64,000 nucleotides of DNA from positions 27,376-91,375 of the IMG/VR virus record IMGVR_UViG_3300028844_006574; one strand, 5' to 3'. A program made the position numbers and the translations under genes. The notes beneath the pieces were generated by a model. The model saw only the letters and a program-made list of their open reading frames with translations. It ran no database searches and was not told where the DNA came from. Shown here one piece after another: positions 1 through 64,000 of this stretch (positions are counted from its first letter, which is position 1; every line of letters begins with the position of its first letter). Origin of the DNA: a virus.

Positions 1-104
1 TATATTATCAAATGTTTGTGAAAGAGCAAAATGAGAAAGAGAAAGCGGCTAGAGCTGCTCAACAAGCAGCTAGGAGCAATTCTAGAACCGTGGGTAGCAG
101 GTAA
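1..104 (+). CDS. 3' end of a gene cut by the window edge; possibly gp51-like baseplate hub assembly protein
   Basis: Frame from position 3 reads YYQMFVKEQNEKEKAARAAQQAARSNSRTVGSR* (TAA 102-104). It resembles the charged helical C-terminus of gp51-like proteins and lies next to gp26. Confidence 0.4.
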   Translation, partial: YYQMFVKEQNEKEKAARAAQQAARSNSRTVGSR

Positions 105-142
105 ACAGTGGCTAAACAACAACCGAGACATAAGTATTTTAT

Positions 143-955
143 ATGAGCGAAGACCAGCAGTTTGATCAGTTGTTAGAAACGTTGAAGCAAAAAAATGCTA
201 CACGTACACTAAACATATGGATACCATCACTAAAGAAAGGAGTACCTTTCAAACATCTCACTCTTGAACAACAAAAAACATTGATCAAGAGCTCTGTAAG
301 AGAAAATTTACTCAAGTTAGATTTTAGCAGGAATATTTACAATATATTAAAAGATAATAATACAGACAACACTGTTAACATAGATAAACTTACTATTGTA
401 GATCTAATCAGCATAGGTTTAGCGTACCGGTCCGCTGATATAAGCAATGAATATGGTTTCTATGTGGGTGATGATTTTTTCCCGGTAGATTTAGACAAGA
501 TATGTGAACGTGCCAGAACAACCGATTATAAAAACATGTTCCAACCAGACACTATAATTGCTGATGGTTATCATGTAACGGTTCAAATACCCACTATCAA
601 AGTGGATAAACAGATGAACGATCATTTATTTAAAAAATACCAAGATGTACCAGATGACCCAGAGTTGTTAAGAGATGTACTGGCTGATGTGTATATACAT
701 GAAGCCGCAAAATATATAACTAATATTGATATAGTGGAACCCGGTGACAACCCGGATGTTGAACCGTTACAAATAGATTTGACAAACACCACAGCTGAGC
801 AACGGTTGGATGTAATAAACCAGATACCACTAACCGTGTTGAACCGTTTAGTAGATGTGTCTGATAAGGTACAAGAGATTGAATCTTTGCTACTAGATGT
901 AGATCTAAACGGGGAAACAGCCACTATACAACTAAACTCAGCCTTCTTCACATAA
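143..955 (+). CDS. gp26: T4-like baseplate hub subunit gp26
   Basis: IWIPSLKKGVPFKHLTLEQQKTLI and LTIVDLISIGLAYRS match the gp26 pattern (LPS...F+P+...E+K.L; D+++I.L.+R). It ends in FFT and sits in baseplate context. Confidence 0.7.
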   Translation: MSEDQQFDQLLETLKQKNATRTLNIWIPSLKKGVPFKHLTLEQQKTLIKSSVRENLLKLDFSRNIYNILKDNNTDNTVNIDKLTIVDLISIGLAYRSADISNEYGFYVGDDFFPVDLDKICERARTTDYKNMFQPDTIIADGYHVTVQIPTIKVDKQMNDHLFKKYQDVPDDPELLRDVLADVYIHEAAKYITNIDIVEPGDNPDVEPLQIDLTNTTAEQRLDVINQIPLTVLNRLVDVSDKVQEIESLLLDVDLNGETATIQLNSAFFT

Positions 956-986
956 TAGATTCTAGGCATAAATATTAATAGAGTTT

Positions 987-3900
987 ATGCCAGAACAAGA
1001 AACACAGACAGAACCGGTATTACCAGATTTCTCCCTGCTCAGAAAACCCCTAGCTGATCTATCTACATCTATACAAGGATTAGCTTCTACAATTGAAGGT
1101 GTTAAAAAAGCATTGTCCGGAATCAAAAATATTGAACCTAGCAAGATCAAAGAAGGTATTGATAACAAAATAACTCAACAACCATCAAATATATCCGGTA
1201 ATGTACAACAAATCACTCCACCCTCTCAAAACAATACTTACATTAATGAATCAACATCTAATAATGTAAATACAACTAATGAACCATCTGCTCCCCCACC
1301 ACCTCAACCAATAGTTCCAGATGATGTTGTACAAGAAGTGATGTCCTCCGACCCGGTACAACCCGAGACGACGAACATTACTGAAAACAACAATCAAACA
1401 ACAAACAACAATACACAGACATATCAGTCTACAAACAACAACGCTCAAAATCCATGGACCACGTTGTATAAAAACAACGAGCAAACCACAAACAACAACG
1501 AGCAACCCGCAAACAACACCCCGAAAAAATCATTGATATCTAATATCTTGAGTGGTGTCAAGAATAGTTATGAAAACATACAATACCGCCGGGAGAACAT
1601 GGGAGAAACGTTTTTACAATCAACTCTACATGAAGCTAAAGACCGAGCTGTACAAGCAAAGGACGGTACGGTCTCCGGCTTTAAAAAAGCTAAAGATGTA
1701 ACTATTGAATCTAAAAATAGTTTCACACAAGGATTAAAAGCCGGTAATACCGGAGAAGGTGCCCCGAACGATTCGCTAGCTGCTAGAACTGGCCGAGAGC
1801 TAGGCGATGCGTGGAAAGAACAGAGAGACATGGACACACCGCTGTCACGTGCTGTTGATGCGTTCAAAGCCTTGAAGCAAGGAAACTTTAAAGATGCAAT
1901 AGGTAAAGCTGCTAGCTCTTTTGGAGGTTATGTAATGGCCAAAGAGAACCGAGAAGAGAATGAAAAGTATCAACGAGATTTTGGTGTTGAAGGTTATACC
2001 CCTGCTAAAACTCTCAAACTCAATGAAATGGCAGAGGATCAAGCCAAAGAGAGGCAGGAACTAGTCGACCAAATTCGCAAAGAAAAAAACAGTGTAATAA
2101 AAACACAGACAATTGAAGAACTCAAACAATTTGACAAAGAGTATGGTGAAAAAATGGGGGTTAGTTCTTCACAAGAACAAACAACAAACAACAATAACAC
2201 GCCAACCTCAGATGATAACAATTCAAAAATTTCAGAAAATATATCAACAGAGAATGTTGAACGAATCAAAGAAGCAACTGACCCTCAATTTCCAAAACCA
2301 AACAGCCCGCATGCCTCCGAGTATATTGAGACCGCTGGTGAGAACATAAACAAAGGAGTAGATCAATTAAAACAAAAAAGTGAACAATTTGCTGAAAATA
2401 TAAAATCTCTCCAACCTGTAGACAACAGTCAATCTAACATAGTTAACTTTCCAACACAACAAAACACACAACAAACTACAAACACAACAACACCAGCAGC
2501 ACCAGCTGCTAACAGCACAACCGCATCTGGTGAAAGTCAACGACAAGCTAAAGAATATGGTCCAGAAAAGGTTGAAATAGTCAACTTCAAAGAACTAGCC
2601 GAAGAGATTAGCGAGCTGATGGCCGGTAAGCTTGGAGACAAGATGAAAGGTGGGGTAATGTCTGGTGGTGGTTCTAGTGACGATGGTGACGATGGTGGTG
2701 GACTGCTAGACATGTTAGGGTTTGGGGCCAGTGCCGGTCTAGGAGGCGGCAGCGGTAAGGACAAAAACAAGAACAAGAACAAGACCAAGACCAAGGGACC
2801 TAAAGGTAAAAAACCTGGTCTGTTTAAACGAATCGGTTCAACAGTAGGTAAATTCATACCCAAAGGTAAAAATCTACTCAAAATTGGCGGAGTGGCTGCT
2901 GCAGCTGTAGGTACAAAACTTGGATATGACAAACTAACTCAGCCAGACACTCCAGATAAACCTAAAAAACCAGAAAAACCTGCTAAAACAACTTCAAAAC
3001 AGGTGAAACCAGCACCTAAACCAGGAAGTCCGGTTACAGATGCAGTAAAGACAACACCTAAACCAGACACACCAAAAACAACCACAAAAGCACCACCAAA
3101 ACCCAAGCCAAAACCAAAACCCAAGCCAAAACCAAAAGCTGGGTTCTTCAGTAGCATGTGGAGCAAGACTAAAAAACTCGCTAGTAAAATACCTGGAGCA
3201 GATACTGTCAAGAGTGTTGCCGGAGGAATTACTAGCGCAGTGAAGGACCCTATAGGGACTGCAAAAAAGGCTGTGAAGGGTGTTGTATCAACTGGTAAAA
3301 AAGCAATTTCTGCAGTCAAATCAGGAGTAGGAACCGCGGTAAAGTATGCAACCAATCCGAAACTAGCATTGAAAACATTGAAAGAAGCTGTAAAAACAAA
3401 TGCTAAAACAGCTGTTAAACAGATGATCAAAGTACCAATCATAAGTGCCCCGTTAGAGGCTCTTTTTGCTGGTTTTGAAATCAATGATATTTTAAGTAAT
3501 CAAGAGCTGTCACCAGCAGATAAAAAGAAGCAAACCGGTAGAGTTGTAGGTAACTCTATTGGTGGGTTGATGGGTGGTGCCTTAGCTGCGGTAGTACCAA
3601 CACTACTTACAGGTGGAGCAGCCGGTTTAGCTGCACCTATACTATACATGGGTGGAGATTATCTAGGTCGTATAGGTGCTGATGTGTTGATGAACAGTGT
3701 ACCTGATATTGAAGAAATATTAGGTGAGACAACTGGTAATGTATTTGGATTGGACTATGGAGACGAAGAGCAACCTACTACCGGTGAGCTAACTCCTGAA
3801 GACAAAAAAGAATTAGAAGGTCAAGTCAAGCCTGTTGATACCAAAGATGTACAAGCAGCACCAAAAGACAGTGAATCACCTGTCAAAGATGCAGTGAGTA

Positions 3901-6221
3901 GCATAACACCACCGGCAGTACCAGATAACAAAGTAACCGTTACACCAGAAGAAGTGGAATCTGCTGGTACAAACACACCAATCATGCAAGGTGTACCAGT
4001 TGCCGCCGGAGCTGCCGCGCTTGCTACCGCAGCCACTACTAAAAATACAAGCAAAACCTCTGGAGCTAAAATAACACCTGCTTCAGAATACAAAACCACC
4101 GGTAAAACACCAGTCAACAAACCTAAAACTGTAGCTGGTAAAGTAGCAGCCGCCGGTGCACTTGCTACTGGAGGAGTTTTAGCAGCATCTGCAATGTCGG
4201 ATGACACCCCACCAGCTAAAAAACTTCAAGCTGGTGCTCAAGCTACTGATACCGGAAAAACAACACCACCTCCACCAGCAGCACCTGCTAAAAAACTGCA
4301 AACCGGTGCCCAAGCTGCAGAAACCGGGGAAGTGACCGCAACTACAGCAACTACAGCTCCTTCACCAGCACCAATCCCTGCTAATGGTGTAACACCTGTA
4401 GCTAAAGACTTTACACACACAGGTAAACAAGCAATAGGGACTGACAGTTCTTCACCCGTACCAGCCAACCAATCTACTATAGGTCATAGCGAAGAAGGCC
4501 CAATGTATGTAAAACAGGTTCAAGATGATGATGGAGATGACCCAGATCACCCAGATGAAGAAGAAGAACAACCTGAAATTTCAGATATACAACCAGATAC
4601 TGGATCACAGGCGAAGGTACCTGGTATCATGTCCAAAGTGGCTGACTCTGCAGCTGCAGTTTACCCAGATTCCATGGTAGGTAGAGCTGTTGAAGGTGGA
4701 AAAACTCTACTAGGCAAAGCAAAACAAGCAAAAGACAAAGCCATGGCCACCGAAACTGGTCAAAAAGCCAAAGCAATCGGTACCAAAGCTTTAGATAAGA
4801 CCAAACAAGTAGGAGCAACTGCAATCGAAGGTGGTAAAACATTGGTAGGTAAAGCCATGGCTAGTGAAACTGGTCAAAAAGCCAAAGCAATCGGTGCAAA
4901 AGCATTAGACAAAGGAAAATATTTTGCCAGCCAAGCCGGTAGTATAGGTTCCGGATTGATAGACAAACTACCAGGTGCAGCAACATCTATGAAGTTGAAA
5001 GCTTCACAAGCCACAAAAGGTATCAAAGATAAAATTTCATCCCCCGGTCTAGGAAAACCAATCAAACCAGCCAAGCCTAAAAGTTTCTTGGGTAAACTCG
5101 CGAGTGGAGCAAAAAGTTTGGTCACAGAACACCCATTGGTTAAACTATTCCGGAAAAAGGAAGAGTCTCCTAGCGGTAAGTCAGTAAAACCAGCGGAATC
5201 ACAAGGCTTTTTGAGCAAAATAAAATCTGGTGTCAAAGGCATGTTCAACAAAACAAAAGAATCCGGAGGAAAATTCAAAGAAGGGATCAAAAAAGCAGAA
5301 CCGGGTGTAAAGGCAAAAGCTGCTCTTGAGAAGACCAAACAACTCGGCGCAACAGCAGTTCAAGGCGGGAAAACATTGTTAGGTAAAACAAAACAAAAAA
5401 TTACCGAAGCTTCGAACAGCGAAACTGGTCAAAAAGCCAAAGCGGTTGGTACCAAAGCGTTAGACAAAGGAAAGTACTTTGCTAGTCAAGCAGCCTCCAT
5501 GGGTATGAGTTTAGCTGGAAAAGCCAAACAAAAAGCCGCGGAAAAAATCCCGGGTATGTTGACATCTGGTAAAGCTGCAGCAGCTAAAGCTGCTGGTAGC
5601 GTTGCCGCCACTGCGCGGTCATTACCAGGTGTGATGAAGAGCAAGTCACAAGCTCTGAAACAAACAATTGACACTAAAGCTAAAGAACCGAATAGCTTGC
5701 TCGGTGGAGCAGCCAAGTTTGCCAAAGCCGCTGGTGAAAAGACTGTGAGTATTAGTAAAAAAGTCGGTGCAAAAGCTGTCGCGGGCGGAAAAAACTTGGT
5801 GGATAAAGCCAAACAATCTAAAGACAGGGTAGTATCTGCAACTACAGGGGAGAGCTCAGATGGGGATACACCTAAAAACAGACTCTCTGGTATGATGGGT
5901 GCAGCTAAGGATAAATCCAAAGACCTTTTAAAAAATGCAATACCAGTGTCTCAAAAGATGGGTTCAAAAGCACTGGCGGGTGCAGCGATAATGGGTCAAC
6001 GTTCCAAACAATTTATTGAAAAATTAGGCGAAAAGGAAATAGAAAAAGAAAAACAAGAGAAGGAACAAGCAGCTGGCGGTGGTACATCCATAATAAGCAA
6101 CAGTAGTAGCAGCAGCAATAGTACCACAATCAATCGATTCGATACAGATGTTGTGAGCAAATGGAGAAGCCAGTATGTTGATGACCAACACCGCCCGGGT
6201 CACTATTCGATGTACAGCTGA
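987..6221 (+). CDS. Tape-measure / gp29-like tail-length and hub protein, low complexity
   Basis: 1744 aa between gp26 and gp48. It has Lys/Ala-rich amphipathic repeats, a Gly/Ala hydrophobic segment (GGLMGGALAAVVPTLLTGGAAGLAAPIL), a PK repeat and an Asn/Ser-rich C-terminus. Confidence 0.6.
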   Translation: MPEQETQTEPVLPDFSLLRKPLADLSTSIQGLASTIEGVKKALSGIKNIEPSKIKEGIDNKITQQPSNISGNVQQITPPSQNNTYINESTSNNVNTTNEPSAPPPPQPIVPDDVVQEVMSSDPVQPETTNITENNNQTTNNNTQTYQSTNNNAQNPWTTLYKNNEQTTNNNEQPANNTPKKSLISNILSGVKNSYENIQYRRENMGETFLQSTLHEAKDRAVQAKDGTVSGFKKAKDVTIESKNSFTQGLKAGNTGEGAPNDSLAARTGRELGDAWKEQRDMDTPLSRAVDAFKALKQGNFKDAIGKAASSFGGYVMAKENREENEKYQRDFGVEGYTPAKTLKLNEMAEDQAKERQELVDQIRKEKNSVIKTQTIEELKQFDKEYGEKMGVSSSQEQTTNNNNTPTSDDNNSKISENISTENVERIKEATDPQFPKPNSPHASEYIETAGENINKGVDQLKQKSEQFAENIKSLQPVDNSQSNIVNFPTQQNTQQTTNTTTPAAPAANSTTASGESQRQAKEYGPEKVEIVNFKELAEEISELMAGKLGDKMKGGVMSGGGSSDDGDDGGGLLDMLGFGASAGLGGGSGKDKNKNKNKTKTKGPKGKKPGLFKRIGSTVGKFIPKGKNLLKIGGVAAAAVGTKLGYDKLTQPDTPDKPKKPEKPAKTTSKQVKPAPKPGSPVTDAVKTTPKPDTPKTTTKAPPKPKPKPKPKPKPKAGFFSSMWSKTKKLASKIPGADTVKSVAGGITSAVKDPIGTAKKAVKGVVSTGKKAISAVKSGVGTAVKYATNPKLALKTLKEAVKTNAKTAVKQMIKVPIISAPLEALFAGFEINDILSNQELSPADKKKQTGRVVGNSIGGLMGGALAAVVPTLLTGGAAGLAAPILYMGGDYLGRIGADVLMNSVPDIEEILGETTGNVFGLDYGDEEQPTTGELTPEDKKELEGQVKPVDTKDVQAAPKDSESPVKDAVSSITPPAVPDNKVTVTPEEVESAGTNTPIMQGVPVAAGAAALATAATTKNTSKTSGAKITPASEYKTTGKTPVNKPKTVAGKVAAAGALATGGVLAASAMSDDTPPAKKLQAGAQATDTGKTTPPPPAAPAKKLQTGAQAAETGEVTATTATTAPSPAPIPANGVTPVAKDFTHTGKQAIGTDSSSPVPANQSTIGHSEEGPMYVKQVQDDDGDDPDHPDEEEEQPEISDIQPDTGSQAKVPGIMSKVADSAAAVYPDSMVGRAVEGGKTLLGKAKQAKDKAMATETGQKAKAIGTKALDKTKQVGATAIEGGKTLVGKAMASETGQKAKAIGAKALDKGKYFASQAGSIGSGLIDKLPGAATSMKLKASQATKGIKDKISSPGLGKPIKPAKPKSFLGKLASGAKSLVTEHPLVKLFRKKEESPSGKSVKPAESQGFLSKIKSGVKGMFNKTKESGGKFKEGIKKAEPGVKAKAALEKTKQLGATAVQGGKTLLGKTKQKITEASNSETGQKAKAVGTKALDKGKYFASQAASMGMSLAGKAKQKAAEKIPGMLTSGKAAAAKAAGSVAATARSLPGVMKSKSQALKQTIDTKAKEPNSLLGGAAKFAKAAGEKTVSISKKVGAKAVAGGKNLVDKAKQSKDRVVSATTGESSDGDTPKNRLSGMMGAAKDKSKDLLKNAIPVSQKMGSKALAGAAIMGQRSKQFIEKLGEKEIEKEKQEKEQAAGGGTSIISNSSSSSNSTTINRFDTDVVSKWRSQYVDDQHRPGHYSMYS
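4690..5495 (+). repeat. Internal coding repeats in the tape-measure-like gene
   Basis: GAAACTGGTCAAAAAGCCAAAGC occurs three times (~4752, ~4866, ~5421), encoding ETGQKAKA(I/V)G(T/A)KALDK. (E/Q)GGKTL(L/V)GK also occurs three times. Confidence 0.85.
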
Positions 6222-6244
6222 TCTGGTAAACTAGTTTTGCTGAT

Positions 6245-6250
6245 TAAATA
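6245..6250 (+). promoter_or_regulatory. T4-type late promoter core TAAATA (representative of about 20 copies)
   Basis: The same motif precedes starts at 987, 6256, 11406(-), 14381(-), 14461, 20752, 21523, 27790, 30293, 32667, 34454, 36902, 37245, 37712, 38402, 44454, 48199, 57698, 59659(-), 59711, 60264 and 62221. It matches the T4 gp55 consensus TATAAATA. Confidence 0.8.
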
Positions 6251-6255
6251 ATTAC

Positions 6256-7413
6256 ATGCCAATACCGGAAAAAAGATTCATATGGTCGTTTGACAGTCAA
6301 GGTTCAAACGGTCAAGAAGCACCTCAACTGATGGGAACGTTCGGTACCGGTTCAAGCTTGTTCCAGTTTGGTGTTGAAGGTGTTGGTCGCGCTATTGAAC
6401 CTGATATAGCCAATTATACATATGTAAATATTAGCAAAGATTTTGATTGGACATTAAATGATGAACGAGAGGAGGTACCACGTATAATACTTAAGGAGAT
6501 GACACCTAGTTCAAGTTCGCTACTAACCAGATCTACATATTACCTGAGCCAGTTTGAAGATATTGACTTCGGTTTGATCAACAACGAACCTCTAGACTCA
6601 TACACCGGGTTGTATGTCACAGATGATACCGGATTTATATATGATATACCGCAACTCGGTGGTAGTTACATGATGACCGGTAGTAACTCTTATGGAGCCG
6701 ATAGCGGTGGTCTAGGTAAAACACTCAAAGGAATAGCCGGCGTAGCTGGGGATTTTGCACCTGGTAAACTAGGTAAAGGTATAAACGCTGCTGTAAAAGG
6801 TGGCGGAGCTGCCATTGGTTTAGCCGGGCTCGCTGGAGACCTTGCCGGTGGTGTCCGTGAAGCTTTTGGTGGTGGCGCTGGTTATTATACTGAACAACCT
6901 CAATTTTACCAACATGGTCAAGGAGCTCGCAATTACGATATCAAGTTTCCATTGTTTAACACTGGCGATTATGAAAGCATGATTAGAAATTTTCAAGTAG
7001 CGTACATGCTGGTGTACCAAAATTTACCCAACAGAAATAGTAAACAAACCATCCGTCCTCCATGCATGTATGAAATCACAGTACCCGGTATTTCGTACAC
7101 CCCATTTGCATATATGAGCAAAGTGAACGTTGATTTCATAGGCGCTAGACGTGAGATGACAATCGCGTTACCCTTTGATGACCCAGACAATTACCGGAAC
7201 ATAAGAGTCACCGTTCCGGAGGCATATGAAATAACATTAAGTGTACAAGAACTAGTTGCCCATACTAAAAACTTTATGTTTCATAACGTGAGTAGAAAAA
7301 TCAGCACCGGTGTCGCTAGTGTAGACCAAGGGTTATCTGAAGAAGTGGATTCTGACAATGTTCTAGTCGAAGGTGTGAGTGATTTTATAAGCTGGTTGAA
7401 CCCGTTTGATTAA
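6256..7413 (+). CDS. gp48: Baseplate tail-tube cap gp48-like protein
   Basis: Gly-rich middle, then QFYQHGQGARNYDIKFPLFN and IRPPCMYEITVPG...AYMSKVNVDF...VPEAYEITLSVQEL, typical of the tail-tube-initiator fold. It precedes gp53. Confidence 0.6.
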   Translation: MPIPEKRFIWSFDSQGSNGQEAPQLMGTFGTGSSLFQFGVEGVGRAIEPDIANYTYVNISKDFDWTLNDEREEVPRIILKEMTPSSSSLLTRSTYYLSQFEDIDFGLINNEPLDSYTGLYVTDDTGFIYDIPQLGGSYMMTGSNSYGADSGGLGKTLKGIAGVAGDFAPGKLGKGINAAVKGGGAAIGLAGLAGDLAGGVREAFGGGAGYYTEQPQFYQHGQGARNYDIKFPLFNTGDYESMIRNFQVAYMLVYQNLPNRNSKQTIRPPCMYEITVPGISYTPFAYMSKVNVDFIGARREMTIALPFDDPDNYRNIRVTVPEAYEITLSVQELVAHTKNFMFHNVSRKISTGVASVDQGLSEEVDSDNVLVEGVSDFISWLNPFD

Positions 7414-7418
7414 AAATT

Positions 7419-7802
7419 ATGGACACCTTAGGTTTATTTCAAAACGACATAGATGATCTGGAACAGCTAGGACCAGCCCGGTATGAGAACATATTCAAAA
7501 TGTATGCTAAAGGTGAAAAGTATATATACAACATACTGAGAAGAGTGGATATAGATTTGAATTCGGCAGACCCGTCAACTTTTGCCGAAGCCCCTCTAAA
7601 GATTGAATCACCATGGACAAATATAAGCTACTTTGTGTACGGTACGGTAGATTTATGGTGGTTGATATATATTTGTAATAAAGATATTTTTAAAGATCCT
7701 TTACAATTAGTACCAGGAGGTACAAAACTAAGAGTCATAAAAACAAGTAAACTTCAATCAATATTGAACGAGATTGCAAATGATCTCAAACCTAGGGTAT
7801 GA
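7419..7802 (+). CDS. gp53: Baseplate wedge gp53-like (LysM-like)
   Basis: ISYFVYGTVDLWWLIYICN...PLQLVPGGTKLRV is the gp53/tail-X signature. Confidence 0.75.
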   Translation: MDTLGLFQNDIDDLEQLGPARYENIFKMYAKGEKYIYNILRRVDIDLNSADPSTFAEAPLKIESPWTNISYFVYGTVDLWWLIYICNKDIFKDPLQLVPGGTKLRVIKTSKLQSILNEIANDLKPRV

Positions 7803-9478
7803 TCAATATACCGTTATTCGGCTCTGATAAAGAGTTAAACACGTTTGTAGATGACTATTCGAAGAAAAATTCTATAACTATAGATAATAGAGATTTTTTC
7901 TTCGCTGTTGCTATAGACAATGGGAAAGAACGTAAACTTTTCACTAAAAGTGGTATAGAAGATCTAGTTATAGAAGATGATTTGTTTGAATGGTATACTA
8001 AAGGTTACATACGCCTGAGAAATGACGAAGATGATATGGAGCGTAGTTTAGGCCCGGATAAAATATTATCCATGCTCCGATTGTCTAAAACATACAAAAT
8101 GAGAGGTGACGGTAGAGACATAATTTCTGTTAATATAACACCGAACTTACAAACACTACGTACATGGATCGCCCGGGTTGCTGGTATAGAGCAAAAACCA
8201 GATGAAGACATATTCAAATATTCTAATGACTTTTCAGTATATGATGTGAAAACAGAATATGAAGGTCGTCAGCAATACAAAGTTTTATATTTCTGGGATT
8301 TGAGATATCAACTATTGTTAGAAAGAAATGTACATTATAGTACCGCTTTAGTCAAAAAAAAGCAAGAGAAACAATTTGAGAAGAAAATCCGAGTAGTAAA
8401 CAACAAAGACCGGGAAGTACTGACAGGGGAAGCGATACAAGAATTCATTAAACAGGCATTAGAAGACCAAAACCCGGAATTTGAAGATGAATTATGGGAC
8501 AAAGGAGGAGCAAAAATTTTCTACTCTAGCCCTGCACAATACAAAGGATTGAACGACCTAGACTATCTCATGACCTCTCATGTGAGTGATGATGAAGGTG
8601 ATAATGATTTCAGTATATTGAAATACGATACTTATTTGAAGAAATGGACATTAATGTCCATTTCTAAATACTTTAGTAAAGCATTAGATGGTGAGGAAGC
8701 CGGTGAGTATCAGTTTGACAAATTTCAAATTAGCCAACATGCTGGGCCACTAGGTTTTTTAGGTCCACTAGCATCGTTTCTAACATCAAACAAAGCACCT
8801 AATTTGAAACTAGGTGATTTGAACAGCAAAGTCAAATCAATAAAAGTACCCATACCTAAAATAGGTCAAACGCAACGAAAAAACATGATCCCAGGGGAAT
8901 CGATGGAACTAGAACCTGATAGCTGGAGATTTGAAGATTTTGCTGGTATAGACAATCAATCTTTACTCACGACATATGCTGTGCATAGTTATAACACAAA
9001 TACACACGAATTTAATATAGATGTTTTTGACAATGAAATAAGGACAGTGTCTGAAAAATTTCAAGAACAGTATTTAGATGGTAAATTTATAGGCGACCCG
9101 GACCCTGCACTCAACTTTCAATTGACCAAAGGAAAAAAAGAGCAAAAAGTGTTGAATAATCTGTTCACTCTGGATCAAGACGAAAAATCCCGGGCTATAA
9201 AAGGTCGGAACCAGTTATTTAAAAATTTAATTTTCCTGAACAATGCTGTGTCTTTAAATGTAAAAGGTGATACACATAGAAGAACCGGTAGATTTTTTAG
9301 TTTAGACCGGAAAGACCCGTATTTTCCGAACGAGTTTGACGATAAAATACTAGGGCAATATTTCATAGTGAATGTTAAACACATCATCAGTAAAGAAACG
9401 TATAGTAACGAGATGTTAGGAGTCAAACCATATCGGTACAAAGCACCAGCATTTGAAACAGACAAGGTACACGAGTAA
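7799..9478 (+). CDS. Baseplate hub protein (gp27-like)
   Basis: LVIEDDLFEWYTKGYI near the N-terminus and LNVKGDTHRRTGRF...ILGQYFIVNVKHII near the C-terminus are typical of hub proteins. It follows gp53. Confidence 0.65.
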   Translation: MINIPLFGSDKELNTFVDDYSKKNSITIDNRDFFFAVAIDNGKERKLFTKSGIEDLVIEDDLFEWYTKGYIRLRNDEDDMERSLGPDKILSMLRLSKTYKMRGDGRDIISVNITPNLQTLRTWIARVAGIEQKPDEDIFKYSNDFSVYDVKTEYEGRQQYKVLYFWDLRYQLLLERNVHYSTALVKKKQEKQFEKKIRVVNNKDREVLTGEAIQEFIKQALEDQNPEFEDELWDKGGAKIFYSSPAQYKGLNDLDYLMTSHVSDDEGDNDFSILKYDTYLKKWTLMSISKYFSKALDGEEAGEYQFDKFQISQHAGPLGFLGPLASFLTSNKAPNLKLGDLNSKVKSIKVPIPKIGQTQRKNMIPGESMELEPDSWRFEDFAGIDNQSLLTTYAVHSYNTNTHEFNIDVFDNEIRTVSEKFQEQYLDGKFIGDPDPALNFQLTKGKKEQKVLNNLFTLDQDEKSRAIKGRNQLFKNLIFLNNAVSLNVKGDTHRRTGRFFSLDRKDPYFPNEFDDKILGQYFIVNVKHIISKETYSNEMLGVKPYRYKAPAFETDKVHE

Positions 9479-10575
9479 TGGCTGAACAGACAATAGATCC
9501 GGAATTGACAGAAGTAAATCTTACAAACACCACAGATTTTCTCAAAGCATTCACTGATTATAACGAGCATGTGAACAAGTTCGCTAAAGAGATTGCAGTC
9601 GCTAATGTGTATCAACATACAGATGTCACCGTTGACCCGATCACAGACAAAGCTCAATTATTTTTTGAATTAGCTACAAACTCATTATCAATAAAGGACG
9701 ATATTAGAGGTAGTAAAGACAAAAAAGGAAAACCGCAATCTCCAGTGAAAGCATCTTCCACTGGGTTGAACAAAGACATTGATGGTTTTGATGATGAGTT
9801 TTTAGCATATTGGCTAGAAAAATACAGATTGTTGCACCCGGTGATACAACAAGAATGTGAAAAGTTGATAGGCGCTGGTGGTGGAGAGTATTTCAAAGAT
9901 GTTAGCGAGAGTATCGGGTGCTTGACTGAAACAGACTTTATCGATGACGACAGGGTATTACCATACTTTGATGTGAGTGTCAAACAATACGACCCTCCAA
10001 TGGTATACAACAGTAAATTACATAACAAATTGAGCACAAACACCCAGCTCATAAACTTAAAATTTAGTAAACTGGTCAATGCTAATAGCAGAATGAACCT
10101 CAAAAACATAATAAATGGACCAAACAGTCACAAGCTTGAAAAGGATAGCAGTCTAGATGCACACGGTAACAATCTTATAACTGATTTTGAACATAGAAAC
10201 AGGATGGGTAAAATTGTCACAGAACTAGTAACAACTTTACAAAAACAATACAAAGATTTGTGGAGATTTGTTGATTGGTTACAGACTAGAGAACCGGAAA
10301 GTTCATACAAGTTTAAAAAGGTTAAATTAGACGTAGAAGATATAAAAATAAACGTCGATATACTCAAAAACAAACTCTATAAAACCAAAAAGGAAATGAC
10401 CAACAACTGTGTATTGAGTGTAGATTGTGAAGATATACTCACCCGGACCAAACGAAAAACAAAAGAGAAAGCCGAAGATGCTGAAATCGCTGCTAAACGA
10501 TTGACTGCTGATAAAAAACAAGGTGTACTGGCTAGACTAGCCCTGGCCGCGAAAGAAGCGGTCGGATTGGCTTAA
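9478..10575 (+). CDS. Hypothetical protein, probably virion-associated
   Basis: 365 aa ORF whose start overlaps the hub gene stop (TAATG); no recognisable motif. Confidence 0.6.
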   Translation: MAEQTIDPELTEVNLTNTTDFLKAFTDYNEHVNKFAKEIAVANVYQHTDVTVDPITDKAQLFFELATNSLSIKDDIRGSKDKKGKPQSPVKASSTGLNKDIDGFDDEFLAYWLEKYRLLHPVIQQECEKLIGAGGGEYFKDVSESIGCLTETDFIDDDRVLPYFDVSVKQYDPPMVYNSKLHNKLSTNTQLINLKFSKLVNANSRMNLKNIINGPNSHKLEKDSSLDAHGNNLITDFEHRNRMGKIVTELVTTLQKQYKDLWRFVDWLQTREPESSYKFKKVKLDVEDIKINVDILKNKLYKTKKEMTNNCVLSVDCEDILTRTKRKTKEKAEDAEIAAKRLTADKKQGVLARLALAAKEAVGLA

Positions 10576-11072
10576 TTATCCGTTTGTTCTACATCAGAAA
10601 CTTCAGCTTCTACAACTACACTATCCTCTAACATTTTTTTGAAAATCTCTTCTCTCGTACCCACAAGTTTCATCATGTTGTTATCAGTGTTGATCTCTTT
10701 CTTAGCTTCTATATCCATTTGTTTTATCCGGACCTGTGTATCTACACGTTGATTACTAGTATGTAGTTTGGTTAAGTTATCAATCGCAGTACTTGTAGCT
10801 TTCAATAACTCTGCAAAGCTACCTATATCTTCTGCATTAGGGGCAGCTGCAACATACTGTTTCATAATCTGTAAGACATCAACACTATCTTTAATAAGAA
10901 TACCCTGATTGTCTAAAATAAATTGTTCTAATTGATCTTTGTTGAGATTAACCTTTTCAGCCACTTCGACTAACTCACTAGTTTGGGCAGACCCACCCTG
11001 TAGTTGTTCGATTAAATCTTGAACATTGTCAAAAGGGTCTTGTTCTTGTGAATCAACCTCGGTCATAATCAT
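10572..11072 (-). CDS. gp16: Terminase small subunit gp16-like
   Basis: LIKDSVDVLQIM...AELLKATSTAIDNLTKLH...NNMMKLVGTREEIFKKM parallels the marine T4-like gp16 pattern (LIEKG..AL...A.LIK......L..L...NNA+FVGST.EL.K.L). Confidence 0.6.
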   Translation of the reverse strand: MIMTEVDSQEQDPFDNVQDLIEQLQGGSAQTSELVEVAEKVNLNKDQLEQFILDNQGILIKDSVDVLQIMKQYVAAAPNAEDIGSFAELLKATSTAIDNLTKLHTSNQRVDTQVRIKQMDIEAKKEINTDNNMMKLVGTREEIFKKMLEDSVVVEAEVSDVEQTDN

Positions 11073-11406
11073 CCTGTACTCTCACAATATCATCTTCACC
11101 GAAATAAGTACCGGTCTGTACCTCGATCAATATCATCATTTCATCATCACCAGGATTGGCCATTCGATGCTTCGCACCTAGAGGTATCAATACAGTTTCT
11201 CCAGGTTTGTAATCCTCAGTCACATCATCCAATGTGATTCTAGCAACACCACTCACCACCGTCCACGCCTCTTGCCGTTTATGGTGATATTGATAACTCA
11301 AACGCTGCCCAGGCTTTACATATATACGCTTAACTTTACAATACTCGGCATCCAAAAGAATTTCGTAGTTACCCCAAGGTCTTACAGATTCATCATCAAC
11401 TTTCAT
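11053..11406 (-). CDS. Stand-alone type II mannose-6-phosphate isomerase cupin domain
   Basis: RPWGNY, VKRIYVKPGQRLSYQYHHKRQEAWTVVSG, HRMANPG and IEVQTGTYFGEDDIVR match the ManC/PMI C-terminal cupin. Confidence 0.9.
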   Translation of the reverse strand: MKVDDESVRPWGNYEILLDAEYCKVKRIYVKPGQRLSYQYHHKRQEAWTVVSGVARITLDDVTEDYKPGETVLIPLGAKHRMANPGDDEMMILIEVQTGTYFGEDDIVRVQDDYDRG

Positions 11407-11426
11407 GTTATTATTTACACCCAGCC

Positions 11427-11455
11427 TTGAAATATCTCAACAAATATAATATAAT
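11427..11455 (+). promoter_or_regulatory. Sigma70-type promoter for the dUTPase/clamp-loader unit
   Basis: TTGAAA (11427-32), 17 nt, TATAAT (11450-55); the ATG at 11461 is 5 nt downstream. Confidence 0.75.
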
Positions 11456-11460
11456 AAGGT

Positions 11461-11610
11461 ATGATCAACATAACAGTAAACGGGGTAGATTATAAATTAC
11501 CAATAGAAAAGTTGTCAATACTACTAACATGGTTGCAGAGCAACGGGGCAGTAAAGGTGCTAGAATCATCAAACCCAGATGCACAAGGACGTACTTTGAT
11601 AAATGAATAA
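11461..11610 (+). CDS. Small hypothetical protein (49 aa, absent from ORF track)
   Basis: MINITVNGVDYKLPIEKLSILLTWLQSNGAVKVLESSNPDAQGRTLINE*. It fills the gap between the promoter and dUTPase and overlaps the dUTPase start. Confidence 0.65.
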   Translation: MINITVNGVDYKLPIEKLSILLTWLQSNGAVKVLESSNPDAQGRTLINE

Positions 11611-12286
11611 CCCAGTATTAAAATTTAAAAAAACACATGATGCCGCGGTGCTCCCCAAGGCAAACAGCGATAAACCGTACTTCGGTGACACGGGATACGA
11701 TTTGACCGCTGTCGAAAGCGCTTGGATACCTCCTGGAACAAGTAGAGTTGTTGAGGTGGGGTTGACACTAGCAGATATCACACCAGGGTACTGGTTCAGG
11801 ATTGAACCTAGAAGCGGTCTCGGTTTCAAAAACAGTATTCAACCACATCTAGGTGTGATTGATAATGGTTACCGTGGTGACCTGGGCGTGAAGTTGTACA
11901 ATTTTCATGAAACTAAAGATTTACAGGTCAAAGCTGGTGATAAAATCGCTCAAATTGTTGTATATCCACTGATACAACCAGAATGTGAGTGGTCTGATCA
12001 AGTGACTGAAACAGATCGAGGTGACAAAGGATTCGGATCATCTGATAAAAATCTAGGATTACCACCATTGCGTGAAAGAATTCGAGATACTTCAAAACTA
12101 TCAACGGACATGCAAGATATAAAAGAAAAGGTGTTGAGAGTCAAATCAACCGATGATTGGTGGTCATATGCTGATACATACACTAAAGAAAAGTTGGACT
12201 CTGGTGAATATATACGTAATCCAATGAAAATGGATGAAGGAGACCCGGATTTTATTAAAAACCCGGATTATGAGCAAGAGAAGTAA
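11603..12286 (+). CDS. dut: Trimeric dUTPase with ~80 aa C-terminal extension
   Basis: All five motifs are present: GDTGYDL, PRSGLG, GVIDNGYRG, GDKIAQ, RGDKGFGSS. Confidence 0.95.
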   Translation: MNNPVLKFKKTHDAAVLPKANSDKPYFGDTGYDLTAVESAWIPPGTSRVVEVGLTLADITPGYWFRIEPRSGLGFKNSIQPHLGVIDNGYRGDLGVKLYNFHETKDLQVKAGDKIAQIVVYPLIQPECEWSDQVTETDRGDKGFGSSDKNLGLPPLRERIRDTSKLSTDMQDIKEKVLRVKSTDDWWSYADTYTKEKLDSGEYIRNPMKMDEGDPDFIKNPDYEQEK

Positions 12287-12419
12287 AAAACCTACAATTA
12301 AAAAAATAAGAGGTGGGTGGATGTTTTACAACCATGATACGCTATTGATCAGTAATAGTAAATCGGATAAAGAGTATATGATATATAAAGTCAAAAAAAT
12401 AAAAAATGAACAAATTTGA
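12270..12419 (+). CDS. Small basic hypothetical protein
   Basis: The ATG at 12270 gives MSKRSKKPTIKKIRGGWMFYNHDTLL...; it bridges dut and gp44 with short overlaps. Confidence 0.45.
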   Translation: MSKRSKKPTIKKIRGGWMFYNHDTLLISNSKSDKEYMIYKVKKIKNEQI

Positions 12420-13335
12420 TAGCCTGTGGGTAGAGAAGTATCGCCCCGGTACTCTTGATGAAATGATCTTGACCGAATCAACAAGATCAGCATTTGATAA
12501 GTTCAAACAACAACAAGAGATACCCAACATACTGTTCATAGGCAACGCCGGTATCGGAAAAACAAGCCTGGCTAAAGTGATTGTTAAAGATATTCTTGAA
12601 GAAACACAATATTTGTACATCAACGCTAGTGATGAAAATGGAATTGACACGATCAGATTAGCAGTAACCAACTTCGCTAAAACCAGATCATTAGGTAGTT
12701 CATTGAAAGTGGTGATTCTAGACGAGGTTGACGGACTGACAATTGATGCTCAACGTGCTTTGCGTAACACAATGGAAGAATACAGTGGTAACACACGGTT
12801 CATACTCACCGCTAACTACAAACATCGGGTGATCCAACCATTACAGTCAAGGTCACAGTCATTTGACTTGACACCACCTATTAAAGGCTGTGTGAATCGT
12901 GTGGTACAGATACTCAAACAAGAGAATATCAAAGTTTCCGACGATCAGAAACAACTCATCTCGCAGTTGATAAAGACTTTCTATCCAGATCTCAGAAAAA
13001 CGATCAACGAACTACAAAAGTGCTGTATTAACGGTGAATTGAAGATCTCATCATACGAAAAACATGATGATTTCATCAAACAAATTTTTGAGACGTTGAA
13101 ACAAGACAGTTTACAAGTGAGAAAGCTTGTGATCCAGCATGAACAACTGTTCAACAACGATTATGCTAGTTTACTCAAGCAGATGTTCGATTATATAGTG
13201 GACACCCTACCATCCAACCCGAAAACTAAAAAATATTTGTTGGTTATATCGGAGCATCTGTATAGATCCGCGTTTGTGTTGGACCAAGAGATAAATTTTT
13301 ACAGCTGCTGCATATCTCTAGAGTCGATAGAATAA
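12406..13335 (+). CDS. gp44: Sliding-clamp loader AAA+ subunit (gp44 / RFC small subunit)
   Basis: LWVEKYRP, Walker A GNAGIGKT, YINASDENGIDTIR, ILDEVD, AQRALR, PLQSR. Confidence 0.95.
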   Translation: MNKFDSLWVEKYRPGTLDEMILTESTRSAFDKFKQQQEIPNILFIGNAGIGKTSLAKVIVKDILEETQYLYINASDENGIDTIRLAVTNFAKTRSLGSSLKVVILDEVDGLTIDAQRALRNTMEEYSGNTRFILTANYKHRVIQPLQSRSQSFDLTPPIKGCVNRVVQILKQENIKVSDDQKQLISQLIKTFYPDLRKTINELQKCCINGELKISSYEKHDDFIKQIFETLKQDSLQVRKLVIQHEQLFNNDYASLLKQMFDYIVDTLPSNPKTKKYLLVISEHLYRSAFVLDQEINFYSCCISLESIE

Positions 13336-13407
13336 ATACTTACATGAGAGTAGTTATAGTAAGTAGATAACGATTTTATTGGATTGTATCTACATAAAGA
13401 TGGTGAC

Positions 13408-13530
13408 ATGCAACACATGCAACGAGAGTGGTACTGGATTATCGCGTTGTTTTTGTTTTTTTTAGAACGAGAAGCAGTGGTAGATATCATGGTGATGATA
13501 CTCACCATTGTGTTGAAAGCTCTAGATTAG
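13408..13530 (+). CDS. Small membrane peptide (40 aa), possibly the 3' part of a frameshifted gene
   Basis: MQHMQREWYWIIALFLFFLEREAVVDIMVMILTIVLKALD* has two hydrophobic stretches and lies downstream of TAAATA at 13333-38. Confidence 0.4.
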   Translation: MQHMQREWYWIIALFLFFLEREAVVDIMVMILTIVLKALD

Positions 13531-13781
13531 TCTTTCTTGAGCTGATCAGCAGTTTTTTTCAACCGTCTTCCGGTTTTATCATCTTTGTAGACTACTAGTC
13601 TACCGGGCATGTTTTCACCACCTTTACCATCATCAACTTTAGGTAGTTTTTCAATATCTTCAACATCACCCTCTGAACCTACATGTTCACAGTCAGGGTT
13701 TACATTTTTAACATGATCCCCTTTGTGAAGATCTCTTGCCATCACTTCAGAAACGTATTGTCTGAATGTGATTAGTTTCAT
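13527..13781 (-). CDS. Hypothetical protein, candidate head-internal protein
   Basis: The N-terminus MKLITFRQYVSE resembles the T4 internal-protein capsid-targeting sequence. Confidence 0.65.
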   Translation of the reverse strand: MKLITFRQYVSEVMARDLHKGDHVKNVNPDCEHVGSEGDVEDIEKLPKVDDGKGGENMPGRLVVYKDDKTGRRLKKTADQLKKD

Positions 13782-14381
13782 TTAACCTCTTGGCATGTAG
13801 TTTGTGGTGTAGTTACCACCACTCGCACCTGCTGTATTTTTTACCGGTAACGAGTGATCAGTATCCTTCAATTTACCTCTACCATCATCTGCCTTGAGTG
13901 TTTGATTCTCCGGACTGTCAGCAACTTCATCATCATTCAACGGCTTGACCGGTTCTGGCTTGATAGTGACGCGTTCAGGACCTCTCCAACTATCGGGTAT
14001 AGGAGCAGTTGCTCGATCACCGGTTGTTGCTAATACTTCGCACAAATTAGCCGGTAATTCAATTTTAGAATTAGGGCATTGGAACCCCGGAGCTAATTCT
14101 CTTGCGATAACAGCGCTAATGTTGTCATGGTCTCCGGTGACACCGTCAACAAACAAATTCAAATCACCATCATGTAACTCTTTAACAATTTGTTGTATCT
14201 CTGGAGGTTGACCCTTGAACCATTCACTTGATATAATCTTTTCTACAAACTTGACCCTATCACCTGGCTGCAAACCCCCGGTACGCTCTCTATTATGAGG
14301 TATTCTAAACTGTGTAGATTCATCAACTACCTCAAATCTCTTCATTTCTCTTTCAAACGATTCATTAAATTTGTTACTCAT
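13782..14381 (-). CDS. Hypothetical late protein
   Basis: 199 aa with TAAATA 8 nt upstream on the minus strand; GGLQPGDRVKF is an SH3/KOW-like start. Confidence 0.7.
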   Translation of the reverse strand: MSNKFNESFEREMKRFEVVDESTQFRIPHNRERTGGLQPGDRVKFVEKIISSEWFKGQPPEIQQIVKELHDGDLNLFVDGVTGDHDNISAVIARELAPGFQCPNSKIELPANLCEVLATTGDRATAPIPDSWRGPERVTIKPEPVKPLNDDEVADSPENQTLKADDGRGKLKDTDHSLPVKNTAGASGGNYTTNYMPRG

Positions 14382-14460
14382 GGTAGAATTATTTATTCCA
14401 ACACGCTAGATTTAAACCTATCAACTTGTTGTTAATCAAGTTTCTTAAATAAATAATCAT

Positions 14461-14961
14461 ATGGCCATAAAAATACGTTCACTGGAACCAAAAAAAGGAA
14501 CCGGTACTCTAACACAAGGAGACAGTACATACAGAGACTTGGCTCTGGATTTTTCTATGGAATCCATTGGATCGTCCAAAAAACTCTTTGCGAGCAATGT
14601 ACAGAAAGATTTAAACACTAATACCGATTTTACCGCTATTGACAATAGTATATCTAATATATTCAACACTGCACCTGGTCAAAAAATATTGAATCCTGCA
14701 TTCGGGGCCGATTTGAAACGGTACTTGTTCCAACCGGTTTCAGAACCAACAGCTAAAATATTAGGTGAGGTGATACTCAACGCATTACAATTGTACGAAC
14801 CAAGGGTCAAAGTTAAAAACATAGATATAAAAGCCTTCCCGGACGATAACATGTACAAGATTGACATTTATTGTGATATAAAATCTCTGGCTGATAAACA
14901 ATACAAATTCACCGGTTCACTATCACAACGGGGTATGGTGAGCACTTCGGTATCCTACTAA
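14461..14961 (+). CDS. gp25: Baseplate wedge subunit gp25
   Basis: YRDLALDF, AIDNSISNIFNTAPGQKILNPAFGADLKRYLFQP, YEPRVKV. Confidence 0.92.
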   Translation: MAIKIRSLEPKKGTGTLTQGDSTYRDLALDFSMESIGSSKKLFASNVQKDLNTNTDFTAIDNSISNIFNTAPGQKILNPAFGADLKRYLFQPVSEPTAKILGEVILNALQLYEPRVKVKNIDIKAFPDDNMYKIDIYCDIKSLADKQYKFTGSLSQRGMVSTSVSY

Positions 14962-14963
14962 TA

Positions 14964-16901
14964 ATGAGCACATACAGAACAAACAACGACCAATTAGAAT
15001 TTTCGTTACCCAAGAGTGGGTATGCAGCATTTGACGCTGCTAGTCTCAAAAACTTAATTATAGAACGTCTCAACAGCAACGAGGTGTTCACTGATCAAAA
15101 CTATGAAGGTAGTAACATAAATGCTTTTATTGATATAATAAGCTATGCCTACCATGTACTGTTGTTTTATCTTAACGATACTAGTAATGAGGCCATGTTT
15201 TCAGAATCACAAATATATGAAAATATAAACCGTATTGTAAAAAGTATAGATTACAAACCTGTTGGTACCCAGTCACCAGTTTTAACAATAAATGTTGTAG
15301 CATCTGATCAGTTAATAGCTGGTACCTACACGATACCTAGGTATACATATATTGACGTCGGCGGCTTCAGGTACAGTTTTAATAGGGATATAACATTTGT
15401 TAAAACAACTAATGACGAACAGGATCTAATACAAATCTCCGGAAACACGTTATTATATCAAGGAAGTTACAAGGAGTATCCAACCTATACTGCCACTGGA
15501 GAACCTAACGAGACTATCACATTAGTACCCGGAGAAGGTGTAAATGTCGACCATTTCAATATCGATGTATATGTACAAGAAGGTGGTAACAACGGACAGT
15601 ATCATAAATATGACACTACAACATCATTGTTGTTCGAGAGACCCACCTCTAGGAAAGTAGAAATCCGATTGAATGAAAACAAACGCTATGAAATAAAGTT
15701 CGGTAACGGTGTAAACGGTAGACAAATACAATCTGGAGATCAAATATATATCTATTACTTATCAACAGACGGTATCGCTGGAGAAATCAGCGAAAATGAC
15801 GCATACCGGAAATCGATGAGTATGTATCAGTCTGTGCAGTTTGAAACACTGAAACAAAGTAATAACATAAAAGGAGATGGTGTTGTATACCTAGTCCAGT
15901 CTGAAGCTGACCAGGTGCTAGTCTCTAACCCGGAACCAAGTTCCAAATATTATGAAGGAGAAACAGTTGAAGATATACGTAAAAATTCTCCACAAACATT
16001 TTCATCACAATACAGACTGGTGAGCTTGACTGATTTTGAAAACTATATAAGAACAAATTTTAGTAACTTCATATCTGATGTCAAAGCTGTAAACAACGAT
16101 ACATATTTAGACACACATATAAAATACTATTATGACTTAGGTTTAAAATCACCTAGTTTAGAGAGTCGCGTGTTGTACAATCAAGTGCAGTTTAGCTCAA
16201 GCTGCAATTTCAACAATGTGTACATGTATTGTGTACCAAGACTGGAAAAAACTACTACTGTAACAAAGAGAAACAATTATTTAACATCCGCGCAAAAAGA
16301 AATCATGATTGATAGGATTTCACAAATAAAAACTGTTACATCCGAACCAATAATTATGGACCCTGTATATGTAGGTGTAACAGTAGGTCTCAAAGGACAG
16401 GACGAAGTAATTAATATAGAGAGTCTAAACAATACACAGATCCTAATAGTACAAGATGATAATAGTAGAGCAAACAGTAATGATATAATACAAAAAGTTA
16501 TAGCTATATTTAAAAATTATTTCACCGGGTCAGCCGCTAAAATAGGTATGGTCATAGATTTAACAACAATCAGTAACAGTATATTAACAATACAAGGGGT
16601 TTCAACGTTTTACACATACCGACCAGATTTGAGCAACACATATATAGAAGGTATGTCACTAGTAATACGTAACCCTGTATATGAAGCAGATATAAAACAG
16701 ACTACACAAAATTTTGCATTACCATTATTCAAGTTTCCATTTTTTGAGAATATAGATAGTCTCGGTAACAGTATTAGAGTAGCTAGAACAAGTGAGGTAA
16801 CTAATATATTAGCCTCCGGTGGTGGCGTAACGACTATTGTAGAACAGTCTAGTATTTCTACTTCCGGATCTGATACAACCACCGGCAATTCTAGTTATTA
16901 A
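14964..16901 (+). CDS. gp6: Baseplate wedge subunit gp6
   Basis: FTDQNYEGSNINAFIDIISY, YEIKFGNGVNG, ETVEDIRKNSPQTFSSQYRLVSLTDFE; follows gp25. Confidence 0.9.
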   Translation: MSTYRTNNDQLEFSLPKSGYAAFDAASLKNLIIERLNSNEVFTDQNYEGSNINAFIDIISYAYHVLLFYLNDTSNEAMFSESQIYENINRIVKSIDYKPVGTQSPVLTINVVASDQLIAGTYTIPRYTYIDVGGFRYSFNRDITFVKTTNDEQDLIQISGNTLLYQGSYKEYPTYTATGEPNETITLVPGEGVNVDHFNIDVYVQEGGNNGQYHKYDTTTSLLFERPTSRKVEIRLNENKRYEIKFGNGVNGRQIQSGDQIYIYYLSTDGIAGEISENDAYRKSMSMYQSVQFETLKQSNNIKGDGVVYLVQSEADQVLVSNPEPSSKYYEGETVEDIRKNSPQTFSSQYRLVSLTDFENYIRTNFSNFISDVKAVNNDTYLDTHIKYYYDLGLKSPSLESRVLYNQVQFSSSCNFNNVYMYCVPRLEKTTTVTKRNNYLTSAQKEIMIDRISQIKTVTSEPIIMDPVYVGVTVGLKGQDEVINIESLNNTQILIVQDDNSRANSNDIIQKVIAIFKNYFTGSAAKIGMVIDLTTISNSILTIQGVSTFYTYRPDLSNTYIEGMSLVIRNPVYEADIKQTTQNFALPLFKFPFFENIDSLGNSIRVARTSEVTNILASGGGVTTIVEQSSISTSGSDTTTGNSSY

Positions 16902-16903
16902 TA

Positions 16904-19900
16904 ATGAGTTCAACTACAGACTTACAATTTACTGTTTTAGCAGCAGAACAGATATATACAAACGAGTTAACCCCTGTTACTGCAGTCCCATGGCCTGATA
17001 GGTATACAAACACAACACTACCGTACGCTACAGTAAATTTTTCAGAAGAAAATATGATATGGGATTTTGGAGACGGTACTACTTATACAGGTGTATCTGC
17101 AGTGCATATATACAATTGGCCAGGTGAATATACAATTAAATTGACTATAATTGATGAGTTCGGAGAAACAGTTATATCCACATACGAAGAAACAATAATA
17201 GTAAAAGATTTTATATTAACACAGTTAGGTTTTCGAGAACTATTAGATGTTATCGACATCCCTTCCGGTAGATTGGTTAGCCCTATAACCGTGGATTTTG
17301 CTCTTAGTTGGCAAAATTACGCGCAGAAACCAAGAACCGCACCGCAATGTACTGACGGTAAACAACATCTTATGAACAAAGGTACCGAACCTGGTTACTG
17401 GATGTGTGGAGAATCTCATCCCGGTCATGAGACAGCTCAACAACCAGAGGTCACCGAGTTCCCAATTTACACTTTTAATCTATTTGCTAGTGGAGCGGAA
17501 GCACAGCCATTAGATGTCATAAAATACAACAACAATAAATATAGCCATTTAGAACTAGATTGGTCATTTCATAGCGCAACACCGTCATTATCGGCCCAAC
17601 CTGTTACAGAAATATTAGCCACTAGAACCGATTTCGTAACTGGTTCAAGTGGAGATGTAAACACATATGATTTGCTATATTATAAACCAGTAGATAGTAA
17701 CAAGTATATACAAACCAGTGCATCAGACCCACAGGGTGTTTTTGTAGGATTATCAGGTAACGTATCGTTTTTCTATAGAGATGACGTAACAAAGTGTGTC
17801 AATTCTCGTAATGAACCGGTGTTAATAACAGTTGAGCTTGATCAAAAAAAAATATATGATCAATTGAGTGTTGACAAGAGAAATTTGTCAATGTACAAAT
17901 ATACCAACACTAAACCGCTCATAATAAACAATATAAAACCACGTGTTAATGAAGCAATACAGCTAGGAGTAACCTCTATTGGGTTGTCAGAGTTTGAAAT
18001 AAGTAAAAACAAGTGGGACAGTTCAATTATAAATTTTACCATTACTATACAAGATGCGTTTAATTTTAATATACTCGATTCTAAAACACTAAGTGGTGAT
18101 AGCCCGTTATCTGGTTCAGATGTACAGTTAGAATTGTTGGATAGTACTACAATGAAACCTATCACTAGCAGGAATTACGTATTTGAACAAATCACATCAG
18201 AACTAGGCCATCTACGAGGTCAACTCAAATTCAAAGGTAATATAAACGATGTGTTGATTAAAGCAACAACAACATATGACCAAACGAGTGGGTACAAAAC
18301 TGATGCGATCGCTCCATGGCTGAACTCATACCGACCCGAATTCGTAGGAACCGGTACAATATCAAACCCAGAGATATCAGAACAAGGAGGTTTATACAGG
18401 TATTACTATACAGATGTTATACAGTATAATGGTGATCAATTGACTAACAACTTTACAAATATATTGACCGGGGCTTATTTAGACGTAGATACAAATGGTG
18501 TTATATCCGATGTCATTATAGTAAACCCCGGTGAAAATTTAACGCAACCGCCGCGTATAACTGTTGAAGATGTCACCGGTAATGGAGCAGAACTAGTACC
18601 ACGTTTTAATATTGATGGTGGTATTGTGTCTGATGTTATTGTTATACAAGGTGGTCGAGGATACTCATTGACACCTACATTATTCTTCACATTAGGGGAC
18701 GCAAACGCTACAGTACCCAACGCTACGGCAGTAGTAGATTATAATCATAGAGTGGAACTCATCGCGGTTCAGCCGGCGGAACCAGGTGTAATACAACCAA
18801 AAACATGGGGGTTAGAATATGGAGAACCTGGTAATGATGAAAAACCTCCCAGGATAGTAGAAGCAACAACAAGACAGGGACTCACTAGAAGCCGTGCGTT
18901 ATCAGCAATGACCACATTCCCCGGTACTCCACGTGATATAAAACTAGACAACAACGGGAGTATATATATTGCTACAGAAAACAAAATAGTACAAATAGAC
19001 CCTAACGACTTAGAGCTGACAAATATATATGATGACAACGGTGGTGGGGTTGGTAATTTTAACTATGTACCAAACCCATCTAAAAATTTAATATTAGAGG
19101 TAGACTTAGTGAATGTATATATAGCCAATGAAACATTAATAACTAAAATAAACAAAGTTAATAATAGCGAAGTAGGAAATACTCAAAATCAAATAACATA
19201 TGATATTCAACATATATTGTTACATTTTAATGATAAACTATACTGTTTGACTAATGAACCTGGTCTTGTCGTAGTTGATAAAACAACCATGATCGTACAA
19301 GATAGTATAACGCTACCGTCTGGTAGTTACAGTGACCTAACAACAACAGTAGATGGTAAAATATACACAGTCAAGGATGCTAGATATCTATTATGTGTAG
19401 ATGTTACAGACTTGTATGTAAGAGAGGTATACGATTTCGGTCCTACCGCCTCTATACAAACTATATGTGGGGATTCCAGAGGAACAATATGGTTACCTGA
19501 CAACACCTCACGTAAACTATGGGCGATAGATGTTGTTAATGTACAAACATACAATGTGAATAGCATCCCCGGTGTGTATGAATATGGTAGCTTGAACCAT
19601 AGTGTTTACCCTACACCAGGAGACGGTATAACCACTGGTCACGTTCTAAGAGCCAAAGGTGACTGGACCGGATTTCATTGGTTACAAAAATTTGGTATCA
19701 TAAGACCTGGAGATAGAACTTTAATAGGTTACAGTTCAGTCTTCAATATAAACAATAAATCTGGTACATATAACATAAGCAAAATAAATGAAGATCATGA
19801 TCAATCCGCTACAATAAAAAGTTACGCAACTCAACCATGGATGTCTGACCAGCACAATTTGTGGGATGAAGCGGTCAAAAGCGTAGTTGGTGATGGTGAT

Positions 19901-20716
19901 TCTGAACCAACCGGACTGGGCAAGCAAGTTTACGAGAGAATCGCTAATTTTACAAATAATAACACGGACATAGACGAATGTACAATAGACAATATACATA
20001 ACCATGCATTACTATATGATGTAGATATACAGTATTATAATTTAAACTACCCACCCACTCTCAAAAGATTGTTAGATTTATGTAGTATAAAACATAGCCG
20101 GTTATTCGGTACTGTAGATTACGCTACTGAAAACTACGATATGTATACAGATTACACCATCCCGGATACTCGTGAAAATCTAGGTCGGGAAATGGACATA
20201 CATACAGCAACCATAACACCGGGGCAGAAAATCGTTGCATATGAAAGGTTCTCTAAAATCTATACACCAATAACAGTTACAAAACCCACCTCTGGTAACC
20301 TAGATCAGTACAACAATTTAGTAGATGTTAATATTGACAACAACCTGTATAAAGAAGGTGAACCATTTCCACTATCTGCATATAATGTGTTCTGGCAATG
20401 GGACCTTGTAGCCCCGGTGACGGTCAAAGGAGTTAATATAACAGATTATTATGCATTCTATACATTTAACGAGTCAACTGAATTAAATTTCGTTGAAGGT
20501 GTTATTGATTGGGACAACCCGAAAACATTTTTAACACCTACTTTAAGTTCATTTGATACATGGCAACAAGACAAAGGTATTTTAGATAATATTTTAGAAC
20601 ATCAGCTCAGAGTCGGTCTAGACCTGTTCAGTGAGACAGTAACTGGGGATATAGATGATGATGGATTAAACAATTATTATGAAACAACCACCGGTTCCAC
20701 CGTTTCAGCAAATTAA
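16904..20716 (+). CDS. Large baseplate protein (gp7-like) with PKD domain and beta-propeller-like region
   Basis: PKD motif WDFGDGTTYTGVSAVHIYNWPGEYTIKL, two V.I.N/QGG.GY...P repeats, propeller-like repeats and a helical wedge-like C-terminal part. It follows gp6. Confidence 0.6.
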   Translation: MSSTTDLQFTVLAAEQIYTNELTPVTAVPWPDRYTNTTLPYATVNFSEENMIWDFGDGTTYTGVSAVHIYNWPGEYTIKLTIIDEFGETVISTYEETIIVKDFILTQLGFRELLDVIDIPSGRLVSPITVDFALSWQNYAQKPRTAPQCTDGKQHLMNKGTEPGYWMCGESHPGHETAQQPEVTEFPIYTFNLFASGAEAQPLDVIKYNNNKYSHLELDWSFHSATPSLSAQPVTEILATRTDFVTGSSGDVNTYDLLYYKPVDSNKYIQTSASDPQGVFVGLSGNVSFFYRDDVTKCVNSRNEPVLITVELDQKKIYDQLSVDKRNLSMYKYTNTKPLIINNIKPRVNEAIQLGVTSIGLSEFEISKNKWDSSIINFTITIQDAFNFNILDSKTLSGDSPLSGSDVQLELLDSTTMKPITSRNYVFEQITSELGHLRGQLKFKGNINDVLIKATTTYDQTSGYKTDAIAPWLNSYRPEFVGTGTISNPEISEQGGLYRYYYTDVIQYNGDQLTNNFTNILTGAYLDVDTNGVISDVIIVNPGENLTQPPRITVEDVTGNGAELVPRFNIDGGIVSDVIVIQGGRGYSLTPTLFFTLGDANATVPNATAVVDYNHRVELIAVQPAEPGVIQPKTWGLEYGEPGNDEKPPRIVEATTRQGLTRSRALSAMTTFPGTPRDIKLDNNGSIYIATENKIVQIDPNDLELTNIYDDNGGGVGNFNYVPNPSKNLILEVDLVNVYIANETLITKINKVNNSEVGNTQNQITYDIQHILLHFNDKLYCLTNEPGLVVVDKTTMIVQDSITLPSGSYSDLTTTVDGKIYTVKDARYLLCVDVTDLYVREVYDFGPTASIQTICGDSRGTIWLPDNTSRKLWAIDVVNVQTYNVNSIPGVYEYGSLNHSVYPTPGDGITTGHVLRAKGDWTGFHWLQKFGIIRPGDRTLIGYSSVFNINNKSGTYNISKINEDHDQSATIKSYATQPWMSDQHNLWDEAVKSVVGDGDSEPTGLGKQVYERIANFTNNNTDIDECTIDNIHNHALLYDVDIQYYNLNYPPTLKRLLDLCSIKHSRLFGTVDYATENYDMYTDYTIPDTRENLGREMDIHTATITPGQKIVAYERFSKIYTPITVTKPTSGNLDQYNNLVDVNIDNNLYKEGEPFPLSAYNVFWQWDLVAPVTVKGVNITDYYAFYTFNESTELNFVEGVIDWDNPKTFLTPTLSSFDTWQQDKGILDNILEHQLRVGLDLFSETVTGDIDDDGLNNYYETTTGSTVSAN

Positions 20717-20751
20717 TAATTGAACCTCAATTATTAACCTATAAATATAAA

Positions 20752-21510
20752 ATGCACAGTGTTACTGTAGTAGTACCTATATTTAAACCGTGTAGTTTCC
20801 GGTCGCGTAATATAACCTTTTTGTTAAATGAGCTAAATAAACTACAAGTAAAAGTAATTGTTGTAGAACAAACACTAAACGATATTGCAAATAACAGGTT
20901 TGAAAAACTACCTAATGTAAACCAAGTCAATTTTGAAAAAAATACAAAACATTTTCACAAAACATATATATGTAATAAAATTATTGAACATATTGAAACA
21001 GAATATGTATGGTTTATCGACAGCGATTTTTACATGGATTTCAATACGATTCTTATAAATCGAGAATTTTCAAAGTTTGATTTCTTCAAACCGTTTGATA
21101 CATGTAAAGACTTAAACGAATTTCAGACTCAACAGCTGGTTACAACTAAACATATAAATGAAAACATGCTCAGAACAAATATGTCATCAGACCGGTTTAT
21201 TAAATATTTTGGCGCGTTGAGTTACATATGTAAAGTGGATAGTTTTAAAACCTCCGGGCAGTTGGATGAAAAATATATAGGCTGGGGTTATGAAGATTTG
21301 GATTTATTTTTAAATATATACAAGCAAAACTATAGTATAGGTGTAGCTCACGGTGTAAATGCTGTACACATGTGGCACCCTCCTGTGACAAATAAAGCTA
21401 AACATATGTTGATAAATAAAAAATATTTTGAAAATAAAGGTTACACTATTGACAGAGTTAAACAAGCTCACCGGGAATTGTTTGAAAGTAAAACCGTAAT
21501 TGACTATTAA
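20752..21510 (+). CDS. Glycosyltransferase (GT2/GT7-like, GT-A fold)
   Basis: VTVVVP, VIVVEQ, DxD motif FIDSD, LDEKYIGWGYEDLDL, HMWHP; TATAAATA upstream. Confidence 0.85.
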   Translation: MHSVTVVVPIFKPCSFRSRNITFLLNELNKLQVKVIVVEQTLNDIANNRFEKLPNVNQVNFEKNTKHFHKTYICNKIIEHIETEYVWFIDSDFYMDFNTILINREFSKFDFFKPFDTCKDLNEFQTQQLVTTKHINENMLRTNMSSDRFIKYFGALSYICKVDSFKTSGQLDEKYIGWGYEDLDLFLNIYKQNYSIGVAHGVNAVHMWHPPVTNKAKHMLINKKYFENKGYTIDRVKQAHRELFESKTVIDY

Positions 21511-21522
21511 ATACTAATATAC

Positions 21523-24500
21523 ATGTCAATCAACAGCACCAGATACTATTCGAGTGATGATACAACACTATCTGCTACAACCACTAAACCACTAACATAT
21601 GTTGAATGGTTACAGTATGAAACATCATTTGATAGGGCATCCGCATTTGAGCAGTACACAAGGTATCTATCTGAATGGTACAATAAGAGAGATGTAAACA
21701 ACCAAGTCACAGATGTACAGTATATAAGAAATATATACACTGAGTTATTGAAACAAATTTCCATAGAGTTTACCACACCTGATGAAAAGCGTTTTTTATC
21801 TAATATAGATTTTGAAAATAAAAACGACTTGGATGTTGCTTTACCTTTTTTCGCTAGAAAGTTAAAGCAAATCGCGATATATTATTCAAATCAAAGAGAA
21901 GAAATTAAATTTTCCGGTGTCAAAGCCAATTTGAAAGGTAGTGATTATGGAATCAATCAAGTTGTTTATAAACAAGTGGCCGAGATCATAAAATATGACC
22001 CTGACATTCAATCTCAATTGGCTGATATGGGACTATCACAGCAAGACGTACTAACGAATTTGAGAGTTGAAGTACAAGAATTGTATGACACGGAACAAAA
22101 CTATTATAATATACCATATGAATCTGATGCGAGTAGTTACACCGGTACCGGTTCAAATAGATATAATTACTTCAACATGTCGTTAATTCCTCAAAGAGAG
22201 AGAATGTTTTTATCTGATACATTTACCGAGACTGTGAAGGAATTGATAGAACAAGTACCGGTAATCATGTTTTCGGGTATCGAAAGCGTAACCCAATCAG
22301 ACTCGAAGGAAATGAGAGATATAGAGAATAGATCATATGCCATATCTGATATTATAACCGGAACGGAATTAGATAGATTAAATGATAAACAATTTTCAAA
22401 TTATTTGTCAACGGGTCAGTTAAATATAGAATATGAACAACTCGCTTTTAAAAAATACTGCGGTACCGACTATTATTATTTGAGCACCGGTGATACACTG
22501 TCCCAAGTAGTATCTTCCAAATTATTTGCGGCTGATAACCCACATAAAGAAATATTAAATAAATTTTACCCAACTATATTAACCACAAACGGTGAAGGGT
22601 TGTATAAGCAAGAATATATTGGAGGTTATTTTAACTCAAACAATGTGGGTATTTTAACATACACTACTTTAGATTTTGAGTATAAATTCAAACCAACTGA
22701 AACAAACAAAACATACTTTTTTCCAGACCCATCCACTGGCTCAACCGGGTTCTTTGGAGCTGATAGACCGTTTGAAACAGTAGTAGAGTATTATGAAAAT
22801 GTGAATTGGCAAAAAAACGCAATAACAACACATTATAATTTTGGTTTACAAAAACAGTACAAAAACCTCATCAGATTTACCCCGTATCAATCAAAATCTG
22901 ACACGTATATGACACAAACCGGTGTCAATAGAAGTACAGATGAATTTGACTTTTGGGAACAAAAAAGTGACAATGTCTGGAAAAACCCGGACATATACCC
23001 ACTTGGAGAAAATTACACACAACCAATAGACACACGATACGGTCAGTTGCTAGGAGGAGACAAGGTATTATATAAATGGAAATCTGATATATATGGTAAT
23101 GAATATACTTTAATTAAAACAAAGGTTGAACCAGTTGAACAACCACCTATCAACAAAAATTCAACTCTATATCAGACCGAGTTAAAAACCATACCGGAAG
23201 AGCACTTAAAACCCGCTAGTAGACATAAAAATAATATAGTACCCAAGCACCACAAAAAGAAAACTCTGACAGAACAACAATCGATCGCCGGTGAATTGTA
23301 TATTAGGAACAATACATATACCGGTATATTAACCTTAAATTCACCTCTGGTAAAACCTTTATACGAAAAATATACCGTACAGGGTAAGGTAACATATAGA
23401 GACTCGGAAATAACATTAACCGATATATCTTCAGAAATAACTAACGAGTTGCTAGATATTGATGTGATTTATGATACGATAGTCTTTGAAACTCGTAATT
23501 ACTTAGTATTTGAAAGAATATCCTACGATTATGATACCGGGAAAATAAGCACCGGTCATAATAATTTTTCGTTTTTGAAAAAAGACTATCATCAGAACCG
23601 GTATGAAAAAACAAGTAATTGGTGGTATGACAAATCTCAACAAAGTCTAATGGTGGTAAAAACTACCGTCCACCCGGAACTATCTGCAACTACAGACAAG
23701 ATGATTTACCCGGAAATATATGACTACAACATGAATTCCGGTGTTTTGAGACGTACGTACCCGGATCAAGACTTAACAGATGATCAGATTATATATGAAA
23801 CATCTGTATATTCTCTGTCAAGTATAAATAAATTCAATATAATAGACATAGATCGAGTAAAATCACCTAGAATAACATACAACAAAGATTCGGAAAGATA
23901 TACAATGACTCAACTAGGTTATGATATCGCGGATAATATATTTCTATTAAAAAACGACTTTTTAATGTATGATAACACGGTACAGGCAGTCAAACCAAGT
24001 ATCTACAAAAACAATTATATAATATATACACTGAACCCGGCTAATGATAGCATACAGAGAACATTTATGTATGAAACAAACCCTAGTCTGACATATCTAT
24101 CAATGAGTGAGTTTACATACATGCACGACGATGTTAGAAACTTGTTGTTCATGGGATGTCTGGAGAACCGAACTACTGAAAACCCAGACCCTCAACCCAA
24201 TAGCAGTTGTGTGTTTATACACGGTACAGAACCACAAAACATGCAAACAAACAGAGACATGGTGATGTGTTTTGACTTCATGACATGTGGGTTTATAGAC
24301 GGTGACACGACTGCAAAACCAAACGGGTTGAGTGTAGTGTTTTTCCAAGCACGTGTTAAGGATTTAAATTTAAAAAATGCTGCAGCTTCAGAACCGGAAT
24401 ATGAACTACTCGATGATGGTGGGTTAGGGCCTGCATTTACATATTTAGATGATGTAACCCGTGGTACAAACACTCAAAGTGCTTTATCCGGTTTAGACAC

Positions 24501-25254
24501 TGGACATGCATGTGTAGCTTTAGACGTTGTTGGTAATGTAGGTGGTAATACAAAAACACCAAACAACATAACCGTATTCGCGCAGTACGATACAGTGAAT
24601 AGATTTGAAGAAACAACGAATGTTGATTCAAGCAAGTATAACTTTTGGTCAGACATATCAGAATATACCGACTACACAGATTTACCATTTGTCAGGTGTA
24701 AAGTAGTGTTGACCGATTTAGGTAAGAGAATTAAAGTATATTTGAAACATCCTCATGAACCAGAGTTTGAATTGGTATCAGATGTGTCACTGCTCCCGGC
24801 TGCAGATGCTAGTAAAGTTTTTTACAACGACAAAATATACAAATGTTTAACAGACCATACATCATCAGTAACTATCAATATAGAGGATGACACACGAGTA
24901 AGCTACAACGGTACAATATACAGATGCACAAGAGACCACACAGCTTCTGTAACAGAAACACCTGATAGTACCCCATTTTATTGGAAAGCAGACAAGCAAT
25001 GGCCATATACATTAAATGCAACCCCATGGACCTCCGGGACAAATTATAAATCTAGTAACTGGATCATGATCCAAAGTTACGCACCTGCTCCCGGGGATTA
25101 TGAAACATGGGATTCCGGAGGTAACACCTATTACAAGGAGTATCAAGCACCTGATCGATTGAAAATGGCATTAGCAAGTAATACATCAGAAGCTAACACT
25201 GGATTGACTGTGATCCGGAACATAACGGTAACAGGAGCAGGTAACAACACATGA
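21523..25254 (+). CDS. Large virion structural protein with C-terminal lectin-like and CBM5/12-like modules
   Basis: 1243 aa with a late promoter. NGLSVVFF...GGLGPAFTY...CVALDVVGN is legume-lectin-like; VFYNDKIYKCLTDHTS and VSYNGTIYRCTRDHTA are carbohydrate-binding-like repeats. Confidence 0.55.
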   Translation: MSINSTRYYSSDDTTLSATTTKPLTYVEWLQYETSFDRASAFEQYTRYLSEWYNKRDVNNQVTDVQYIRNIYTELLKQISIEFTTPDEKRFLSNIDFENKNDLDVALPFFARKLKQIAIYYSNQREEIKFSGVKANLKGSDYGINQVVYKQVAEIIKYDPDIQSQLADMGLSQQDVLTNLRVEVQELYDTEQNYYNIPYESDASSYTGTGSNRYNYFNMSLIPQRERMFLSDTFTETVKELIEQVPVIMFSGIESVTQSDSKEMRDIENRSYAISDIITGTELDRLNDKQFSNYLSTGQLNIEYEQLAFKKYCGTDYYYLSTGDTLSQVVSSKLFAADNPHKEILNKFYPTILTTNGEGLYKQEYIGGYFNSNNVGILTYTTLDFEYKFKPTETNKTYFFPDPSTGSTGFFGADRPFETVVEYYENVNWQKNAITTHYNFGLQKQYKNLIRFTPYQSKSDTYMTQTGVNRSTDEFDFWEQKSDNVWKNPDIYPLGENYTQPIDTRYGQLLGGDKVLYKWKSDIYGNEYTLIKTKVEPVEQPPINKNSTLYQTELKTIPEEHLKPASRHKNNIVPKHHKKKTLTEQQSIAGELYIRNNTYTGILTLNSPLVKPLYEKYTVQGKVTYRDSEITLTDISSEITNELLDIDVIYDTIVFETRNYLVFERISYDYDTGKISTGHNNFSFLKKDYHQNRYEKTSNWWYDKSQQSLMVVKTTVHPELSATTDKMIYPEIYDYNMNSGVLRRTYPDQDLTDDQIIYETSVYSLSSINKFNIIDIDRVKSPRITYNKDSERYTMTQLGYDIADNIFLLKNDFLMYDNTVQAVKPSIYKNNYIIYTLNPANDSIQRTFMYETNPSLTYLSMSEFTYMHDDVRNLLFMGCLENRTTENPDPQPNSSCVFIHGTEPQNMQTNRDMVMCFDFMTCGFIDGDTTAKPNGLSVVFFQARVKDLNLKNAAASEPEYELLDDGGLGPAFTYLDDVTRGTNTQSALSGLDTGHACVALDVVGNVGGNTKTPNNITVFAQYDTVNRFEETTNVDSSKYNFWSDISEYTDYTDLPFVRCKVVLTDLGKRIKVYLKHPHEPEFELVSDVSLLPAADASKVFYNDKIYKCLTDHTSSVTINIEDDTRVSYNGTIYRCTRDHTASVTETPDSTPFYWKADKQWPYTLNATPWTSGTNYKSSNWIMIQSYAPAPGDYETWDSGGNTYYKEYQAPDRLKMALASNTSEANTGLTVIRNITVTGAGNNT

Positions 25255-27734
25255 AGACACCTTTCAACATACCTAAAATAGAGTTTGATATCACACATGA
25301 AAATCAAACATCCACTGGTGAAACTATCACACAGACATACGAACAAATCGTACTCAAAGGACCTCATGAAATACAGTTCAACATAAAATCCCAACCTGAG
25401 CTGATCAAGGTGGTATACAATCTTGACTACACTCAACAGTGTGGTACTACAACACAACCAGCGAGTAGTGAAGTACGATATGAACCCGAATTTACTACTG
25501 GTAGTAACAATTTGTTAACAGATCCCGCTGATTCAATAATCACTGGTCGGTTCTTTCCAGATAAATACCAGTACGAAACAACTGTATTCCCAGGCTTAAC
25601 AACTATAGATAAAGACCTTAACAAAGTCGTGCATCAGGTGAGTGTACGAGTTGCACAACCATCCGTACATGATTATGTCAATGATTTAGACATTGTGGAT
25701 GTAAGAACATTTACAAATCTGTCCGGTAAACGAGGCAAGGCATTGCTATTACTAGAGGACCAAACAAACAATTTTATAGTCCCTATGACATTGTTTGGAG
25801 AGAGACAATACACCAGTACAATTGAGCTAGGAGACGCACTGTTTGGGCAGATAGTATTCAATATATGTGTATCTAGAGCACCGTACGATAATGTCAAACC
25901 TGACGGTACTGAAGTGGTAACAACTAGTGAGTCATTTTTAGCAGAAACAGTTTTTTACGGTCAGACCAGGTTTGGTACATATGAAGCTGAAGGTTTCCCC
26001 GCAGCTGTTCGTGACCAATTCACAATAAACAACACAGGTAGTTATCCGCTCCGGGTTTTATCTGTTACTAACCCTAACACACCCTTTTATATGGATGGTA
26101 TTCAACTAGAAGGTGTATACTCCCCGGTAGACAGTGGATGTTTAAATTCAAAATCTATTTATGTTTATTTCTCCCCACCTGACTTGATTGATTCAGCGCA
26201 ATCACAAGGCCAAAATTTTTCTGTAACATATCAGGATAGCATCATCATTGAAAATGACAGTGTGAACAACCCCGAGATCAAAATAGATTTAACAGGTACC
26301 GCCAAATCCGGGTACTTGGTTGTAGATGGACCCGGTTTCACTAGTGATGACCCGGTTGAGTTTGACCCAACATTAGTTGGTGAAAAAACATTACAACCAA
26401 TCACAATAAGCAACAACGGTAGCTGCCCGGTCAAGATATTCGATATTGAATATGATGACGATGCGGAAATCACTCCAGATGGAGTGTCATACCCATTTGT
26501 TTTGTTACCTCAAGAATCTAGAACAATAAATGCGGCTTTCAGACCAACTGAAGCGCGTTACTTAGAAGATATAGCAGACGAAATCGCATACCCGGTACCA
26601 TATGAAGCTGTGATACCTAAAACCGTCAACTGGACCATACGTAGCAACGCGTTCAATGACATAACTGTACCAGCCGCTTTGACCGGTCATGCATTCACTA
26701 CTACAACTACCACAACTACTACTACAACAACTACTACAACAACTACTACAACCACCACAACTACAACTACAACTACAACTCAAAGTACCACAACCACAAC
26801 CACAACCACAACCACAACTACAACATGTCCTGTTGAACCGGAAGTGGTGTTTTTGAAGTGGCAAGTGAATCCAGTGTATGTTGTGGAAGGAAAAACAACA
26901 AGCATCAGAATAATTAGGGACAGTCGTAGTACATACAAAGGAGCTCTGCTTGTGGATTACCATCCAGAGGGTGTTACTGACAGTGCACAACCCGGAGAAG
27001 ATTATGATGAATCTGTGAACACTAGTGTGGCGTTCTTCCCTGAAAATGCCATGTCGACCGACATCATAATCGGTACATTGGCTGGTGGTGGTATCACGAT
27101 AGACGGTGTAGAGTTACAGATTTCAGGTTTGGAAACAGCTGAATATTTCAACATGATGTTGACCAACATCAGAGCCACTCCACCAGAGGGTACCGAGGAT
27201 GTGTTCCCGTACAGATGTGTACCTGGATATTTCGTAACCGATTCAGAACCAGAAGGTATACCGTCTGCAAGTGAACCAGTACCATACGTACCCAAGCCTG
27301 TGTTGATTCTAGACAAACCTGGTGATGCCAGCGTGTCGTTCAAAGGGAGTTGTACATTGGAAGACGTGACCGCGTTGTTGAGATGTGTGGATGATGATGT
27401 TACACTGGAACTATTAGAAGTGGATGCGCCAGGAGACGGTGCAACATTGTTGGAAGTGTTCAACAAATACACGGGTCAGCTGATCACCACAGTACCGGTG
27501 GCCAACTTACAAAACGGACCGGTGTATATAGATGTAAAGGAACACCAAGATGAATTTGGTTATGTACAAATACTGTATGAAGCATGCGGTTGCTGTATAG
27601 AGAAGGTGTATTCATGCACTTGTTCAATAATAGATGTTGAAGGAGAGTTGGTATGTTGTAACATCGCAGGTGTTGATGGAGAGCTTGTATGTTGTGAGAT
27701 AACACAGGTAGAAGGAGAACTTAGTTGCGGTTAA
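25251..27734 (+). CDS. Virion adhesin-like protein: Ig-like (ASH-type) domains, poly-Thr linker, Calx-beta-like domain, Cys-rich C-terminal repeats
   Basis: FTINNTGSYPLRV and ITISNNGSCPVKI Ig-like starts; a 41-Thr tract; VVEGKTTSIRIIR...AQPGEDY...ETAEYFNMMLTN (Calx-beta-like); three V(E/D)GEL(V/S)C repeats. Confidence 0.65.
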   Translation: MKTPFNIPKIEFDITHENQTSTGETITQTYEQIVLKGPHEIQFNIKSQPELIKVVYNLDYTQQCGTTTQPASSEVRYEPEFTTGSNNLLTDPADSIITGRFFPDKYQYETTVFPGLTTIDKDLNKVVHQVSVRVAQPSVHDYVNDLDIVDVRTFTNLSGKRGKALLLLEDQTNNFIVPMTLFGERQYTSTIELGDALFGQIVFNICVSRAPYDNVKPDGTEVVTTSESFLAETVFYGQTRFGTYEAEGFPAAVRDQFTINNTGSYPLRVLSVTNPNTPFYMDGIQLEGVYSPVDSGCLNSKSIYVYFSPPDLIDSAQSQGQNFSVTYQDSIIIENDSVNNPEIKIDLTGTAKSGYLVVDGPGFTSDDPVEFDPTLVGEKTLQPITISNNGSCPVKIFDIEYDDDAEITPDGVSYPFVLLPQESRTINAAFRPTEARYLEDIADEIAYPVPYEAVIPKTVNWTIRSNAFNDITVPAALTGHAFTTTTTTTTTTTTTTTTTTTTTTTTTTTTQSTTTTTTTTTTTTTCPVEPEVVFLKWQVNPVYVVEGKTTSIRIIRDSRSTYKGALLVDYHPEGVTDSAQPGEDYDESVNTSVAFFPENAMSTDIIIGTLAGGGITIDGVELQISGLETAEYFNMMLTNIRATPPEGTEDVFPYRCVPGYFVTDSEPEGIPSASEPVPYVPKPVLILDKPGDASVSFKGSCTLEDVTALLRCVDDDVTLELLEVDAPGDGATLLEVFNKYTGQLITTVPVANLQNGPVYIDVKEHQDEFGYVQILYEACGCCIEKVYSCTCSIIDVEGELVCCNIAGVDGELVCCEITQVEGELSCG
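26697..26825 (+). repeat. Poly-threonine coding repeat (28 Thr, Gln-Ser, 13 Thr)
   Basis: Mixed ACT/ACA/ACC codons in frame within 25251..27734. Confidence 0.95.
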
Positions 27735-27789
27735 TCAATATGAACCGCTTTAAAACTGAAATTTGTGAATAAATAATCACTAGAGTGCT

Positions 27790-28536
27790 ATGTCCTGCGA
27801 AAACTGTAACATTATAATCCGAAACGTTATCGGAACCCCGGCTTCGTATAAAATCCGGTGGACAAAACTAAATTCTTTAAACGAGGTTGTATATATTAAC
27901 AATGGACCAATCACAGCTAATGATATAAGAGAGACAAATCTGGAGATCTTCGCCGGCGGGCCCGGGCATCCGGATTACGGTCAGTATTGGGATGGTAACA
28001 ACATAAACATCAGATTTGAAAACTTTTTTAACCCAGATTGTTACCTTGATGTAACATACAGCTGTGAACCAGCGACAACTACCACATTACCATCAGTTGA
28101 TTGTTGTGACGGCATGGATTACGCGATAAAAACAACAGGCTCCGGAGCCGATCAATCACCATTGGCTGGGTTATCAACAACAGGTTTTGCTCAGGGCACA
28201 TATCAATATACGCAGACAGGTACATTTACATACACAGTTGATATACAAGGTACAGGTAAGTTATGCTACGGTGGAATAAATCAGACGGCAACCCCTCGAG
28301 GCTCCGGGCTTGGTTGGTCATGTGTATTGGTCAATGGTACTGGTCAAGAAGTAGAAGCTGATGGAACAACTTTAGTACAAGGCTTTGCCGGTCCGGTTGG
28401 TAGAATAACAATGATTAGGCCATGGTCAGATAATGTAAACGGTAACTATGTAACATACGTATCTCCAAGCGGTATATGTTTTAGAGGGCAACTCGACGAA
28501 AATGGACCATTTTTCGTAGAATTGAGAGAAGTGTAA
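27790..28536 (+). CDS. Hypothetical late protein, probably virion-associated
   Basis: TAAATA upstream; Cys- and Gly-rich with a short PATTTTLP linker. Confidence 0.65.
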   Translation: MSCENCNIIIRNVIGTPASYKIRWTKLNSLNEVVYINNGPITANDIRETNLEIFAGGPGHPDYGQYWDGNNINIRFENFFNPDCYLDVTYSCEPATTTTLPSVDCCDGMDYAIKTTGSGADQSPLAGLSTTGFAQGTYQYTQTGTFTYTVDIQGTGKLCYGGINQTATPRGSGLGWSCVLVNGTGQEVEADGTTLVQGFAGPVGRITMIRPWSDNVNGNYVTYVSPSGICFRGQLDENGPFFVELREV

Positions 28537-29093
28537 TGAGATTGTTACAATTACAAGACGAGGTGCAATATTACGTAGGGTGGTACGGAGTGTGTAAAGA
28601 AGACGGTACCCCGGATGCTAGTGATAGTGACGCGCCCTGTCAAAATATAGATTTAAATACAGGTAGATACGCAGACGGTACTTTATTACAATGGGACAAT
28701 GGGAAGGGAAACTTCCGCGACCAGTTACAGTTTGTACAACAAGTTCGGGATGATGGTAAAGACTTTGGGTTGTATGATATGAAAGTTCTAGATGAGATCC
28801 GACAATTTTTTATGTTTAGATACGGTCTCAGCACTAGTGATGCAGCACAAGCTGTTGACCAAGCCATCCGGGAGGAGCTGAACACTCCTCCACCAACCGG
28901 GCCTTTAACAAATATTGTAAATTTTGCTGACCTTGTGTGCGGTAAAGCATATACTATTGTAGTTAAACCTGGTACTGGCGGAACTGGTGTTGGTTCTGTT
29001 ACATGTCAAATAGACATACCGGAGTTTAGATACATGTATGTAGGTACAGCTGATTCCGGATTAAGATTAACTAACGAGTGTTGTTACAGTTAA
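28536..29093 (+). CDS. Hypothetical protein
   Basis: 185 aa, coupled to the previous gene by a TAATG overlap. Confidence 0.65.
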   Translation: MRLLQLQDEVQYYVGWYGVCKEDGTPDASDSDAPCQNIDLNTGRYADGTLLQWDNGKGNFRDQLQFVQQVRDDGKDFGLYDMKVLDEIRQFFMFRYGLSTSDAAQAVDQAIREELNTPPPTGPLTNIVNFADLVCGKAYTIVVKPGTGGTGVGSVTCQIDIPEFRYMYVGTADSGLRLTNECCYS

Positions 29094-29135
29094 TATAACA
29101 TTGCATATTAAGTAAAATAACCATATATATAGTAT

Positions 29136-30251
29136 ATGAAGTTAACAATAGGCATGTCATGTTATGACGATTATGATGGTGTGTGGTTCACCATTCAGAG
29201 CATACTAATGTATCACTCTGAGTGTGTAGACGATATAAATTTTGTTGTTATTGATGGCAACCCGGAAAGCTCTCACGGTAAAGCTTGTGAGCAACTGATC
29301 AGCAAACTGAAAAACAAACACGGTAACAACGGATTGTATGTGAAAAATGTTTCTTGGCCTGGTACAGCCAGTAGAGACTACATATTCCAGTATGCAAAGA
29401 CACCATATGTGTTAGTTGTTGACAGTCATGTACAGATTGTACCAGGTGCGATCAAAAAATTAATAAAATATTATGATAAACAACCAGATTGTAAAAATTT
29501 GATACACGGACCATTGCTAGATGGCGCCGGTAACACATTTGCTACTGAGATGTCACCAGAATGGGATTACAACATGTATGGTAAATGGTTGGTAAACCCT
29601 GACCGGTTGAAATTAAACAAAGAGTACGAGATTGAAATCATGGGCCTAGGCTTATTCAGTTGTGTCAAGTCTAACTGGTTAGGATTCAACAAAAAGTTCA
29701 GAGGTTTTGGTGGGGAAGAAGGGTACATACACAAAAAATATAGAAAAGCCGGTCACAAATCTGTAGCGTTACCCTGGCTCAAATGGAATCATCGTTTCAC
29801 CAGACCTAGAGGAGTACCTTACCAAAACGAATACATTGACCGGGTGAAAAACTATTTAATCGGCTGGAACGAGCTTGGTGAAGACACCACAGAAATAATA
29901 GACTACTACAGCACCAGCAACACACAGCCTGGCCAGGAGCGAGAGGCTATAAACGAATCAGATCTGCTGGTGCTACAAGATAAACTGTCACAAACCAAAT
30001 TAAACTCTGTAGCACCTGACGCTCTAGCAGAAGAACATCGTCAGTTACGTGCTCGAGTGATTGAGTTGGAGATGAAATTGATGGAACTAGCTTTCTCACC
30101 AGAGTCTAACAAAGTAAAAGAGATGAGTCTGTCGGAATACACACAACAAACCGAACGATCAACAAATGTATTAGAAAAACCACCAACTGACCCGGTAAAG
30201 GCGATAGAGGATTCATTCAAACAAAAATTAATCCAAGAACCACAGGGTTAA
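29136..30251 (+). CDS. GT2-family glycosyltransferase with C-terminal coiled coil
   Basis: LTIGMSCYDD, FVVIDG, VLVVDSH, GLGLFSC, GFNKKFRGFGGEEGYIH, WNHRF. Confidence 0.85.
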   Translation: MKLTIGMSCYDDYDGVWFTIQSILMYHSECVDDINFVVIDGNPESSHGKACEQLISKLKNKHGNNGLYVKNVSWPGTASRDYIFQYAKTPYVLVVDSHVQIVPGAIKKLIKYYDKQPDCKNLIHGPLLDGAGNTFATEMSPEWDYNMYGKWLVNPDRLKLNKEYEIEIMGLGLFSCVKSNWLGFNKKFRGFGGEEGYIHKKYRKAGHKSVALPWLKWNHRFTRPRGVPYQNEYIDRVKNYLIGWNELGEDTTEIIDYYSTSNTQPGQEREAINESDLLVLQDKLSQTKLNSVAPDALAEEHRQLRARVIELEMKLMELAFSPESNKVKEMSLSEYTQQTERSTNVLEKPPTDPVKAIEDSFKQKLIQEPQG

Positions 30252-30292
30252 AAACAATCCCCTATAAAAGAAAAATTGTATAAATATATACA

Positions 30293-32635
30293 ATGGCTCA
30301 GCAAAGATACATATACCCACCTTCAACAATAGAAGGTGTTGAAGCAATATATGCCAACCCGGAAATTGGTGATGGGTTCACAACAACATCTCAGCTGATT
30401 GCTAATTATGACATATTGCTCGACCGTACAGTGATAGACAAGCTAGATTTACCTAAGAAGTGGGATGTTTTACATTTGAACCCCAACGAACTAGCAACAA
30501 GTGCCAGTATATTCAACATAATTAACGGTTTTAACGAAAATTTCGCTTATTTAAACTCAAGAGCTATACTAATATCCAACATATTACCAGGAAACTACAT
30601 GGGATTTTACACCCATAATGGTGATTCCCCTGGTGCCCCAGTGTTCAAATCATCAGACACACCTGTACCTTTGACCGGGTACAATCTTGGTGGTACCATA
30701 CAAATATCCACTAATGCTCCTTCAATTTCTGGAACAATGAAAGGAGAACATTTGAATAGTTTGATCACCGGTACTTGGGTGAGAGATAACACATCTGTGG
30801 CTACAGAATATGCCGACTCAGGCCGCGAAAATTTTCACCTAGGCTTCCTAGGAAGCCAGCAAGCAATAACTGTAGTGAAAATGTCAAACACCCCTATTAA
30901 TCAGTCTGCTCCTAAGTTCACCCCGGATGGAGAAATCTCTGGTTCTCAAGGCTGGGTCGTATTAGACAACTACAAATCTGCAGAACCATTCCCATCAGCA
31001 AACAACACCTTAATATTTAACAATATACAAAAAATTAAATCTAGTGATAGTAAGAAATTGTATGTTTTTGATAGAGGGTTACCGCGACTAGGTGTCTCTA
31101 ATGTGTCTAGTAGTAGTCAACGATCTGTGATATATCGATACGATGTATCCGGTTACTTAGCCTCTGATTCTCAAAACAGTATTAAGAATAACAAGTTAGT
31201 GCTTGAAAACATGCTCGGGGATGTTAACAACGCGACAAACACATCGGATATAATCAACCCTGTCGCATTCACTACAACTCCAGATGATCAATTGATTGTG
31301 TATGATGAACACGACTACACATTTAAAATATACGATAAAAACAACAACTTTTTATTTAAAAGAGCAAAACGGAACATCGTCTTCCGCGGAGCAACTGGAA
31401 CCACCAAGAAATACACGGGTGTTTCTGACATACATTATGATAAATTTACTGATCAGATATATGTATTAACCCCCGGAGGTTTTTTGACGATATTAGACAA
31501 TGACTATAAAACCGTTGCTACTCTCATGATAAGCAAGGACACATCAAATCAGGGAACATCATTGACTCAATCAGATATGGATTTGAGATACTACAAGGTT
31601 GGGCAACCTGGTGACACCACGAAAGAAACATTCATATCTATAGAGTTTAGTCTCAATGAACCAAACATATATTACATACTGACTAACCGTCGGGTGATCA
31701 AACGTTTCAAATCTAGAGATTTTGACATTGGAGTGTTCAGCTTGTTAGACCATAACATTGGTGTTTCTGCATCCGATCTCGAAGAACATAATATTGCATG
31801 TCGTGCCGCATTGAAATTTATGAGTGTTTCACAAGAAGTGGAAGTTGTCACACGTCAATTTCAAAACGACGAAGGAGAGTTAGTATATATTATTGACAAG
31901 GACCGGTCCTATACGTATGATCAAATATATTTATATACTGATTTTGTTGATGTAGCCAACGATGGTACTACAATAGCCACGGACGAAGACTTAGGGGAAA
32001 AATATATATTATCTTTCAAGGAAAAGGTAAACACTCGATCGAATCTAAGTGATCAAAACTACTCTATATATGAATTGAGTAACACAACATCATTATCATT
32101 TAAAGAGTATAATAGCGATTTTGTATACAACAAATTGATGGTGAAGCTTGTCAGTAACCATTTACAATTCATAGAAAAAATAAACTATAGATTAGCCGCG
32201 GACTACACCCCGCGTGGTCAATTGTTTTTCGCTGGGAGAAACTACCTAGATCAACAAGATTACAACAGTCTGATAATCACAGACACAGCGCAACGAAACA
32301 TGTATGTAGGTATAAATGAATACTTTTCTTCCGCAGTGCTGAACAGGTGTTTTCAACAACTTTACACCATACAAAAAGACATCATGAAAATGTTAGAGAC
32401 TAAACACTTGACAACATGGCCTCTTCCCAGTCTAGATGTACCTATTGAACCATATTTTCATACATATGGGACTGAATATAATGACATAGACGGAAAACCG
32501 TACACAGGGTTTTATTATGTCCGGGAACAGCCAACCGGTGACATATATGTACAAGGCCGTAATGAAGCAGATGGTACAACATTATTAGATGGAAGCCCTA
32601 CAACAGACAGGTACTTGAATACAATTGTAACTTGA
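30293..32635 (+). CDS. Large virion structural protein with propeller-like repeats
   Basis: 780 aa directly upstream of portal, with a TATAAATA promoter. NPVAFTTTPDDQLIVYD and VSDIHYDKFTDQIYVL are propeller-like. Confidence 0.55.
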   Translation: MAQQRYIYPPSTIEGVEAIYANPEIGDGFTTTSQLIANYDILLDRTVIDKLDLPKKWDVLHLNPNELATSASIFNIINGFNENFAYLNSRAILISNILPGNYMGFYTHNGDSPGAPVFKSSDTPVPLTGYNLGGTIQISTNAPSISGTMKGEHLNSLITGTWVRDNTSVATEYADSGRENFHLGFLGSQQAITVVKMSNTPINQSAPKFTPDGEISGSQGWVVLDNYKSAEPFPSANNTLIFNNIQKIKSSDSKKLYVFDRGLPRLGVSNVSSSSQRSVIYRYDVSGYLASDSQNSIKNNKLVLENMLGDVNNATNTSDIINPVAFTTTPDDQLIVYDEHDYTFKIYDKNNNFLFKRAKRNIVFRGATGTTKKYTGVSDIHYDKFTDQIYVLTPGGFLTILDNDYKTVATLMISKDTSNQGTSLTQSDMDLRYYKVGQPGDTTKETFISIEFSLNEPNIYYILTNRRVIKRFKSRDFDIGVFSLLDHNIGVSASDLEEHNIACRAALKFMSVSQEVEVVTRQFQNDEGELVYIIDKDRSYTYDQIYLYTDFVDVANDGTTIATDEDLGEKYILSFKEKVNTRSNLSDQNYSIYELSNTTSLSFKEYNSDFVYNKLMVKLVSNHLQFIEKINYRLAADYTPRGQLFFAGRNYLDQQDYNSLIITDTAQRNMYVGINEYFSSAVLNRCFQQLYTIQKDIMKMLETKHLTTWPLPSLDVPIEPYFHTYGTEYNDIDGKPYTGFYYVREQPTGDIYVQGRNEADGTTLLDGSPTTDRYLNTIVT

Positions 32636-32666
32636 TAACAACAACCTTTTAACATAAATATACACA

Positions 32667-34445
32667 ATGGCAACAGGTAACGACAGCACTTTCGGACGAC
32701 AACTGATGTCGTATGTTCAATCCAAACTACCATATACTTCAAATAATAATACTATTGAAAATGTGGATGAACTCAACCCTAAATACAAACACTTTTTCAA
32801 GACAGGTACCAGAAGAACTGAACTTATCCAAAAACATGCTATTAGTACTGTCAAAGCTGGAGAGGATGTACCCATGGGTGGTTTCAACATCGACAAAAAA
32901 TACCTGGATTACATGTATGCCAATATTGATGTCGATAAGGGTAAAAGAATACGAGACTACAGGACCATGGGGGCTTATGCCGAAGTCGCTGACGCTCTAG
33001 ACGAGATATGTGATGAATGTGTAGTAGAAGATGACAACGGTCAGATAATCAAAATCGAATATGATGATGCTAGGGATCTAAGCTCCAATGAAAAAGACTC
33101 TATCAATCACGAATTTGACAAGTTTATAGAGCAGTTCGAATTGGAAGAAAAAGGCTGGGAGCATTTCAGAAACATATTAGTGGATGGTGAGATATTTTTT
33201 GAACATGTTATACATGAGGATTATAAAGATGCTGGTATATTAGGTATAATGAATGTTCCGACTGAGCTAATGGACCCGGTGTATGATAACATCCAAAATA
33301 CAATAGTCAAAGGATTCATTCTTAAAAAGCCAGTGTTGAACCCTCAAACCGGTGGTTTAGACAAGTACGAGTTCATACCCTTGGATAAAAACCAAATGAC
33401 TTATATCAACAGCGGTATCTGGAACCAAGACAAATCATTAAGACTACCATTTGTAGAAAATTGTCGTAGAGCTTACAGGCAATTGTTGTTGATGGAAGAC
33501 GCTATCATTATATATAGATTAGTAAGAGCCCCTGAACGGTTAGTATTCAATGTAGATGTTGGAAACATGCCCCCACCCAAGGCTGAAGCTTATTTACGTA
33601 AACTGATTCAAAACTATTGGTCTAGGAAAACACATGATGCGTCAAGCTCAGGTGATGGTAACACACAAACCTTCAACCCACAGTCGATGCTTGATAGTTT
33701 TTGGTTTGCTAAACGACAAGGTAGTGAAGGTACGCAGGTTAGTAACTTAGAAGGCGGTGCCAATCTAGGGGAACTAGATGACTTGCTATACTTCATGAAA
33801 AAATTGTACAAGTCACTCAAAGTGCCGGTGAATCGCTTGAACCCAGAATCCACTGTAGAAGACCCGAGTCAAGTGCTGCGAGAAGAACTCAAATTTGCTA
33901 GATTTGTCATCCGATTACAACAAAATTTTGCCTCTGGGTTGAAAGACGGTTTCATAACCCATTTGAGAATGAGAGGTACCTGGAGCGATTTGGATTTGAA
34001 AGAGAAAGACTTCAGGTTCGTGTTCAACCCGCCTAGAAACTATCACGAACTACGTCAACAGCAGATATTTGAATTACAGTACAACAACTTCAGTCAAATG
34101 ACTCAAAACGAAGGTGTTAGTAACATATTTGCACAGAAAAAATACCTCAAATGGAGCGACAGTGAAGTGAAAGCCAATAGAGAATTTTTACGGAAAGATA
34201 AGGAAATTGCATGGGAGTTAGCTCAGATTGAAAGCGGAGGCCCTAACTGGAGAGAACAATTAGAAGCACAAGCAGCAGACCCTGCAGCTGGTGGTGACGC
34301 CCCGGGAGCAGCTCCAATGGACACCGGTGGAGGTTTAGGTGCACCCCCACCAGCATTCGGTGGCCCGGCGGAAACTGGTATGGAACCAGCAGCAGATGCA
34401 CCAGTAGACATCGCTCCACCTGAGGACACCCCGCCTGCGGCATAA
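32667..34445 (+). CDS. gp20: Portal vertex protein gp20
   Basis: YRTMGAYAEVADALDEI, QLLLMEDAIIIYRLVRAPERLVFNVDVGNMPPPKAE, LREELKFARF. Confidence 0.97.
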   Translation: MATGNDSTFGRQLMSYVQSKLPYTSNNNTIENVDELNPKYKHFFKTGTRRTELIQKHAISTVKAGEDVPMGGFNIDKKYLDYMYANIDVDKGKRIRDYRTMGAYAEVADALDEICDECVVEDDNGQIIKIEYDDARDLSSNEKDSINHEFDKFIEQFELEEKGWEHFRNILVDGEIFFEHVIHEDYKDAGILGIMNVPTELMDPVYDNIQNTIVKGFILKKPVLNPQTGGLDKYEFIPLDKNQMTYINSGIWNQDKSLRLPFVENCRRAYRQLLLMEDAIIIYRLVRAPERLVFNVDVGNMPPPKAEAYLRKLIQNYWSRKTHDASSSGDGNTQTFNPQSMLDSFWFAKRQGSEGTQVSNLEGGANLGELDDLLYFMKKLYKSLKVPVNRLNPESTVEDPSQVLREELKFARFVIRLQQNFASGLKDGFITHLRMRGTWSDLDLKEKDFRFVFNPPRNYHELRQQQIFELQYNNFSQMTQNEGVSNIFAQKKYLKWSDSEVKANREFLRKDKEIAWELAQIESGGPNWREQLEAQAADPAAGGDAPGAAPMDTGGGLGAPPPAFGGPAETGMEPAADAPVDIAPPEDTPPAA

Positions 34446-34453
34446 ATAACTAT

Positions 34454-36439
34454 ATGGCAGGAACTCTAGACTCATCATCATTCAACACATCATCTACATC
34501 ATCAAACTATCAAACCGGTGCCGGTAGCGCGGCTTTAACAGGTGAAGATGTAAAACCACTTAGTTCATTTTATAGCACCGCTCTAAGCCCCAGGTGTGAT
34601 AGTTACGAGACATTAGCCACTCGTATAGCATATGCTATGGGTTATCCCATGACCAATGTCGAAGTGCACCCTAACGCAATTTTTGACAATATTAGTATAG
34701 CTTGTGAATTCTTCGCAAAATATGCCGGGTATACAGAAGAGTATTTGGTGTTCAATAGTGATTTGTATGAACCTGGCAAAGGAGTCCGGATGGATAAACT
34801 GTTCACAATAACACCGGACATGAGACAGTGTTATGATACAACCAAGCGTAAATTGGCTACGACTTGCCCTCCGGAAGACCCAGTTACAGAAACAGAAACA
34901 GTAACAGGTTATAAAGTCACGTGTACTGCGGTGGTCACCTCGACTGATGGACCCGCGCTGTCTAGTACAGAGATAATATGTACAGAAAATCCGGTAAACA
35001 CAACACCTACAAACACAGACCCTTACGCTGGAAATTTGGCAAGTATAATAGCTGCATCTTTTACCAATACAAACACTGGGTCTACTACATCAGACAACCA
35101 AATACAGGATACATCCACTACACAAGAATATGATTATGTCGGTGACTGGTCCGCTATATTGACAGCAGATATGATGAGACAGTCGTTGAGACAACGTATA
35201 GCTGACCTGATCGCGCAACAAGAACCGGTATGCGAAACATTGACCACGGTTGTAACAGGTATGGACAACAGAATCGTTACAGGTACAACAACACTCACAT
35301 CTTCTCAACCAGTTTATACAGGTGGTAGTTTAGCACCAATATTAACAGAATCTACAAAATACAGCTTTACATCATCAACAACCGGTACAACAGGTGTATC
35401 TGCAACCAGTACATACACCGGTCCGTTCACGGCAGAAGACGGTAATGTATATTCATTAGACCCTTATGATGTATACCCACCAGGACCAACACAGTTTCAG
35501 ACAATAACATCTACTACCATAACTTCAGATGTATTGCAAGTACCATATGAATCGATCGAGTCGACAACAACATGCACACCTGTAACATCGTTGACAGATG
35601 AACAATTACAAGCACTAACAGGAACTACAACTACTCCCCCTCCCCCGGTTGTAGACCTACCCACGATTGATTCAGACACAACCACCACGACAAAAACAAC
35701 CACTGGTACTGTTACACTCGAAGGAGAGGATGGTACTGAAGTGACATGTATAACGTCGGTTAAAATTGAACCAACAACAGAAACAGGTACTCAAACAGTA
35801 TGTGTAACGAGTAACACAACAGAACAGGTACCAACCACCGCAGCAGAAGAAGAGGTATCTGAATGTTTGTACAACAAAATGTACGATTATGATGTAAATG
35901 ATTATAGAAAAGTGATCGACATCTGGAGCTTCAATCAAGGTACACACACAGGTGTCAATACCTTATTCACTTTAGAGCAATCATTAGCACAACAAACATA
36001 TTTCAGTTACTCCATGGGAAATTATGGTTTTGACTTGGTTAGTTGGTACGCTGTAAAAGAGTGGTTAGAACTACGCGAAAAATTGCTAGTTACTAAACCA
36101 TCTATACATTGGGATTTCCGAACACAGTACATGCGGTTGATACCTGAACCTCGTAACAAATATTACGGAGTGATAGCGTGTTATGTAGAGTTACCTGTCA
36201 AAGACCTGGTCAAAGAGTTATGGGTGTACAAATACGCATTAGCTTTGACGAAATTACAAGTGGGTCGTACCAGAAGCAAATTTTCTAACGTACCACTCAT
36301 TGGTGGTGGTACCGTCAATAGTAATGGTGACGCTTTGCTGAGCGAAGGTAAAGAAGAAAAGGACGAACTAGAAAAACAAATGTACGAAGGAGCCCCCGGT
36401 CTTGGAGACGCTGCACCCCCAATGTTCTTTGTTGGATAA
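34454..36439 (+). CDS. gp13: Neck protein gp13 with a ~340 aa Thr-rich insertion
   Basis: N-terminal IAYAMGYPMTNVEV and C-terminal WVYKYALALTKLQVGRTRSKFSNVPLIGGGTVN...EGKEEKDELE...PPMFFVG are gp13 hallmarks. Confidence 0.85.
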   Translation: MAGTLDSSSFNTSSTSSNYQTGAGSAALTGEDVKPLSSFYSTALSPRCDSYETLATRIAYAMGYPMTNVEVHPNAIFDNISIACEFFAKYAGYTEEYLVFNSDLYEPGKGVRMDKLFTITPDMRQCYDTTKRKLATTCPPEDPVTETETVTGYKVTCTAVVTSTDGPALSSTEIICTENPVNTTPTNTDPYAGNLASIIAASFTNTNTGSTTSDNQIQDTSTTQEYDYVGDWSAILTADMMRQSLRQRIADLIAQQEPVCETLTTVVTGMDNRIVTGTTTLTSSQPVYTGGSLAPILTESTKYSFTSSTTGTTGVSATSTYTGPFTAEDGNVYSLDPYDVYPPGPTQFQTITSTTITSDVLQVPYESIESTTTCTPVTSLTDEQLQALTGTTTTPPPPVVDLPTIDSDTTTTTKTTTGTVTLEGEDGTEVTCITSVKIEPTTETGTQTVCVTSNTTEQVPTTAAEEEVSECLYNKMYDYDVNDYRKVIDIWSFNQGTHTGVNTLFTLEQSLAQQTYFSYSMGNYGFDLVSWYAVKEWLELREKLLVTKPSIHWDFRTQYMRLIPEPRNKYYGVIACYVELPVKDLVKELWVYKYALALTKLQVGRTRSKFSNVPLIGGGTVNSNGDALLSEGKEEKDELEKQMYEGAPGLGDAAPPMFFVG

Positions 36440-36897
36440 TGTTTCATAGAGACGAGAGGTTCAAACAAGGTATATACAAGCCTTTGAACAACAAGTATAA
36501 AGGTAAACGTTACCCTAAATACCGTAGCAGTTGGGAGTTGAAGTTCTTTCGGTGGTGTGATTCGAACCCTCATGTTGTCGAATGGAACAGTGAGAATGTT
36601 GTGATACCATATGCTATAGGTAAAAACGGTAAACTCAGAAGATATATAGTGGATAATACATTGACCATGAAACAGAACGGTCAGTTACGTAAATACTTAG
36701 TAGAAATAAAACCGTATGCTCAAACACAACCACCAAAACCACATGGTAATAAAAAGAAGAGTACAATAATATACGAACAATACACATACGCTAAAAATGT
36801 TAGCAAATGGACTGCAGCTAAAACTTGGTGTAAAAAACACGGTTATGACTTCTTGATAGTTACTGAACGTGAATTGTTTAACAAACGAGCTAAATAA
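36439..36897 (+). CDS. gp4: Head completion protein gp4 (TnsA-like nuclease fold)
   Basis: QGIYKPLN..KYKG, YRSSWELKFFRWCD, WNSE..VIPY, RRYIVD, LVEIKP..QT..P, N..KW.AA. Confidence 0.93.
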   Translation: MFHRDERFKQGIYKPLNNKYKGKRYPKYRSSWELKFFRWCDSNPHVVEWNSENVVIPYAIGKNGKLRRYIVDNTLTMKQNGQLRKYLVEIKPYAQTQPPKPHGNKKKSTIIYEQYTYAKNVSKWTAAKTWCKKHGYDFLIVTERELFNKRAK

Positions 36898-36901
36898 CAA
36901 T

Positions 36902-37231
36902 ATGAAGTATATATTATTAACAGTTATAGTTTTAACATTCGCTTCGTGTTCTGTAACAAAATTAGTTAAGAAAATAAAAACTCCAGAGATTGACAACTCA
37001 CAAGTTCAAGTGATAGTACCATTAACACCAGAAAAACCGCAAATACATCAACTAACACCACTGGTACAAAACAAACCACCGTTCAAACCATTACAATACG
37101 GTCAAACAAACACAGTATCTGTTATGCTAGGCGCAGTTGTGCTAGTACTATGTTTTTTCCCATTAGTTTTGATGTATATAGGTTTGTTAATAGAGTATAT
37201 TAGAAGTATCATATCAAAATTATTCAACTAG
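36902..37231 (+). CDS. Lipoprotein with C-terminal transmembrane helix; candidate unimolecular spanin
   Basis: The ATG at 36902 lies 5 nt after TAAATA. MKYILLTVIVLTFAS-C forms a lipobox, followed by a Pro-rich linker and VSVMLGAVVLVLCFFPLVLMYIGLLI. Confidence 0.5.
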   Translation: MKYILLTVIVLTFASCSVTKLVKKIKTPEIDNSQVQVIVPLTPEKPQIHQLTPLVQNKPPFKPLQYGQTNTVSVMLGAVVLVLCFFPLVLMYIGLLIEYIRSIISKLFN

Positions 37232-37244
37232 ACTAAATAATTAC

Positions 37245-37679
37245 ATGTTCGGTAGTGTTTTAAACACGATTTTGGGAGCTGGTATCAAACTCGGCGCTAA
37301 TCTGATAAATGCATGGATAGAACAGCGCATGGTTGATCGACAGTTGATGGCCGCCAGAGACGACAAGATCATGCAAATGATCGCGGATAGTCAAAAAGAA
37401 ACCAGGAGCGATCCATTTGTGAAGACCACCAGGCGCATGTTGTTCATGGCATTGACCGCTACATATTGTTATTTGATGATATTTTATGCATTGAACCCAG
37501 ACATATCATACACTGTTATAAAACCAGCAGAATCAAGTGGAGGTATCTTGAGCTGGTTTTTAGGAGAAACAAAATGGGTCACATTTGAACTTACCGGTGG
37601 GCTTATGCTAGCTAGTTTTGTAGATTTAATGTTCATGGTGATAGGTTTCTACGCAATTCCCAGTAGTAAAAGACAGTAG
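37245..37679 (+). CDS. Holin-like membrane protein (3TM-holin-like)
   Basis: Amphipathic N-terminus, SDPFVKTTRR followed by a TM helix, a second TM helix ending VIGFY, and a basic tail. Confidence 0.55.
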   Translation: MFGSVLNTILGAGIKLGANLINAWIEQRMVDRQLMAARDDKIMQMIADSQKETRSDPFVKTTRRMLFMALTATYCYLMIFYALNPDISYTVIKPAESSGGILSWFLGETKWVTFELTGGLMLASFVDLMFMVIGFYAIPSSKRQ

Positions 37680-37711
37680 TTTTCTTAACCCGTGGCATAA
37701 ATACTATTACC

Positions 37712-38383
37712 ATGGCATTTAAACTATTAGTAGAAAAACCGGATCTTCATGAATTTGAATACATCTTAGAGGAGAAGAACGACAAATCTGAACCTAAATT
37801 GTTTGTGAGTGGTCCTTACATGCAGTTTGGTGAAAAGAACCGAAACGGTAGAATATACGAAGGTGATGAGATGTGTAAAGAAGTGGCTCGTTACACAGAA
37901 GAGATGATCAACCAAAAAAGAGCACTTGGTGAACTCAATCACCCCACAAGTGCAGAGGTGAATCCAGAAAAGGCTTGTCACATGGTAACAGAGCTAAAAC
38001 AAAATGGTAACGTGTTTTATGGTAAATCACAAGTGTTGAGCACGCCTGTAGGTAACATCATGAAAAGTCTGATCATGGACGGTGTGAAACTTGGCATGAG
38101 CAGCAGAGCATTAGGTCAATTGGAAGAGAAAGACGATGCCAACTATGTCAAAGAGATGAGATTAGTGGCTGTTGATTGTGTGGCTGACCCTAGTTTCCCA
38201 AAAGCGTTTGTTAACGGTATATTGGAAAGCAAACAATATGTACTATCACAAGACGGAAGTTTCAGTGAAACATACGACAATTTCGAATCCGGTATAAAAA
38301 ATTTACCTAGAAAAGACCTAGATGTTTACTTAAAAGAACAAATATGTTCATTTCTAAACAAAATTAACCGTGTGTTAGACTAA
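37712..38383 (+). CDS. gp21: Prohead protease gp21
   Basis: KNRNGRIY, RALGELNHP, LGMSSRALG, DCVADPS..AFVNGILE. Confidence 0.96.
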   Translation: MAFKLLVEKPDLHEFEYILEEKNDKSEPKLFVSGPYMQFGEKNRNGRIYEGDEMCKEVARYTEEMINQKRALGELNHPTSAEVNPEKACHMVTELKQNGNVFYGKSQVLSTPVGNIMKSLIMDGVKLGMSSRALGQLEEKDDANYVKEMRLVAVDCVADPSFPKAFVNGILESKQYVLSQDGSFSETYDNFESGIKNLPRKDLDVYLKEQICSFLNKINRVLD

Positions 38384-38401
38384 ATAATTAGTAGTGCTAA
38401 A

Positions 38402-38557
38402 ATGAAAAATACAAATTCTGAAAGAAAACCTATATTAAACTTCATTAAACAACTGAATGAACGTGATTTTTCCAAGGCTAACAACAGTCTGAAAAAGGTT
38501 TTACATAGCAAAATCAAACAACGTATTGCTTTAGTCGCTAAAAAACCACTTTTTTAA
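38402..38557 (+). CDS. Small prohead core protein (gp67-like; absent from ORF track)
   Basis: MKNTNSERKPILNFIKQLNERDFSKANNSLKKVLHSKIKQRIALVAKKPLF*, located between gp21 and gp22 with TAAATA upstream. Confidence 0.6.
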   Translation: MKNTNSERKPILNFIKQLNERDFSKANNSLKKVLHSKIKQRIALVAKKPLF

Positions 38558-38559
38558 TC

Positions 38560-39486
38560 ATGAGTTCTGAAAATAAAAAATTCCAAGAAATGTTGAAAGA
38601 GGTCACCAAGGATATTCTCAGCGAAGAGAGCCTGGGACATATACAAGAAGCTTTTGACGCAGCCGTACAAGAGCGTGTAGACCTCCACGTCGAAAAAGCC
38701 CTAGTAGAGCAAGATGATACATATGCATCCAAACTCGAACGTTTGTTAGAAGCGATTGATGGTGATCATTGTGTCAAATTAGAGAAATTAGTTGAAGCTA
38801 TAGACACCAACCATGCTCAAAAACTTACACACATTGTCAAGAAGTATCAGACAGCGTTGAACGAAGAAGCTGGTACTCTCAAGGAAAGTCTAGTAGACAA
38901 CATCAGCAACTATTTAGAATTGTATGTAGAGAAAGCTTTGCCTCTCGAACATATAACTGAAGCGGTCAACAACAAACGCGCCACTCAAGTTTTAGAAGAA
39001 CTACGTGAAGTTCTCGCAGTTGATGAAATGCTTGCCAAGAAAAAGGTCGCCGGTGCAATAAAAGACGGTAAGCGTCGTATTGACGAAAGCACCGCACTTG
39101 TACAAAAAACCGCATCTGAAGCTAAATCGTTAAAAGAGAACCTCGACCGCGCGCAAGCAGAACTCATTTTAGAGCGCAAGAGCCATGGTCTCCCGGAACG
39201 TAAGAAAGAATACGTCAAACGAGTGCTCAATGGAAAAAGCGCTGAGTTCATCGCAGAAAATTTTGATTATACAGTAAAATTGTTTGAAAAAGAAGACGAC
39301 CAAGCACGTTTGAAATTACGTGACCAGGCCCGGGAACAACGAGTTACTCAACAAAAGAATGTTGATATCGTTGTAGAGAAAAGAGAACAGCCTAAACAAG
39401 TTGTAACCGAGAGTGCTAGCAACCTGGATGAGACAAGTTCTGATCCAATGTTCAACACTTACATGGGGGAACTTGGTAAATATTAA
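38560..39486 (+). CDS. gp22: Prohead core scaffold protein gp22
   Basis: Acidic coiled coil with IQEAFDAAV, LVDNISNYLELYVE and a DPMFNTYM C-terminus; directly upstream of the capsid gene. Confidence 0.88.
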   Translation: MSSENKKFQEMLKEVTKDILSEESLGHIQEAFDAAVQERVDLHVEKALVEQDDTYASKLERLLEAIDGDHCVKLEKLVEAIDTNHAQKLTHIVKKYQTALNEEAGTLKESLVDNISNYLELYVEKALPLEHITEAVNNKRATQVLEELREVLAVDEMLAKKKVAGAIKDGKRRIDESTALVQKTASEAKSLKENLDRAQAELILERKSHGLPERKKEYVKRVLNGKSAEFIAENFDYTVKLFEKEDDQARLKLRDQAREQRVTQQKNVDIVVEKREQPKQVVTESASNLDETSSDPMFNTYMGELGKY

Positions 39487-39498
39487 TTTTTATGTATG

Positions 39499-39531
39499 AG
39501 GTAGCGATACCTGAGTAACAAGGTCAAGGAG
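39499..39531 (+). promoter_or_regulatory. gp23 leader: small GNRA hairpin and Shine-Dalgarno
   Basis: AGGTA-GCGA-TACCT (39499-39512), then AAGGAG about 10 nt before the gp23 ATG; one of the few clear SD sequences in the window. Confidence 0.5.
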
Positions 39532-39541
39532 AAAACACAAT

Positions 39542-41062
39542 ATGTCAAAAATAATTAAACCAACTCAAGCTTATATCGATGAAAGTCGTGCTAAGGTTTT
39601 GCTTGAAAAATGGGGTCCTGTATTGGATTACAATTCAGCAAACGTTGCACCTATCGAAGATGATCACACACGTCTCAACACAGCCATGCTTTTGGAAAAC
39701 CAAGAGTCTTGGTGTGTAAATGAAGCAAATGTGAGTGCTGGTGGCGGAGTATTCGGTGGAACCTCTCAAGGCAATGGTCAACAAGGCGGGGCGTTCCCCG
39801 GTGGAAGTGATCACTATGCTGGTGGAGATGCCCGTTTACCCAAAATCCTCATTCCGATGATTCGTCGTACATTCCCAGAGTTGTTGACTAACGAATTAGT
39901 AGGTGTTCAGCCCATGAGCGGTCCTGTTGGACTCGCTTTTGCTTTGCGCTACAAATACGGACAAGACTTCTTAGGTGAGACCAACGGTAATGGTAAGGAT
40001 GGTATTCTTACTCAAGCTGCTGGAGCAATCTCCCCTTATACAGATGCTCATAGTTCCGTTAACACTGCTGGTGCCCTTCCTGGTAACGCTGTAGATGGCG
40101 AGCTCGGTTATCAATATCTTGATACCCGTTTTACTGGTAAATCTCAAGCTGCATTTTCTGGAGCGGTCGCTGCGACCACTTCTGGTGCATTTGGATTAAC
40201 CGGAGCTGGTACAGTCGGCTTTAGCCAGATTGGTGCTGATAGTGGTGTTGCTGCTCTTCTAGGTGACTTCGAATTGGGATCCAAGATTCCAACGATCGAG
40301 GTTAGCTTTGAAAAGACAGCAGTAGAAGCTGGTACACGTAGACTTGCTGCCAACTGGAGTGTGGAACTGGAACAAGACTTGAAGAACATGAACGGTATCG
40401 ACGTTGATACTGAACTCACCAACGCGATGAGTTATGAGCTTCAAGCCGAGATCGATCGTGAAATGATCGTTCGTATGATCCAAACCGCAATTCAGGGTGG
40501 ATTAGGTACAGGATACAGTGCATGGTTTGCTGAATCAGCTGATGGTCGTTGGATGGCAGAACGTAATCGTGACCTTTACGCAAAACTCATTGTTGAAGCA
40601 AATCGTATCGCAATACGCAACCGTCGTGGTGCAGCAAACTTTATTGTTGCTAGCCCCGCTGTTTGCGCTATCCTCGAGATGCTTCCAGAGTTTACATGGA
40701 TGCCTGTCAATGGTTCCGTCAACACACAACCTGTTGGCGTTGCTAAAGTAGGTAACCTCGGCGGAAGGTTTAACGTTTATCGTGACACTCGCACCGAAGC
40801 ACAACGTGAGCAAGGCTTACGTGAGCAGGTCGAGTATGCCCTGTTGGGTTACAAAGGTCCTGAGTTTTACGACACAGGTATCATATACTGCCCATACATT
40901 CCCGTAATGGTACAACGTACCATCGGGCCCAATGATTTCAGTCCTCGTGTTGGATTGCTTACCCGTTATGGTGTCGTAGACAACATTTTCGGTGCTGAGC
41001 TCTACTACCACTTGGTGTTAGTTGGCGGTCTCAAGGGCGGTTTGTCCTCGAGTCATCTGTAG
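39542..41062 (+). CDS. gp23: Major capsid protein gp23
   Basis: LLEKWGPVLD, TAMLLENQ, LIPMIRRTFP, GVQPMSGPVGLAFALR, ELEQDLKNMNGID, YCPYIP, FSPRVGLLTRYG. Confidence 0.98.
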   Translation: MSKIIKPTQAYIDESRAKVLLEKWGPVLDYNSANVAPIEDDHTRLNTAMLLENQESWCVNEANVSAGGGVFGGTSQGNGQQGGAFPGGSDHYAGGDARLPKILIPMIRRTFPELLTNELVGVQPMSGPVGLAFALRYKYGQDFLGETNGNGKDGILTQAAGAISPYTDAHSSVNTAGALPGNAVDGELGYQYLDTRFTGKSQAAFSGAVAATTSGAFGLTGAGTVGFSQIGADSGVAALLGDFELGSKIPTIEVSFEKTAVEAGTRRLAANWSVELEQDLKNMNGIDVDTELTNAMSYELQAEIDREMIVRMIQTAIQGGLGTGYSAWFAESADGRWMAERNRDLYAKLIVEANRIAIRNRRGAANFIVASPAVCAILEMLPEFTWMPVNGSVNTQPVGVAKVGNLGGRFNVYRDTRTEAQREQGLREQVEYALLGYKGPEFYDTGIIYCPYIPVMVQRTIGPNDFSPRVGLLTRYGVVDNIFGAELYYHLVLVGGLKGGLSSSHL

Positions 41063-41121
41063 TAGTAAGCTAAAGGTAACAACCTAGAGCGTTGAAATGA
41101 TATACACGCTCTGAATAATTT

Positions 41122-41152
41122 AGCACCAGTCTTAACCGACTGGTGCTTTTTT
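41122..41152 (+). terminator. Rho-independent terminator after gp23
   Basis: Perfect 10-bp stem AGCACCAGTC-TTAACC-GACTGGTGCT followed by a T run; it overlaps the last codons of the convergent clpC gene. Confidence 0.85.
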
Positions 41153-43570
41153 ATGTTCAATTTTAACAGAGTCTTGATCAACCAGAGCTGAAATTTCGAC
41201 CGGTCGTCCATGTTCCAACAAGAATTTAGCTAGTGGTGTTTGCACTTTAGATTGAATAATTCTTCTCAATGGCCGGGCTCCATATTTTTTATCAAACCCT
41301 TGCTCCAGTAAAAGGTTCTTGACTTGAGTGGATATGCTCAATTTAACTTGCTGTAGTTCCATCCGGTCGGTAAACTTTTTCAATTCGTTATTCAATATAC
41401 GTTTACACGTCTCCTGATTGAGACTGTTGAACATGACTATCTCATCCAATCTATTGATAAACTCAGGTCTCAAGTGGCTCTGTAGCTGCTTTTTAATGTT
41501 GTCCAGGTTTTGTTCATCAGTACTACCGAACCCTACAACATGATTATGCTGCATGCGATCGGCTCCGATATTGGTGGTTAACAATATCACACAATTTCTA
41601 AAATTGATACTCACTCCCCGGCTATCTGTCAATTGACCTTCATCTAAAAGTTGTAATAGTAACTGCATCACATCCGGATGTGCCTTTTCAATCTCATCAA
41701 ACAGTACAACACTGTATGGTTCTTGTCTGACACTTTCAGTCAATTGCCCACCTTCACCGTAACCTACATAACCAGGAGGACTGCCAATCAACTTGCTCAC
41801 GGAATGTGCTTCCATTAACTCACTCATATCCACCCGGATCATGTTAGTTTCATCACCATAAACAAATTTAGCAAGTTGTTTAGCTAGATAAGTTTTACCA
41901 ACACCTGTTGGACCCATCAACAAAAATGACCCCACCGGTCTCTCCGGGTCTGATACATCCATTCTGCTCCGAATGATACTGTCTGAAATCACTTCAACTG
42001 CTTGGTCTTGACCTAGAATATATTTTTTAAGATTACGTTCTAGACCTACCAATTTTTTAGACTCACTCCTCTTCAAATGCTCCAACGGAACACCACACCA
42101 GCTGCTGACTGTTGATCGAATATGCTGCTCTGTTATTTCCAAAGTCTTTTGTTTATTCAAACTTGACTTGACCGCCTTGGTTCGTTGAGACTTGAACTTT
42201 TTCTCAGCACCTCGAAATGTAGCTGCCGCTATAAAATCATCATTTGTCAAATGTTCCAGCGCCAGATCTGCACAGTCTTGTATTTTACCTTCTAGTTTGA
42301 CAACTCTAGAAGGTACTGTACCGTGCTTGAGCCTCAATCGGGCCGCGCATTCATCTAATACATCAATCGCTTTGTCTGGAAAGAATCTGTCTGTTATGTA
42401 CCTACCACTTAAATCAACCGCTAGTTGTACAGCTTCTTCTGTATATATGACGTTATGAAACTCCTCGTATTTGTGTTTCAAACCAGTTAATATATCGAAA
42501 GTCATTTCATAATCCGGTTCATCCACTACAATTTTTTGAAACCTACGCTCCAATGCTCCGTCAGATTCTATAAATTCACGATACTCATCAAATGTTGTAG
42601 TACCAATACAGCACAAACCACCTCTGCTCAATGCTGGTTTCAATATGTTGGCCGCGTCCATTGCTCCATCTGCATTACCAGCACCAACCAACATATGAAT
42701 CTCATCAATAAACACAACCGTATCTTTCAATTGCATCAAATCATCCATCACCTGTTTCATACGTTCTTCGAACTGACCACGATATTTGGTCCCCGCGACC
42801 ATCAGAGACAAATCCAAATTATAAATTTGCTTGTTTTTGAGTTGTAATGGAGCTGTACCCGCTGCAATCATGTTGCACAAACCTTCAACAACGGCTGTTT
42901 TACCCACACCCGGTTCCCCTACAAGTACTGGATTATTCTTTTGTCTTCTGCACAACACTTGCATCACTCGTTCAATCTCCTGCTCTCTCCCAACAACAGG
43001 ATCCAATAATCCTTCGTTGGATTGCAATGTCATGTTTACCGCAAATTGTTCTAGGGCTTCCCCTGGTTTCATCATCTGTTCGTTCCCACCTGTAGAAGCT
43101 CCTTGTTCTTGTTCTGATATGTCTTGTTGAGGGTTCAAATATTCTCTAAATGCTTGAGCTAACCCCGGTAGATCCACTCCGTTATCGTACATGAACGAAA
43201 ACGCTTGACACTCCGTATGACACACAATACCCAACATCAAGTGCTCGGTACCAATGAACGAGTGATTCATCTTGGCACTAACGTTTTTAGCCAGTCTGAG
43301 CACACGTTCTACCTCATCGCTCATGGGTATTTTAATATCTGTATCCTTAGCCCTAATCACTTGATTATCAAGATGGTAATGTAAGCGATCAGTTAATGTT
43401 TTTATATTGACACCCTGCATGACCAGTAGTTCATGTGCCAAGCTATCTTCTGTACATATTGTGGCCATCAACACGTGTAAAGTGGTGATTTGACCGTGAT
43501 CGTACTTACCAGCATACAGCTGCGTTTTCGCTAGCAAATCATTCGCTCGTGGTGAAAAGTTGTACATCAT
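41132..43570 (-). CDS. clpC: ClpC-type Hsp100 AAA+ unfoldase
   Basis: Double Clp-N repeats (IGTEHLMLG), GEPGVGKT and GPTGVGKT Walker A motifs, a short UVR-like middle domain (DDFIAAATFR), a VGF ClpP-docking loop and YGARPLRR. Confidence 0.92.
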   Translation of the reverse strand: MMYNFSPRANDLLAKTQLYAGKYDHGQITTLHVLMATICTEDSLAHELLVMQGVNIKTLTDRLHYHLDNQVIRAKDTDIKIPMSDEVERVLRLAKNVSAKMNHSFIGTEHLMLGIVCHTECQAFSFMYDNGVDLPGLAQAFREYLNPQQDISEQEQGASTGGNEQMMKPGEALEQFAVNMTLQSNEGLLDPVVGREQEIERVMQVLCRRQKNNPVLVGEPGVGKTAVVEGLCNMIAAGTAPLQLKNKQIYNLDLSLMVAGTKYRGQFEERMKQVMDDLMQLKDTVVFIDEIHMLVGAGNADGAMDAANILKPALSRGGLCCIGTTTFDEYREFIESDGALERRFQKIVVDEPDYEMTFDILTGLKHKYEEFHNVIYTEEAVQLAVDLSGRYITDRFFPDKAIDVLDECAARLRLKHGTVPSRVVKLEGKIQDCADLALEHLTNDDFIAAATFRGAEKKFKSQRTKAVKSSLNKQKTLEITEQHIRSTVSSWCGVPLEHLKRSESKKLVGLERNLKKYILGQDQAVEVISDSIIRSRMDVSDPERPVGSFLLMGPTGVGKTYLAKQLAKFVYGDETNMIRVDMSELMEAHSVSKLIGSPPGYVGYGEGGQLTESVRQEPYSVVLFDEIEKAHPDVMQLLLQLLDEGQLTDSRGVSINFRNCVILLTTNIGADRMQHNHVVGFGSTDEQNLDNIKKQLQSHLRPEFINRLDEIVMFNSLNQETCKRILNNELKKFTDRMELQQVKLSISTQVKNLLLEQGFDKKYGARPLRRIIQSKVQTPLAKFLLEHGRPVEISALVDQDSVKIEHKKAPVG

Positions 43571-43607
43571 ATCTACAATTATGTATGAAAGTATTTATTT
43601 TTCAAGC

Positions 43608-43636
43608 TTGATATGGCACTATTTATTATCTATAAT
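43608..43636 (+). promoter_or_regulatory. Sigma70-type promoter of the deazaguanine cluster
   Basis: TTGATA (43608-13), 17 nt, TATAAT (43631-36); the likely ATG is at 43645. Confidence 0.75.
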
Positions 43637-43644
43637 ATATGAAT

Positions 43645-44445
43645 ATGAAGATTGAAGTTTCCCATGAGAGTCCGTTGAGCTTATTAGAGCAGTCATTACA
43701 GTACAATGATTATTGTTATGCACTGGTACATTTGTTTGAACAATACCCAGAATATTTTAACTTTTTCAAGACAGCCAAGGATATACACGACAAATGTGTG
43801 TACCTGGACAACAGCATATTTGAACTAGGGAAAAGTTTTGACGGTGCAGAATACACCAAATGGATAGAGAAGCTGGAACCTAGTGTGTACATTGTACCAG
43901 ACACTCTTGAGGAGAGCAAAGACACGATCAAACAATTTTACACCTTCACTGGAGAGTACCAGGATCTTCCTGGTATCAAGATGGGTGTGGTACAAGGTAA
44001 GACGTATGACGATCTAGTCAGATGTTACAGTTTCATGGCTGAGTATGCAGATGTGGTAGCCATAAGTTTTGATTATTCATATTACCTATCTACTGGTATT
44101 GGTAATACCAAACTGGAACGCTACATGAACGGTCGTCGTAAATTCATCCAAGATCTGATAAATGAGAACAGATGGAACTGGAGCAAACCCGTACACTTGT
44201 TAGGGTGTAGCCTGGCACGAGAATTCAGTTACTACGTGGACAACAACATACACAACATAAGAAGCTGTGACACATCTAACCCGGTTGTAGCTGCCATGTT
44301 CAATTTGAAGTACAATGATGATTTCGGACTTAACGAGAAACCTAGTCAGAAACTAGCTGATATGTTAGAAGCTAATCTAGATGACAATCAGCAAGAGATA
44401 CTTGAATACAATTTGAAAATGTTCAAGAAGATACTGCGAAGATAA
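43645..44445 (+). CDS. dpdA: TGT-fold guanine transglycosylase-like protein (DpdA-family, probably DpdA3-like)
   Basis: YLDNSIFELG, IVPD, MGVVQG, VHLLG and RSCDTSNP give a TGT-like barrel motif order; clustered with queF and a formyltransferase. Confidence 0.65.
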   Translation: MKIEVSHESPLSLLEQSLQYNDYCYALVHLFEQYPEYFNFFKTAKDIHDKCVYLDNSIFELGKSFDGAEYTKWIEKLEPSVYIVPDTLEESKDTIKQFYTFTGEYQDLPGIKMGVVQGKTYDDLVRCYSFMAEYADVVAISFDYSYYLSTGIGNTKLERYMNGRRKFIQDLINENRWNWSKPVHLLGCSLAREFSYYVDNNIHNIRSCDTSNPVVAAMFNLKYNDDFGLNEKPSQKLADMLEANLDDNQQEILEYNLKMFKKILRR

Positions 44446-44453
44446 ATAATTAA

Positions 44454-44990
44454 ATGATAGATGGTAGAGAATGGATCGCGTTGTTCAGTCACACTGGTTC
44501 AGAGATAGCAAACATTACTAATAAGCTCGGGTTCGGTCCCGACCGGGTGATAACAAACAAAATGGGTGTGGTGCACCGAGACTTGAATCATTGCACAAGA
44601 ACACGATCCAAACCAGACGTGCAAGACTATCAACTATTATTTGCTGATAAAGAACCGATCATAACCTTGCACGGCTGGATGAGAATCATTCCTGGTTCTA
44701 TATGTAAAGAGTATGATATATACAACCTGCACCCTGGTCTTATAACACAATACCCTGAGCTCAAAGGCAAAGATCCTCAAGAACGTGTATTCACCGCGTT
44801 GAACATACCACAATATGTCGGGTGTGTGATACATAGAGCGACTGATGAATTAGATTCCGGAGAGGTTATCATGTCACGTAGAGTGTTGAACACCTACCCT
44901 AACGTTCAAATATTATCTCATGCTTTACACGACATGGCTGGTGACATGTGGGTTGACTTTTTCGAGAGAAAATTATACAATAACGAATGA
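44454..44990 (+). CDS. dpdN: PurN-like formyltransferase, likely DpdN (preQ1 formyltransferase)
   Basis: LFSHTGSE, LHGWMRI, YNLHPGL..YPELKG, GCVIH...ELDSGEVI; lies directly after the DpdA-like gene. Confidence 0.7.
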   Translation: MIDGREWIALFSHTGSEIANITNKLGFGPDRVITNKMGVVHRDLNHCTRTRSKPDVQDYQLLFADKEPIITLHGWMRIIPGSICKEYDIYNLHPGLITQYPELKGKDPQERVFTALNIPQYVGCVIHRATDELDSGEVIMSRRVLNTYPNVQILSHALHDMAGDMWVDFFERKLYNNE

Positions 44991-45256
44991 ACAATTGGGG
45001 ATTGAGACCAGTGAAAACACCTGACGGGTTGTACATCCGAGAGGTATATTACAACAACGACGGGACTATATGTGATATAGAGATGCAGATAAAGCATGAA
45101 TATGACCCGGATCCACAGACAGTGATAAACCGACTCAAACCGTATTACCGGTACATTGAACAGATGAAACAATACGACCCGGATATTGTTAGATATGACC
45201 CTGACACAGACACCTTAAAAGATTGGATACCTGATGCTTCCATGGAAAAATCTTAA
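44987..45256 (+). CDS. Hypothetical protein
   Basis: ATGA overlap with the previous gene; W..R......IREVYYNNDG motif is common in small phage proteins. Confidence 0.6.
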   Translation: MNNWGLRPVKTPDGLYIREVYYNNDGTICDIEMQIKHEYDPDPQTVINRLKPYYRYIEQMKQYDPDIVRYDPDTDTLKDWIPDASMEKS

Positions 45257-45437
45257 TTTCAAAGGCCGTATACTCGCTGTATGTGTTTTTATTAACATGT
45301 ATGTCTCTATTGTATATGTAACAACTGGTAGTTATGTAGCTATATTACCGGCATGCATGGCAATGTTATGCGGTATATCTACATACAACCCTAAATACCA
45401 GCAGCTTGACGCAACAGATTTGGAGAATAACAGGTGA
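45234..45437 (+). CDS. Small membrane protein
   Basis: Two hydrophobic segments; overlaps both neighbours. Confidence 0.55.
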   Translation: MLPWKNLNFKGRILAVCVFINMYVSIVYVTTGSYVAILPACMAMLCGISTYNPKYQQLDATDLENNR

Positions 45438-46300
45438 ATATCAATTTAGAATTTGACATAGTAATTTGTGTAGGTCCGAAGGATTCGGAGAATATCCACG
45501 CGCAAATAGAATATACTAAAAATAACATTGTAGGTTACAGAAACATTTATTTGGTCACTCCGATTGAAAATTTGAGAATTGATAATTGTACTACAGTAAA
45601 TGAAAATAGTTTCCCATTCGGATTGGCTGACTGTCAAAATAGATACATACTGTCAGAAAAAGACAAAGAAAGAGGAGAAGAAAGCCGCGCTGGTTGGTAC
45701 TTACAACAATTACTAAAACTATACGCCGGTATTTGCATTCCAAATATTCTCGATAGATGGTTAGTAATTGATGCAGACACATATTTTTTAAAACCAACTA
45801 CCTTTATAGAAAATGCCAAGTGCTTGTATAACACAGGTTACCGATCCACATCCGCGATATGTGGTTTCCAATACCATAGACCATACTTCGCGCATATGGG
45901 AAAGCTTGGAATAGGGTTGAAACGGTATGATAAAAATATATCTGGAATATGCCATCATATGATGTTTGAAACAAAATATGTCAAAGAGATATTGACCCGT
46001 GTAGAGAATATTTTTAATGAAAATTTCTATACTGTTTTTCTAAATAATATAGACAGTAAGCAATTATCCGGTGCATCTGAATATGAAATTTATTTTAACT
46101 ATATGTTGATAAACCATCCAGATAAAATAAAAATTAGAAACCTACAATGGAGTAACATAGGTATAAGAGACTGGGATTACCTCTCACTCGACAAGCCCAC
46201 TACCATACCACCTGAATGGGCTGATCTTACACTCAAGAGTGAAATAAACTACGATTATGTTTCTTGGCATCGCTGGGGACGCCGTAAAAAACTCGACTGA
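45434..46300 (+). CDS. GT-A-like protein (DUF6492-like), putative glycosyltransferase
   Basis: GWYLQQLLKL, WLVIDADTYFLKP (DxD), HHMMF, SEYEIYFNY. Confidence 0.65.
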   Translation: MNINLEFDIVICVGPKDSENIHAQIEYTKNNIVGYRNIYLVTPIENLRIDNCTTVNENSFPFGLADCQNRYILSEKDKERGEESRAGWYLQQLLKLYAGICIPNILDRWLVIDADTYFLKPTTFIENAKCLYNTGYRSTSAICGFQYHRPYFAHMGKLGIGLKRYDKNISGICHHMMFETKYVKEILTRVENIFNENFYTVFLNNIDSKQLSGASEYEIYFNYMLINHPDKIKIRNLQWSNIGIRDWDYLSLDKPTTIPPEWADLTLKSEINYDYVSWHRWGRRKKLD

Positions 46301-46307
46301 AGTTAAT

Positions 46308-46661
46308 ATGAGTAACAATAGAAAATTTGAGACCGGCGCGCAGCGTGACACCGGTGATGGTAAACTAAGAATGTCTCTTGTACCGCAGCAAGAGCTTAAA
46401 CGTGTCATGAAGCGATATCTAGACGGGGCCGAAAAATATGGTGAGAACAACTGGATGAAAGGCATGCCCCTTAGCGTGTATTTTGACAGCGCTCATCGAC
46501 ATCTGGAGGCATGGTGGTGTGGTGAGGATTCCGAAGACCATGCTGCAGCGGTTGTGTGGAACATGTTATGTGCCATGTACACCGAGACAAGAGCTCATGA
46601 GTTAGACGCTTTTCCTAAGGAAAAACAACTAGATGATAGAATAAAATACCCGAAAGATTAG
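46308..46661 (+). CDS. dATP/dGTP diphosphohydrolase-domain protein (DUF5664-like)
   Basis: FETGAQRD..DGKLRMSLVP, GAEKYGENNWMKGMP, DSAHRHL..W..GE..EDHAAAVVWN; start moved to the ATG at 46308. Confidence 0.85.
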   Translation: MSNNRKFETGAQRDTGDGKLRMSLVPQQELKRVMKRYLDGAEKYGENNWMKGMPLSVYFDSAHRHLEAWWCGEDSEDHAAAVVWNMLCAMYTETRAHELDAFPKEKQLDDRIKYPKD

Positions 46662-46698
46662 TGGATAATATTTTAAGAATAATATATAATATGTTGAT

Positions 46699-47256
46699 AT
46701 GTTAATAAGTTTCACAGGAGCTCAAAGTACAGGTAAAAGTACATTGTTGCGGCGCATGCTTCAACATGAAAAATTGAGAAAATGTACGTTTATCAAAGAA
46801 GTTACACGCAAAGTCGCCTCACAAGGTATCAAGATCAATGATGAAGGTGACAACATGACTCAACTGTTCATATTGAGCGAGCATTTACATAATCACCATT
46901 TGCCCGGTTGTGTAGTTTTGGATCGTTGTATTATAGATGGTTATATATACACCAAGTGGTTGCATGAACAGGATAAGGTGGAAGGATGGGTGCTGAAATA
47001 TGCTTGGGATTTACACAACGTGTTAGTTGACAAACTAGACGTTATATTCTACACGGAACCAGACGATATCAAATTGGAAGACGATGGCGAGCGTAGCACG
47101 TGTGAGAGTTTTAGAAACGATATATTGAGAATGTATGAAGACTATTTGACCTGGAACCCGAAAGTGAGAAAAAAACTGGTGAGGTTATCCGGTACTGTTG
47201 AAGAACGGTTTAAAACAATACAAACGACTTTTGAAAATTATGACAAAATTAGATAA
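46699..47256 (+). CDS. P-loop nucleotide kinase (AAA_28 / dNMP-kinase-like)
   Basis: ISFTGAQSTGKSTLL, VLDRCIID, LEDDGER, LSGTVEER; preceded by TGGATA-17-TATAAT (46662-46690). Confidence 0.75.
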   Translation: MLISFTGAQSTGKSTLLRRMLQHEKLRKCTFIKEVTRKVASQGIKINDEGDNMTQLFILSEHLHNHHLPGCVVLDRCIIDGYIYTKWLHEQDKVEGWVLKYAWDLHNVLVDKLDVIFYTEPDDIKLEDDGERSTCESFRNDILRMYEDYLTWNPKVRKKLVRLSGTVEERFKTIQTTFENYDKIR

Positions 47257-48166
47257 TTCCCGTATCAGCAAGGTGTTAGGCCAGGTTGTTGATTATCCTG
47301 ATCAATACGACCCGTCAATCCTGGTCAAAGAACCCCGGAGCAACAACAGACAACATTTGGATTTACATGACGACAATTTACCGTTCGTAGGCTTTGACAC
47401 TTGGAACGCATATGAAGTGAGTACATTGACAAGCAAAGGCATGCCCGTTACAGGTGTGTTGAAAATCGTGTATCCCTGTGATAGTAAATTTATTGTGGAG
47501 AGCAAGAGTATCAAGTTGTACCTCAACTCATTCAACATGTTTAAAAACGGAGACACCCGGGAACAAGCTGTTTCGGACATGGTGTTAACCGTGACCAAGG
47601 ATTTGAGTGAACTGTTAGAGACCGATGTCAAAGCAAAGTTTTTGAATGATCATAACCGGGAAGACCCAAAACCGGTGTTTGGTGAGATGTATCACTGGAC
47701 GAGCCTCGAACATGATCTAGTTGACAAGGAGACTGTAGACAACATGCAATTGAATGTATATGAAGAGACTCCCGAGCTGCTCAAAATTGAAGGTATTGGA
47801 AACAACAAGCACCCTCATGTACAGGTGTTCAAATGCGGTTTACTCAAGAGCAACTGCCGGGTGACCAATCAACCGGACTGGGGTGATGTGTTTGTATATA
47901 TCATGGGTAAAAACCATGTTAACCCGGCGAGTATGTTAGAGTATATTATTTCATTCAGAAATGAGAATCACTTTCATGAAGAAATTTGTGAGACGGTATA
48001 CAAAAGATTGTATGAGTTGTTGAACCCGGATGAAATATGTGTGACGTGCTTGTATGCCCGAAGAGGTGGTATTGACATCAACCCCACAAGAGCTAATTTA
48101 CCGCATCTGTTACCGGAAAACTTGATAGACCCTGGTGTAGAACACTGTAAAACTCAAAAACAGTAG
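47240..48166 (+). CDS. queF: NADPH-dependent preQ0 reductase QueF (bimodular type)
   Basis: DTWNAYEVS, VESKSIKLYLNSFN, LLKSNCRVTNQPDWG (catalytic Cys), FHEEICE, YARRGGIDINP; start moved to the ATG at 47240. Confidence 0.95.
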   Translation: MTKLDNSRISKVLGQVVDYPDQYDPSILVKEPRSNNRQHLDLHDDNLPFVGFDTWNAYEVSTLTSKGMPVTGVLKIVYPCDSKFIVESKSIKLYLNSFNMFKNGDTREQAVSDMVLTVTKDLSELLETDVKAKFLNDHNREDPKPVFGEMYHWTSLEHDLVDKETVDNMQLNVYEETPELLKIEGIGNNKHPHVQVFKCGLLKSNCRVTNQPDWGDVFVYIMGKNHVNPASMLEYIISFRNENHFHEEICETVYKRLYELLNPDEICVTCLYARRGGIDINPTRANLPHLLPENLIDPGVEHCKTQKQ

Positions 48167-48198
48167 AGGATTTCCGTTACTCGACTATAAATAATAGT

Positions 48199-48822
48199 AT
48201 GAGTAACGAGTCCAACATTTTACGAGCTGGTCCAGCCAACCCTACACATTATAACAAACAGCGTCAACGCCATCGTTTGATGGAGCAAGAGGTTGACATG
48301 AACGACACCGCGTTCCGACAAGAACAAATGCTCAAAAAAGAGAAGATTGGTGACGCCACTGCTATGGTAATAATGAAAGCTGAGGAACAAGCAGACGCTG
48401 GACAACCTATGACCAAAAAAGAGTTAGCTAATGCTTGTATAGCTGCTCTATCACAAGCCAATTTTGAGATGGCTGATGACCAAGGTAAAATGGTACCTCG
48501 AGGTGGTGATGGAAGCGCATTCAGCCTCCCAGAGTATGGTTATTACATGGATTTAATAGAGATGGCCACCGAAGGTGTACCCATAGCATCCACCGGTGGT
48601 CGTGTCACAACAAATGGTGTTAAACCCATGACCGCAGAAAGATTCCGCAACATTTTCGAACAAGCTCTCCGGAAATTGAGAGGTACAATTGCTGACAACC
48701 CAGAGCTTAGTGAAGTGCTTCCTCAGTATCTGAAAGAAAATAAAACCAAACAAACACTCGGGTTCAATAAATTCAACACACTAGAAGTACTAAACGAATA
48801 TATCAGTAGCCATAACGGTTGA
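48199..48822 (+). CDS. Late protein with a sigma70 region-4.2-like helix
   Basis: MTAERFRNIFEQALRKLR versus RpoD VTRERIRQIEAKALRKLR; exact TATAAATA 5 nt before the ATG. Confidence 0.55.
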   Translation: MSNESNILRAGPANPTHYNKQRQRHRLMEQEVDMNDTAFRQEQMLKKEKIGDATAMVIMKAEEQADAGQPMTKKELANACIAALSQANFEMADDQGKMVPRGGDGSAFSLPEYGYYMDLIEMATEGVPIASTGGRVTTNGVKPMTAERFRNIFEQALRKLRGTIADNPELSEVLPQYLKENKTKQTLGFNKFNTLEVLNEYISSHNG

Positions 48823-48852
48823 TTGACATTATAATTGGTCATATATAATATT

Positions 48853-49077
48853 ATGACCGATTACATAAATGGTACCAAGTTCGTTGTTACAGTAAAGAAC
48901 AAATGGACTAACAGTGAGCGTAGAGTTATAGTGAGCAAATACAATGATGTTCAACTAGCTCATAAGTATGCATACTACCAGCATACTTCGAACCTTGAAG
49001 ATATTGTTAGTATCGTGAACCCTAGAAAACAAACAGTATTCACACTCCGCGGAGGTTTTCGAAGACCCGGTAAATGA
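48853..49077 (+). CDS. Hypothetical protein
   Basis: ATG at 48853, downstream of TTGACA (48823-28) and TATAAT (48844-49). Confidence 0.55.
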   Translation: MTDYINGTKFVVTVKNKWTNSERRVIVSKYNDVQLAHKYAYYQHTSNLEDIVSIVNPRKQTVFTLRGGFRRPGK

Positions 49078-50123
49078 GCGCTACAGGGTATGTAGTGTTT
49101 TGTGAAGATAAATACTACTTGTTATGGCAACTAGAGTTGTTAATCGAATCTATAACAAACCGTGCTGGTGTACATGAAAAAGACATAGTAGTATTATATG
49201 CAGACCCTAGCTATCACCACAGGAGTGTAGAGTGGGGACAATCACCATACTTGAAAAGTTTGATGAAACATCACCATGATGTAAAATTTTATCCTGTACA
49301 AAACTGGGGCCGGCGAAACTGGTATTTTCGTTTTGAAGATAATAAAACTTGGCACCCTAAACAGTACCCGGGTATAAACAAATGGCTGAGTTTATGTGAA
49401 GCAGCCAACGCCGGTTGGTTAGATGATTTTACTGAAGTTGTACTTTTAGAACAAGATTTGTGGTTCAGCGGCAATTTTCCAAAATTAGGTCATGGAAATT
49501 GTGTTACAGCCAATTGGTTGTGTGACAGATACAACGCGTTTGAGGTGAATGACAAAACAGATGATATGAACACCCCTGGATTCGACTTGGATGATATCAT
49601 GAAGCTGTGCAAAGTACCATCGTCTCATCGGAAAAGATGGACCTCCGGAGCCATTGTGTTCAAATTTGTCACCAAGCAACTAGTACAAGCCAAGTTTTTA
49701 AATGCACTGGTCAATTACAACCAATTGCTGATGACACTAGGTGAACTAGCACTACCACAGGGCGCTCGTCATGAAACAGACATGGTCGCTCCATCTTTGG
49801 CCATGGCCCACTGTGGTATGCATTGTAGAACGGTTGAGGATTTACAATGGAAATCAGACGTTTGGACCTGGCACCAAAAACCACCAGACAATGTAGTTGT
49901 TCATTACGGTTGGGACTTCGCTGCATACCCACATTTGAACTCAACGTTTAGTAAATTTAAATATACTAACAAAGGTCCATGGACAGACAAAGAGGTTTTG
50001 ATGGCAGAATATAATGACCTTGCATTTGATTGGATTAAATCATTATACAACGATATATTCAAAATAGGTGAAAAAAACATACAAAGGGTCTGCGATAGAC
50101 AGGTTTATCTCCCAGTTATATGA
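49074..50123 (+). CDS. GT96/GT95-like protein O-glycosyltransferase (peptidyl-serine galactosyltransferase / HPAT-like)
   Basis: VFCEDKYYLLWQLELLIES, YPGINK, VVLLEQDLWF, TDMVAPSLAMAHCGMH and VVHYG..F....FSK follow the plant SERGT1 motif order as I recall it (VEC..YFDWQ, YPAINKP, VVILDADM, SEMYGYSFGAA, HYG..F....F.K). Confidence 0.55.
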   Translation: MSATGYVVFCEDKYYLLWQLELLIESITNRAGVHEKDIVVLYADPSYHHRSVEWGQSPYLKSLMKHHHDVKFYPVQNWGRRNWYFRFEDNKTWHPKQYPGINKWLSLCEAANAGWLDDFTEVVLLEQDLWFSGNFPKLGHGNCVTANWLCDRYNAFEVNDKTDDMNTPGFDLDDIMKLCKVPSSHRKRWTSGAIVFKFVTKQLVQAKFLNALVNYNQLLMTLGELALPQGARHETDMVAPSLAMAHCGMHCRTVEDLQWKSDVWTWHQKPPDNVVVHYGWDFAAYPHLNSTFSKFKYTNKGPWTDKEVLMAEYNDLAFDWIKSLYNDIFKIGEKNIQRVCDRQVYLPVI

Positions 50124-50515
50124 TATTAAAAAATATATTAACAAAGGTTGATATACAACAATGTATATCCGAGCTAACAATACTACATCGTCAGCATTAT
50201 TATGAGCCTGGTTACATTGTGTCTAGTAAAATCATTAGCGAAAAATATAACAATGTATTTGGTAAACTTTTGGATTATAAACACACGACACAGAAACACA
50301 CTATAGACTTTCAATTATCAAATGAAACATACCAATTGTACATACAAAACAAATTGTTGAGAGACTGGTTTGTTGAAAAATCGCAACCATATTCTATAAT
50401 GTATTATATGGATATCAATTACCCTAAAAAATTAACTCCGATGGCAGTATTACTTGAAGTAATATTTGAATTGACTTATCATTCTTTCCCAGAAACTGTT
50501 GAAAACCCTGTTTAA
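50120..50515 (+). CDS. Hypothetical protein
   Basis: 131 aa; ATGA overlap with the previous gene. Confidence 0.55.
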   Translation: MILKNILTKVDIQQCISELTILHRQHYYEPGYIVSSKIISEKYNNVFGKLLDYKHTTQKHTIDFQLSNETYQLYIQNKLLRDWFVEKSQPYSIMYYMDINYPKKLTPMAVLLEVIFELTYHSFPETVENPV

Positions 50516-50534
50516 CCCTTATAATTAATAATAT

Positions 50535-52589
50535 ATGAAGCGCACAAAGACCTTATCCGAATTACTCAAAAAATCATCAAATGAAAAATTTAATGACCTG
50601 CACTGGTCCGGTTCCTTTGAAGAGTATCTGAACCTTGTAGAGGATCAACCTAAAATTACTCGTAACTCATACCAGCGTATGTACGATATGATCACATCGT
50701 ACGGTACTGAAGAATTTACATATTGTAAACAAAGCGTCACCAAATATAAATTTTTCTCTCAGTGCACGGATAGTATCGGTATTTATGGTTTAGAAGAGCC
50801 GTTAATGGAATTGGTAGATGTGTTAAGATCTGCTGCATATCATTACGGACCAGAACGTAGAATAATTTTGTTACATGGTCCAGTAGGTAGTAGTAAATCA
50901 ACAATTGTGACCATCCTCAAAAAAGGTTTGGAGAGATATAGTCATTCCGACCCATTGTATTCATTCACTTGGCTAGTAAAAGACGAAAAGGGTAATGATA
51001 TTGAGGTGCCATGTCCAATGAACGAGGAACCCCTCAAACTGTTACCAGGTGATGCCCGTTCAAATATTCTAGAACGAATTAACAAAAAGCTAGGCAAATC
51101 AAACTACCGTATCAAATTGGATGGTAATCTGTCCCCTGTTTCAGAATATTATCAGCAAAAACTACTAGAACAATACAATGGAGATTATGAAAAGATGCTG
51201 GCTCATGTAAGAGTTAGAAGAGTACTACTCTCAGAAAAGAACCGAGTAGGTATAGGAACATTTCAACCAAAGGACGAGAAAAGCCAGGACGCGACTGAAT
51301 TAACCGGTGATATAAACTATAGAAAACTAGCACTGTATGGTAGCGAAAGTGACCCCCGTGCATTTGATTTTGATGGTGAATTTCTAGTGTCTAATCGAGG
51401 TATGATAGAGTTTCAAGAAATACTGAAGTTACAGACTGAGTTCTTGTATGACTTATTAGGTGCTACACAAGAACATCGGGTCAAGCCCAAACGATTCAAT
51501 CAAGTACCTATTGATGAAGTGATAATAGGTCATACTAACAACGCTGAATTTGACAAGCTTAAAAACAACAAATTCATGGAAGCATTGAGAGACCGCACAA
51601 TCAAGATTGATGTACCATATCTACTCAAAATCGAGGATGAGAAAAAGGTTTATGATCATTTTTATAATACAACAACTGTACATAAACACATAGCACCCCA
51701 CACAACATATTTAGCAGCTTTGTTTGCAGTGGTATCTCGGTTGGAAAAGCCAGTGAAAAATGACATGACAGTTATTCAAAAAGCAAAATTGTACAACGGT
51801 GTAGGTGTCCATGGATTTACGGAAGAGCATGTCAAGGAGATGCTAGAAGAAACACCAAATGAAGGACTAACATCTGGGATAAGTGCGCGCTTCATCCAGA
51901 ATCAGTTTAGTAACGCGATTGTTAATCCGCGAATGGGAAAAAAGAGCATCAATCCCTTCATGCTCTTCTCTGAAATTAGAGAAGGACTAAAAAATTACTC
52001 TGGATTTGCTAGTGAAGACTCACGTTCTTTGGCATTAGAACGTCTAGAACTTGTAGAAAAAGAATACGACCGTATAGTGAAACGAGAAGTGCAACAAGCT
52101 TTGAGCAGCAGCGAAGAAGCAATCCGGACATTGTGTGCAAATTATATTGACAGTATAGTATCATATATAAACGAAGAGAAAGTGATCAATCCAATCACTG
52201 GTAAAGATGAACCACCAAATGAAAAGCTCATGAGATCGATCGAAGAGAAGATCAACGTATCAACTAACATGAAAGACGATTTTCGTAGAGAGATAATGAA
52301 CTACATGGGATCTCTAGCAGCCAAAGGAAAAACTTTCAGCTATGATAGTAACGAGCAATTGCACAAAGCATTAGAAAAGAAACTATTTGAAGACATTAAA
52401 GACAGTATCAAGTTATCCGCCCTGGCACAAGACACAGCCACTGTAGTGGATAAAGAGCTTGTGGAAAAAATAAATGCGCTTAAACAAAGATTAATCAAAG
52501 ATTTCGGTTACGATGAAGACAGCGCCCATGATGTACTTGTATATGTCGGTAGTATTTTCGCCAGAGGTGACGACGTAGGAGCCAAATAA
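50535..52589 (+). CDS. prkA: PrkA/YeaG-family AAA+ protein
   Basis: WSGSFEEYL, RNSYQRMYDMI, ILLHGPVGSSKS, CPMNEEPL, GSESDPRAFDFDGE, NRGMIEF, EALRDR, GISARF. Confidence 0.95.
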   Translation: MKRTKTLSELLKKSSNEKFNDLHWSGSFEEYLNLVEDQPKITRNSYQRMYDMITSYGTEEFTYCKQSVTKYKFFSQCTDSIGIYGLEEPLMELVDVLRSAAYHYGPERRIILLHGPVGSSKSTIVTILKKGLERYSHSDPLYSFTWLVKDEKGNDIEVPCPMNEEPLKLLPGDARSNILERINKKLGKSNYRIKLDGNLSPVSEYYQQKLLEQYNGDYEKMLAHVRVRRVLLSEKNRVGIGTFQPKDEKSQDATELTGDINYRKLALYGSESDPRAFDFDGEFLVSNRGMIEFQEILKLQTEFLYDLLGATQEHRVKPKRFNQVPIDEVIIGHTNNAEFDKLKNNKFMEALRDRTIKIDVPYLLKIEDEKKVYDHFYNTTTVHKHIAPHTTYLAALFAVVSRLEKPVKNDMTVIQKAKLYNGVGVHGFTEEHVKEMLEETPNEGLTSGISARFIQNQFSNAIVNPRMGKKSINPFMLFSEIREGLKNYSGFASEDSRSLALERLELVEKEYDRIVKREVQQALSSSEEAIRTLCANYIDSIVSYINEEKVINPITGKDEPPNEKLMRSIEEKINVSTNMKDDFRREIMNYMGSLAAKGKTFSYDSNEQLHKALEKKLFEDIKDSIKLSALAQDTATVVDKELVEKINALKQRLIKDFGYDEDSAHDVLVYVGSIFARGDDVGAK

Positions 52590-52590
52590 C

Positions 52591-53733
52591 ATGCCCGGTC
52601 GCCGCATACGCGAGGATCATCGCGAGTATCGTGATTTGATCAAAGACAAGGTCAAAAACCGGGTCAAAGATCACATCAAAACCGGTAAAAAGGTCAAGCG
52701 CCATGGAAAAGACTTTGTGGTAGTTGACATACCGGTCATTGATTTACCATCGTTCAGACATGGTCGTAACAAAGGAGGTGGTATTGGAAACGGTCCTGGT
52801 GATGTAGGTGATGAAGTGGGTGATGGTCCTCCAAAACCCGGTAAAGGTAAAGCCGGTGATCAAGAAGCTGAACACACGATGGGAGTCGGGGTCAATGTAG
52901 ATGATTATATTGACATACTAGGTGAAGAGCTGGAGCTACCTAATTTAACTCCTAGACCTAAGGGAGATATTGTCAACCAAAAGGTAAAGTATAGTGGATT
53001 GAGCAGGGTGGGTAACAACTGCTTATTACATAAAAAGAAAACGTTGAGAAACGCTATGAAACGTGTCATATCCACGGGACAATTTGATCCGAACGACATA
53101 TCTAATGTAGTACCTATAAATCAAGACAAAGTGTATAAAACATGGAAGATCGTTGACTCTCCTGATATAAACGCAGTAGTGTTTTTCCTACAAGACATCA
53201 GCTGGAGTATGGATGGTGAGAAACGAGACCTAGTCAGAGAGTTATGCTGGTATCTAGAACAATGGATTCGTAAATTTTACAAGCAAGTGGATTTGAAACA
53301 TATAGTACATGATGTAGTTGCTCAAGAAGTAGACCAAGAGAAATTCTATGCATACGAGGCTGGTGGTGGTACAAAAATAAGCTCCGCTTTTGAATTGACA
53401 TCAAATATTATAGACAGTTCTTACCCTCTAGAAGACTGGAACATGTATGTATTTTACTTTTCAGACGGTGAGAATTTCACTTCAGATACCAAAAGGTGTA
53501 TACAGTTACTAGAAGAGTTACAGATGAAATGTAATTTGATAGGCGTAGGTGAAGTAAAAGGAACTACCGACTGGTCTGATTTTGCCCTCTCTGTTGAAAA
53601 TGAAATTGAAGGTAGAGTATTAGATGAAGGTGTAGTGACAACAGCTTCTATAGACTCACATGATGACGTGTTAAGAGCCATACAAGATTTTCTTGCACCA
53701 TGTGAGCAGAAAAAGCCGTACACTGTAACATGA
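52591..53733 (+). CDS. yeaH: YeaH/YhbH (DUF444) vWA-like protein
   Basis: LGEELELPNL, AVVFFLQDISWSM, GGGTKISSA, YPLEDWNMYVFYFSDGEN. Confidence 0.93.
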   Translation: MPGRRIREDHREYRDLIKDKVKNRVKDHIKTGKKVKRHGKDFVVVDIPVIDLPSFRHGRNKGGGIGNGPGDVGDEVGDGPPKPGKGKAGDQEAEHTMGVGVNVDDYIDILGEELELPNLTPRPKGDIVNQKVKYSGLSRVGNNCLLHKKKTLRNAMKRVISTGQFDPNDISNVVPINQDKVYKTWKIVDSPDINAVVFFLQDISWSMDGEKRDLVRELCWYLEQWIRKFYKQVDLKHIVHDVVAQEVDQEKFYAYEAGGGTKISSAFELTSNIIDSSYPLEDWNMYVFYFSDGENFTSDTKRCIQLLEELQMKCNLIGVGEVKGTTDWSDFALSVENEIEGRVLDEGVVTTASIDSHDDVLRAIQDFLAPCEQKKPYTVT

Positions 53734-55355
53734 AGCAAGCCACGAGCAATTTATTAGAGCAAGGAGTGTCTCCTGAATTGGCGGAGCATATACCAGATGT
53801 GATCCGTGTGTGTAAAGACCAGGGCCTGGACCCTTACGAACTGGTTATTGAGGAATATAATGCGGATGAAATTGCTGAACTCGGAGCATACGGTGGCTTC
53901 CCGGTGAGATACCCACATTTCAGTTTTGGTCAGCAATATGAAACATTACACCATCAGTATCATAGTGGGATGGGTAAGATTTACGAAATGGTTGTAAACA
54001 ACGACCCGACGTACATGTACTTGCAACGAAATAATCCGCTGGTTGATAATCTAACGGTTGTGGCTCATGCACTAGCTCATTCAGATTTTTTCAAAAACAA
54101 TATATACTTTGGAAACACCAACAGAAACATGATGAACGTGATGGCCAACCATGGACAGAAAATAAGACAATACATGGAAGCTTATGGACATAACAGAGTT
54201 TCAAAATTTTTAGATGCATGTTTATCAATTGATGATCTAGTCGACCCAAACGTTGTATGGGACGATAGCAGATATAACAAACCCAAGAAGATAGAATTCG
54301 ACAAACCAGTAGAACAATTTTCACCAAAGCGAATTGAAACAAAGAGTTACATGGATCATTTCGTCAACACACAAAAGTTTTTGGACCGGCAGAGGAGTAA
54401 ACACAAACGCGATGCTTGGAAGCATCTCAAAAAATACCCACTCCAACCGGAGAAAGACATTTTGTTGTTCATACTCAAGCACGTACGATTAGAACAGTGG
54501 CAACAAAACATATTGTCCATGGTACGTGACGAGAGTGTTTACTTCCGCCCACAAATGCTGACAAAAGTGTTGAACGAAGGCTGGGCCAGTTACTGGGACA
54601 GTTTCATCATGACACAGTGCGGATACGCTCAAGATGCTGGTATATTTGATTACGCACGTCACCACGCAGGGGTGTTAGGAGGTAAGTATGCCATGAGCAA
54701 CCCATACCGATTGGGTAATTATCTGCTACGTGATGTGGAAGATAGATGGAACAAGGGTCAATTCGGTCGTGAGTGGGAAAATTGCGAGGACACACACCAA
54801 AAGGCCAATTGGGATACCAAAGCCATGCTCGGTAGGGAGAAAATATTTCAGATCAGAGAAGACTATGGAGATATTAACTTTATCAACGAGTTTTTCACAC
54901 AAGAATTTTGTGACAAACATGAGTATTTCGAATACACGCTGGATCCAGAGACCAACAAGTATGTGATAGCCAACAGAGACTATCAATCGATCAAGCAACA
55001 ATTGATCAAACGATATGTTAATGGAGGCCGACCGGTCATAAACTTGACATCGTTCAGCAAAGACGGTATCGAGTTGCTACACAAATACGATGGTATGGAA
55101 CTGGATGCTAAATATGTTGAAAAAACACTCAAAATGATGTATAACATAGTGAACATGCCAATACAATTGAAAACAAAAGTGACACAGCAAGAGAAAACCG
55201 AGACATATGGACATGTGTTCGCGGTTCGATCCGCGCAACAAGAAAAAAAGTCTTTGGAAAACAGAGTGTACAAATATGATGGTGACCAGTTCAAGCACTG
55301 GGAAAATTACAAACATAAAGATTTTAAAATATCAGAAGAAGATCTACCGTTTTAA
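53730..55355 (+). CDS. spoVR: SpoVR/YcgB-family protein
   Basis: AYGGFPVRYPHFSFG, IYEMVVNNDP, VVAHALAHSDFFKNN, YFRPQMLTKVLNEGWASYW, NPYRLG. Confidence 0.95.
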   Translation: MKQATSNLLEQGVSPELAEHIPDVIRVCKDQGLDPYELVIEEYNADEIAELGAYGGFPVRYPHFSFGQQYETLHHQYHSGMGKIYEMVVNNDPTYMYLQRNNPLVDNLTVVAHALAHSDFFKNNIYFGNTNRNMMNVMANHGQKIRQYMEAYGHNRVSKFLDACLSIDDLVDPNVVWDDSRYNKPKKIEFDKPVEQFSPKRIETKSYMDHFVNTQKFLDRQRSKHKRDAWKHLKKYPLQPEKDILLFILKHVRLEQWQQNILSMVRDESVYFRPQMLTKVLNEGWASYWDSFIMTQCGYAQDAGIFDYARHHAGVLGGKYAMSNPYRLGNYLLRDVEDRWNKGQFGREWENCEDTHQKANWDTKAMLGREKIFQIREDYGDINFINEFFTQEFCDKHEYFEYTLDPETNKYVIANRDYQSIKQQLIKRYVNGGRPVINLTSFSKDGIELLHKYDGMELDAKYVEKTLKMMYNIVNMPIQLKTKVTQQEKTETYGHVFAVRSAQQEKKSLENRVYKYDGDQFKHWENYKHKDFKISEEDLPF

Positions 55356-56810
55356 ATGATCATTAATTATTTAAAAGTTTACACTCCCCCGTCACCCAAA
55401 GTTAGATATGGAATCAATCAAGACGGAGGTTATGTTGGAGTTAAAACATCAACTGATATTTTATTATCAGGTGGGATTGGTACAGATATTTCATTTGAGT
55501 TAGATTTTGTTAAAATGAACGATGTGAATGCGGTTTGCGCGGATTCTATATTTTATAATGGTAATGCTCGATTTATTGATTTGGAAGATTTTGTAAACAA
55601 CAGTCAATTTAAAAATGATCCTTATATTTCAAAATTGCAATTCGTAAACAAATTCGTTGGTAAAGACGAAAACGATAAATCCACAAATTATCATAATTTT
55701 TTAAAACAATTCAGTGACATTACATTGAAACTTGACATTGAAGGTGGGGAATTTGATTACATTAATTCATTATCTAATAAACAATTAAATAAAATAAACC
55801 AAATTTTTCTTGAAGTGCATTGGTTAGATAAATTAAATGATTTTTCTTTTTTTGAAAAATTAAATCAGAATCATATATTGATTCATGCACACGGCAATAA
55901 CAACGGTCGTGTGTTCAGAGTTGGCAAATCGAGAATACCAAAGGTACTAGAAGTCACTTATTTACATAAAAAGTTTTTTAGTGGTGAATACAAGTTAAAT
56001 AGTGAACCACTGCCGTCCTCAATAGACTTTCCAAATCGTATCAAAAGAGCCGATTTGAGTTTAAATTTTCCACCATTTGTTAATTTTAAAAAAATGAAAA
56101 TACCAAAAATAATACATCAGACATGGGTCTTTAAGAACGATGATTACATAAAAGGTTTGCGAGATAAATGGTTAGGTTACAATCCAGAATATGAATATTT
56201 TATATATAACAATAAAGACAATTTAAAATTCATCAAAGAAAATTTTAATGAAAGAATTTATAACTGCTACTCTAGAATATTGAACGGATCAGCTAAGGCC
56301 GATTTTTTCAGATATGCAGTTTTATATATCAAAGGTGGTGTATATTTAGATATAGATTTTTTACCCAAAGCTAGCCTCTCAGATTGTATAGAAGAAAATG
56401 ATGAACTTATCATAACTCATGACGACCAAGTTCGCCGTAGACATGCAAATCCAAACGGTGTCTTTAACGCCTTTATTTGTGCAAAACCCAAGCATGAATT
56501 ATTATTAATTCTAATTAATCAAATTTGTGAGTATATAGAGAATGGTGAACATAATAATGTTCGACATGCAATACATTCACTTACAGGTTCGAAGCTTTTT
56601 TCTGAAAAATTTAGAAATTATTTCAAAACGCAGAATATCAAAGAATGTAAAACTGATTCCTACAAAATAGTAACACACCATGCGTTTACACCTACACCCC
56701 ATAATAACACAATCACTTGTGGGGATAAAATTTTATTTACATCCCAAAATAGCATACCAAATAGAAGTTTGATCCCACATTATAACTCAAATTTTGAGTT
56801 ATATAGATGA
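55356..56810 (+). CDS. Fusion of FkbM-like SAM methyltransferase and GT32 (DXD) glycosyltransferase
   Basis: N-terminal RYG..QDGGY, LSGGIG.DISFE, LKLDIEGGE, HAHGNN; C-terminal IPKIIHQTW and KADFFRYAVLYIKGGVYLDID. Confidence 0.85.
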   Translation: MIINYLKVYTPPSPKVRYGINQDGGYVGVKTSTDILLSGGIGTDISFELDFVKMNDVNAVCADSIFYNGNARFIDLEDFVNNSQFKNDPYISKLQFVNKFVGKDENDKSTNYHNFLKQFSDITLKLDIEGGEFDYINSLSNKQLNKINQIFLEVHWLDKLNDFSFFEKLNQNHILIHAHGNNNGRVFRVGKSRIPKVLEVTYLHKKFFSGEYKLNSEPLPSSIDFPNRIKRADLSLNFPPFVNFKKMKIPKIIHQTWVFKNDDYIKGLRDKWLGYNPEYEYFIYNNKDNLKFIKENFNERIYNCYSRILNGSAKADFFRYAVLYIKGGVYLDIDFLPKASLSDCIEENDELIITHDDQVRRRHANPNGVFNAFICAKPKHELLLILINQICEYIENGEHNNVRHAIHSLTGSKLFSEKFRNYFKTQNIKECKTDSYKIVTHHAFTPTPHNNTITCGDKILFTSQNSIPNRSLIPHYNSNFELYR

Positions 56811-56850
56811 AGAACCATATCAATTTGAAGAGGTTTTAAATTAAAATATT

Positions 56851-57693
56851 ATGAAAACAAAAACATTTATCATAGGAGAGATAGGCATCAATCACAACGG
56901 GGATCTTGACATAGCCAAGAAGCTTATAGACATCGCAGCTTGTGCTGGATTTGATGCAGTCAAGTTTCAGAAACGAGACCCGGATACATGTGTACCTGAG
57001 AAACAAAAACAAGTACTGCGGCAAACCCCTTGGGGCCAGATACCGTACATTGATTACAAGAAGCGTATCGAGTTCACCGGTGATCAATATGATGAGATCG
57101 ATGTATATTGCTTCGAGAAAGGCATCAGTTGGAGCGCTAGTCCTTGGGACATGAACAGCGCCAGGTTTTTAAATCGTTACAACCTCACATGGGTCAAAAT
57201 AGCCAGCGCCAGCATCACGGATCTGAAACTCGTGAGCTATTGCGCCAAAACATTTGACAAGTTGATAATAAGCACCGGCATGAGCACCATGGAACAGGTG
57301 ACCAAAGCTGTCGATACTGCCAAGAAACATTTACCTCAGGAAAACATAACACTGCTACATTGCAACAGCAGCTACCCAGCACCAATTGATGAATTGAACT
57401 TGAACGTGATAACCAAACTCAAACAACTGTACCCTCGAATGGATGTTGGTTACAGTGGCCATGAATACGGTTTGTTAGCATCCATGGCAACAGTAGCACT
57501 GGGTGCCACCTGTGTAGAACGACACATCACACTGGACAAAAGCATGTGGGGTAGTGATCAAGCATGTTCGTTAGAACCACATGCCATGTTCAAGCTGGTC
57601 AGAGGCATCCGCGAACTGGAGCTGGCTCTAGGTTCAGATGAAAAATGCATGACACCGTCTGAACTGGCAAAGGCTGAGACATTGCGTAAATAA
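56851..57693 (+). CDS. neuB: Nonulosonic acid synthase NeuB family (no C-terminal antifreeze-like domain)
   Basis: IGEIGINHNGDL, DAVKFQKR, KIASA, ISTGMS, LLHCNSSYP, GYSGHE, ERHITLD...GSDQ..SLEP. Confidence 0.95.
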   Translation: MKTKTFIIGEIGINHNGDLDIAKKLIDIAACAGFDAVKFQKRDPDTCVPEKQKQVLRQTPWGQIPYIDYKKRIEFTGDQYDEIDVYCFEKGISWSASPWDMNSARFLNRYNLTWVKIASASITDLKLVSYCAKTFDKLIISTGMSTMEQVTKAVDTAKKHLPQENITLLHCNSSYPAPIDELNLNVITKLKQLYPRMDVGYSGHEYGLLASMATVALGATCVERHITLDKSMWGSDQACSLEPHAMFKLVRGIRELELALGSDEKCMTPSELAKAETLRK

Positions 57694-57697
57694 ATGT

Positions 57698-57910
57698 ATG
57701 GACGTGGATCGATTAGAGGTTCGAAAAATTATCGCACAGGAAGTGAAACCTAACGAAAGTTTGATCGTGTGGTCTGACATGTACATGAAATATATAAAAA
57801 AAACATTTGAAGAGCAAACAACGGTGTATGAGGTAGACCCCCAACTAGCCAAAGATCGACTGATCACATACATAACCGAGCGTATGCAAAATGAGCTCAG
57901 AACCGATTAA
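57698..57910 (+). CDS. Hypothetical protein
   Basis: 70 aa; TAAATA 5 nt upstream. Confidence 0.55.
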   Translation: MDVDRLEVRKIIAQEVKPNESLIVWSDMYMKYIKKTFEEQTTVYEVDPQLAKDRLITYITERMQNELRTD

Positions 57911-58253
57911 AAAGACCATTTGTTTCGATTTTGACGGTACCATATGTGACACCGACGAGACTCAACCTGTGCCAGGACGTTATTATAACAGCACACCCAA
58001 AGCCCGTATTGTGGACATAGTGAAACGATTTTACAACAAAGGATACACGGTGGTAATAGACACCGCTCGTGGGAGTTCTGCCACTGGTTTGACTAAATAT
58101 TACAAGCGATGGAAATTGAAAAAACTCACGCAAACGCAACTCAAACGCTGGGGAGTACCCTACCACAAACTTCGTGTCGGGACGAAGATTGCTGCTGACC
58201 TGTACATAGACGACAAAAGTTTACCTGTTAGTATTTTTGAAAAGGAAAACTGA
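57891..58253 (+). CDS. HAD-superfamily phosphatase (capsule-biosynthesis type)
   Basis: ICFDFDGTIC (DxD), TARG, K..ADLYIDDK; lies between neuB and neuA. Confidence 0.88.
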   Translation: MSSEPIKKTICFDFDGTICDTDETQPVPGRYYNSTPKARIVDIVKRFYNKGYTVVIDTARGSSATGLTKYYKRWKLKKLTQTQLKRWGVPYHKLRVGTKIAADLYIDDKSLPVSIFEKEN

Positions 58254-58257
58254 GATC

Positions 58258-58911
58258 ATGTCACGACCCACAATCGTAATACCAGCACGTGCTGGTAGCA
58301 AGGGATGGCCCCGGAAAAATTTGAAACTGTTTGACCATACAGCTCAAATCATTCCGGATGAACATCGTAAATCTGTGATAGTGACAACTGACGACCCTGG
58401 TGTAGCTGGTATGGTAGAGACATACGGTTTCAAAGTACATGAACGTGACCCAACACTAGCACAAGATGACAGTGATATCAGAAGTGTGTTGAAGGATGTT
58501 GTGAAGCAGCGCAAAGTGGGTACCACACAGACAGTCATCATGTTGTATCTGACATACCCGCAGAGAACATGGGATGATGTGACCGGCATGTACAACAATT
58601 TTGTATCAACCAAAGCTCGGAGCATGCTATGTGGTCAACCGGTCAGAACTCACCCTTGTTTGACAATGTTTGCTGACAAAGACATGGCTGGTAGACAAGT
58701 GATACCACACGAGTATTACCAACGACAACAATACCCGGATTGCTTTGAACTGTCACATTACATGTGCATGTTCCGCGCGGGAGAGTTGAACAAATTGAAC
58801 AAAAACATGTACAATGAACAAACAAAATACTATCAAATAGACAGAGTAGTTGACGTTGACAGTGAACAAGACTATAAAAATTATATAGAAACATATGAAC
58901 ATAAAGATTAA
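58258..58911 (+). CDS. neuA: CMP-nonulosonate synthetase (acylneuraminate cytidylyltransferase)
   Basis: IVIPARAGSKGWPRKN, VTTDD, LAQD, LYLTYPQR, QRQQYP, VDVDSEQD; start moved to the ATG at 58258. Confidence 0.9.
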   Translation: MSRPTIVIPARAGSKGWPRKNLKLFDHTAQIIPDEHRKSVIVTTDDPGVAGMVETYGFKVHERDPTLAQDDSDIRSVLKDVVKQRKVGTTQTVIMLYLTYPQRTWDDVTGMYNNFVSTKARSMLCGQPVRTHPCLTMFADKDMAGRQVIPHEYYQRQQYPDCFELSHYMCMFRAGELNKLNKNMYNEQTKYYQIDRVVDVDSEQDYKNYIETYEHKD

Positions 58912-59107
58912 GGTTGATGAATCAAGTCCATCAAGTGTCAAAGCTACAATGTATGCTGCTGACACCAATTCTAATGTAGGTACACTGTGGATGACTCGAG
59001 AGGAGTTCACACAGTTCGTAGACACACTCACATTCGGTGTTTCAGATGGTGAAACATTGGATGTAGTGGATGATCACGATGTATCAGAGCGTTATGATGA
59101 GGATTGA
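58895..59107 (+). CDS. Hypothetical protein
   Basis: 70 aa acidic ORF overlapping the neuA end. Confidence 0.55.
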   Translation: MNIKIKVDESSPSSVKATMYAADTNSNVGTLWMTREEFTQFVDTLTFGVSDGETLDVVDDHDVSERYDED

Positions 59108-59421
59108 TGGATAATCATTTCGAAGTAATTCTTGACAGGATCAAACAACTGACAGAACAATCTGGTGTGACTGTTTGGTTCGAGATACCGGACACAGCAG
59201 GTAAAATACCAGTGTTGGTGTTGATAAATGAACATAACAAGATTGGTATGATAACAGTTGATTATTCTGCTAAACTACCGGAGTTGAAATCATACAAGCT
59301 GACCAAACCTATATATGATCAGTTGATCGACACCGGTTTTGAATTGAAGTGTTTGGAAAAATTCAACAAAAAAACATTTGATACAGCTAAGCTTATCAAA
59401 TGGGTTGTTGCTACTAGTTAA
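59107..59421 (+). CDS. Hypothetical protein
   Basis: TGATG coupling to the previous gene. Confidence 0.55.
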   Translation: MDNHFEVILDRIKQLTEQSGVTVWFEIPDTAGKIPVLVLINEHNKIGMITVDYSAKLPELKSYKLTKPIYDQLIDTGFELKCLEKFNKKTFDTAKLIKWVVATS

Positions 59422-59422
59422 G

Positions 59423-59659
59423 CTACTCGAATTCAGTATGTAAGAACGTGCTGGTTATTGTGTCACATGGATGTACACTTGCCCGGAACAGTTCAACATA
59501 TCCTAACTGCTTGAGTCTACGAACTAACGGAGCGTAAAAGTCATGCTGAGTATTTGTAAGAATACTTTTGTTAAATGTGTCAGTTACAACATATCTACAA
59601 AACTCTTCACAAACCGCTACAGCTCTTGATTCAAGCATTTGCGTGTTGTCTTCGTCCAT
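59423..59659 (-). CDS. Hypothetical late protein
   Basis: TAAATA 5 nt upstream on the minus strand; fills an otherwise empty gap. Confidence 0.55.
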   Translation of the reverse strand: MDEDNTQMLESRAVAVCEEFCRYVVTDTFNKSILTNTQHDFYAPLVRRLKQLGYVELFRASVHPCDTITSTFLHTEFE

Positions 59660-59710
59660 ACAATTATTTATTCTGTTGAGTTTTATCTTCCCGGTAAATA
59701 AATAACTTTG

Positions 59711-60244
59711 ATGAGTGAAACATTTGAAGAAGTTATATTATCAGTAGCAAACATAAGACAAGGTAACTTGTTGATACCTGCTAAGTTAGCGGCTGATAAA
59801 CCGGACACCGGTGTCAAAATACTCAAAAAGAGTGCTTATTATGTTATCAAAGATTGTGCCAGTATAACATGTCAATACGTACCGTTTCTAGCATATGCTA
59901 GCATTGACAAGCCATTGGAATCACTGAAGGGGTTCCCAACCAAAGAAACCATCGTAGACTTCGTAAAAAGATCCAAAACAGAACACCATACAAACCAGTT
60001 ACTCACACTAGTGTTTGCTGATATAAGCAAGGTGAGCCCACCTAAAGTGACAATCAATGTGGATAAAGGACCCGAGTTCAATTTCAACAATGAAGATGGT
60101 CCATACGGTGATTATAATTACGATGGTTATCTAGACAAAGACGATTACATCATACATGATCCAGAGGTGGTGATCGAAAAAATTGACATGACCGATGAGA
60201 ACTTAGTTGTTAATAAATTGGTAGAAGTGTTTGATGCTAAGTGA
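59711..60244 (+). CDS. Hypothetical late protein
   Basis: Tandem TAAATA upstream; ATG at 59711. Confidence 0.6.
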   Translation: MSETFEEVILSVANIRQGNLLIPAKLAADKPDTGVKILKKSAYYVIKDCASITCQYVPFLAYASIDKPLESLKGFPTKETIVDFVKRSKTEHHTNQLLTLVFADISKVSPPKVTINVDKGPEFNFNNEDGPYGDYNYDGYLDKDDYIIHDPEVVIEKIDMTDENLVVNKLVEVFDAK

Positions 60245-60263
60245 CTTTTGAATAAATAAACAT

Positions 60264-60443
60264 ATGAGTGATACACATGATAACATTGTTGAAGCAATTG
60301 ATGCATATTTAGAAGAGAACGCCAAATTCGAGGAGAAGGGTAACAAAGCCGCTGGTACACGTGCTCGCAAAGCTTTGATGGATCTCAAAAAACTCGCTAC
60401 AGAACGTAGAAAAGAGATCCAAGAACAAAAGAACGCGGAGTAA
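60264..60443 (+). CDS. Hc1-like (histone H1-like family) small protein, 59 aa (absent from ORF track)
   Basis: MSDTHDNIVEAIDAYLEENAKFEEKGNKAAGTRARKALMDLKKLATERRKEIQEQKNAE*; KGNKAAGTRARK is the Hc1 N-terminal-domain signature. Confidence 0.85.
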   Translation: MSDTHDNIVEAIDAYLEENAKFEEKGNKAAGTRARKALMDLKKLATERRKEIQEQKNAE

Positions 60444-60448
60444 CCTCA

Positions 60449-60871
60449 ATGGACACGGACGCTCATCGTCTCGTGATGTTGTACGAGAGCATGAAAAACA
60501 AGCGACGTGTCAGCAAAGTGGTGATCATCAACAATGACAAAATTTTGTTGATGCAAAAAAATGGTAGTCTCAAATGGGAACTTCCTGGTGGGCACGTGCT
60601 ACCAAAAGAGGACATGATCAAAGGCGCGTGTAGAGAGGTTCGAGAAGAAACCGGTATCAAACTAGATCCGGAGTTTCTAGAAAAACTTGACTCTTCCAAG
60701 AGCAGTGGTTATAAATGTAAATGGTACCGATATGATTTACCTGTCAAACAAAAAATAAAAATGAGTGACGAGCACGTGAATTACAAATGGGTAGCAAAAA
60801 ACAAACTCGATGATTACGAATTATCAGATAGTACCAATCACTTGGCTATAGTTAGTTCGTACGGTGGATGA
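60449..60871 (+). CDS. NUDIX hydrolase
   Basis: Nudix box WELPGGHVLPKEDMIKGACREVREETGI; SDEH...KW. Confidence 0.92.
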   Translation: MDTDAHRLVMLYESMKNKRRVSKVVIINNDKILLMQKNGSLKWELPGGHVLPKEDMIKGACREVREETGIKLDPEFLEKLDSSKSSGYKCKWYRYDLPVKQKIKMSDEHVNYKWVAKNKLDDYELSDSTNHLAIVSSYGG

Positions 60872-61086
60872 AACACCCACAAGTCGGGGACTTGGTCAAG
60901 ATCAAGTTCGCGGGCATGACCCGTGTGGGACAAGTCACAGAGATATCCGGAAGTGGTTTGGACAAAAAATGGGTTGTATTAGCTCAAGGAGTTTATTATC
61001 CTTGCCTGGTGCTTGACAATTCTTCAGCACATCATATAATAGAACATGTAAAGGATGATATCGATACTACCGGAACACGCACCTGA
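60868..61086 (+). CDS. Small SH3/KOW-like hypothetical protein
   Basis: PQVGDLVKI...GQVTEI; ATGA overlap with the previous gene. Confidence 0.55.
   Translation: MKHPQVGDLVKIKFAGMTRVGQVTEISGSGLDKKWVVLAQGVYYPCLVLDNSSAHHIIEHVKDDIDTTGTRT
61013..61040 (+). promoter_or_regulatory. Sigma70-type promoter
   Basis: TTGACA (61013-18), 16 nt, TATAAT (61035-40). Confidence 0.65.
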
Positions 61087-61375
61087 ACCGAGGAAATCAA
61101 AAACGCTCAAGCTGATTGTGGCTGATGATGTGATTGGTGAGTTTTTAGAAGAAGAAGCTACATTGGCACTGAATGCATACGCGGAGGATTTCTGTACTGA
61201 TATAGCTCAGCTCGCTTTGATGGGTCCATTGAAAGGCAAAATAGATGCCGGTTCAGTTGAAATAGCGTTGAATTTCATGGTGGTGACATATGATGATGAA
61301 CAGACCGAACATGACAGATACACCGAGATGTTTCGTAAATTGGTAAAGCAAAAATTTTACTGGAACATTTTGTGA
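61055..61375 (+). CDS. Hypothetical protein
   Basis: 106 aa downstream of a consensus promoter. Confidence 0.6.
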   Translation: MISILPEHAPEPRKSKTLKLIVADDVIGEFLEEEATLALNAYAEDFCTDIAQLALMGPLKGKIDAGSVEIALNFMVVTYDDEQTEHDRYTEMFRKLVKQKFYWNIL

Positions 61376-61395
61376 TCATAATATAATATATACAT

Positions 61396-61830
61396 ATGAA
61401 AAGTTTACTTATATACATGTTACTAGTACCATTCGCGTACGGTGTTTCCACAACCTGTCCGATCATGAAAGATGATGAAATTGACCCAGAAGAAGTATCA
61501 ACTGTGTTGGATCAAACAATCGAGTTTTGTTGTGGTAGCTGTGTCAAAGCATTTGATGCCAATGTTGCATATTACATCAAAGCCATTCCGGAACTAGCTG
61601 CTAAATTCACTGATGCTCAAAAGAAACAACTCAAAGTGTGCTGTGTGAAACTTTTGGAACAGAGATATTGTCCTGTGTATCCAGACCGAATAATCAACCC
61701 CAACAGTCCCACAGTTGAATACATGGGTAAAACAATCTATTTGTGGAGCAGCAGCGCGGTGCGTAGGTGGAACAAAACACCTGATATTTACTTTCAAGAA
61801 GCTGTAGATCGTGGCCATCTGGTTAAGTAG
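61396..61830 (+). CDS. Secreted protein with two YHS-like domains
   Basis: Signal peptide MKSLLIYMLLVPFAYG; CPIM...IEFCCGSCVKAF and CPVY...VEYMGKTIYLWSSSAVRRWNKTPDIY. Confidence 0.7.
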   Translation: MKSLLIYMLLVPFAYGVSTTCPIMKDDEIDPEEVSTVLDQTIEFCCGSCVKAFDANVAYYIKAIPELAAKFTDAQKKQLKVCCVKLLEQRYCPVYPDRIINPNSPTVEYMGKTIYLWSSSAVRRWNKTPDIYFQEAVDRGHLVK

Positions 61831-62212
61831 TTTTGTTGTTTTGTTGTCATGCTGCTCTTGCATGCACCAACAAACAAAACTGACACCTGAACATACAAGA
61901 TATACACGAACACCTGAGTATCAGCAGCAGATACAACAGCTGATATCTAGAGACGCTGAAAACAAGCGATGGGCTCGTTTGATGTTGCAAGAGATAGATG
62001 TAGCCATCCAAAATGATGATTATCAATCGTATGTGTTTTTTGTACGAGAATATGAAAACATACCAAAAGAGATTGTACCGGAGCATTTGAGAAACGAGCC
62101 AGGTTACGCGCAACCAATAACAGAACTTGAGCATTATTTCCGTATTGAGATTTTTTTACCAGCGTATGTGAATCCAAACCCGTACCGACCCATTCCTGTG
62201 TATGCTGAATAA
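61811..62212 (+). CDS. Hypothetical lipoprotein-like protein
   Basis: Hydrophobic N-terminus ending LLSCCSC. Confidence 0.5.
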   Translation: MAIWLSSFVVLLSCCSCMHQQTKLTPEHTRYTRTPEYQQQIQQLISRDAENKRWARLMLQEIDVAIQNDDYQSYVFFVREYENIPKEIVPEHLRNEPGYAQPITELEHYFRIEIFLPAYVNPNPYRPIPVYAE

Positions 62213-62220
62213 ATAAAAAT

Positions 62221-63790
62221 GTGGAACCATTCAGCAAATATTATTATATTGTAACAGAACTCAAGGATACTAAACGTAACCAAGAGGACATGGTACGTGC
62301 CTATGGGTTAGACAAGTATGGTGGTTCACCAGAACAGGCCAAAGCACGAGCGGCAGAACTGATAAACTTATGGAACAAGTATGAGCCGTTGATTGGCACT
62401 GACCCGGAACAATACGGTTTTCCTAGAAACATCCGCGGGTTGAATCCTAAAGACATCTTCGCATGGAGCCGCGCGAGTAAATCCACCGGTACAGATGAAC
62501 TGGAAGCACTTCAGAATTTAGAATCCATGTTGGCCAATCTGAAAAAGGTACAGTCTCAGCGTGATCAGACCAAAAAAGAACAAGACGATTACGAGACTGT
62601 TTACAAATCAGACATGGTCACCGCGTACATACCTCGTAGTGTTGGAGCTAGTTGCAAGCTAGGAGCTGGTACCAAGTGGTGCACAGCAGCCACCAAGAGT
62701 CAAAACATGTTCAATCAATACACGGTGGATTCCGGGGTCACGTTGTATTACATTTTCACATTACATTTTCACCAAACATGATGGCAAGTACGCAGTGGCG
62801 GTTCACCCAGGTGATGCCGCTGAGATGGAATTTTTTGATGAAGAGGACAACATGATGAACCGTGAGGATCTGGACAAAATATTGAGAGATCATGGTGTGG
62901 AACAGGGTATAGCGGCTTTCATCAAATTTCCGGAACCAGAAGCCCGGTTGTGGGAGATGTGCAAACGTTACGAGGCGGGTAGTGACAACCAAAAGCAACA
63001 AATCATTTACCAGCATTATCAGAAATTGTATGACGAGATATTCAATCTGTCGTTACAGTTGGCGATGAGTCGTAAAGATGTGTATCGGCAGATGAGAGAA
63101 GAAAACGACATACCAGACAGAGCCATGCTATCTTGGAAAGGCTGGAGCTGGCACATGGACGGTTCCGGAGGTTCGGATACTGACACTGTCAGTCCAAACG
63201 CCATCATGTTCTTTTTTGAAAAAAATCTAAACCCACCAGGCACCATGCCTGATACCAACAAACAATTTCAAACAATGTTTATGGACACGTTGATGGAGTA
63301 CCACGACATGTTGCTCCGGTTGGGTACCAAAAACTCACCTCAGGAGATACATCTTGATGGCTCCGAATCGCAGAAGAAAAAGGTTGAATCATGGACCGAG
63401 ATTTCAAACACATTGGAATTGATCGCAGGTGAGAGCAAACAGGATCAATTGATCACGTATATTAAAAATCACATGAACGGGCAATGGCCGGAGCTTGGGG
63501 ACATTGTGATGGAGATGATACTGGATCGACCAGACACATCCATCAACCAGATCCAAATTGTCAGTCTGTTCAGAGTGGTGATGAGATTGAAAGGCGGGCG
63601 CTGGTCGGAGTTTGAACAGGAGATGAAACGGTACATCGAGGAGCAATCAAAACAAGGCTGGACCGATCAAACAGCCAATGTGTTGCGTTGGAGCAACATG
63701 TACAATAGTTTAGCTGCTGGTGTGATTGGGTCTCCAGATCTTATCAAGTATTTACCTACATATCAAGACGTTATAGGTAACAAGTCTTAG
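62221..63790 (+). pseudogene. Single late gene (GTKWC-motif protein, 518 aa if restored) split by a 13-bp tandem duplication
   Basis: ORFs 62221..62781 and 62795..63790 join in frame when one copy of ATTACATTTTCAC (62747-59 / 62760-72) is removed, giving ...LYYIFTKHDGKYAVAVHPGDAAEMEFFDEED... Confidence 0.8.
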
Positions 63791-63795
63791 AACTG

Positions 63796-64000
63796 TTATA
63801 TTATACAGTTACCATAATATTTAACTAAGAGTGAAATAAGATGAGAAAACTCCCCGCGACTCTGAGTAAAATATATACTCTTACACATTGTAACAAAATC
63901 TAAATCAATATCTTGGTTGTTGATCTGTAAATTAACCCCGATACCACTCTCATTAAATATATCTATAACTCTTTTTAAATATTCATCAGACTTAGCGTGG
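63796..64000 (-). CDS. 3' end of a gene cut by the window edge, possibly glycosyltransferase-like
   Basis: Reads HAKSDEYLKRVIDIFNESGIGVNLQINNQDIDLDFVTMCKSIYFTQSRGEFSHLISLLVKYYGNCII*; D.DF..M...F..S.G.FS resembles fucosyltransferase-like C-termini. Confidence 0.45.
   Translation of the reverse strand, partial: HAKSDEYLKRVIDIFNESGIGVNLQINNQDIDLDFVTMCKSIYFTQSRGEFSHLISLLVKYYGNCII

Follow-up and report, generated by a model that had tools for sequence, protein, structure and literature searches.

On balance, the phage described here seems to encode its own cytoplasmic O-glycosylation system for Thr-rich proteins of its virion, namely a poly-Thr fibre protein and a neck protein. The phage is an uncultured, distant T4-like myovirus represented by a 91-kb IMG/VR fragment, and the window is the stretch of 64,000 nucleotides of that record that was analysed. 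Self-glycosylation of the virion is the best reading because of the adjacency of one glycosyltransferase (GT) family to poly-Thr genes, a shared late-type motif, the predicted solubility of the enzymes, and a gene with a GT42-like fold. The observations themselves are the gene content, the folds of the modelled proteins, a promoter-like motif and adjacency across genomes; the gene coordinates of an earlier sequence-only reading of the window all held on re-check.

The candidate main acceptor is a fibre-module protein of 827 aa (25251..27734, + strand), the adhesin-like protein in which a tract of 41 Thr had been noticed earlier. The tract is indeed present at nt 26697-26825 (+) and consists of 28 Thr, Gln-Ser and 13 Thr, i.e. 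41 Thr in 43 residues, encoded by a mixture of ACT, ACA and ACC codons. It is preceded by an N-terminal half with Ig-like features and followed by a beta-rich C-terminal domain that opens with Cys-Pro and has Cys-Cys repeats at its end. An ortholog with 45% identity in the relative G001 has a Thr tract at the same position (26+6+8 Thr), and the tract is unchanged in a strain that is 97% identical at the nucleotide level. Another fibre-module protein, of 1243 aa (21523..25254, +; Pfam CBM_5_12, 1e-7), has a G001 ortholog with an 11-Thr run. When the whole 91-kb record was screened for Thr runs of at least four residues or a dense Thr window, only three proteins were flagged; the major capsid (6% Thr) and tail-tube (7% Thr) proteins have no Thr-rich tail and were not among them.

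A gp13-like neck protein or head-tail adaptor (661 aa, 34454..36439, +; PHROG head-tail adaptor match over residues 454-645) is a candidate second acceptor, whose insert might form a collar. The Thr-rich insert of about 340 aa previously reported for it was recovered: residues 140-480 (341 aa, about nt 34871-35893, +) contain 25% Thr versus 8% in the remaining protein. In a relative (L158), the Thr-rich repeat at this site is shorter, about 60 aa, and in a distant T4-like phage (G004) a 290-aa ORF matches gp13 over 50 residues only.

The candidate initiating Thr O-glycosyltransferase is a GT2 enzyme of 371 aa (29136..30251, +; Pfam Glycos_transf_2), encoded a few genes downstream of the Thr-tract protein on the same strand of the tail-fibre block. 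The Thr carrier ends at 27734, the GT2 gene begins at 29136, and two small genes (248 and 185 aa, 27790..29093, +) lie between them and head the operon of the GT2 gene, with gene gaps of -1 and 42 nt and the motif ATAAATA 21 nt before 27790. The same layout of Thr-tract carrier and GT2 is found in two relatives (L156 and L157). A coiled or low-complexity tail follows the catalytic domain of about 290 aa. D96-x-H98 and G190-F-G-G-E-E-G-Y197 (GFGGEEGYI) are invariant in an alignment of 25 diverse family members, and the D-x-H plus GGE-type motif we take to be that of family GT27. A profile search of PDB sequences with the 29136 family matched chondroitin synthase and TarP, a teichoic-acid GlcNAc transferase that is the closest solved sequence match, and returned no GT27 chain; Pfam detected no lectin domain in the enzyme. 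Long relatives are fusions to GT25, sulfotransferase, methyltransferase or PqqD-type peptide-binding domains, and no fusion to a Thr tract was found among the top 150 representatives of the family.

The sequence-only reading had proposed, as a check, to look for co-occurrence of Thr-rich inserts and the GT96-like gene in related phages. Run for the 29136 family, for which IMG/VR contains at least 424 relatives but a set of 50,697 isolate phage records not a single one, this check revealed repeated adjacency to poly-Thr proteins in other viruses. Among the best 80 loci of the at least 424 relatives, 57 had a Thr-rich ORF upstream on the same strand whose end was no more than 3 kb away; for 41 of the 80 this ORF was the immediate upstream gene, usually overlapping or abutting the start of the GT gene. 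Of 1321 other ORFs, taken as background, 8 showed such pairing (odds ratio 172, p 2e-48), and after dereplication at 70% identity the pairing was seen in 11 of 23 clusters. The 49 distinct Thr carriers range from 109 to 2437 aa and are mutually unrelated; their sole common feature is the tract, located mostly in the C-terminal third.

A second GT2-type gene had been placed within the structural cluster, and Pfam supports both assignments. This enzyme, a GT2/GT7C-type GT-A protein of 252 aa (20752..21510, +; Pfam Glyco_tranf_2_2 and Glyco_transf_7C), contains DSD and GWGYED motifs, and its gene is flanked by two fibre/baseplate-module genes for proteins of more than 1200 aa; the G001 ortholog occupies the same location and is just 32% identical. 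ATAAATA occurs 11 nt before its start. This motif has 22 of its 41 copies 10-28 nt before a start codon, compared with 0.8 expected, and heads the portal, gp13 and protease genes as well as the GT2 gene at 20752 and the operons of 29136 and 49074. Because it also precedes a formyltransferase-like gene, and lies unusually near start codons, we only infer that it is a late promoter.

The operon of 49074 comprises four genes (207, 80, 349 and 131 aa; 48199..50515, +) with the late-type motif at its head. An AlphaFold model (pLDDT 90.4) of the 349-aa protein (49074-50123, +) points to a GT8-like retaining GT-A transferase, the matches found with VIA-align being LgtC (Z 14.9, rmsd 3.8, 238 aligned), glycogenin (14.7), UGGT (13.9), Skp1 alpha-GalT (13.9) and GlyE (13.4). 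The protein has no Pfam family at E<=0.01, no PHROG match and no PDB-sequence match, and none of its 69 metagenomic homologs is named. With a GT8 fold and no Pfam match, it would work like a GT8 enzyme and not be a member of that family at the sequence level. Its earlier label, GT96/GT95-like, found no support: the model matches GT8-type GT-A enzymes, and no solved GT96/GT95 structure surfaced in the fold searches. The analogy to plant Ser/Hyp glycosylation, drawn by way of GT96/GT95, is thereby left without support.

For two further proteins the earlier descriptions stood in part. The 288-aa protein at 45434..46300 (+), described as a DUF6492-like GT, contains DUF6492 (Pfam, 1.1e-6), and its glycosyltransferase label was not confirmed, hhalign against the GT8-like family being uninformative. 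The 484-aa protein at 55356..56810 (+), described as a methyltransferase-GT32 fusion, has a GT32 part (DXD sugar-binding; Pfam Gly_transf_sug, 1.2e-17) and an FkbM-type methyltransferase region that matched weakly, below the cut-off (Methyltransf_21, 1e-3). The fusion gene adjoins a PrkA-DUF444-SpoVR operon and has no counterpart in G001; in G004, GT32 has a gene of its own, and the same holds in G001 for GT25, GT10 and each of two sulfotransferases. No membrane segment was predicted in any of the transferases.

A putative pathway to a nonulosonic or ulosonic acid donor is encoded at 56851..58911 (+), where the NeuB-HAD-NeuA set reported earlier was retrieved with Pfam. It consists of a NeuB-family synthase (280 aa, from 56851; NeuB PF03102, positions 1-241 of 241, 256 bits, 4e-76), a 70-aa ORF, a HAD phosphatase (120 aa, 57891; weak HAD matches) and a cytidylyltransferase (224 aa, 58237; CTP_transf_3, 9e-10), predicted to be of the CMP-sugar type. 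The synthase stops at residue 280 and lacks the C-terminal SAF domain. It scores 269 bits against NeuB_NnaB (cut-off 400) and 194 bits against PseI (cut-off 340), both below the equivalog cut-offs that would fix the type of sugar. The NeuB-HAD-cytidylyltransferase set is kept in the complete relative G001, in which NeuC was not found, and among 50,697 isolate or database phage records no more than 3 have a NeuB homolog.

The set may be complemented by a GT42-like gene for a 302-aa protein just upstream of the window, absent from the earlier list. The protein is predicted to have the sialyltransferase GT-A-variant fold, its model (pLDDT 86) matching Cst-I (Z 12.2, 189 aligned, 18% identity), CstII (12.0), P. 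multocida ST (11.1), Maf (8.4) and GT29 (about 7). There was no Pfam match at E<=0.01 (CST-I and Maf included) and none among PDB sequences. The residues invariant in the family (N36, S39, R58-C59-N60, D156-M-Y158, H220...D225) we take to resemble the CstII motifs. The gene is syntenic in 7 relatives and much more diverged than its neighbours (43-49% vs 60-98%). Man-6-P could be supplied by a 117-aa cupin (11053..11406, - strand), whose assignment as a mannose-6-P isomerase cupin is borne out by Pfam (MannoseP_isomer, 1.7e-33); it corresponds to residues 356-466 of NCBIfam GMP_PMI and matches the domain with which bifunctional ManC ends, a mannose-6-phosphate isomerase. G001 has an 87%-identical copy elsewhere in its genome, beside a dehydratase-like gene.

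For the enzymes that are not adjacent to Thr carriers, remodelling of the host surface is a live rival. It holds that most enzymes (the GT8-like and GT42-like proteins, the GT32 fusion, DUF6492, and NeuB-HAD-NeuA with the cupin) modify LPS or capsule, for example to block superinfection, and that the Thr tracts are a separate matter; we regard this as possible, though not as the probable state of affairs. The classical acceptor of GT42 and GT8 enzymes is lipooligosaccharide, and the structures that match best, LgtC and CstII/Cst-I, come from lipooligosaccharide enzymes. The divergence of the GT42-like gene is typical of genes that track surface-glycan variation. A Kyanoviridae record has cupin, NeuB and HAD genes in a co-directional run of 30 ORFs (about 21 kb), in which only these three matched proteins of the window. 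Cyanophage P-SSM2 has sugar-gene islands ('LPS' clusters), and for its 24 sugar genes a role in LPS, altering the surface of the host cell, was proposed (PMC1079782). The NeuB-HAD-NeuA genes and the GT32 fusion lack the late-type motif and lie among auxiliary genes, like such cyanophage islands (PMC1079782), and neither for the nonulosonic-acid pathway nor for the GT32 fusion or DUF6492 did the analysis find a link to the virion as opposed to the host surface. On the other hand, remodelling does not account for why genes of the 29136 family sit next to poly-Thr genes, every transferase is predicted to be soluble, and no flippase, polymerase or initiating phosphoglycosyl transferase was found among the scanned proteins. 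Both GT2 genes, like the GT42-like one, lie inside structural operons, a placement kept in relatives, and a strictly lytic T4-like phage would gain little from altering a cell that is about to lyse.

We consider it improbable that the Thr tracts serve as bare linkers, flexible or extended, and that the GT2 acts elsewhere, for example at a different site of the protein, on a host receptor or on a small molecule. Poly-Thr is common in viral proteins, and more than 120 IMG/VR contigs, including giant viruses, have at least 18 ACN triplets. In a reverse test with 80 loci picked solely by an (ACN)18 DNA pattern, 3 had a 29136-family GT within 3 kb (E 5e-79 to 2e-48) and 77 had none nearby, and about half of the dereplicated GT clusters (12 of 23) had no Thr-rich neighbour at the thresholds used. 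Bare linkers would not account for the Thr tract being all that 49 otherwise unrelated neighbours share, for an enrichment of about 170-fold over background, or for the PqqD-type peptide-binding domain in some family members. It is highly improbable that some transferases, e.g. DUF6492, glycosylate modified DNA bases and not protein: phage transferases for DNA hypermodification are well known (as cited in PMC12619734) and 45434 sits between formyltransferase-like, dGTP diphosphohydrolase and QueF genes inside a 7-deazaguanine gene cluster, but in G001 the ortholog has a GT10 gene and two sulfotransferase genes next to it instead, a hydroxymethyl-pyrimidine pathway was not seen, and the idea has no bearing on the fibre-module GT2 genes.

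The 29136 enzyme shares with GT27, as we take the motifs of that family to be, D-x-H for DxD, a G-G-E-E type motif and Thr-rich (candidate) substrates. The animal polypeptide GalNAc-transferases (CAZy GT27), which act on mucin Thr/Ser repeats, are Golgi-located and have a ricin-type lectin domain, whereas Pfam detected no such domain in the phage enzyme, which would be cytoplasmic. In Gram-positive bacteria, serine-rich repeat adhesins are glycosylated in the cytoplasm by soluble GTs encoded beside the Ser/Thr-repeat protein, and the 349-aa enzyme at 49074 resembles one such enzyme, GlyE of Streptococcus pneumoniae (PDB 5gvv, Z 13.4). In contrast to the adhesin systems, the phage lacks both a GtfA/GtfB-type initiating pair and an accessory Sec system, its repeats are rich in Thr instead of Ser, and the carrier is a virion protein. 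Maf transfers pseudaminic or legionaminic acid directly onto flagellin Ser/Thr in the cytoplasm. As in Maf flagellin systems and with CstII/Cst-I (GT42), a NeuB-family synthase and a cytidylyltransferase are accompanied here by an enzyme of sialyltransferase fold, although Pfam recognizes the 302-aa protein neither as Maf nor as CST-I.

Mycobacteriophages are described as encoding GTs that O-glycosylate their own structural proteins in the host cytoplasm, with the C-termini of capsid and tail-tube subunits as acceptors (Freeman et al. 2023, as reported in PMC12619734 and PMC11256854). The present phage would likewise use its GTs on its own virion proteins. It differs in that capsid and tube are not Thr-rich, the candidate acceptors being poly-Thr in fibre-module and neck proteins, and in a different and much larger enzyme set that includes an acid-sugar pathway. 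Large sets of nucleotide-sugar and transferase genes are shared with T4-like cyanophages and with giant viruses; chloroviruses and mimiviruses have their own glycosylation machinery for capsids or fibrils, but these systems work on different acceptors and in eukaryotic hosts (PMC9614988).

For self-glycosylation of the virion, we infer sugar transfer, the sugars, the order of steps and the involvement of the acid-sugar pathway with the virion as follows. Late in infection, the soluble GT2 encoded at 29136 would put the first sugar on Thr of the long tracts, likely in the 827-aa fibre-module protein encoded two genes upstream and possibly in the Thr-rich gp13 insert encoded three genes downstream. 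The glycan would then be extended, perhaps by the 252-aa GT2 encoded among the fibre genes together with the GT8-like 49074 product, and capped, perhaps by the GT42-like enzyme, with a CMP-activated nine-carbon acid sugar from the NeuB-HAD-cytidylyltransferase set, which is a plausible cap. The mucin-like coat of O-glycans put forward in the sequence-only reading thus retains its Thr-rich structural proteins and soluble transferases with the late-type motif, and lacks support for its GT96/GT95 basis. Its fullest form, a sialomucin-like coat in which poly-Thr stalks and a Thr-rich neck collar are O-glycosylated, extended and capped with an acid sugar, all of it phage-made, is doubtful. If it were true, the glycan in relatives would also be fucosylated and sulfated, and the coat would come to vary from strain to strain through transferase cassettes that evolve fast.

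The GT2 glycosyltransferase family of gene 29136 (371 aa; genes are named by their start in the window) travels with poly-Thr genes. For a forward test, 80 IMG/VR loci were chosen solely for 18 consecutive ACN triplets; 71 of them encode the Thr run within an ORF, and three have a strong 29136 homolog no more than 3 kb from the Thr-run gene (E 5e-79 to 2e-48). The other sugar enzymes of the phage gave no matches at these loci, except for one GT32. The reverse search confirmed at least 424 IMG/VR relatives of 29136. In 57 of the best 80 of these, a Thr-rich ORF (a Thr run of at least six, or at least 50% Thr across 30 residues) ends within 3 kb upstream on the same strand, and in 41 of the 80 it is the immediate upstream gene, usually overlapping or abutting the GT start (-9 to +7 nt). 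By comparison, Thr-rich ORFs number only 8 among the 1321 others in the same 80 loci (odds ratio 172, Fisher p 2e-48, kinship ignored). When the enzymes were clustered at 70% identity, pairing with a Thr-rich gene was observed in 11 of 23 clusters.

The 49 distinct carriers of the tracts are 109-2437 aa long, and their non-repeat parts, which include Calx-beta-like, BNR-repeat and Cys-rich domains, are unrelated. The tract is mostly found in the C-terminal third, often with a Cys motif next to it, as in the window. Since homologs of the phage's replication genes are also present in most of these loci, most of them would represent T4-like phages, with the cassette as the last part of the tail-fibre block. 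The family is encoded by bacterial genomes as well, with a Thr-rich ORF upstream in 24 of 80 loci versus 1 of 252 background ORFs, figures that are rough because calling ORFs from stop to stop gives noise in high-GC DNA. No published description of a GT2/poly-Thr cassette was found in the literature searched.

The window (bases 27376-91375 of a 91,375-bp IMG/VR record, CheckV completeness 43%) encodes a T4-type portal (PF07230, 1.7e-101), a Gp23-type major capsid protein (8.4e-90), a prohead protease, a gp6-like baseplate wedge and a gp13-like adaptor, and sheath, tube and baseplate genes lie immediately upstream of it. Judged by its sequence, the phage is a distant, uncultured T4-like myovirus, because the capsid protein exhibits only about 35% identity to the nearest phage records, mostly cyanophages, and searches of 50,697 phage records with the head genes (megablast) and with 49074, 25251 and 29136 (tblastn) gave no matches. 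No tRNA genes were found in the window. A paper on 'moraphages' that mentions virion glycosylation was set aside, as it concerns a different lineage. A 222-kb relative, G001 (IMGVR_UViG_3300021964_009390), is syntenic across nearly all genes, with 30-95% protein identity. Although rated 100% complete, its contig (ends 1-782 and 221635-222461) begins within gp13 and is without the portal and 29136 region, and window positions 27.8-34.4 kb therefore fall outside the comparison; the assembly break is probably located in Thr-rich repeat DNA.

The gene order in the window is an 827-aa fibre-module protein with the Thr tract (25251), two small genes, 29136, a 780-aa protein, the portal, and gp13 (34454-36439) with a Thr-rich insert. 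The tract of the 827-aa protein (nt 26697-26825) consists of Thr28, Gln-Ser and Thr13, written in mixed ACT/ACA/ACC codons, and is unchanged in a strain with 97% nucleotide identity. The G001 ortholog (45% identity) has 26+6+8 Thr at the same position, and the adjoining CBM-containing gene of G001 has gained an 11-Thr run. In the gp13-like protein, Thr makes up 25% of a 341-aa insert versus 8% of the remainder, and a locus whose GT is 61% identical to 29136 (L158) carries a shorter Thr-rich repeat, ~60 aa long, at the same gp13 site. At its C-terminal end the 827-aa protein also has short repeats with a Cys-Cys pair in each (G-E-L-x-C-C-x-I), three copies at window 27600-27734 and about six in G001 (L033 13300-13636).

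The 29136 family is large: a set of 1.84 billion proteins yielded 1,308 representative clusters of it at E<=1e-30, and at 90% identity the count is 1,418 clusters; its members bear only automatic labels or no name, and it is absent from the 50,697 isolate phage records. The motifs D96-x-H98 and GFGGEEGYI are invariant in the family alignment, and we take them to parallel the DxH and GGE of animal polypeptide GalNAc-transferases; a profile search of PDB sequences with the family gave generic GT2 matches only. In long relatives (P0149, P0202, P0206 and P0225 among them) the GT is joined to GT25, sulfotransferase, methyltransferase or PqqD-type domains, architectures that suggest recognition of peptides and the building of glycans in several steps by one polypeptide. 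PqqD-type domains bind peptides, and a peptide acceptor for the family therefore fits. A GT fused to a Thr tract did not occur among the top 150 family representatives. We consider it somewhat probable that the phage glycosylates its own Thr-rich fibre and neck proteins, with the 29136 enzyme starting the process. To our knowledge, only some mycobacteriophages have been shown to glycosylate their virions with enzymes that they themselves encode. That system, the glycosylation of serine-rich-repeat adhesins, and flagellin or LOS modification with nonulosonic acids are the closest known cases, and the system of the window differs from them in acceptor, enzyme set or location.

All genes and tracts of the sequence-only reading, which had proposed a phage-encoded mucin-like O-glycosylation and sialylation of the virion, were recovered in an ORF and Pfam check, bar the label of gene 49074. 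Pfam confirmed the two GT2-type genes, the DUF6492 gene (45434), NeuB, the small HAD phosphatase, the cytidylyltransferase and the mannose-6-phosphate-isomerase cupin; in the proposed methyltransferase-GT32 fusion (55356) the GT32 domain held up, while the FkbM methyltransferase signal was only weak. The description of 49074 (349 aa) as GT96/GT95-like, and the plant analogy built on it, found no support: the protein has no family match, and its AlphaFold model (pLDDT 90) best matches GT8-type retaining GT-A enzymes (LgtC, Z 14.9; glycogenin, 14.7), followed by UGGT (13.9), Skp1 alpha-galactosyltransferase (13.9) and GlyE (13.4). A profile search of PDB sequences with this GT8-like family gave no matches. 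A homolog with 39% identity is present in G002 and G004, which form a second, more distant T4-like lineage and also encode mucin-like (TTTTSTTL)n proteins and a GT2/GT32/methyltransferase cluster, the co-occurrence being at the genome level only. The other GT2 gene, 20752 (252 aa), has just five IMG/VR relatives including its G001 ortholog, and the Thr-enriched neighbours seen in two of them are too few to judge. Membrane segments were found in none of the transferases.

The heptamer ATAAATA lies 10-28 nt before a start codon in 22 of its 41 copies (0.8 expected), and precedes the genes for the portal, gp13, the protease and the 780-aa protein, as well as 20752 and the operons containing 29136 and 49074. 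From this placement we infer a late-promoter-like motif; the exact octamer of T4 late promoters, TATAAATA, shows no enrichment (5 copies, 6 expected). Across the whole 91-kb record the spacing is nearly fixed, at 11-16 nt before 20 of the 22 starts (e.g. window 20741, 27769, 30280, 32654, 34442 and 48187), and a T4-type late promoter would thus leave almost no leader. The motif could be a translation-initiation element, instead of or besides a late promoter.

Several other genes of the window deserve mention. A co-oriented cluster at 43639-48166 (formyltransferase-like protein, dATP/dGTP diphosphohydrolase N-domain protein, AAA_28 P-loop protein and the nitrile reductase QueF) looks like a 7-deazaguanine DNA-modification set; the DUF6492 gene interrupts this cluster in the window, whereas in G001 it does not. 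An intact PrkA/DUF444/SpoVR triad (50535-55355; 73-84% identity in G001) is preceded by a sigma-70-like promoter, TTGAAA-N17-TATAAT, and the GT32 fusion gene follows the triad directly, with zero gap. Between gp13 and the prohead genes, a TnsA-like gene (36439-36897; PF08722, 8e-19; 80% identity in G001) may encode a homing-type endonuclease. Directly past the capsid gene, a full-length ClpB/ClpA-type double-AAA+ chaperone lies on the opposite strand (41132-43570, minus); it is kept in G001, and a shorter version is found in G002-G004.

The NeuB-HAD-cytidylyltransferase genes (56851-58911) are kept in G001, and NeuB homologs occur in only 3 of the 50,697 phage records. Between terminase and tail genes, 5.8 kb before the window (record positions 20700-21608), a GT42-like gene encodes a 302-aa protein whose model adopts a sialyltransferase fold (Cst-I, Z 12.2; CstII, 12.0; Maf, 8.4; GT29 enzymes, ~7); a profile search of PDB sequences with its family gave no matches. 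Because both the NeuB set and this predicted fold are found, a putative donor pathway and a candidate transferase are both present in the phage. The GT42-like gene occupies the same place in seven relatives, yet with 41-49% identity versus 59-98% for its neighbours, and behaves as a hypervariable cassette (loci L323-L328) flanked by terminase, gp19-like and sheath genes. Its co-occurrence with NeuB was assessed in G001 only, the GT42-like relatives lying mostly on 4-35 kb contigs. The synthase has no SAF domain; it scores higher with the NeuB than with the PseI model, though neither score reaches its cut-off. The absence of NeuC from G001 fits a KDN-type route (cupin, NeuB, HAD, cytidylyltransferase), and a phosphorylated KDN- or Neu5Ac-type route would be in keeping with the HAD phosphatase and cupin. 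G001 additionally encodes dehydratase-like and aminotransferase-like genes, so the sugar need not be of the KDN type. Beside its DUF6492 ortholog, G001 has a minus-strand glycan island (34.4-43.3 kb; L010 14463-20000 and L011 1-3267) with amidohydrolase, ATP-grasp, WbqC, PIG-L deacetylase, GT25, GT10 fucosyltransferase-like, two sulfotransferase and DUF6492 genes; its counterpart in the window phage lies beyond the contig end.

No link of this acid-sugar branch to the virion rather than the host surface was found. The sugar-gene clusters of the cyanophage P-SSM2 have been proposed to alter host LPS (PMC1079782), and a cyanophage record holds cupin, NeuB and HAD genes, the only three identified, within a long co-directional ORF run. 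Remodelling of the host surface by the enzymes not adjacent to Thr-rich genes is thus conceivable, if on balance unlikely. The proposed virion O-glycosylation is supported in part, above all by the pairing of the 29136 family with poly-Thr genes; capping with the acid sugar is plausible, and a complete sialylated mucin-like coat appears improbable.

If self-glycosylation of Thr-rich fibre and neck proteins is true, a large, uncultured share of aquatic T4-like phages would carry mucin-like O-glycans on fibre or neck proteins, with bearing on the sticking of virions to particles, mucus or cells, on protease resistance and on avoiding recognition. The 'LPS gene' islands of marine phages would then in part be re-read as virion-directed, and the 29136 enzyme with its natural poly-Thr partner would constitute a compact bacterial-cytoplasm system for mucin-type glycoproteins.

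Follow-up and report, generated by a model that had tools for sequence, protein, structure and literature searches.

A putative operon for guanine replacement in an uncultured T4-like phage and the possible assembly of its 7-deazaguanine on free nucleotides

Organization and gene content of the operon

An uncultured T4-like phage (Gp23 capsid, genome of about 210 to 220 kb) carries an operon that its homologies identify as a guanine-replacement operon, homologous to the system that makes formyl-preQ1 (fdPreQ1) in Flavobacterium phage immuto_2-6A, and the genes that keep company with its transglycosylase suggest that the modified base may be built before replication, on free nucleotides. The operon lies in a sequence of 64,000 nt (the window; positions 27,376 to 91,375 of IMG/VR record IMGVR_UViG_3300028844_006574), to which all coordinates refer; the contig has a completeness of 43%. 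Its genes fill positions 43645 to 48166, all on the plus strand and overlapping or spaced by 0 to 40 nt, in the order DpdA3, DpdN, two small open reading frames (ORFs), DUF6492, MazZ-like PF18909 hydrolase, dNK/TMPK-fold kinase, and bimodular QueF. The set of DpdA3, DpdN, and QueF is already known for replacing DNA guanine with a formylated 7-deazaguanine. The original prediction had named a DpdA-like protein, a PurN-like protein, a hydrolase, a P-loop kinase, and QueF in one co-oriented cluster and had linked them to a Flavobacterium phage that replaces G with formyl-preQ1; all five genes were found as described, and the link, to immuto_2-6A, was right.

The first gene (43645 to 44445, in an ORF opening at 43639) encodes a TGT-fold transglycosylase of the DpdA3 subfamily with 266 amino acids (aa), predicted to be a guanine/preQ1 base-exchange enzyme. 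By tblastn, it was 45.9% identical (E 2e-53) to the immuto_2-6A protein annotated as a DNA guanine transglycosylase and 42 to 44% identical to Campylobacter phage homologues; it also matched PHROG 19058 (E 4e-54), and its AF2 model (pLDDT 89.6) matched the TGT structure 2pot in Foldseek (E 8e-8, TM 0.65). The invariant D57xxxF61, D88, and D211 align in register with D95/F99, D130, and D256 of the bacterial enzyme bDpdA; the protein is a minimal TGT-fold enzyme retaining the three catalytic aspartates. The chain continues for only 57 residues past the nucleophile Asp, and the tRNA-binding insertions of bacterial TGT are missing.

DpdN (44454 to 44990, 178 aa) is a PurN-like formyltransferase (PF00551, E 2e-10; TIGR00639 PurN, E 2e-9) with 42% identity to immuto gp204 (E 2e-38). 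It has the invariant N91-x-H93 and D134, and its N-terminal SxxGxE loop corresponds to the SGxGSN loop of PurN. The protein consists of the PurN-type catalytic domain alone, complete with its N/H/D triad, and lacks a nucleic-acid-binding extension.

The kinase (46699 to 47256, 185 aa) is a P-loop protein of the dNK/TMPK superfamily (AAA_28, E 9e-15; PHROG 2107), 32% identical to immuto gp203 and 34% identical to CP220 gp057. The top structure matches of its AF2 model (pLDDT 89.7) were deoxyadenosine kinase, NadR RNK, dCK, and Dm-dNK, followed by TMPKs, and the P-loop, DRC, and DDGxRS motifs are conserved. Fold and motifs together indicate a kinase of small-molecule nucleosides or nucleotides.

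The MazZ-like protein (46308 to 46661, 117 aa; true start at 46308 and not 46257, from alignment A4 and the sequence) has an all-alpha NTP diphosphohydrolase domain (PF18909 dGTP_diPhyd_N, E 5e-22) and matches the dATP/dGTP pyrophosphohydrolases of PHROG 801 (E 2e-21), which makes it a candidate dGTP-to-dGMP enzyme.

The last gene (47240 to 48166, 308 aa) begins at an ATG that gives a 17-nt overlap with the kinase stop and encodes a bimodular QueF, predicted to reduce preQ0 to preQ1 with NADPH (QueF_N, E 2e-32; QueF, E 2e-23; TIGR03138, E 7e-73), with the QueF motif ESKSIKLY, the catalytic-Cys motif KSNCRVTNQPDWG, and HFHE. The genes for FolE, QueD, QueE, and QueC had been said to lie outside the window, which is correct. 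When the rest of the contig was searched, QueC was present 67 kb upstream, and FolE, QueD, and QueE were not found; FolE and QueD are present in a complete 222-kb relative, so these genes, and that for QueE, probably lie beyond the contig end.

Comparison with known modification systems

In immuto_2-6A, G is completely replaced by fdPreQ1, as determined by LC-MS (PMC10516641). The two phages share the order DpdA3-DpdN-kinase-QueF (identities of 46%, 42%, and 32% for the first three proteins), an all-alpha NTP pyrophosphohydrolase in the cluster, and preQ0 genes located elsewhere in the genome, and the final base of the uncultured phage is expected to be fdPreQ1 as well. They differ in backbone (T4-like versus a 160-kb genome in immuto_2-6A) and in hydrolase, which is MazZ-like PF18909 and encoded between DpdN and the kinase in one and PRA-PH/MazG-like and encoded upstream of DpdA3 in the other. 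Additional to the operon studied here are two small ORFs and the inserted DUF6492 gene, and it lacks a nearby phosphoribosyltransferase (PRT).

The dADG system of the Campylobacter Firehammervirus phages (CP220 gp055 to gp057; Crippen et al. 2019, as cited in PMC10516641) likewise has DpdA3 followed directly by the orthologous AAA_28 kinase and preceded by a nucleotide phosphohydrolase. In this system, however, the phosphohydrolase consists of an HD domain joined to another kinase domain (AAA_33), neither QueF nor DpdN is present, and the final base is ADG instead of formyl-preQ1.

Bacterial DpdA, which acts with DpdB (PMC10164549), and phage DpdA1 (9g, Dp-1, and Iggy) share with DpdA3 the TIM-barrel TGT fold and the order and spacing of three aspartates: the general acid, which an aromatic residue follows, the one that recognizes the base, and the nucleophile. 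DpdA3 is 50 to 130 residues shorter and has neither the large Ins8 insertion nor the Zn site found in bDpdA. It is partnered with a nucleoside/nucleotide kinase instead of the ParB-like DpdB, and replacement in cultured phages is complete with DpdA3, not partial.

Level at which the base would be exchanged

We consider the chances about even that the 7-deazaguanine is made before replication, by base exchange on dG or dGMP, formylation, phosphorylation, and incorporation by the polymerase. PreQ0 from FolE, QueD, and QueE (probably encoded off the contig end) and QueC (on the contig) would be converted by QueF to preQ1, which DpdA3 would exchange for guanine, most likely on free dGMP or dG, which would come from degraded host DNA and from dGTP cleaved by the MazZ-like hydrolase. 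The existence of DpdA3-QueF fusion proteins (P0122 and P0124) is consistent with preQ1 as the incoming base. DpdN would then formylate the aminomethyl group, the dNK/TMPK-fold kinase would phosphorylate the product, host kinases would finish the triphosphate, and the phage polymerase would incorporate it. If so, the new base would be made before the DNA is copied, in contrast to the published swap into finished DNA. The original prediction had the swap take place on dGMP; since nucleoside kinases come before NMP kinases among the fold matches of the kinase, the substrate could be dG instead.

This nucleotide-level route is supported by the inseparability of DpdA3 and the kinase, the dNK/NadR-RNK/TMPK fold of the latter, phosphohydrolases that vary with the lineage, and DpdA1 loci that lack both. 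Among the closest 80 of 541 DpdA3 loci in IMG/VR, which are not phylogenetically independent, the kinase accompanied DpdA3 in 77, and the other three are all truncated, with the sequence ending 1.9 kb or less past DpdA3. In 35 of these loci, DpdA3, kinase, and QueF follow one another with no intervening gene, the kinase starting 0 to 28 nt after the DpdA3 stop. Conversely, all isolate phage records with a full-length kinase homologue (18/18) were DpdA3 phages. The pairing recurs in five isolate lineages with differing kinase families: in distant DpdA3 lineages the adjacent P-loop kinase belongs to another family (AAA_18 in phiST [CGPG_00066] and MA9V-3), and in Bacillus phage BSTP12 a weak dNK-like match adjoins DpdA3. 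By comparison, four loci of the DNA-acting DpdA1 type (9g, Dp-1, Iggy, and Calamitous) had no adjacent kinase or NTP hydrolase, and that of Calamitous has a ParB-like, DpdB-type partner in place of the kinase.

A nucleotide phosphohydrolase of varying family lies beside DpdA3 or a few genes away in four further isolate lineages: immuto has the PRA-PH/MazG-like gp208, CP220 the HD-AAA_33 fusion, phiST a MazG, and MA9V-3 a dCTP-deaminase-like protein. Non-orthologous replacement of this kind is also on record for the hydrolases by which dU-DNA phages exclude dT (PMC12697855). The nucleotide-level route draws further support from other guanine-nucleotide enzymes encoded in or near the module of relatives (GMP reductase, an XGPRT-like PRT, and ribonucleotide reductase subunits), from the lack of a nucleic-acid-binding extension in DpdN, and from the sigma-70-type promoter-like site before the operon together with the absence of a complete late-promoter motif within it. 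The proposal that the hydrolase drains dGTP fared less well. A gene of the dATP/dGTP type is indeed in the cluster, but only 14 of the closest 80 of 541 loci have the MazZ-like gene, and PF18909 proteins are frequent in mycobacteriophages and in phages of Arthrobacter and Cutibacterium that are not known to modify G, so that a role in dGTP removal is conjecture.

The published alternative, in which DpdA3 would swap every G in replicated DNA, is a serious contender that we rate as less probable. The incoming base would be preQ1, or formyl-preQ1 if DpdN acts on the free base, or DpdN would formylate dPreQ1 within DNA; the kinase and hydrolase would be general pool genes that happen to lie nearby, or the kinase would be a DpdB-like, ATP-using helper. 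The commonness of the MazZ-like family in unmodified phages fits this alternative, and DpdA3 has the fold and the Asp triad of polynucleotide-acting TGT and DpdA enzymes. We know of no TGT-fold enzyme that acts on a free nucleotide, all characterised members acting on tRNA or DNA. Arguments from structure did not separate the two readings, the DNA-acting DpdA1 of phages being likewise acidic and devoid of CxCxxC. The original prediction had called the insertion step unsettled, and DpdA3 has indeed never been assayed successfully; Cui et al. do, however, propose post-replicative insertion for all DpdA classes, the presence of DpdA itself implying it (PMC10516641). Moreover, bDpdA requires an ATPase partner (PMC10164549), so an ATP-binding neighbour alone is no evidence for nucleotide chemistry.

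Against insertion into DNA, the fold of the universal partner is that of deoxynucleoside kinases and TMPKs, its motifs include DRC and a lid arginine, and it resembles neither ParB nor a helicase; DpdA3 also keeps a kinase partner in different phage lineages where the kinase families are unrelated. Genes for GMP reductase, XGPRT-like proteins, and NTP hydrolases are inserted into the module; among the closest 80 of 541 loci, 11 have a GMP reductase gene (336 bits to NF003966) flanked by those for DpdN and the kinase. Complete replacement is typical of pool-level pathways. It reached 100% in DpdA3 phages, compared with 30% or less with other DpdA classes, and E. coli expressing DpdA3 yielded no modification (PMC10516641). 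Cells infected with CP220 contained ADG as a nucleoside (PMC10516641), and a modified-dGTP route has been proposed for Campylobacter phages (PMC6884629).

Assembly by exchange on free nucleotides would resemble T4 and the Z-genome phages in logic. In T4, hydroxymethylcytosine arises through the gp56 dCTPase, the gp42 dCMP hydroxymethylase, and the gp1 dNMP kinase. There, hydrolysis of the canonical dNTP keeps its base out of the DNA and furnishes the dNMP, the alteration occurs on the monophosphate, a phage kinase re-phosphorylates it, and the last steps fall to host NDK and the polymerase of the phage; the enzymes are not homologous, and C5 hydroxymethylation takes the place of the proposed TGT-fold base exchange. 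The triad of PurZ, MazZ, and DatZ in Z-genome phages was reportedly described by Sleiman et al. in 2021. This triad (PMC8342488) shares with the operon the PF18909-type dATP/dGTP diphosphohydrolase domain and would share the draining of a canonical dNTP, but its target is A, while that of the hydrolase studied here, whose specificity is only predicted, would be G; PurZ (PF00709) was not found on the contig.

It is improbable, in our view, that the base is made by ribonucleotide salvage, with an XGPRT-like PRT joining preQ1 (or preQ0) to PRPP, the kinase and ribonucleotide reductase (RNR) leading to the deoxy-triphosphate, and DpdA3 left with a secondary role in proofreading residual G in DNA or in recycling. 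The kinase fold would be compatible with this pathway, immuto and 11 of the closest 80 of 541 loci encode an XGPRT-like PRT in or near the module, and RNR subunits are encoded upstream in 17 and 8 of these. However, our searches found no PRT in the operon or elsewhere on the contig, PRT genes occur in a minority of those loci while DpdA3 is universal, and the PRT could equally salvage guanine freed by base exchange. A module that raises or changes the queuosine of host tRNA, or produces a free 7-deazapurine metabolite, and leaves phage DNA unmodified is very improbable: QueF and QueC are queuosine-pathway enzymes that some phages encode without DpdA (PMC6884629), but three cultured DpdA3 lineages have DNA fully substituted with 7-deazaguanine by LC-MS (PMC10516641), DpdN plays no part in queuosine synthesis, and DpdA3 ends 57 residues past the nucleophile Asp and lacks the tRNA-binding insertions.

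Promoter-like sites and additional ORFs

A sigma-70-type promoter-like site, TTGATA-17-TATAAT (43608 to 43636, plus strand), lies in the divergent intergenic region 5' of the operon and matches the consensus at 11 of 12 positions, the best match in 43400 to 49200, although the promoter type of the host may differ. The T4-type late-promoter-like motif TATAAATA is not above chance in total count, but its three best-placed sites in the window lie 4 to 6 nt before ATGs: two before the ORFs at 20752 and 30293, and one directly past QueF (48186 to 48193, plus strand, ending 5 nt before the ORF at 48199), which marks the operon end. The full motif was absent from within the operon. A TAAATA had been noted before dpdN as a possible sign of late, post-replicative formylation. 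It is at 44443 to 44448, overlapping the DpdA3 stop and ending 5 nt before the dpdN ATG, as described, but is unlikely to be a late promoter, given the better TATAAATA sites elsewhere and the sigma-70-type site preceding the operon.

Three plus-strand ORFs of the cluster had escaped the original prediction. That at 44987 to 45256 (89 aa, predicted only) has a weak match as its sole Pfam hit and, among the closest 80 of 541 loci, a counterpart only in the closest relative (L007). The DUF6492 gene (45434 to 46300, 288 aa; PF20102, E 1e-6), whose protein atlas clusters are uniformly DUF6492, is missing from all 80 of these loci, an 86%-identical relative included, and is a lineage-specific insertion into the operon. 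The ORF at 45234 to 45437 (67 aa) had no match in family searches and appears to be a companion of the MazZ-like gene, being conserved in 12 of the closest 80 of 541 loci and each time immediately 5' of that gene.

A distant new member of the DpdA3/DpdN group

The window is the 3'-terminal part (64 kb) of an IMG/VR viral contig of 91,375 bp (CheckV completeness, 43%), which carries T4-like structural genes (Gp23 capsid, prohead protease, sheath, tube, baseplate, and large terminase) and homologs of the replication proteins gp32, DnaB-like helicase, primase, and RNase H. At 43639-48166 we found nine ORFs on the + strand, overlapping or spaced by 0 to 40 nt, and among them were all the genes named in the original prediction. 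The DpdA3-like gene, with its best start at 43645, is followed directly by a DpdN-like gene (44454-44990), two small ORFs (44987-45256 and 45234-45437), a gene for a DUF6492 protein (45434-46300), one for a protein of the "dATP/dGTP diphosphohydrolase N-terminal" family PF18909 (MazZ-like; true start, 46308), an AAA_28 P-loop kinase gene (46699-47256), and a gene for a bimodular QueF (true start, 47240), whose first 17 nt overlap the end of the kinase gene.

The same order, DpdA3-(small ORF)-DpdN-kinase-QueF, is found in Flavobacterium phage immuto_2-6A (immuto), whose DNA contains no dG but formyl-preQ1 (fdPreQ1) instead, as determined by LC-MS by Cui, Hutinet et al., who also named DpdA3 and DpdN (PMC10516641). 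The operon described here differs from that of immuto in its hydrolase and in a DUF6492 insertion specific to its lineage. The gene set is a distant new DpdA3/DpdN fdPreQ1 member; blastn found nothing like the cluster in 50,697 phage records, and the kinship is visible solely at the protein level.

DpdA3 has the TGT fold and a conserved aspartate triad

The gene at 43645-44445, originally predicted as DpdA-like, could be placed in the DpdA3 clade by the identity of its product to immuto gp206 (45.9%, E = 2e-53) and to gp056 of the Campylobacter Firehammervirus phage CP220 (42.5%, E = 2e-39), both matches spanning 83 to 85% of the length. Identity to the Campylobacter Firehammervirus homologs ranged between 42 and 44%, and the profile match was to PHROG 19058 (E = 4e-54). 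The protein collection contained 3,878 DpdA3 homologs, and 541 IMG/VR loci were confirmed. An AlphaFold2 (AF2) model (pLDDT, 89.6) had a TGT-type TIM-barrel fold, and the top 40+ matches in a Foldseek search of the PDB were all tRNA-guanine transglycosylases (TGTs; E = 8e-8, probability 1.0, TM 0.65). PDB sequence searches with DpdA3, the MazZ-like protein, and the kinase returned nothing usable.

The residues D57 (in LDNSIF), D88 (IVPD), and D211 (CDTSNP), as well as the motif D57xxxF61, turned out to be invariant among 16 diverse DpdA3 homologs; they are the predicted general acid/base, base recognition residue, and nucleophile, respectively. The triad has the same order and spacing as Asp95 (with Phe99), Asp130, and Asp256 of the bacterial DpdA (bDpdA), in which Asp95 is the general acid/base and Asp256 the nucleophile (PMC10164549). 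It is also in register with D72/D114/D215 of the phage 9g DpdA, a correspondence of motif register alone, as hhalign against a four-sequence DpdA1 profile gave a probability of only 1.3% and was used for that purpose only. Just 57 residues follow the nucleophile Asp in DpdA3, and two elements that contact nucleic acid in bDpdA and TGT, the Ins8 insertion of 128 residues and the Zn site, are missing from the protein. Other properties were not informative. Net charge and pI did not split DNA-acting from small-molecule enzymes (median pI of 5.5 for DpdA3 and 5.6 for the 9g DpdA), the CxCxxC Zn motif was found in neither DpdA3 nor the DNA-acting DpdA1 class, and complex prediction for DpdA3 with the kinase gave a score of 0.00.

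Among the homologs, P0122 (531 aa) and P0124 (566 aa) look like natural fusions of DpdA3 and QueF, the DpdA3 part comprising residues 1 to 270 and the QueF part extending from 270 to the end. The existence of such fusions is consistent with preQ1 as the incoming base. A further homolog, P0123 (586 aa), has a 316-aa N-terminal part fused to DpdA3, for which family searches gave no match and the protein atlas matches were uninformative.

DpdN, QueF, and precursor synthesis

The DpdN protein is 42% identical to immuto YP_010114479 (gp204; E = 2e-38, 94% of the length) and contains a Formyl_trans_N domain (PF00551, E = 2e-10). Its N91, H93, and D134, invariant in 16 sequences, correspond to the Asn-His-Asp triad of PurN, and its N-terminal SxxGxE loop resembles the SGxGSN loop of that enzyme. 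The published role of DpdN, formylation of the 7-aminomethyl group, is itself a prediction (PMC10516641). The bimodular QueF matched both QueF_N (E = 2e-32) and QueF (E = 2e-23) in Pfam and scored 245.6 bits against TIGR03138, under the equivalog cutoff of 293. It contains the signature ESKSIKLY and the catalytic-Cys motif KSNCRVTNQPDWG, the QueF motif being taken here as E(S/L)K(S/A)hK(L/Y)(Y/F/W) plus a catalytic Cys. Judged by their conserved predicted catalytic motifs, the enzymes of the operon look active.

The search for folE, queD, queE, and queC elsewhere on the contig, proposed together with the original prediction, was successful in part: QueC was found outside the window (TIGR00364, 185 bits, above the cutoff), but searches of the 43%-complete contig gave no FolE, QueD, or QueE. 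A complete 222-kb relative with an 86% identical DpdA3 (G001) encodes FolE, QueD, and QueC, and its FolE and QueD lie 19 to 23 kb 5' of QueC, a spot whose equivalent falls beyond the 5' end of our contig. Three other complete relatives encode QueD and QueC, with a weak match to QueE adjoining QueD, and FolE is present as well in two of the three. Since the complete relatives carry these genes, the precursor pathway is most likely complete in the real genome.

Directly 3' of queC lies a gene for a stand-alone class II glutamine amidotransferase (contig positions 3472-4865 for the pair; L003:3472-4865) with a GATase_6/7, GlmS/PurF-like N-terminal domain. A Gat-QueC fusion is known from phage 9g-type clusters, and the pair found here looks like a split form of it. 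The amidotransferase may supply QueC with ammonia or make another 7-deazaguanine derivative.

DpdA3 is paired with a kinase in distant lineages

We then compared the gene neighborhoods, with flanks of up to 10 kb, of the best 80 of the 541 confirmed IMG/VR loci, which are mutually related. In this set, the kinase was present in 77 loci, and the other three end no more than 1.9 kb after DpdA3. QueF was encoded in 74 loci, DpdN in 39 (directly 3' of DpdA3, as here), and an XGPRT-like phosphoribosyltransferase in 11. The gene order was DpdA3-kinase-QueF in 35 loci, DpdA3-DpdN-kinase-QueF in 16, and DpdA3-DpdN-67-aa ORF-MazZ-like-kinase-QueF in 11. RNR subunits were encoded upstream in 17 and 8 of the 80 loci. 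Between DpdN and the kinase we found a 115-aa protein in 21 of them and a GMP reductase in 11 (e.g., L058:11390-12349; NF003966, E = 2e-100, 336 bits, just below the cutoff of 344), which may drain guanine freed by base exchange into IMP.

The pairing persists in DpdA3 lineages that are farther removed, but with a kinase of another family. Cellulophaga phage phiST has an AAA_18 kinase (CGPG_00066) directly 5' of DpdA3 and a MazG (CGPG_00068) two genes off, Chryseobacterium phage MA9V-3 likewise encodes an AAA_18 kinase upstream, with a gene for a dCTP-deaminase-like protein close by, and Bacillus phage BSTP12 has a weakly dNK-like protein upstream and PolA downstream. An adjacent kinase or NTP hydrolase was found for none of the four DNA-acting DpdA1-type controls (9g, Dp-1, Iggy, and Calamitous); the Calamitous locus has a ParB-like, DpdB-type neighbor. 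In BSTP12 (L087, MW354678.1 15832-26410), the DpdA3-like gene, flanked by those of the weakly dNK-like P-loop protein and DNA polymerase I, is misannotated as NadR, and a Gat-QueC-type gene, QueD, and two GTP cyclohydrolase genes lie upstream, which suggests an unstudied group of Bacillus phages with heavy G modification.

The kinase of our operon has a conserved P-loop (GxxxxGK[ST]T), a DRC motif (D75-R76-C77), and a DDGxRS lid (D129-G-x-R132-S). By Foldseek, its AF2 model (pLDDT, 89.7) was nearest to deoxyadenosine kinases, the ribosylnicotinamide kinase (RNK) domain of NadR, dCK, and Drosophila dNK, followed by thymidylate kinases (TMPKs), with 2jat (dAK), 8puu, and 6gyf (NadR-RNK) at the top and E values between 3e-7 and 1e-5. 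Nucleoside kinases ranked slightly over TMPKs, yet the probability was 1.0 for both. The enzyme may thus phosphorylate nucleosides, and the swapped substrate would then be dG instead of the originally predicted dGMP, which makes this detail of the prediction weak. All 18 records of phage isolates with a full-length kinase homolog are of DpdA3 phages (14 of Campylobacter and 4 of Flavobacterium). Distant homologs (23 to 25% identity), annotated as thymidylate kinase, occur in LukeCage, Karimac, and about 30 other Streptomyces phages of about 131 kb, in which a DpdA3 similarity search gave no match.

The nearby hydrolase varies with lineage

A nucleotide phosphohydrolase adjoins DpdA3 or lies within a few genes of it, and its family varies by lineage: MazZ-like (PF18909) on this contig, PRA-PH/MazG-like (gp208) in immuto, an HD domain fused to AAA_33 in CP220, and MazG in phiST. 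In dU-DNA phages, the same nonorthologous replacement has been shown by experiment for the thymidine-excluding hydrolases (PMC12697855). The predicted hydrolase is indeed present in the operon, as a MazZ-like protein (PF18909, E = 5e-22, 78 bits versus a cutoff of 27), but the dGTP-draining role assigned to it is weakened by its occurrence in only 14 of the best 80 of the 541 loci and by the abundance of its family (720 phage records, mostly of actinophages) in phages not known to modify G.

The 115-aa protein (L027:12347-12694 and 20 other loci) contains the motifs KQxDYGxxN and NExxxDAFxD, which are reminiscent of KYGxNN in the MazZ-like family. Its identity as a hidden MazG/MazZ-like hydrolase was not supported, as the profile comparison lacked significance (hhalign probability, 0.8%) and no match was obtained in Pfam or the PDB.

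Two routes to complete guanine replacement

For the 100% guanine replacement of DpdA3 phages, the locus and its relatives offer a concrete, testable alternative to the post-replicative model: DpdA3, the dNK-fold kinase, and an enzyme that drains dGTP would work on the nucleotide pool, much as the hydroxymethylcytosine pathway of T4 does. The canonical dNTP would be drained, the base would be changed while still part of a nucleoside or monophosphate, and the phage kinase would return the product toward the triphosphate. The kinase/hydrolase pattern around DpdA3 is what a T4-style pool-level pathway predicts. Complete replacement solely in DpdA3 phages, the presence of the ADG nucleoside in infected cells, and the failure of DpdA3 tests in E. 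coli, in which the kinase was not included (PMC10516641), also agree with it.

Post-replicative insertion, the sole published proposal, was put forward simply on the grounds that a DpdA is present, in a paper from which the word "kinase" is absent (PMC10516641). The idea of a modified dGTP in Campylobacter phages has been voiced in general terms only (PMC6884629). Our literature searches revealed no paper settling the substrate of DpdA3, and a nucleotide-level reinterpretation of the enzyme was not found in the searchable literature. Several points limit the case for the nucleotide-level route: to our knowledge, no TGT-fold enzyme uses a free nucleotide, the 80 loci are mutually related, and the structural discriminators failed. 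Because bDpdA needs an ATPase partner (PMC10164549), an ATP-binding neighbor alone is not decisive.

We regard the DNA-level route as possible, if rather doubtful, and give the originally predicted nucleotide-level, pre-replicative route an even chance: the context agrees with it, with the kinase in 77 of the best 80 of the 541 loci and none of the four DpdA1 controls, and the pool-level evidence is circumstantial. Routes other than these two take up the remainder. A Z-genome reading was rejected, as a search of the incomplete contig for PurZ (PF00709) gave no match.

The scales are likewise balanced on whether DpdA3 is the first TGT-fold enzyme to swap the base of deoxyguanosine as a free nucleotide or nucleoside and, with a dedicated dNK-fold kinase and lineage-variable dGTP-draining enzymes, carries out pre-replicative full G replacement in aquatic T4-like and other phages, a very large group whose members are mostly uncultured. 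If true, this would be the fourth fully pre-replicative base-replacement chemistry, beside hmC/hmU, Z, and dU, and would provide a new substrate class for the TGT fold and enzymes for making 7-substituted 7-deaza-dGTPs. Given the 3,878 homologs and 541 loci, aquatic viromes may often contain genomes with complete G replacement, and this would bear on restriction and CRISPR evasion and on sequencing chemistry.

Transcription signals and other features of the contig

A sigma-70-type promoter match (11/12) was found in the intergenic region between the operon and a divergent ClpB-like gene. The full TATAAATA occurs in five copies in the window, a total not above chance. Three of them (20740, 30279, and 48186) end 4 to 6 nt 5' of ORFs starting at 20752, 30293, and 48199, a position like that of T4 late promoters; the copy at 48186 is just 3' of queF and ends 5 nt before the next ORF. 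The TAAATA noted earlier in front of dpdN does exist (44443), but its reading as a late promoter was rejected: the TA with which the T4 late-promoter consensus begins is missing, the site runs into the stop codon of DpdA3, the operon has the sigma-70-type promoter upstream, and the full TATAAATA at 48186 opens the next transcription unit instead.

The DUF6492 gene at 45434-46300 was found in none of the best 80 of the 541 related loci, including the 86%-identical relative; in the protein atlas, its family is also represented in giant viruses. The ClpB-like gene (41132-43570, - strand) encodes a full-length ClpB/ClpA-type double AAA+ chaperone of 812 aa (Clp_N, AAA, AAA_lid_9, AAA_2, and ClpB_D2-small domains), and the same gene lies 5' of DpdA3 at 12 related loci.

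A search for avoidance of 4-bp palindromes on the whole contig revealed none, every observed/expected ratio being at least 0.9, which fits a genome shielded by full G replacement. CCGG was present on the whole contig (the window plus 27 kb upstream) in 395 copies versus 132 expected from base composition, and at 1.56 times the Markov expectation; GGCC was present in 92 copies.

Follow-up and report, generated by a model that had tools for sequence, protein, structure and literature searches.

The window analyzed here, a stretch of 64,000 nucleotides corresponding to positions 27376–91375 of a 91-kb IMG/VR virus record, carries three full-length genes on the + strand between positions 50535 and 55355. 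The first (50535..52589) encodes a PrkA/YeaG (SpdA) homolog of 684 amino acids, an AAA+ ATPase with a PrkA C-terminal domain (Pfam PF08298 and PF06798). It is followed by a gene (52591..53733) for a 380-residue YeaH/YhbH homolog, a DUF444 protein with a vWA-type metal site (MIDAS; PF04285), and by a gene (53730..55355) for a 541-residue SpoVR/YcgB homolog (PF04293), of which the N-terminal ~400 residues are predicted to be zincin-like. All three ORFs are intact, containing neither stop codons nor inteins; prkA and yeaH are separated by 1 nt, and yeaH and spoVR overlap by 4 nt. Such adjacency on one strand is found in most bacteria, and the order prkA-yeaH-spoVR recurs in all eight related IMG/VR loci that reach far enough as well as in most of the bacterial loci fetched. 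The trio is flanked by genes for QueF and NeuB and lies 9.5 kb downstream of a gp23-like major head gene; the window also carries a T4-type portal gene. The carrier is an uncultured marine T4-like phage, and the original prediction that a phage holds the complete set is borne out by three full-length, Pfam-assigned ORFs on a contig with T4-type portal and head genes. Megablast found no match to the region in a set of 50,697 phage records.

Read directly, the sequence 9 nt upstream of the prkA ATG contains a sigma-70-like motif, TTGAAA-15 nt-TATAAT (50499..50525, + strand), exactly where the original prediction had placed it. We treat it as a candidate promoter only. Its 15-nt spacer is shorter than the 16–18 nt accepted by our consensus scan, and its first hexamer lies inside the 3′ coding tail of the upstream ORF (50120–50515, with the stop codon at 50513–50515). 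The scan returned 58 promoter-like sites in the region against 45.7 ± 6.7 expected, which is no enrichment, and the pattern itself, allowing at most one mismatch, turned up 4 times where 1.6 were expected; 8 of 100 shuffles gave at least as many. Since both tests were at chance level, the promoter was dropped as evidence. Close relatives L098–L100 carry an identical motif, and in L099 it stays beside prkA despite a 936-nt insertion between prkA and the upstream gene. An ATAAATA late-type motif precedes the structural genes; the sequence upstream of prkA looks sigma-70-type instead, a resemblance that hints at expression of the trio before the late phase.

Frequent CCGG sites had also been taken as a sign that the genes are long-resident. 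CCGG is indeed over-represented in the window (287 sites versus 79 expected), but the triad is poorer in it than the rest of the window: the density drops from 4.8 per kb on the left of the triad to 2.7 per kb within it, and prkA, at 1.46 per kb, is not enriched, so this case for long residence is weak. We therefore dropped CCGG density as evidence of residence, for which codon usage, phylogeny and dN/dS argue far better (see below).

The PrkA assignment is secure in both domains, with Pfam matches far above the gathering score: AAA_PrkA (PF08298) at E 3e-88 over profile positions 2–357 of 358, and the PrkA C-terminal domain (PF06798) at E 3e-71 over positions 1–255 of 255. Residues 17–677 match a solved structure, PDB 9xip, annotated as 'serine protein kinase', at E 1e-214. 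The Walker A motif GPVGSSKST (residues 115–123) aligns with GPVGSAKST of 9xip, and from sequence we infer that its lysine is the counterpart of B. subtilis K108, which is needed for ATP binding (PMC9512850). An aromatic-Gly element, ALYGS, at residues 266–270 keeps a pore-loop-like YG. Membership of the Lon protease family has been proposed for PrkA (PMC9512850); that family is marked by a Ser-Lys dyad in a proteolytic Lon domain at the C terminus, and we rejected it for the window protein, in which Pfam finds AAA_PrkA and the PrkA C-terminal domain only and no Lon_C. Whether PrkA is a protease is disputed: activity was reported in one study (PMC9512850) and not found in another, which places PrkA in AAA+ clade III, ascribes to it a pore loop like that of YME1 and reports that protease active-site residues are lacking, the pure B. 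anthracis protein having neither protease nor kinase activity of its own (PMC13001217). The absence of an intrinsic protease from B. anthracis PrkA leaves room for a partner peptidase.

In YeaH, the DUF444 domain (PF04285) was identified at E 6e-68. The MIDAS motif DxSxS...T...D reads DISWS, GGGT and SDGEN in the window protein, and its residues D202, S204, S206, T261 and D292 are invariant among 25 phage and bacterial sequences. Partners of AAA+ ATPases that carry a vWA/MIDAS site are commonly substrate adaptors, as in MoxR-vWA pairs. Sequence comparison gave no solved relatives for either YeaH or SpoVR.

SpoVR matches PF04293 at E 9e-109 over profile positions 6–406 of 407. Of the columns that are invariant among 40 phage and bacterial sequences, the window protein keeps all 47, among them H63, E86, H113, H117, E268 and E283; the invariant motifs include H113-x3-H117 and N282-E283-G284. 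We built two structure models (pLDDT 75.7 and 79.1), and nearly all of their top 50 fold matches were zincins or zincin-like. The best were 3o0y (Z 11.5, rmsd 3.6, 186 residues aligned) and the M1 aminopeptidase 4fgm (Z 9.5, 203 aligned), and thermolysin was also among them (Z 7.6); Z values of 8–11.5 are only moderate, the SpoVR model being largely helical. A zincin fold pairs an active-site helix with a later one bearing the third ligand. In SpoVR, H113 and H117 lie on a predicted helix (104–123) and the invariant NEGWAS on another (279–296); the latter resembles the third-ligand motif 'NEGFAS' of M1 enzymes, which we take as a lead only. SpoVR does not have the HEXXH signature: at this point the window reads AH-A-L-A-H and bacteria AH-V-Y-G-H, with both His invariant and a Glu after the first His in none of the SpoVR sequences compared. 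Foldseek against the PDB gave nothing at E ≤ 0.001, and the ESM Atlas had no usable match. There was likewise no sequence-level tie to peptidases, as a profile built from 25 SpoVR sequences matched no PDB sequence at E ≤ 10 and Pfam at E ≤ 10 returned just chance-level CofJ and MComp1; our literature search found no paper connecting SpoVR with a metallopeptidase. These models predict a zincin-like fold for SpoVR, which may be the missing peptidase of the module.

In the FtsH/YME1-type AAA+ zinc proteases, an AAA+ ring and an M41 zincin peptidase form one chain. PrkA together with a zincin-like SpoVR would resemble a split machine of this type, an analogy of working principle only that claims no membership. 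The two differ in that PrkA and SpoVR are separate polypeptides with a vWA protein in between, that the HxxxH of SpoVR is without the catalytic Glu, and that no membrane anchor was noted. Profile and Pfam searches found no sequence homology of SpoVR to M41.

The evolutionary record places the trio firmly in phages. The best cellular PrkA was at most 58% identical, and no bacterial genome among 185,579 species exceeded 57%, whereas ~80 environmental protein clusters, among them the IMG/VR T4-like copies, are 72–98% identical to the window PrkA. In the PrkA tree, the window sequence, all IMG/VR T4-like copies and all near relatives form one clade (support 100, stem 0.41) that contains no named bacteria; the YeaH and SpoVR trees are concordant with it, and the concatenated tree gives the clade a support of 100 with a stem of 1.05. 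It unites the window trio with copies from other uncultured marine and estuarine T4-like phages. Codon usage of the triad falls inside the range of the phage's own genes. The triad is under very strong purifying selection, with dN/dS values of 0.017–0.022 for PrkA, 0.024–0.029 for YeaH and 0.007–0.014 for SpoVR, compared with 0.24–0.41 for the upstream neighbor g50120. The gene order g46257...prkA-yeaH-spoVR-neuB...g58237 is kept in L009/L103, L101, L102 and L167, and L105 covers the same order as far as spoVR; L009/L103 are contigs of 222–229 kb, and the L009 record is rated 100% complete.

That the trio is host DNA mis-assembled onto a phage, a provirus flank or a set of decaying passenger genes without function is extremely improbable. 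Two related IMG/VR records (of L004 and L012) are labelled 'provirus', and the trio is bacterial in type. Against this, no chimeric join was found: the same joints recur in separately assembled contigs, and the connection from g49074/g50120 to prkA-yeaH-spoVR is bridged by contigs in estuary runs from 2023 that belong to other studies. The trio is syntenic in a 222-kb record rated complete, it is present in related phages with no bacterial counterpart that approaches identity, and its dN/dS values are not those of decaying genes. Moreover, phage genes flank the trio in L004 (gp32 SSB, UvsX and a methyltransferase) and in L003 (a GTP cyclohydrolase of a PHROG family). Thus, an artifact is refuted as far as present data allow; the trio belongs to the phage and is neither an assembly artifact nor a recent host capture. 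The suggestion that it is long-resident and not flanking host DNA is upheld on clade, codon usage, dN/dS and bridged joints.

The module is inherited with conserved gene order in the window's own lineage and has also passed between distantly related T4-like lineages. In the L004 and L011 records, the portal and head proteins are only ~28% identical to those of the window, yet PrkA is 71–76% identical. This rules out strictly vertical descent across the whole clade, and the presence of the same module in such divergent phages implies that it also moves between phage lineages. Its neighbors vary, from a DNA methyltransferase, gp32 and UvsX in L004 and a GTP cyclohydrolase in L003 to QueF and NeuB in the window, and no constant partner or target gene accompanies it. 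A linkage to a nearby ClpC-like AAA+ gene was considered and rejected: of the trio-bearing records searched, the closest complete relative alone shares it. In the complete relative G003, a search for a portal gene returned nothing, which probably reflects a hit lost at the first-look filter and carries no weight here.

The original prediction knew of no characterized phage version. In the literature searched, we indeed found no functional or experimental study of any phage copy, but the trio has already been deposited in several phages. It is annotated in Thermus phage phiYS40 (GenBank DQ997624), Lalka27b and Ralstonia phage RsoM2USA; the complete PrkA, DUF444/vWA and SpoVR set is also present in Thermus phages TMA/phiLo/MN1 and in the huge phages LR756511 and LR756502; all three proteins have PHROGs families (22605, 19072 and 35217); and spoVR has been listed among the auxiliary genes of marine viruses (PMC8940887). 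These tailed phages share the full three-protein set with the window. However, the Thermus phage and RsoM2USA/LR756502 copies fall elsewhere in the PrkA tree, at 24–33% identity, and represent separate acquisitions, and the Thermus phage order is vWA-SpoVR-PrkA rather than prkA-yeaH-spoVR. Only LR756511 and a 343-kb IMG/VR contig (49–51% identical) may share an origin with the window clade. The window is thus a good example of a trio already on record in phages, not a new kind of system.

The cellular relative is prkA(yeaG/spdA)-yhbH(yeaH)-spoVR(ycgB), in the long-form type of Bdellovibrionota, Myxococcota and Planctomycetota. Its three Pfam families are those of the window trio, likewise adjacent and in identical order, and the Walker A, the MIDAS and the SpoVR His and Glu invariants are common to both, with identities of 52–58% for PrkA, 33–38% for YeaH and 35–45% for SpoVR. 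The window copy differs in residing in a lytic-type T4-like phage, in its separate long-stem clade and in phage-clade SpoVR substitutions at otherwise conserved positions (for example, PHFSFGQQY for PHW+FGMEY and YWDS for YWHS). RpoS governs the cellular module in E. coli, as sporulation sigma factors do in Bacillus; the window trio showed no sign of control by RpoS, sigma-54 or a sporulation sigma factor. In six bacteria, yeaG, yeaH and ycgB are mutual best cofitness partners (10.1101/072470). In E. coli, starvation leads to nonspecific degradation of cytoplasmic proteins, a process that requires YeaG/SpdA and provides amino acids and ATP; this 2026 PNAS study makes no mention of YeaH or YcgB (PMC13684143).

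By analogy with this YeaG-dependent starvation proteolysis, we tentatively propose, as a reading that falls just short of being probable, that the trio is a working, phage-adapted copy of PrkA/YeaG(SpdA)-YeaH-SpoVR/YcgB that would run ATP-driven turnover of host protein. The PrkA AAA+ ring would spend ATP during infection to engage and unfold proteins, YeaH would serve as an adaptor or coupling subunit via its vWA/MIDAS site, and the predicted zincin-like SpoVR would supply or control the hydrolytic step. The outcome would be a broad turnover of host cytoplasmic protein, which in nutrient-poor hosts would free amino acids, and energy from their catabolism, for making virions; in effect, the phage would run the host's starvation-only proteolysis program on its own schedule. 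Of the roles offered in the original prediction, remodeling or degradation of host proteins fits the recent YeaG work (PMC13684143), while control of host dormancy found no specific support. E. coli starvation proteolysis consumes a few percent of the proteome each hour, which may be too slow to count in one lytic cycle. A bolder version is unlikely: PrkA, YeaH and SpoVR would constitute a three-part ATP-dependent protease (AAA+ unfoldase, vWA/MIDAS coupler and non-canonical zincin-like peptidase), and its phage-adapted form would circulate among unrelated marine T4-like phages because it lets them turn the proteins of the host into amino acids and energy, a viral equivalent of the autophagy seen in starvation.

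It is also conceivable, although we consider it rather doubtful, that the trio serves as a regulatory switch, rewiring host regulators of stress, starvation or dormancy by kinase-like or AAA+ remodeling activity, with no bulk proteolysis; a starving host might, for example, be kept metabolically active, or its entry into dormancy blocked. The PrkA C-terminal domain is kinase-like, and E. coli YeaG is reported, as cited in PMC9512850, to autophosphorylate and to phosphorylate AceA. Price et al. interpret the trio as a signaling pathway, with mutant phenotypes that vary by species (10.1101/072470), and the B. anthracis study favors a non-enzymatic, regulatory role (PMC13001217). By contrast, purified B. 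subtilis and B. anthracis PrkA showed no kinase activity and the kinase-like domain has a degenerate P-loop (PMC9512850, PMC13001217), while flux measurements in E. coli revealed YeaG-dependent bulk degradation with RpoS levels maintained (PMC13684143). Within the window, no regulator or sensor is tied to the trio.

Improbable, in our estimation, is a selective role in which the trio removes particular targets, such as host defense, competitor-phage or its own scaffold or prohead proteins, and not the whole proteome. The common adaptor function of vWA/MIDAS partners would suit such a role, as would proximity to morphogenesis genes: in Lalka27b the trio has portal/minor-head genes on one side and the large terminase gene on the other, in phiYS40 it is ~1.2 kb from the terminase gene, and in the window it follows gp23 at the distance given above. 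The genomic context differs among phages, however, with no fixed partner or target gene traveling along, and the bacterial process is described as largely nonspecific (PMC13684143). Turnover of host protein at large stays our preferred reading.

Few bacterial modules whose mechanism is not known are as widespread as PrkA/YeaH/SpoVR, and the tie of YeaG to bulk proteolysis in starving E. coli dates only from 2026 (PMC13684143). What the window alone adds is modest, because the trio was already on record in phages. Taken together, separate acquisition by several phage groups, dN/dS of ~0.01–0.03 and transfer between marine T4-like lineages provide natural evidence for a self-sufficient three-protein unit that pays off in infection. 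The phage copies are compact and show no sign of host-specific regulation, and they may offer material for reconstituting the machine. If the trio does feed phage production from host protein, ocean viruses would possess an auxiliary metabolic function of a new class.

The three tightly packed genes, prkA/yeaG (50535–52589), yeaH (52591–53733) and spoVR (53730–55355), all on the plus strand, encode full-length proteins scoring far over the Pfam thresholds for AAA_PrkA plus the PrkA C-terminal domain, DUF444 and SpoVR, respectively, and the trio shows every sequence character tested for membership of the cellular prkA-yhbH-spoVR module family. On the source IMG/VR virus record (91 kb; estimated completeness 43%) there are also genes for a T4-type portal and a gp23-like major head protein, besides further T4-like structural genes. 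Since the full-length domains and the structural genes occur on one record, the original prediction that a phage encodes the whole trio is borne out, the phage being T4-like. The codon usage of all three genes falls inside the range spanned by genes native to the phage. Against relatives at 85–90% nucleotide identity, dN/dS was 0.017–0.022 for prkA, 0.024–0.029 for yeaH and 0.007–0.014 for spoVR; the upstream gene g50120 (50120–50515) gave 0.24–0.41. The trio is phage-resident, intact and under strong selection.

It is neither an artefact nor a recent capture. In other studies, estuary runs from 2023 yielded contigs that connect the upstream genes g49074 and g50120 to prkA-yeaH-spoVR, which argues against a chimeric join. 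Among ten related IMG/VR loci, all eight that extend far enough hold the trio in the same gene order; the neighbourhood from g46257 to g58237 is wholly kept in L009 (222 kb, rated complete) and in metagenome contigs L101, L102, L103 and L167, and a further locus, L105, keeps it up to spoVR. A search of a 5.8-billion-protein collection returned about 80 clusters 72–98% identical to the window PrkA, every one an unnamed environmental sequence, from contigs as long as 290 kb; after these, identity falls to 58% or less for bacteria. Across 185,579 bacterial species, each represented by one genome, the best PrkA was 57% identical and came from Bdellovibrionota; Myxococcota and Planctomycetota ranked next. 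Thus neither a near-identical bacterial locus nor absence from related phages was found. The cellular relatives nearest to the phage-type PrkA (L013–L092) were mostly predatory or protein-scavenging Bdellovibrionota and Myxococcota, with Planctomycetota as well; the pattern-based scan behind this set is biased, and a word-based protein search also gave Planctomycetota and Myxococcota. The frequent CCGG sites, originally read as a sign of long residence, proved a weak argument. CCGG is strongly over-represented across the window (287 versus 79 expected from shuffles), and a Markov model puts CCGG and CGCG at the top of its over-represented tetranucleotides, but the trio is poorer in CCGG than the rest (2.7 versus 4.8 per kb) and prkA shows no enrichment.

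In a PrkA tree of 122 rows, the window copy, every IMG/VR T4-like copy and all near-identical environmental proteins form one clade (support 100, stem 0.41) that includes no named bacterium. The YeaH and SpoVR trees contain the same clade with the same inner branching, and in the concatenated tree, built under a site-heterogeneous model, it has support of 100 and a stem close to one change per site. Other phage copies fall elsewhere: those of Thermus phages group with a different protein set, the copies of Ralstonia phage RsoM2USA and of huge phage LR756502 belong with E. coli YeaG-type proteins, and those of LR756511 and a 343-kb IMG/VR contig pair together, possibly as sister to the window's clade. 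From these positions in the PrkA tree, phages have acquired the trio several times.

The phage-borne trio is already known as a kind, and the interest of the window copy is moderate. That no characterised phage version exists holds insofar as our literature search turned up no experiments on a phage copy, but copies are on deposit in phiYS40 (GenBank DQ997624; annotated 'serine kinase', 'SpoVR' and 'conserved bacterial protein'), Lalka27b, huge phages and RsoM2USA (PMC8504454), and three PHROG families match the trio. In a marine virome, spoVR was the most abundant 'sporulation' auxiliary gene (PMC8940887).

The trio has been inherited together with its neighbours in the lineage to which the window belongs; in L101, its proteins are 84–91% identical to those of the window, as against 41–82% for flanking genes. 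In two other records, L004 and L011, identity to the window is only ~28% for the portal and head proteins, yet 71–76% for PrkA; both records are incomplete, and their head-protein match may be to a paralogue, but the portal comparison agrees. The gene contexts also differ, with a DNA methyltransferase, gp32 and UvsX adjoining the trio in L004 and GTP cyclohydrolase in a third record, L003. The simplest reading of these identities and contexts is that a module adapted to phages is also exchanged among distant T4-like lineages.

A promoter had been proposed upstream of prkA, and TTGAAA-15 nt-TATAAT is indeed present at 50499–50525, but as evidence it is weak: the spacer is short, the first hexamer lies inside the coding tail of the upstream ORF, and neither promoter-like sites in general (58 versus 45.7 ± 6.7 expected) nor this pattern (4 versus 1.6) exceeds chance in the window. 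The motif is conserved in close relatives, including L099 despite a 936-nt insertion between prkA and the upstream gene, and in alignments more distant relatives have TTGA(A/T)(A/G) followed ~17 nt further by a TATAAT-like hexamer, so a real promoter is possible. The insertion (L099:94–1032), also found in contigs of two 2023 estuary runs, encodes a 312-aa ORF without a Pfam match. It is flanked by a duplicated 3′ end of ORF 50120–50515 (corresponding window site, 50447–50479), which makes this spot an insertion hot spot. Elsewhere, ATAAATA, which resembles the T4 late-promoter core, precedes 12 ORF starts by 10–21 nt, for the most part starts of structural genes (12 of its 20 window occurrences; for example, 20741, 30280, 32654, 34442, 37697 and 48187), and was not found ahead of prkA. 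A Shine-Dalgarno-like motif precedes only 8 of 49 starts. Together these observations suggest late promoters of the T4 type, very short leaders and a host not reliant on Shine-Dalgarno pairing.

Two further genes deserve mention. Between spoVR and neuB, a glycosyltransferase gene (Gly_transf_sug, DXD motif; 55356–56810) has the lowest GC3 in the window (0.24) and is missing from all syntenic relatives (L009/L103, L101, L102 and L167); a contig from an independent run joins 55348 straight to 56848. It looks like a recent strain-specific insertion. On the minus strand, adjoining the oppositely oriented major head gene, an 812-aa ClpC/ClpB-type double AAA+ protein (41132–43570; Clp_N, AAA, AAA_lid_9, AAA_2 and ClpB_D2-small) has a 68% identical counterpart in G003, a complete relative, but none in the other searched records that carry the trio; its nearest phage-database matches (~42%) are mostly Gram-positive-associated records.

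No sequence feature of an active machine is lacking: PrkA has the Walker A motif GPVGSSKST and the conserved aromatic-Gly 'ALYGS', YeaH the invariant MIDAS set (D202, S204, S206, T261 and D292), and SpoVR every family-invariant residue. A solved 692-aa 'serine protein kinase' (PDB 9xip, 9xiq and 9xir; 30 chains) aligns with PrkA residues 17–677 (E 1e-214). Many homologues of 1000–1570 aa (P0121, P0122, P0124, P0126 and others) match in two or three separate stretches, which suggests inteins in the AAA+ domain; the window PrkA has none. In six bacteria, the three genes are mutually best cofitness partners (10.1101/072470). Starvation in E. coli induces a nonspecific breakdown of cytoplasmic proteins that requires YeaG, renamed SpdA, and yields amino acids and ATP (PMC13684143). 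For B. subtilis PrkA, slow ATP-dependent protease activity was reported (PMC9512850). The B. anthracis PrkA, when highly purified, showed neither protease nor kinase activity; that study places it in AAA+ clade III, with a pore loop like that of YME1 and without a protease site (PMC13001217). We tentatively favour a reading in which the trio would drive ATP-dependent turnover of host proteins and thereby feed the phage's own synthesis. A regulatory or signalling role seems rather unlikely, and selective degradation of defined targets less likely still.

Should proteolysis depend on PrkA without PrkA being the protease, a partner must supply the peptidase, and SpoVR is a candidate for it. We modelled SpoVR at full length (pLDDT 75.7) and as residues 1–420 with 40 sequences (pLDDT 79.1). 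Exhaustive structural comparison matched almost only zincin or zincin-like chains, with Z values moderate for a helical protein; among them were the DUF885 proteins 3o0y (Z 11.5, rmsd 3.6, 186 aligned) and 3iuk (Z 10.1), M1 aminopeptidases (Z 9.1–9.5, about 200 aligned) and peptidases M30, M3, M32, M4, M9, M36 and M61. In the models, one long helix carries the invariant H113-x3-H117 and a later helix the invariant N-E-G-W-A-S, a layout resembling the gluzincin arrangement. Because SpoVR lacks the catalytic Glu of HEXXH, Foldseek and profile searches gave no match and the Z values are moderate, we treat SpoVR as a peptidase or peptidase-derived subunit only as a lead. The T4-like phage clade has PHFSFGQQY at residues 63–70 and YWDS at 287–291, versus near-fixed bacterial PHW(R/K)FGMEY and YWHS. 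The interest of the finding rests mainly on the evidence that phages may trade the module among themselves and on the mechanism of the family as a whole.
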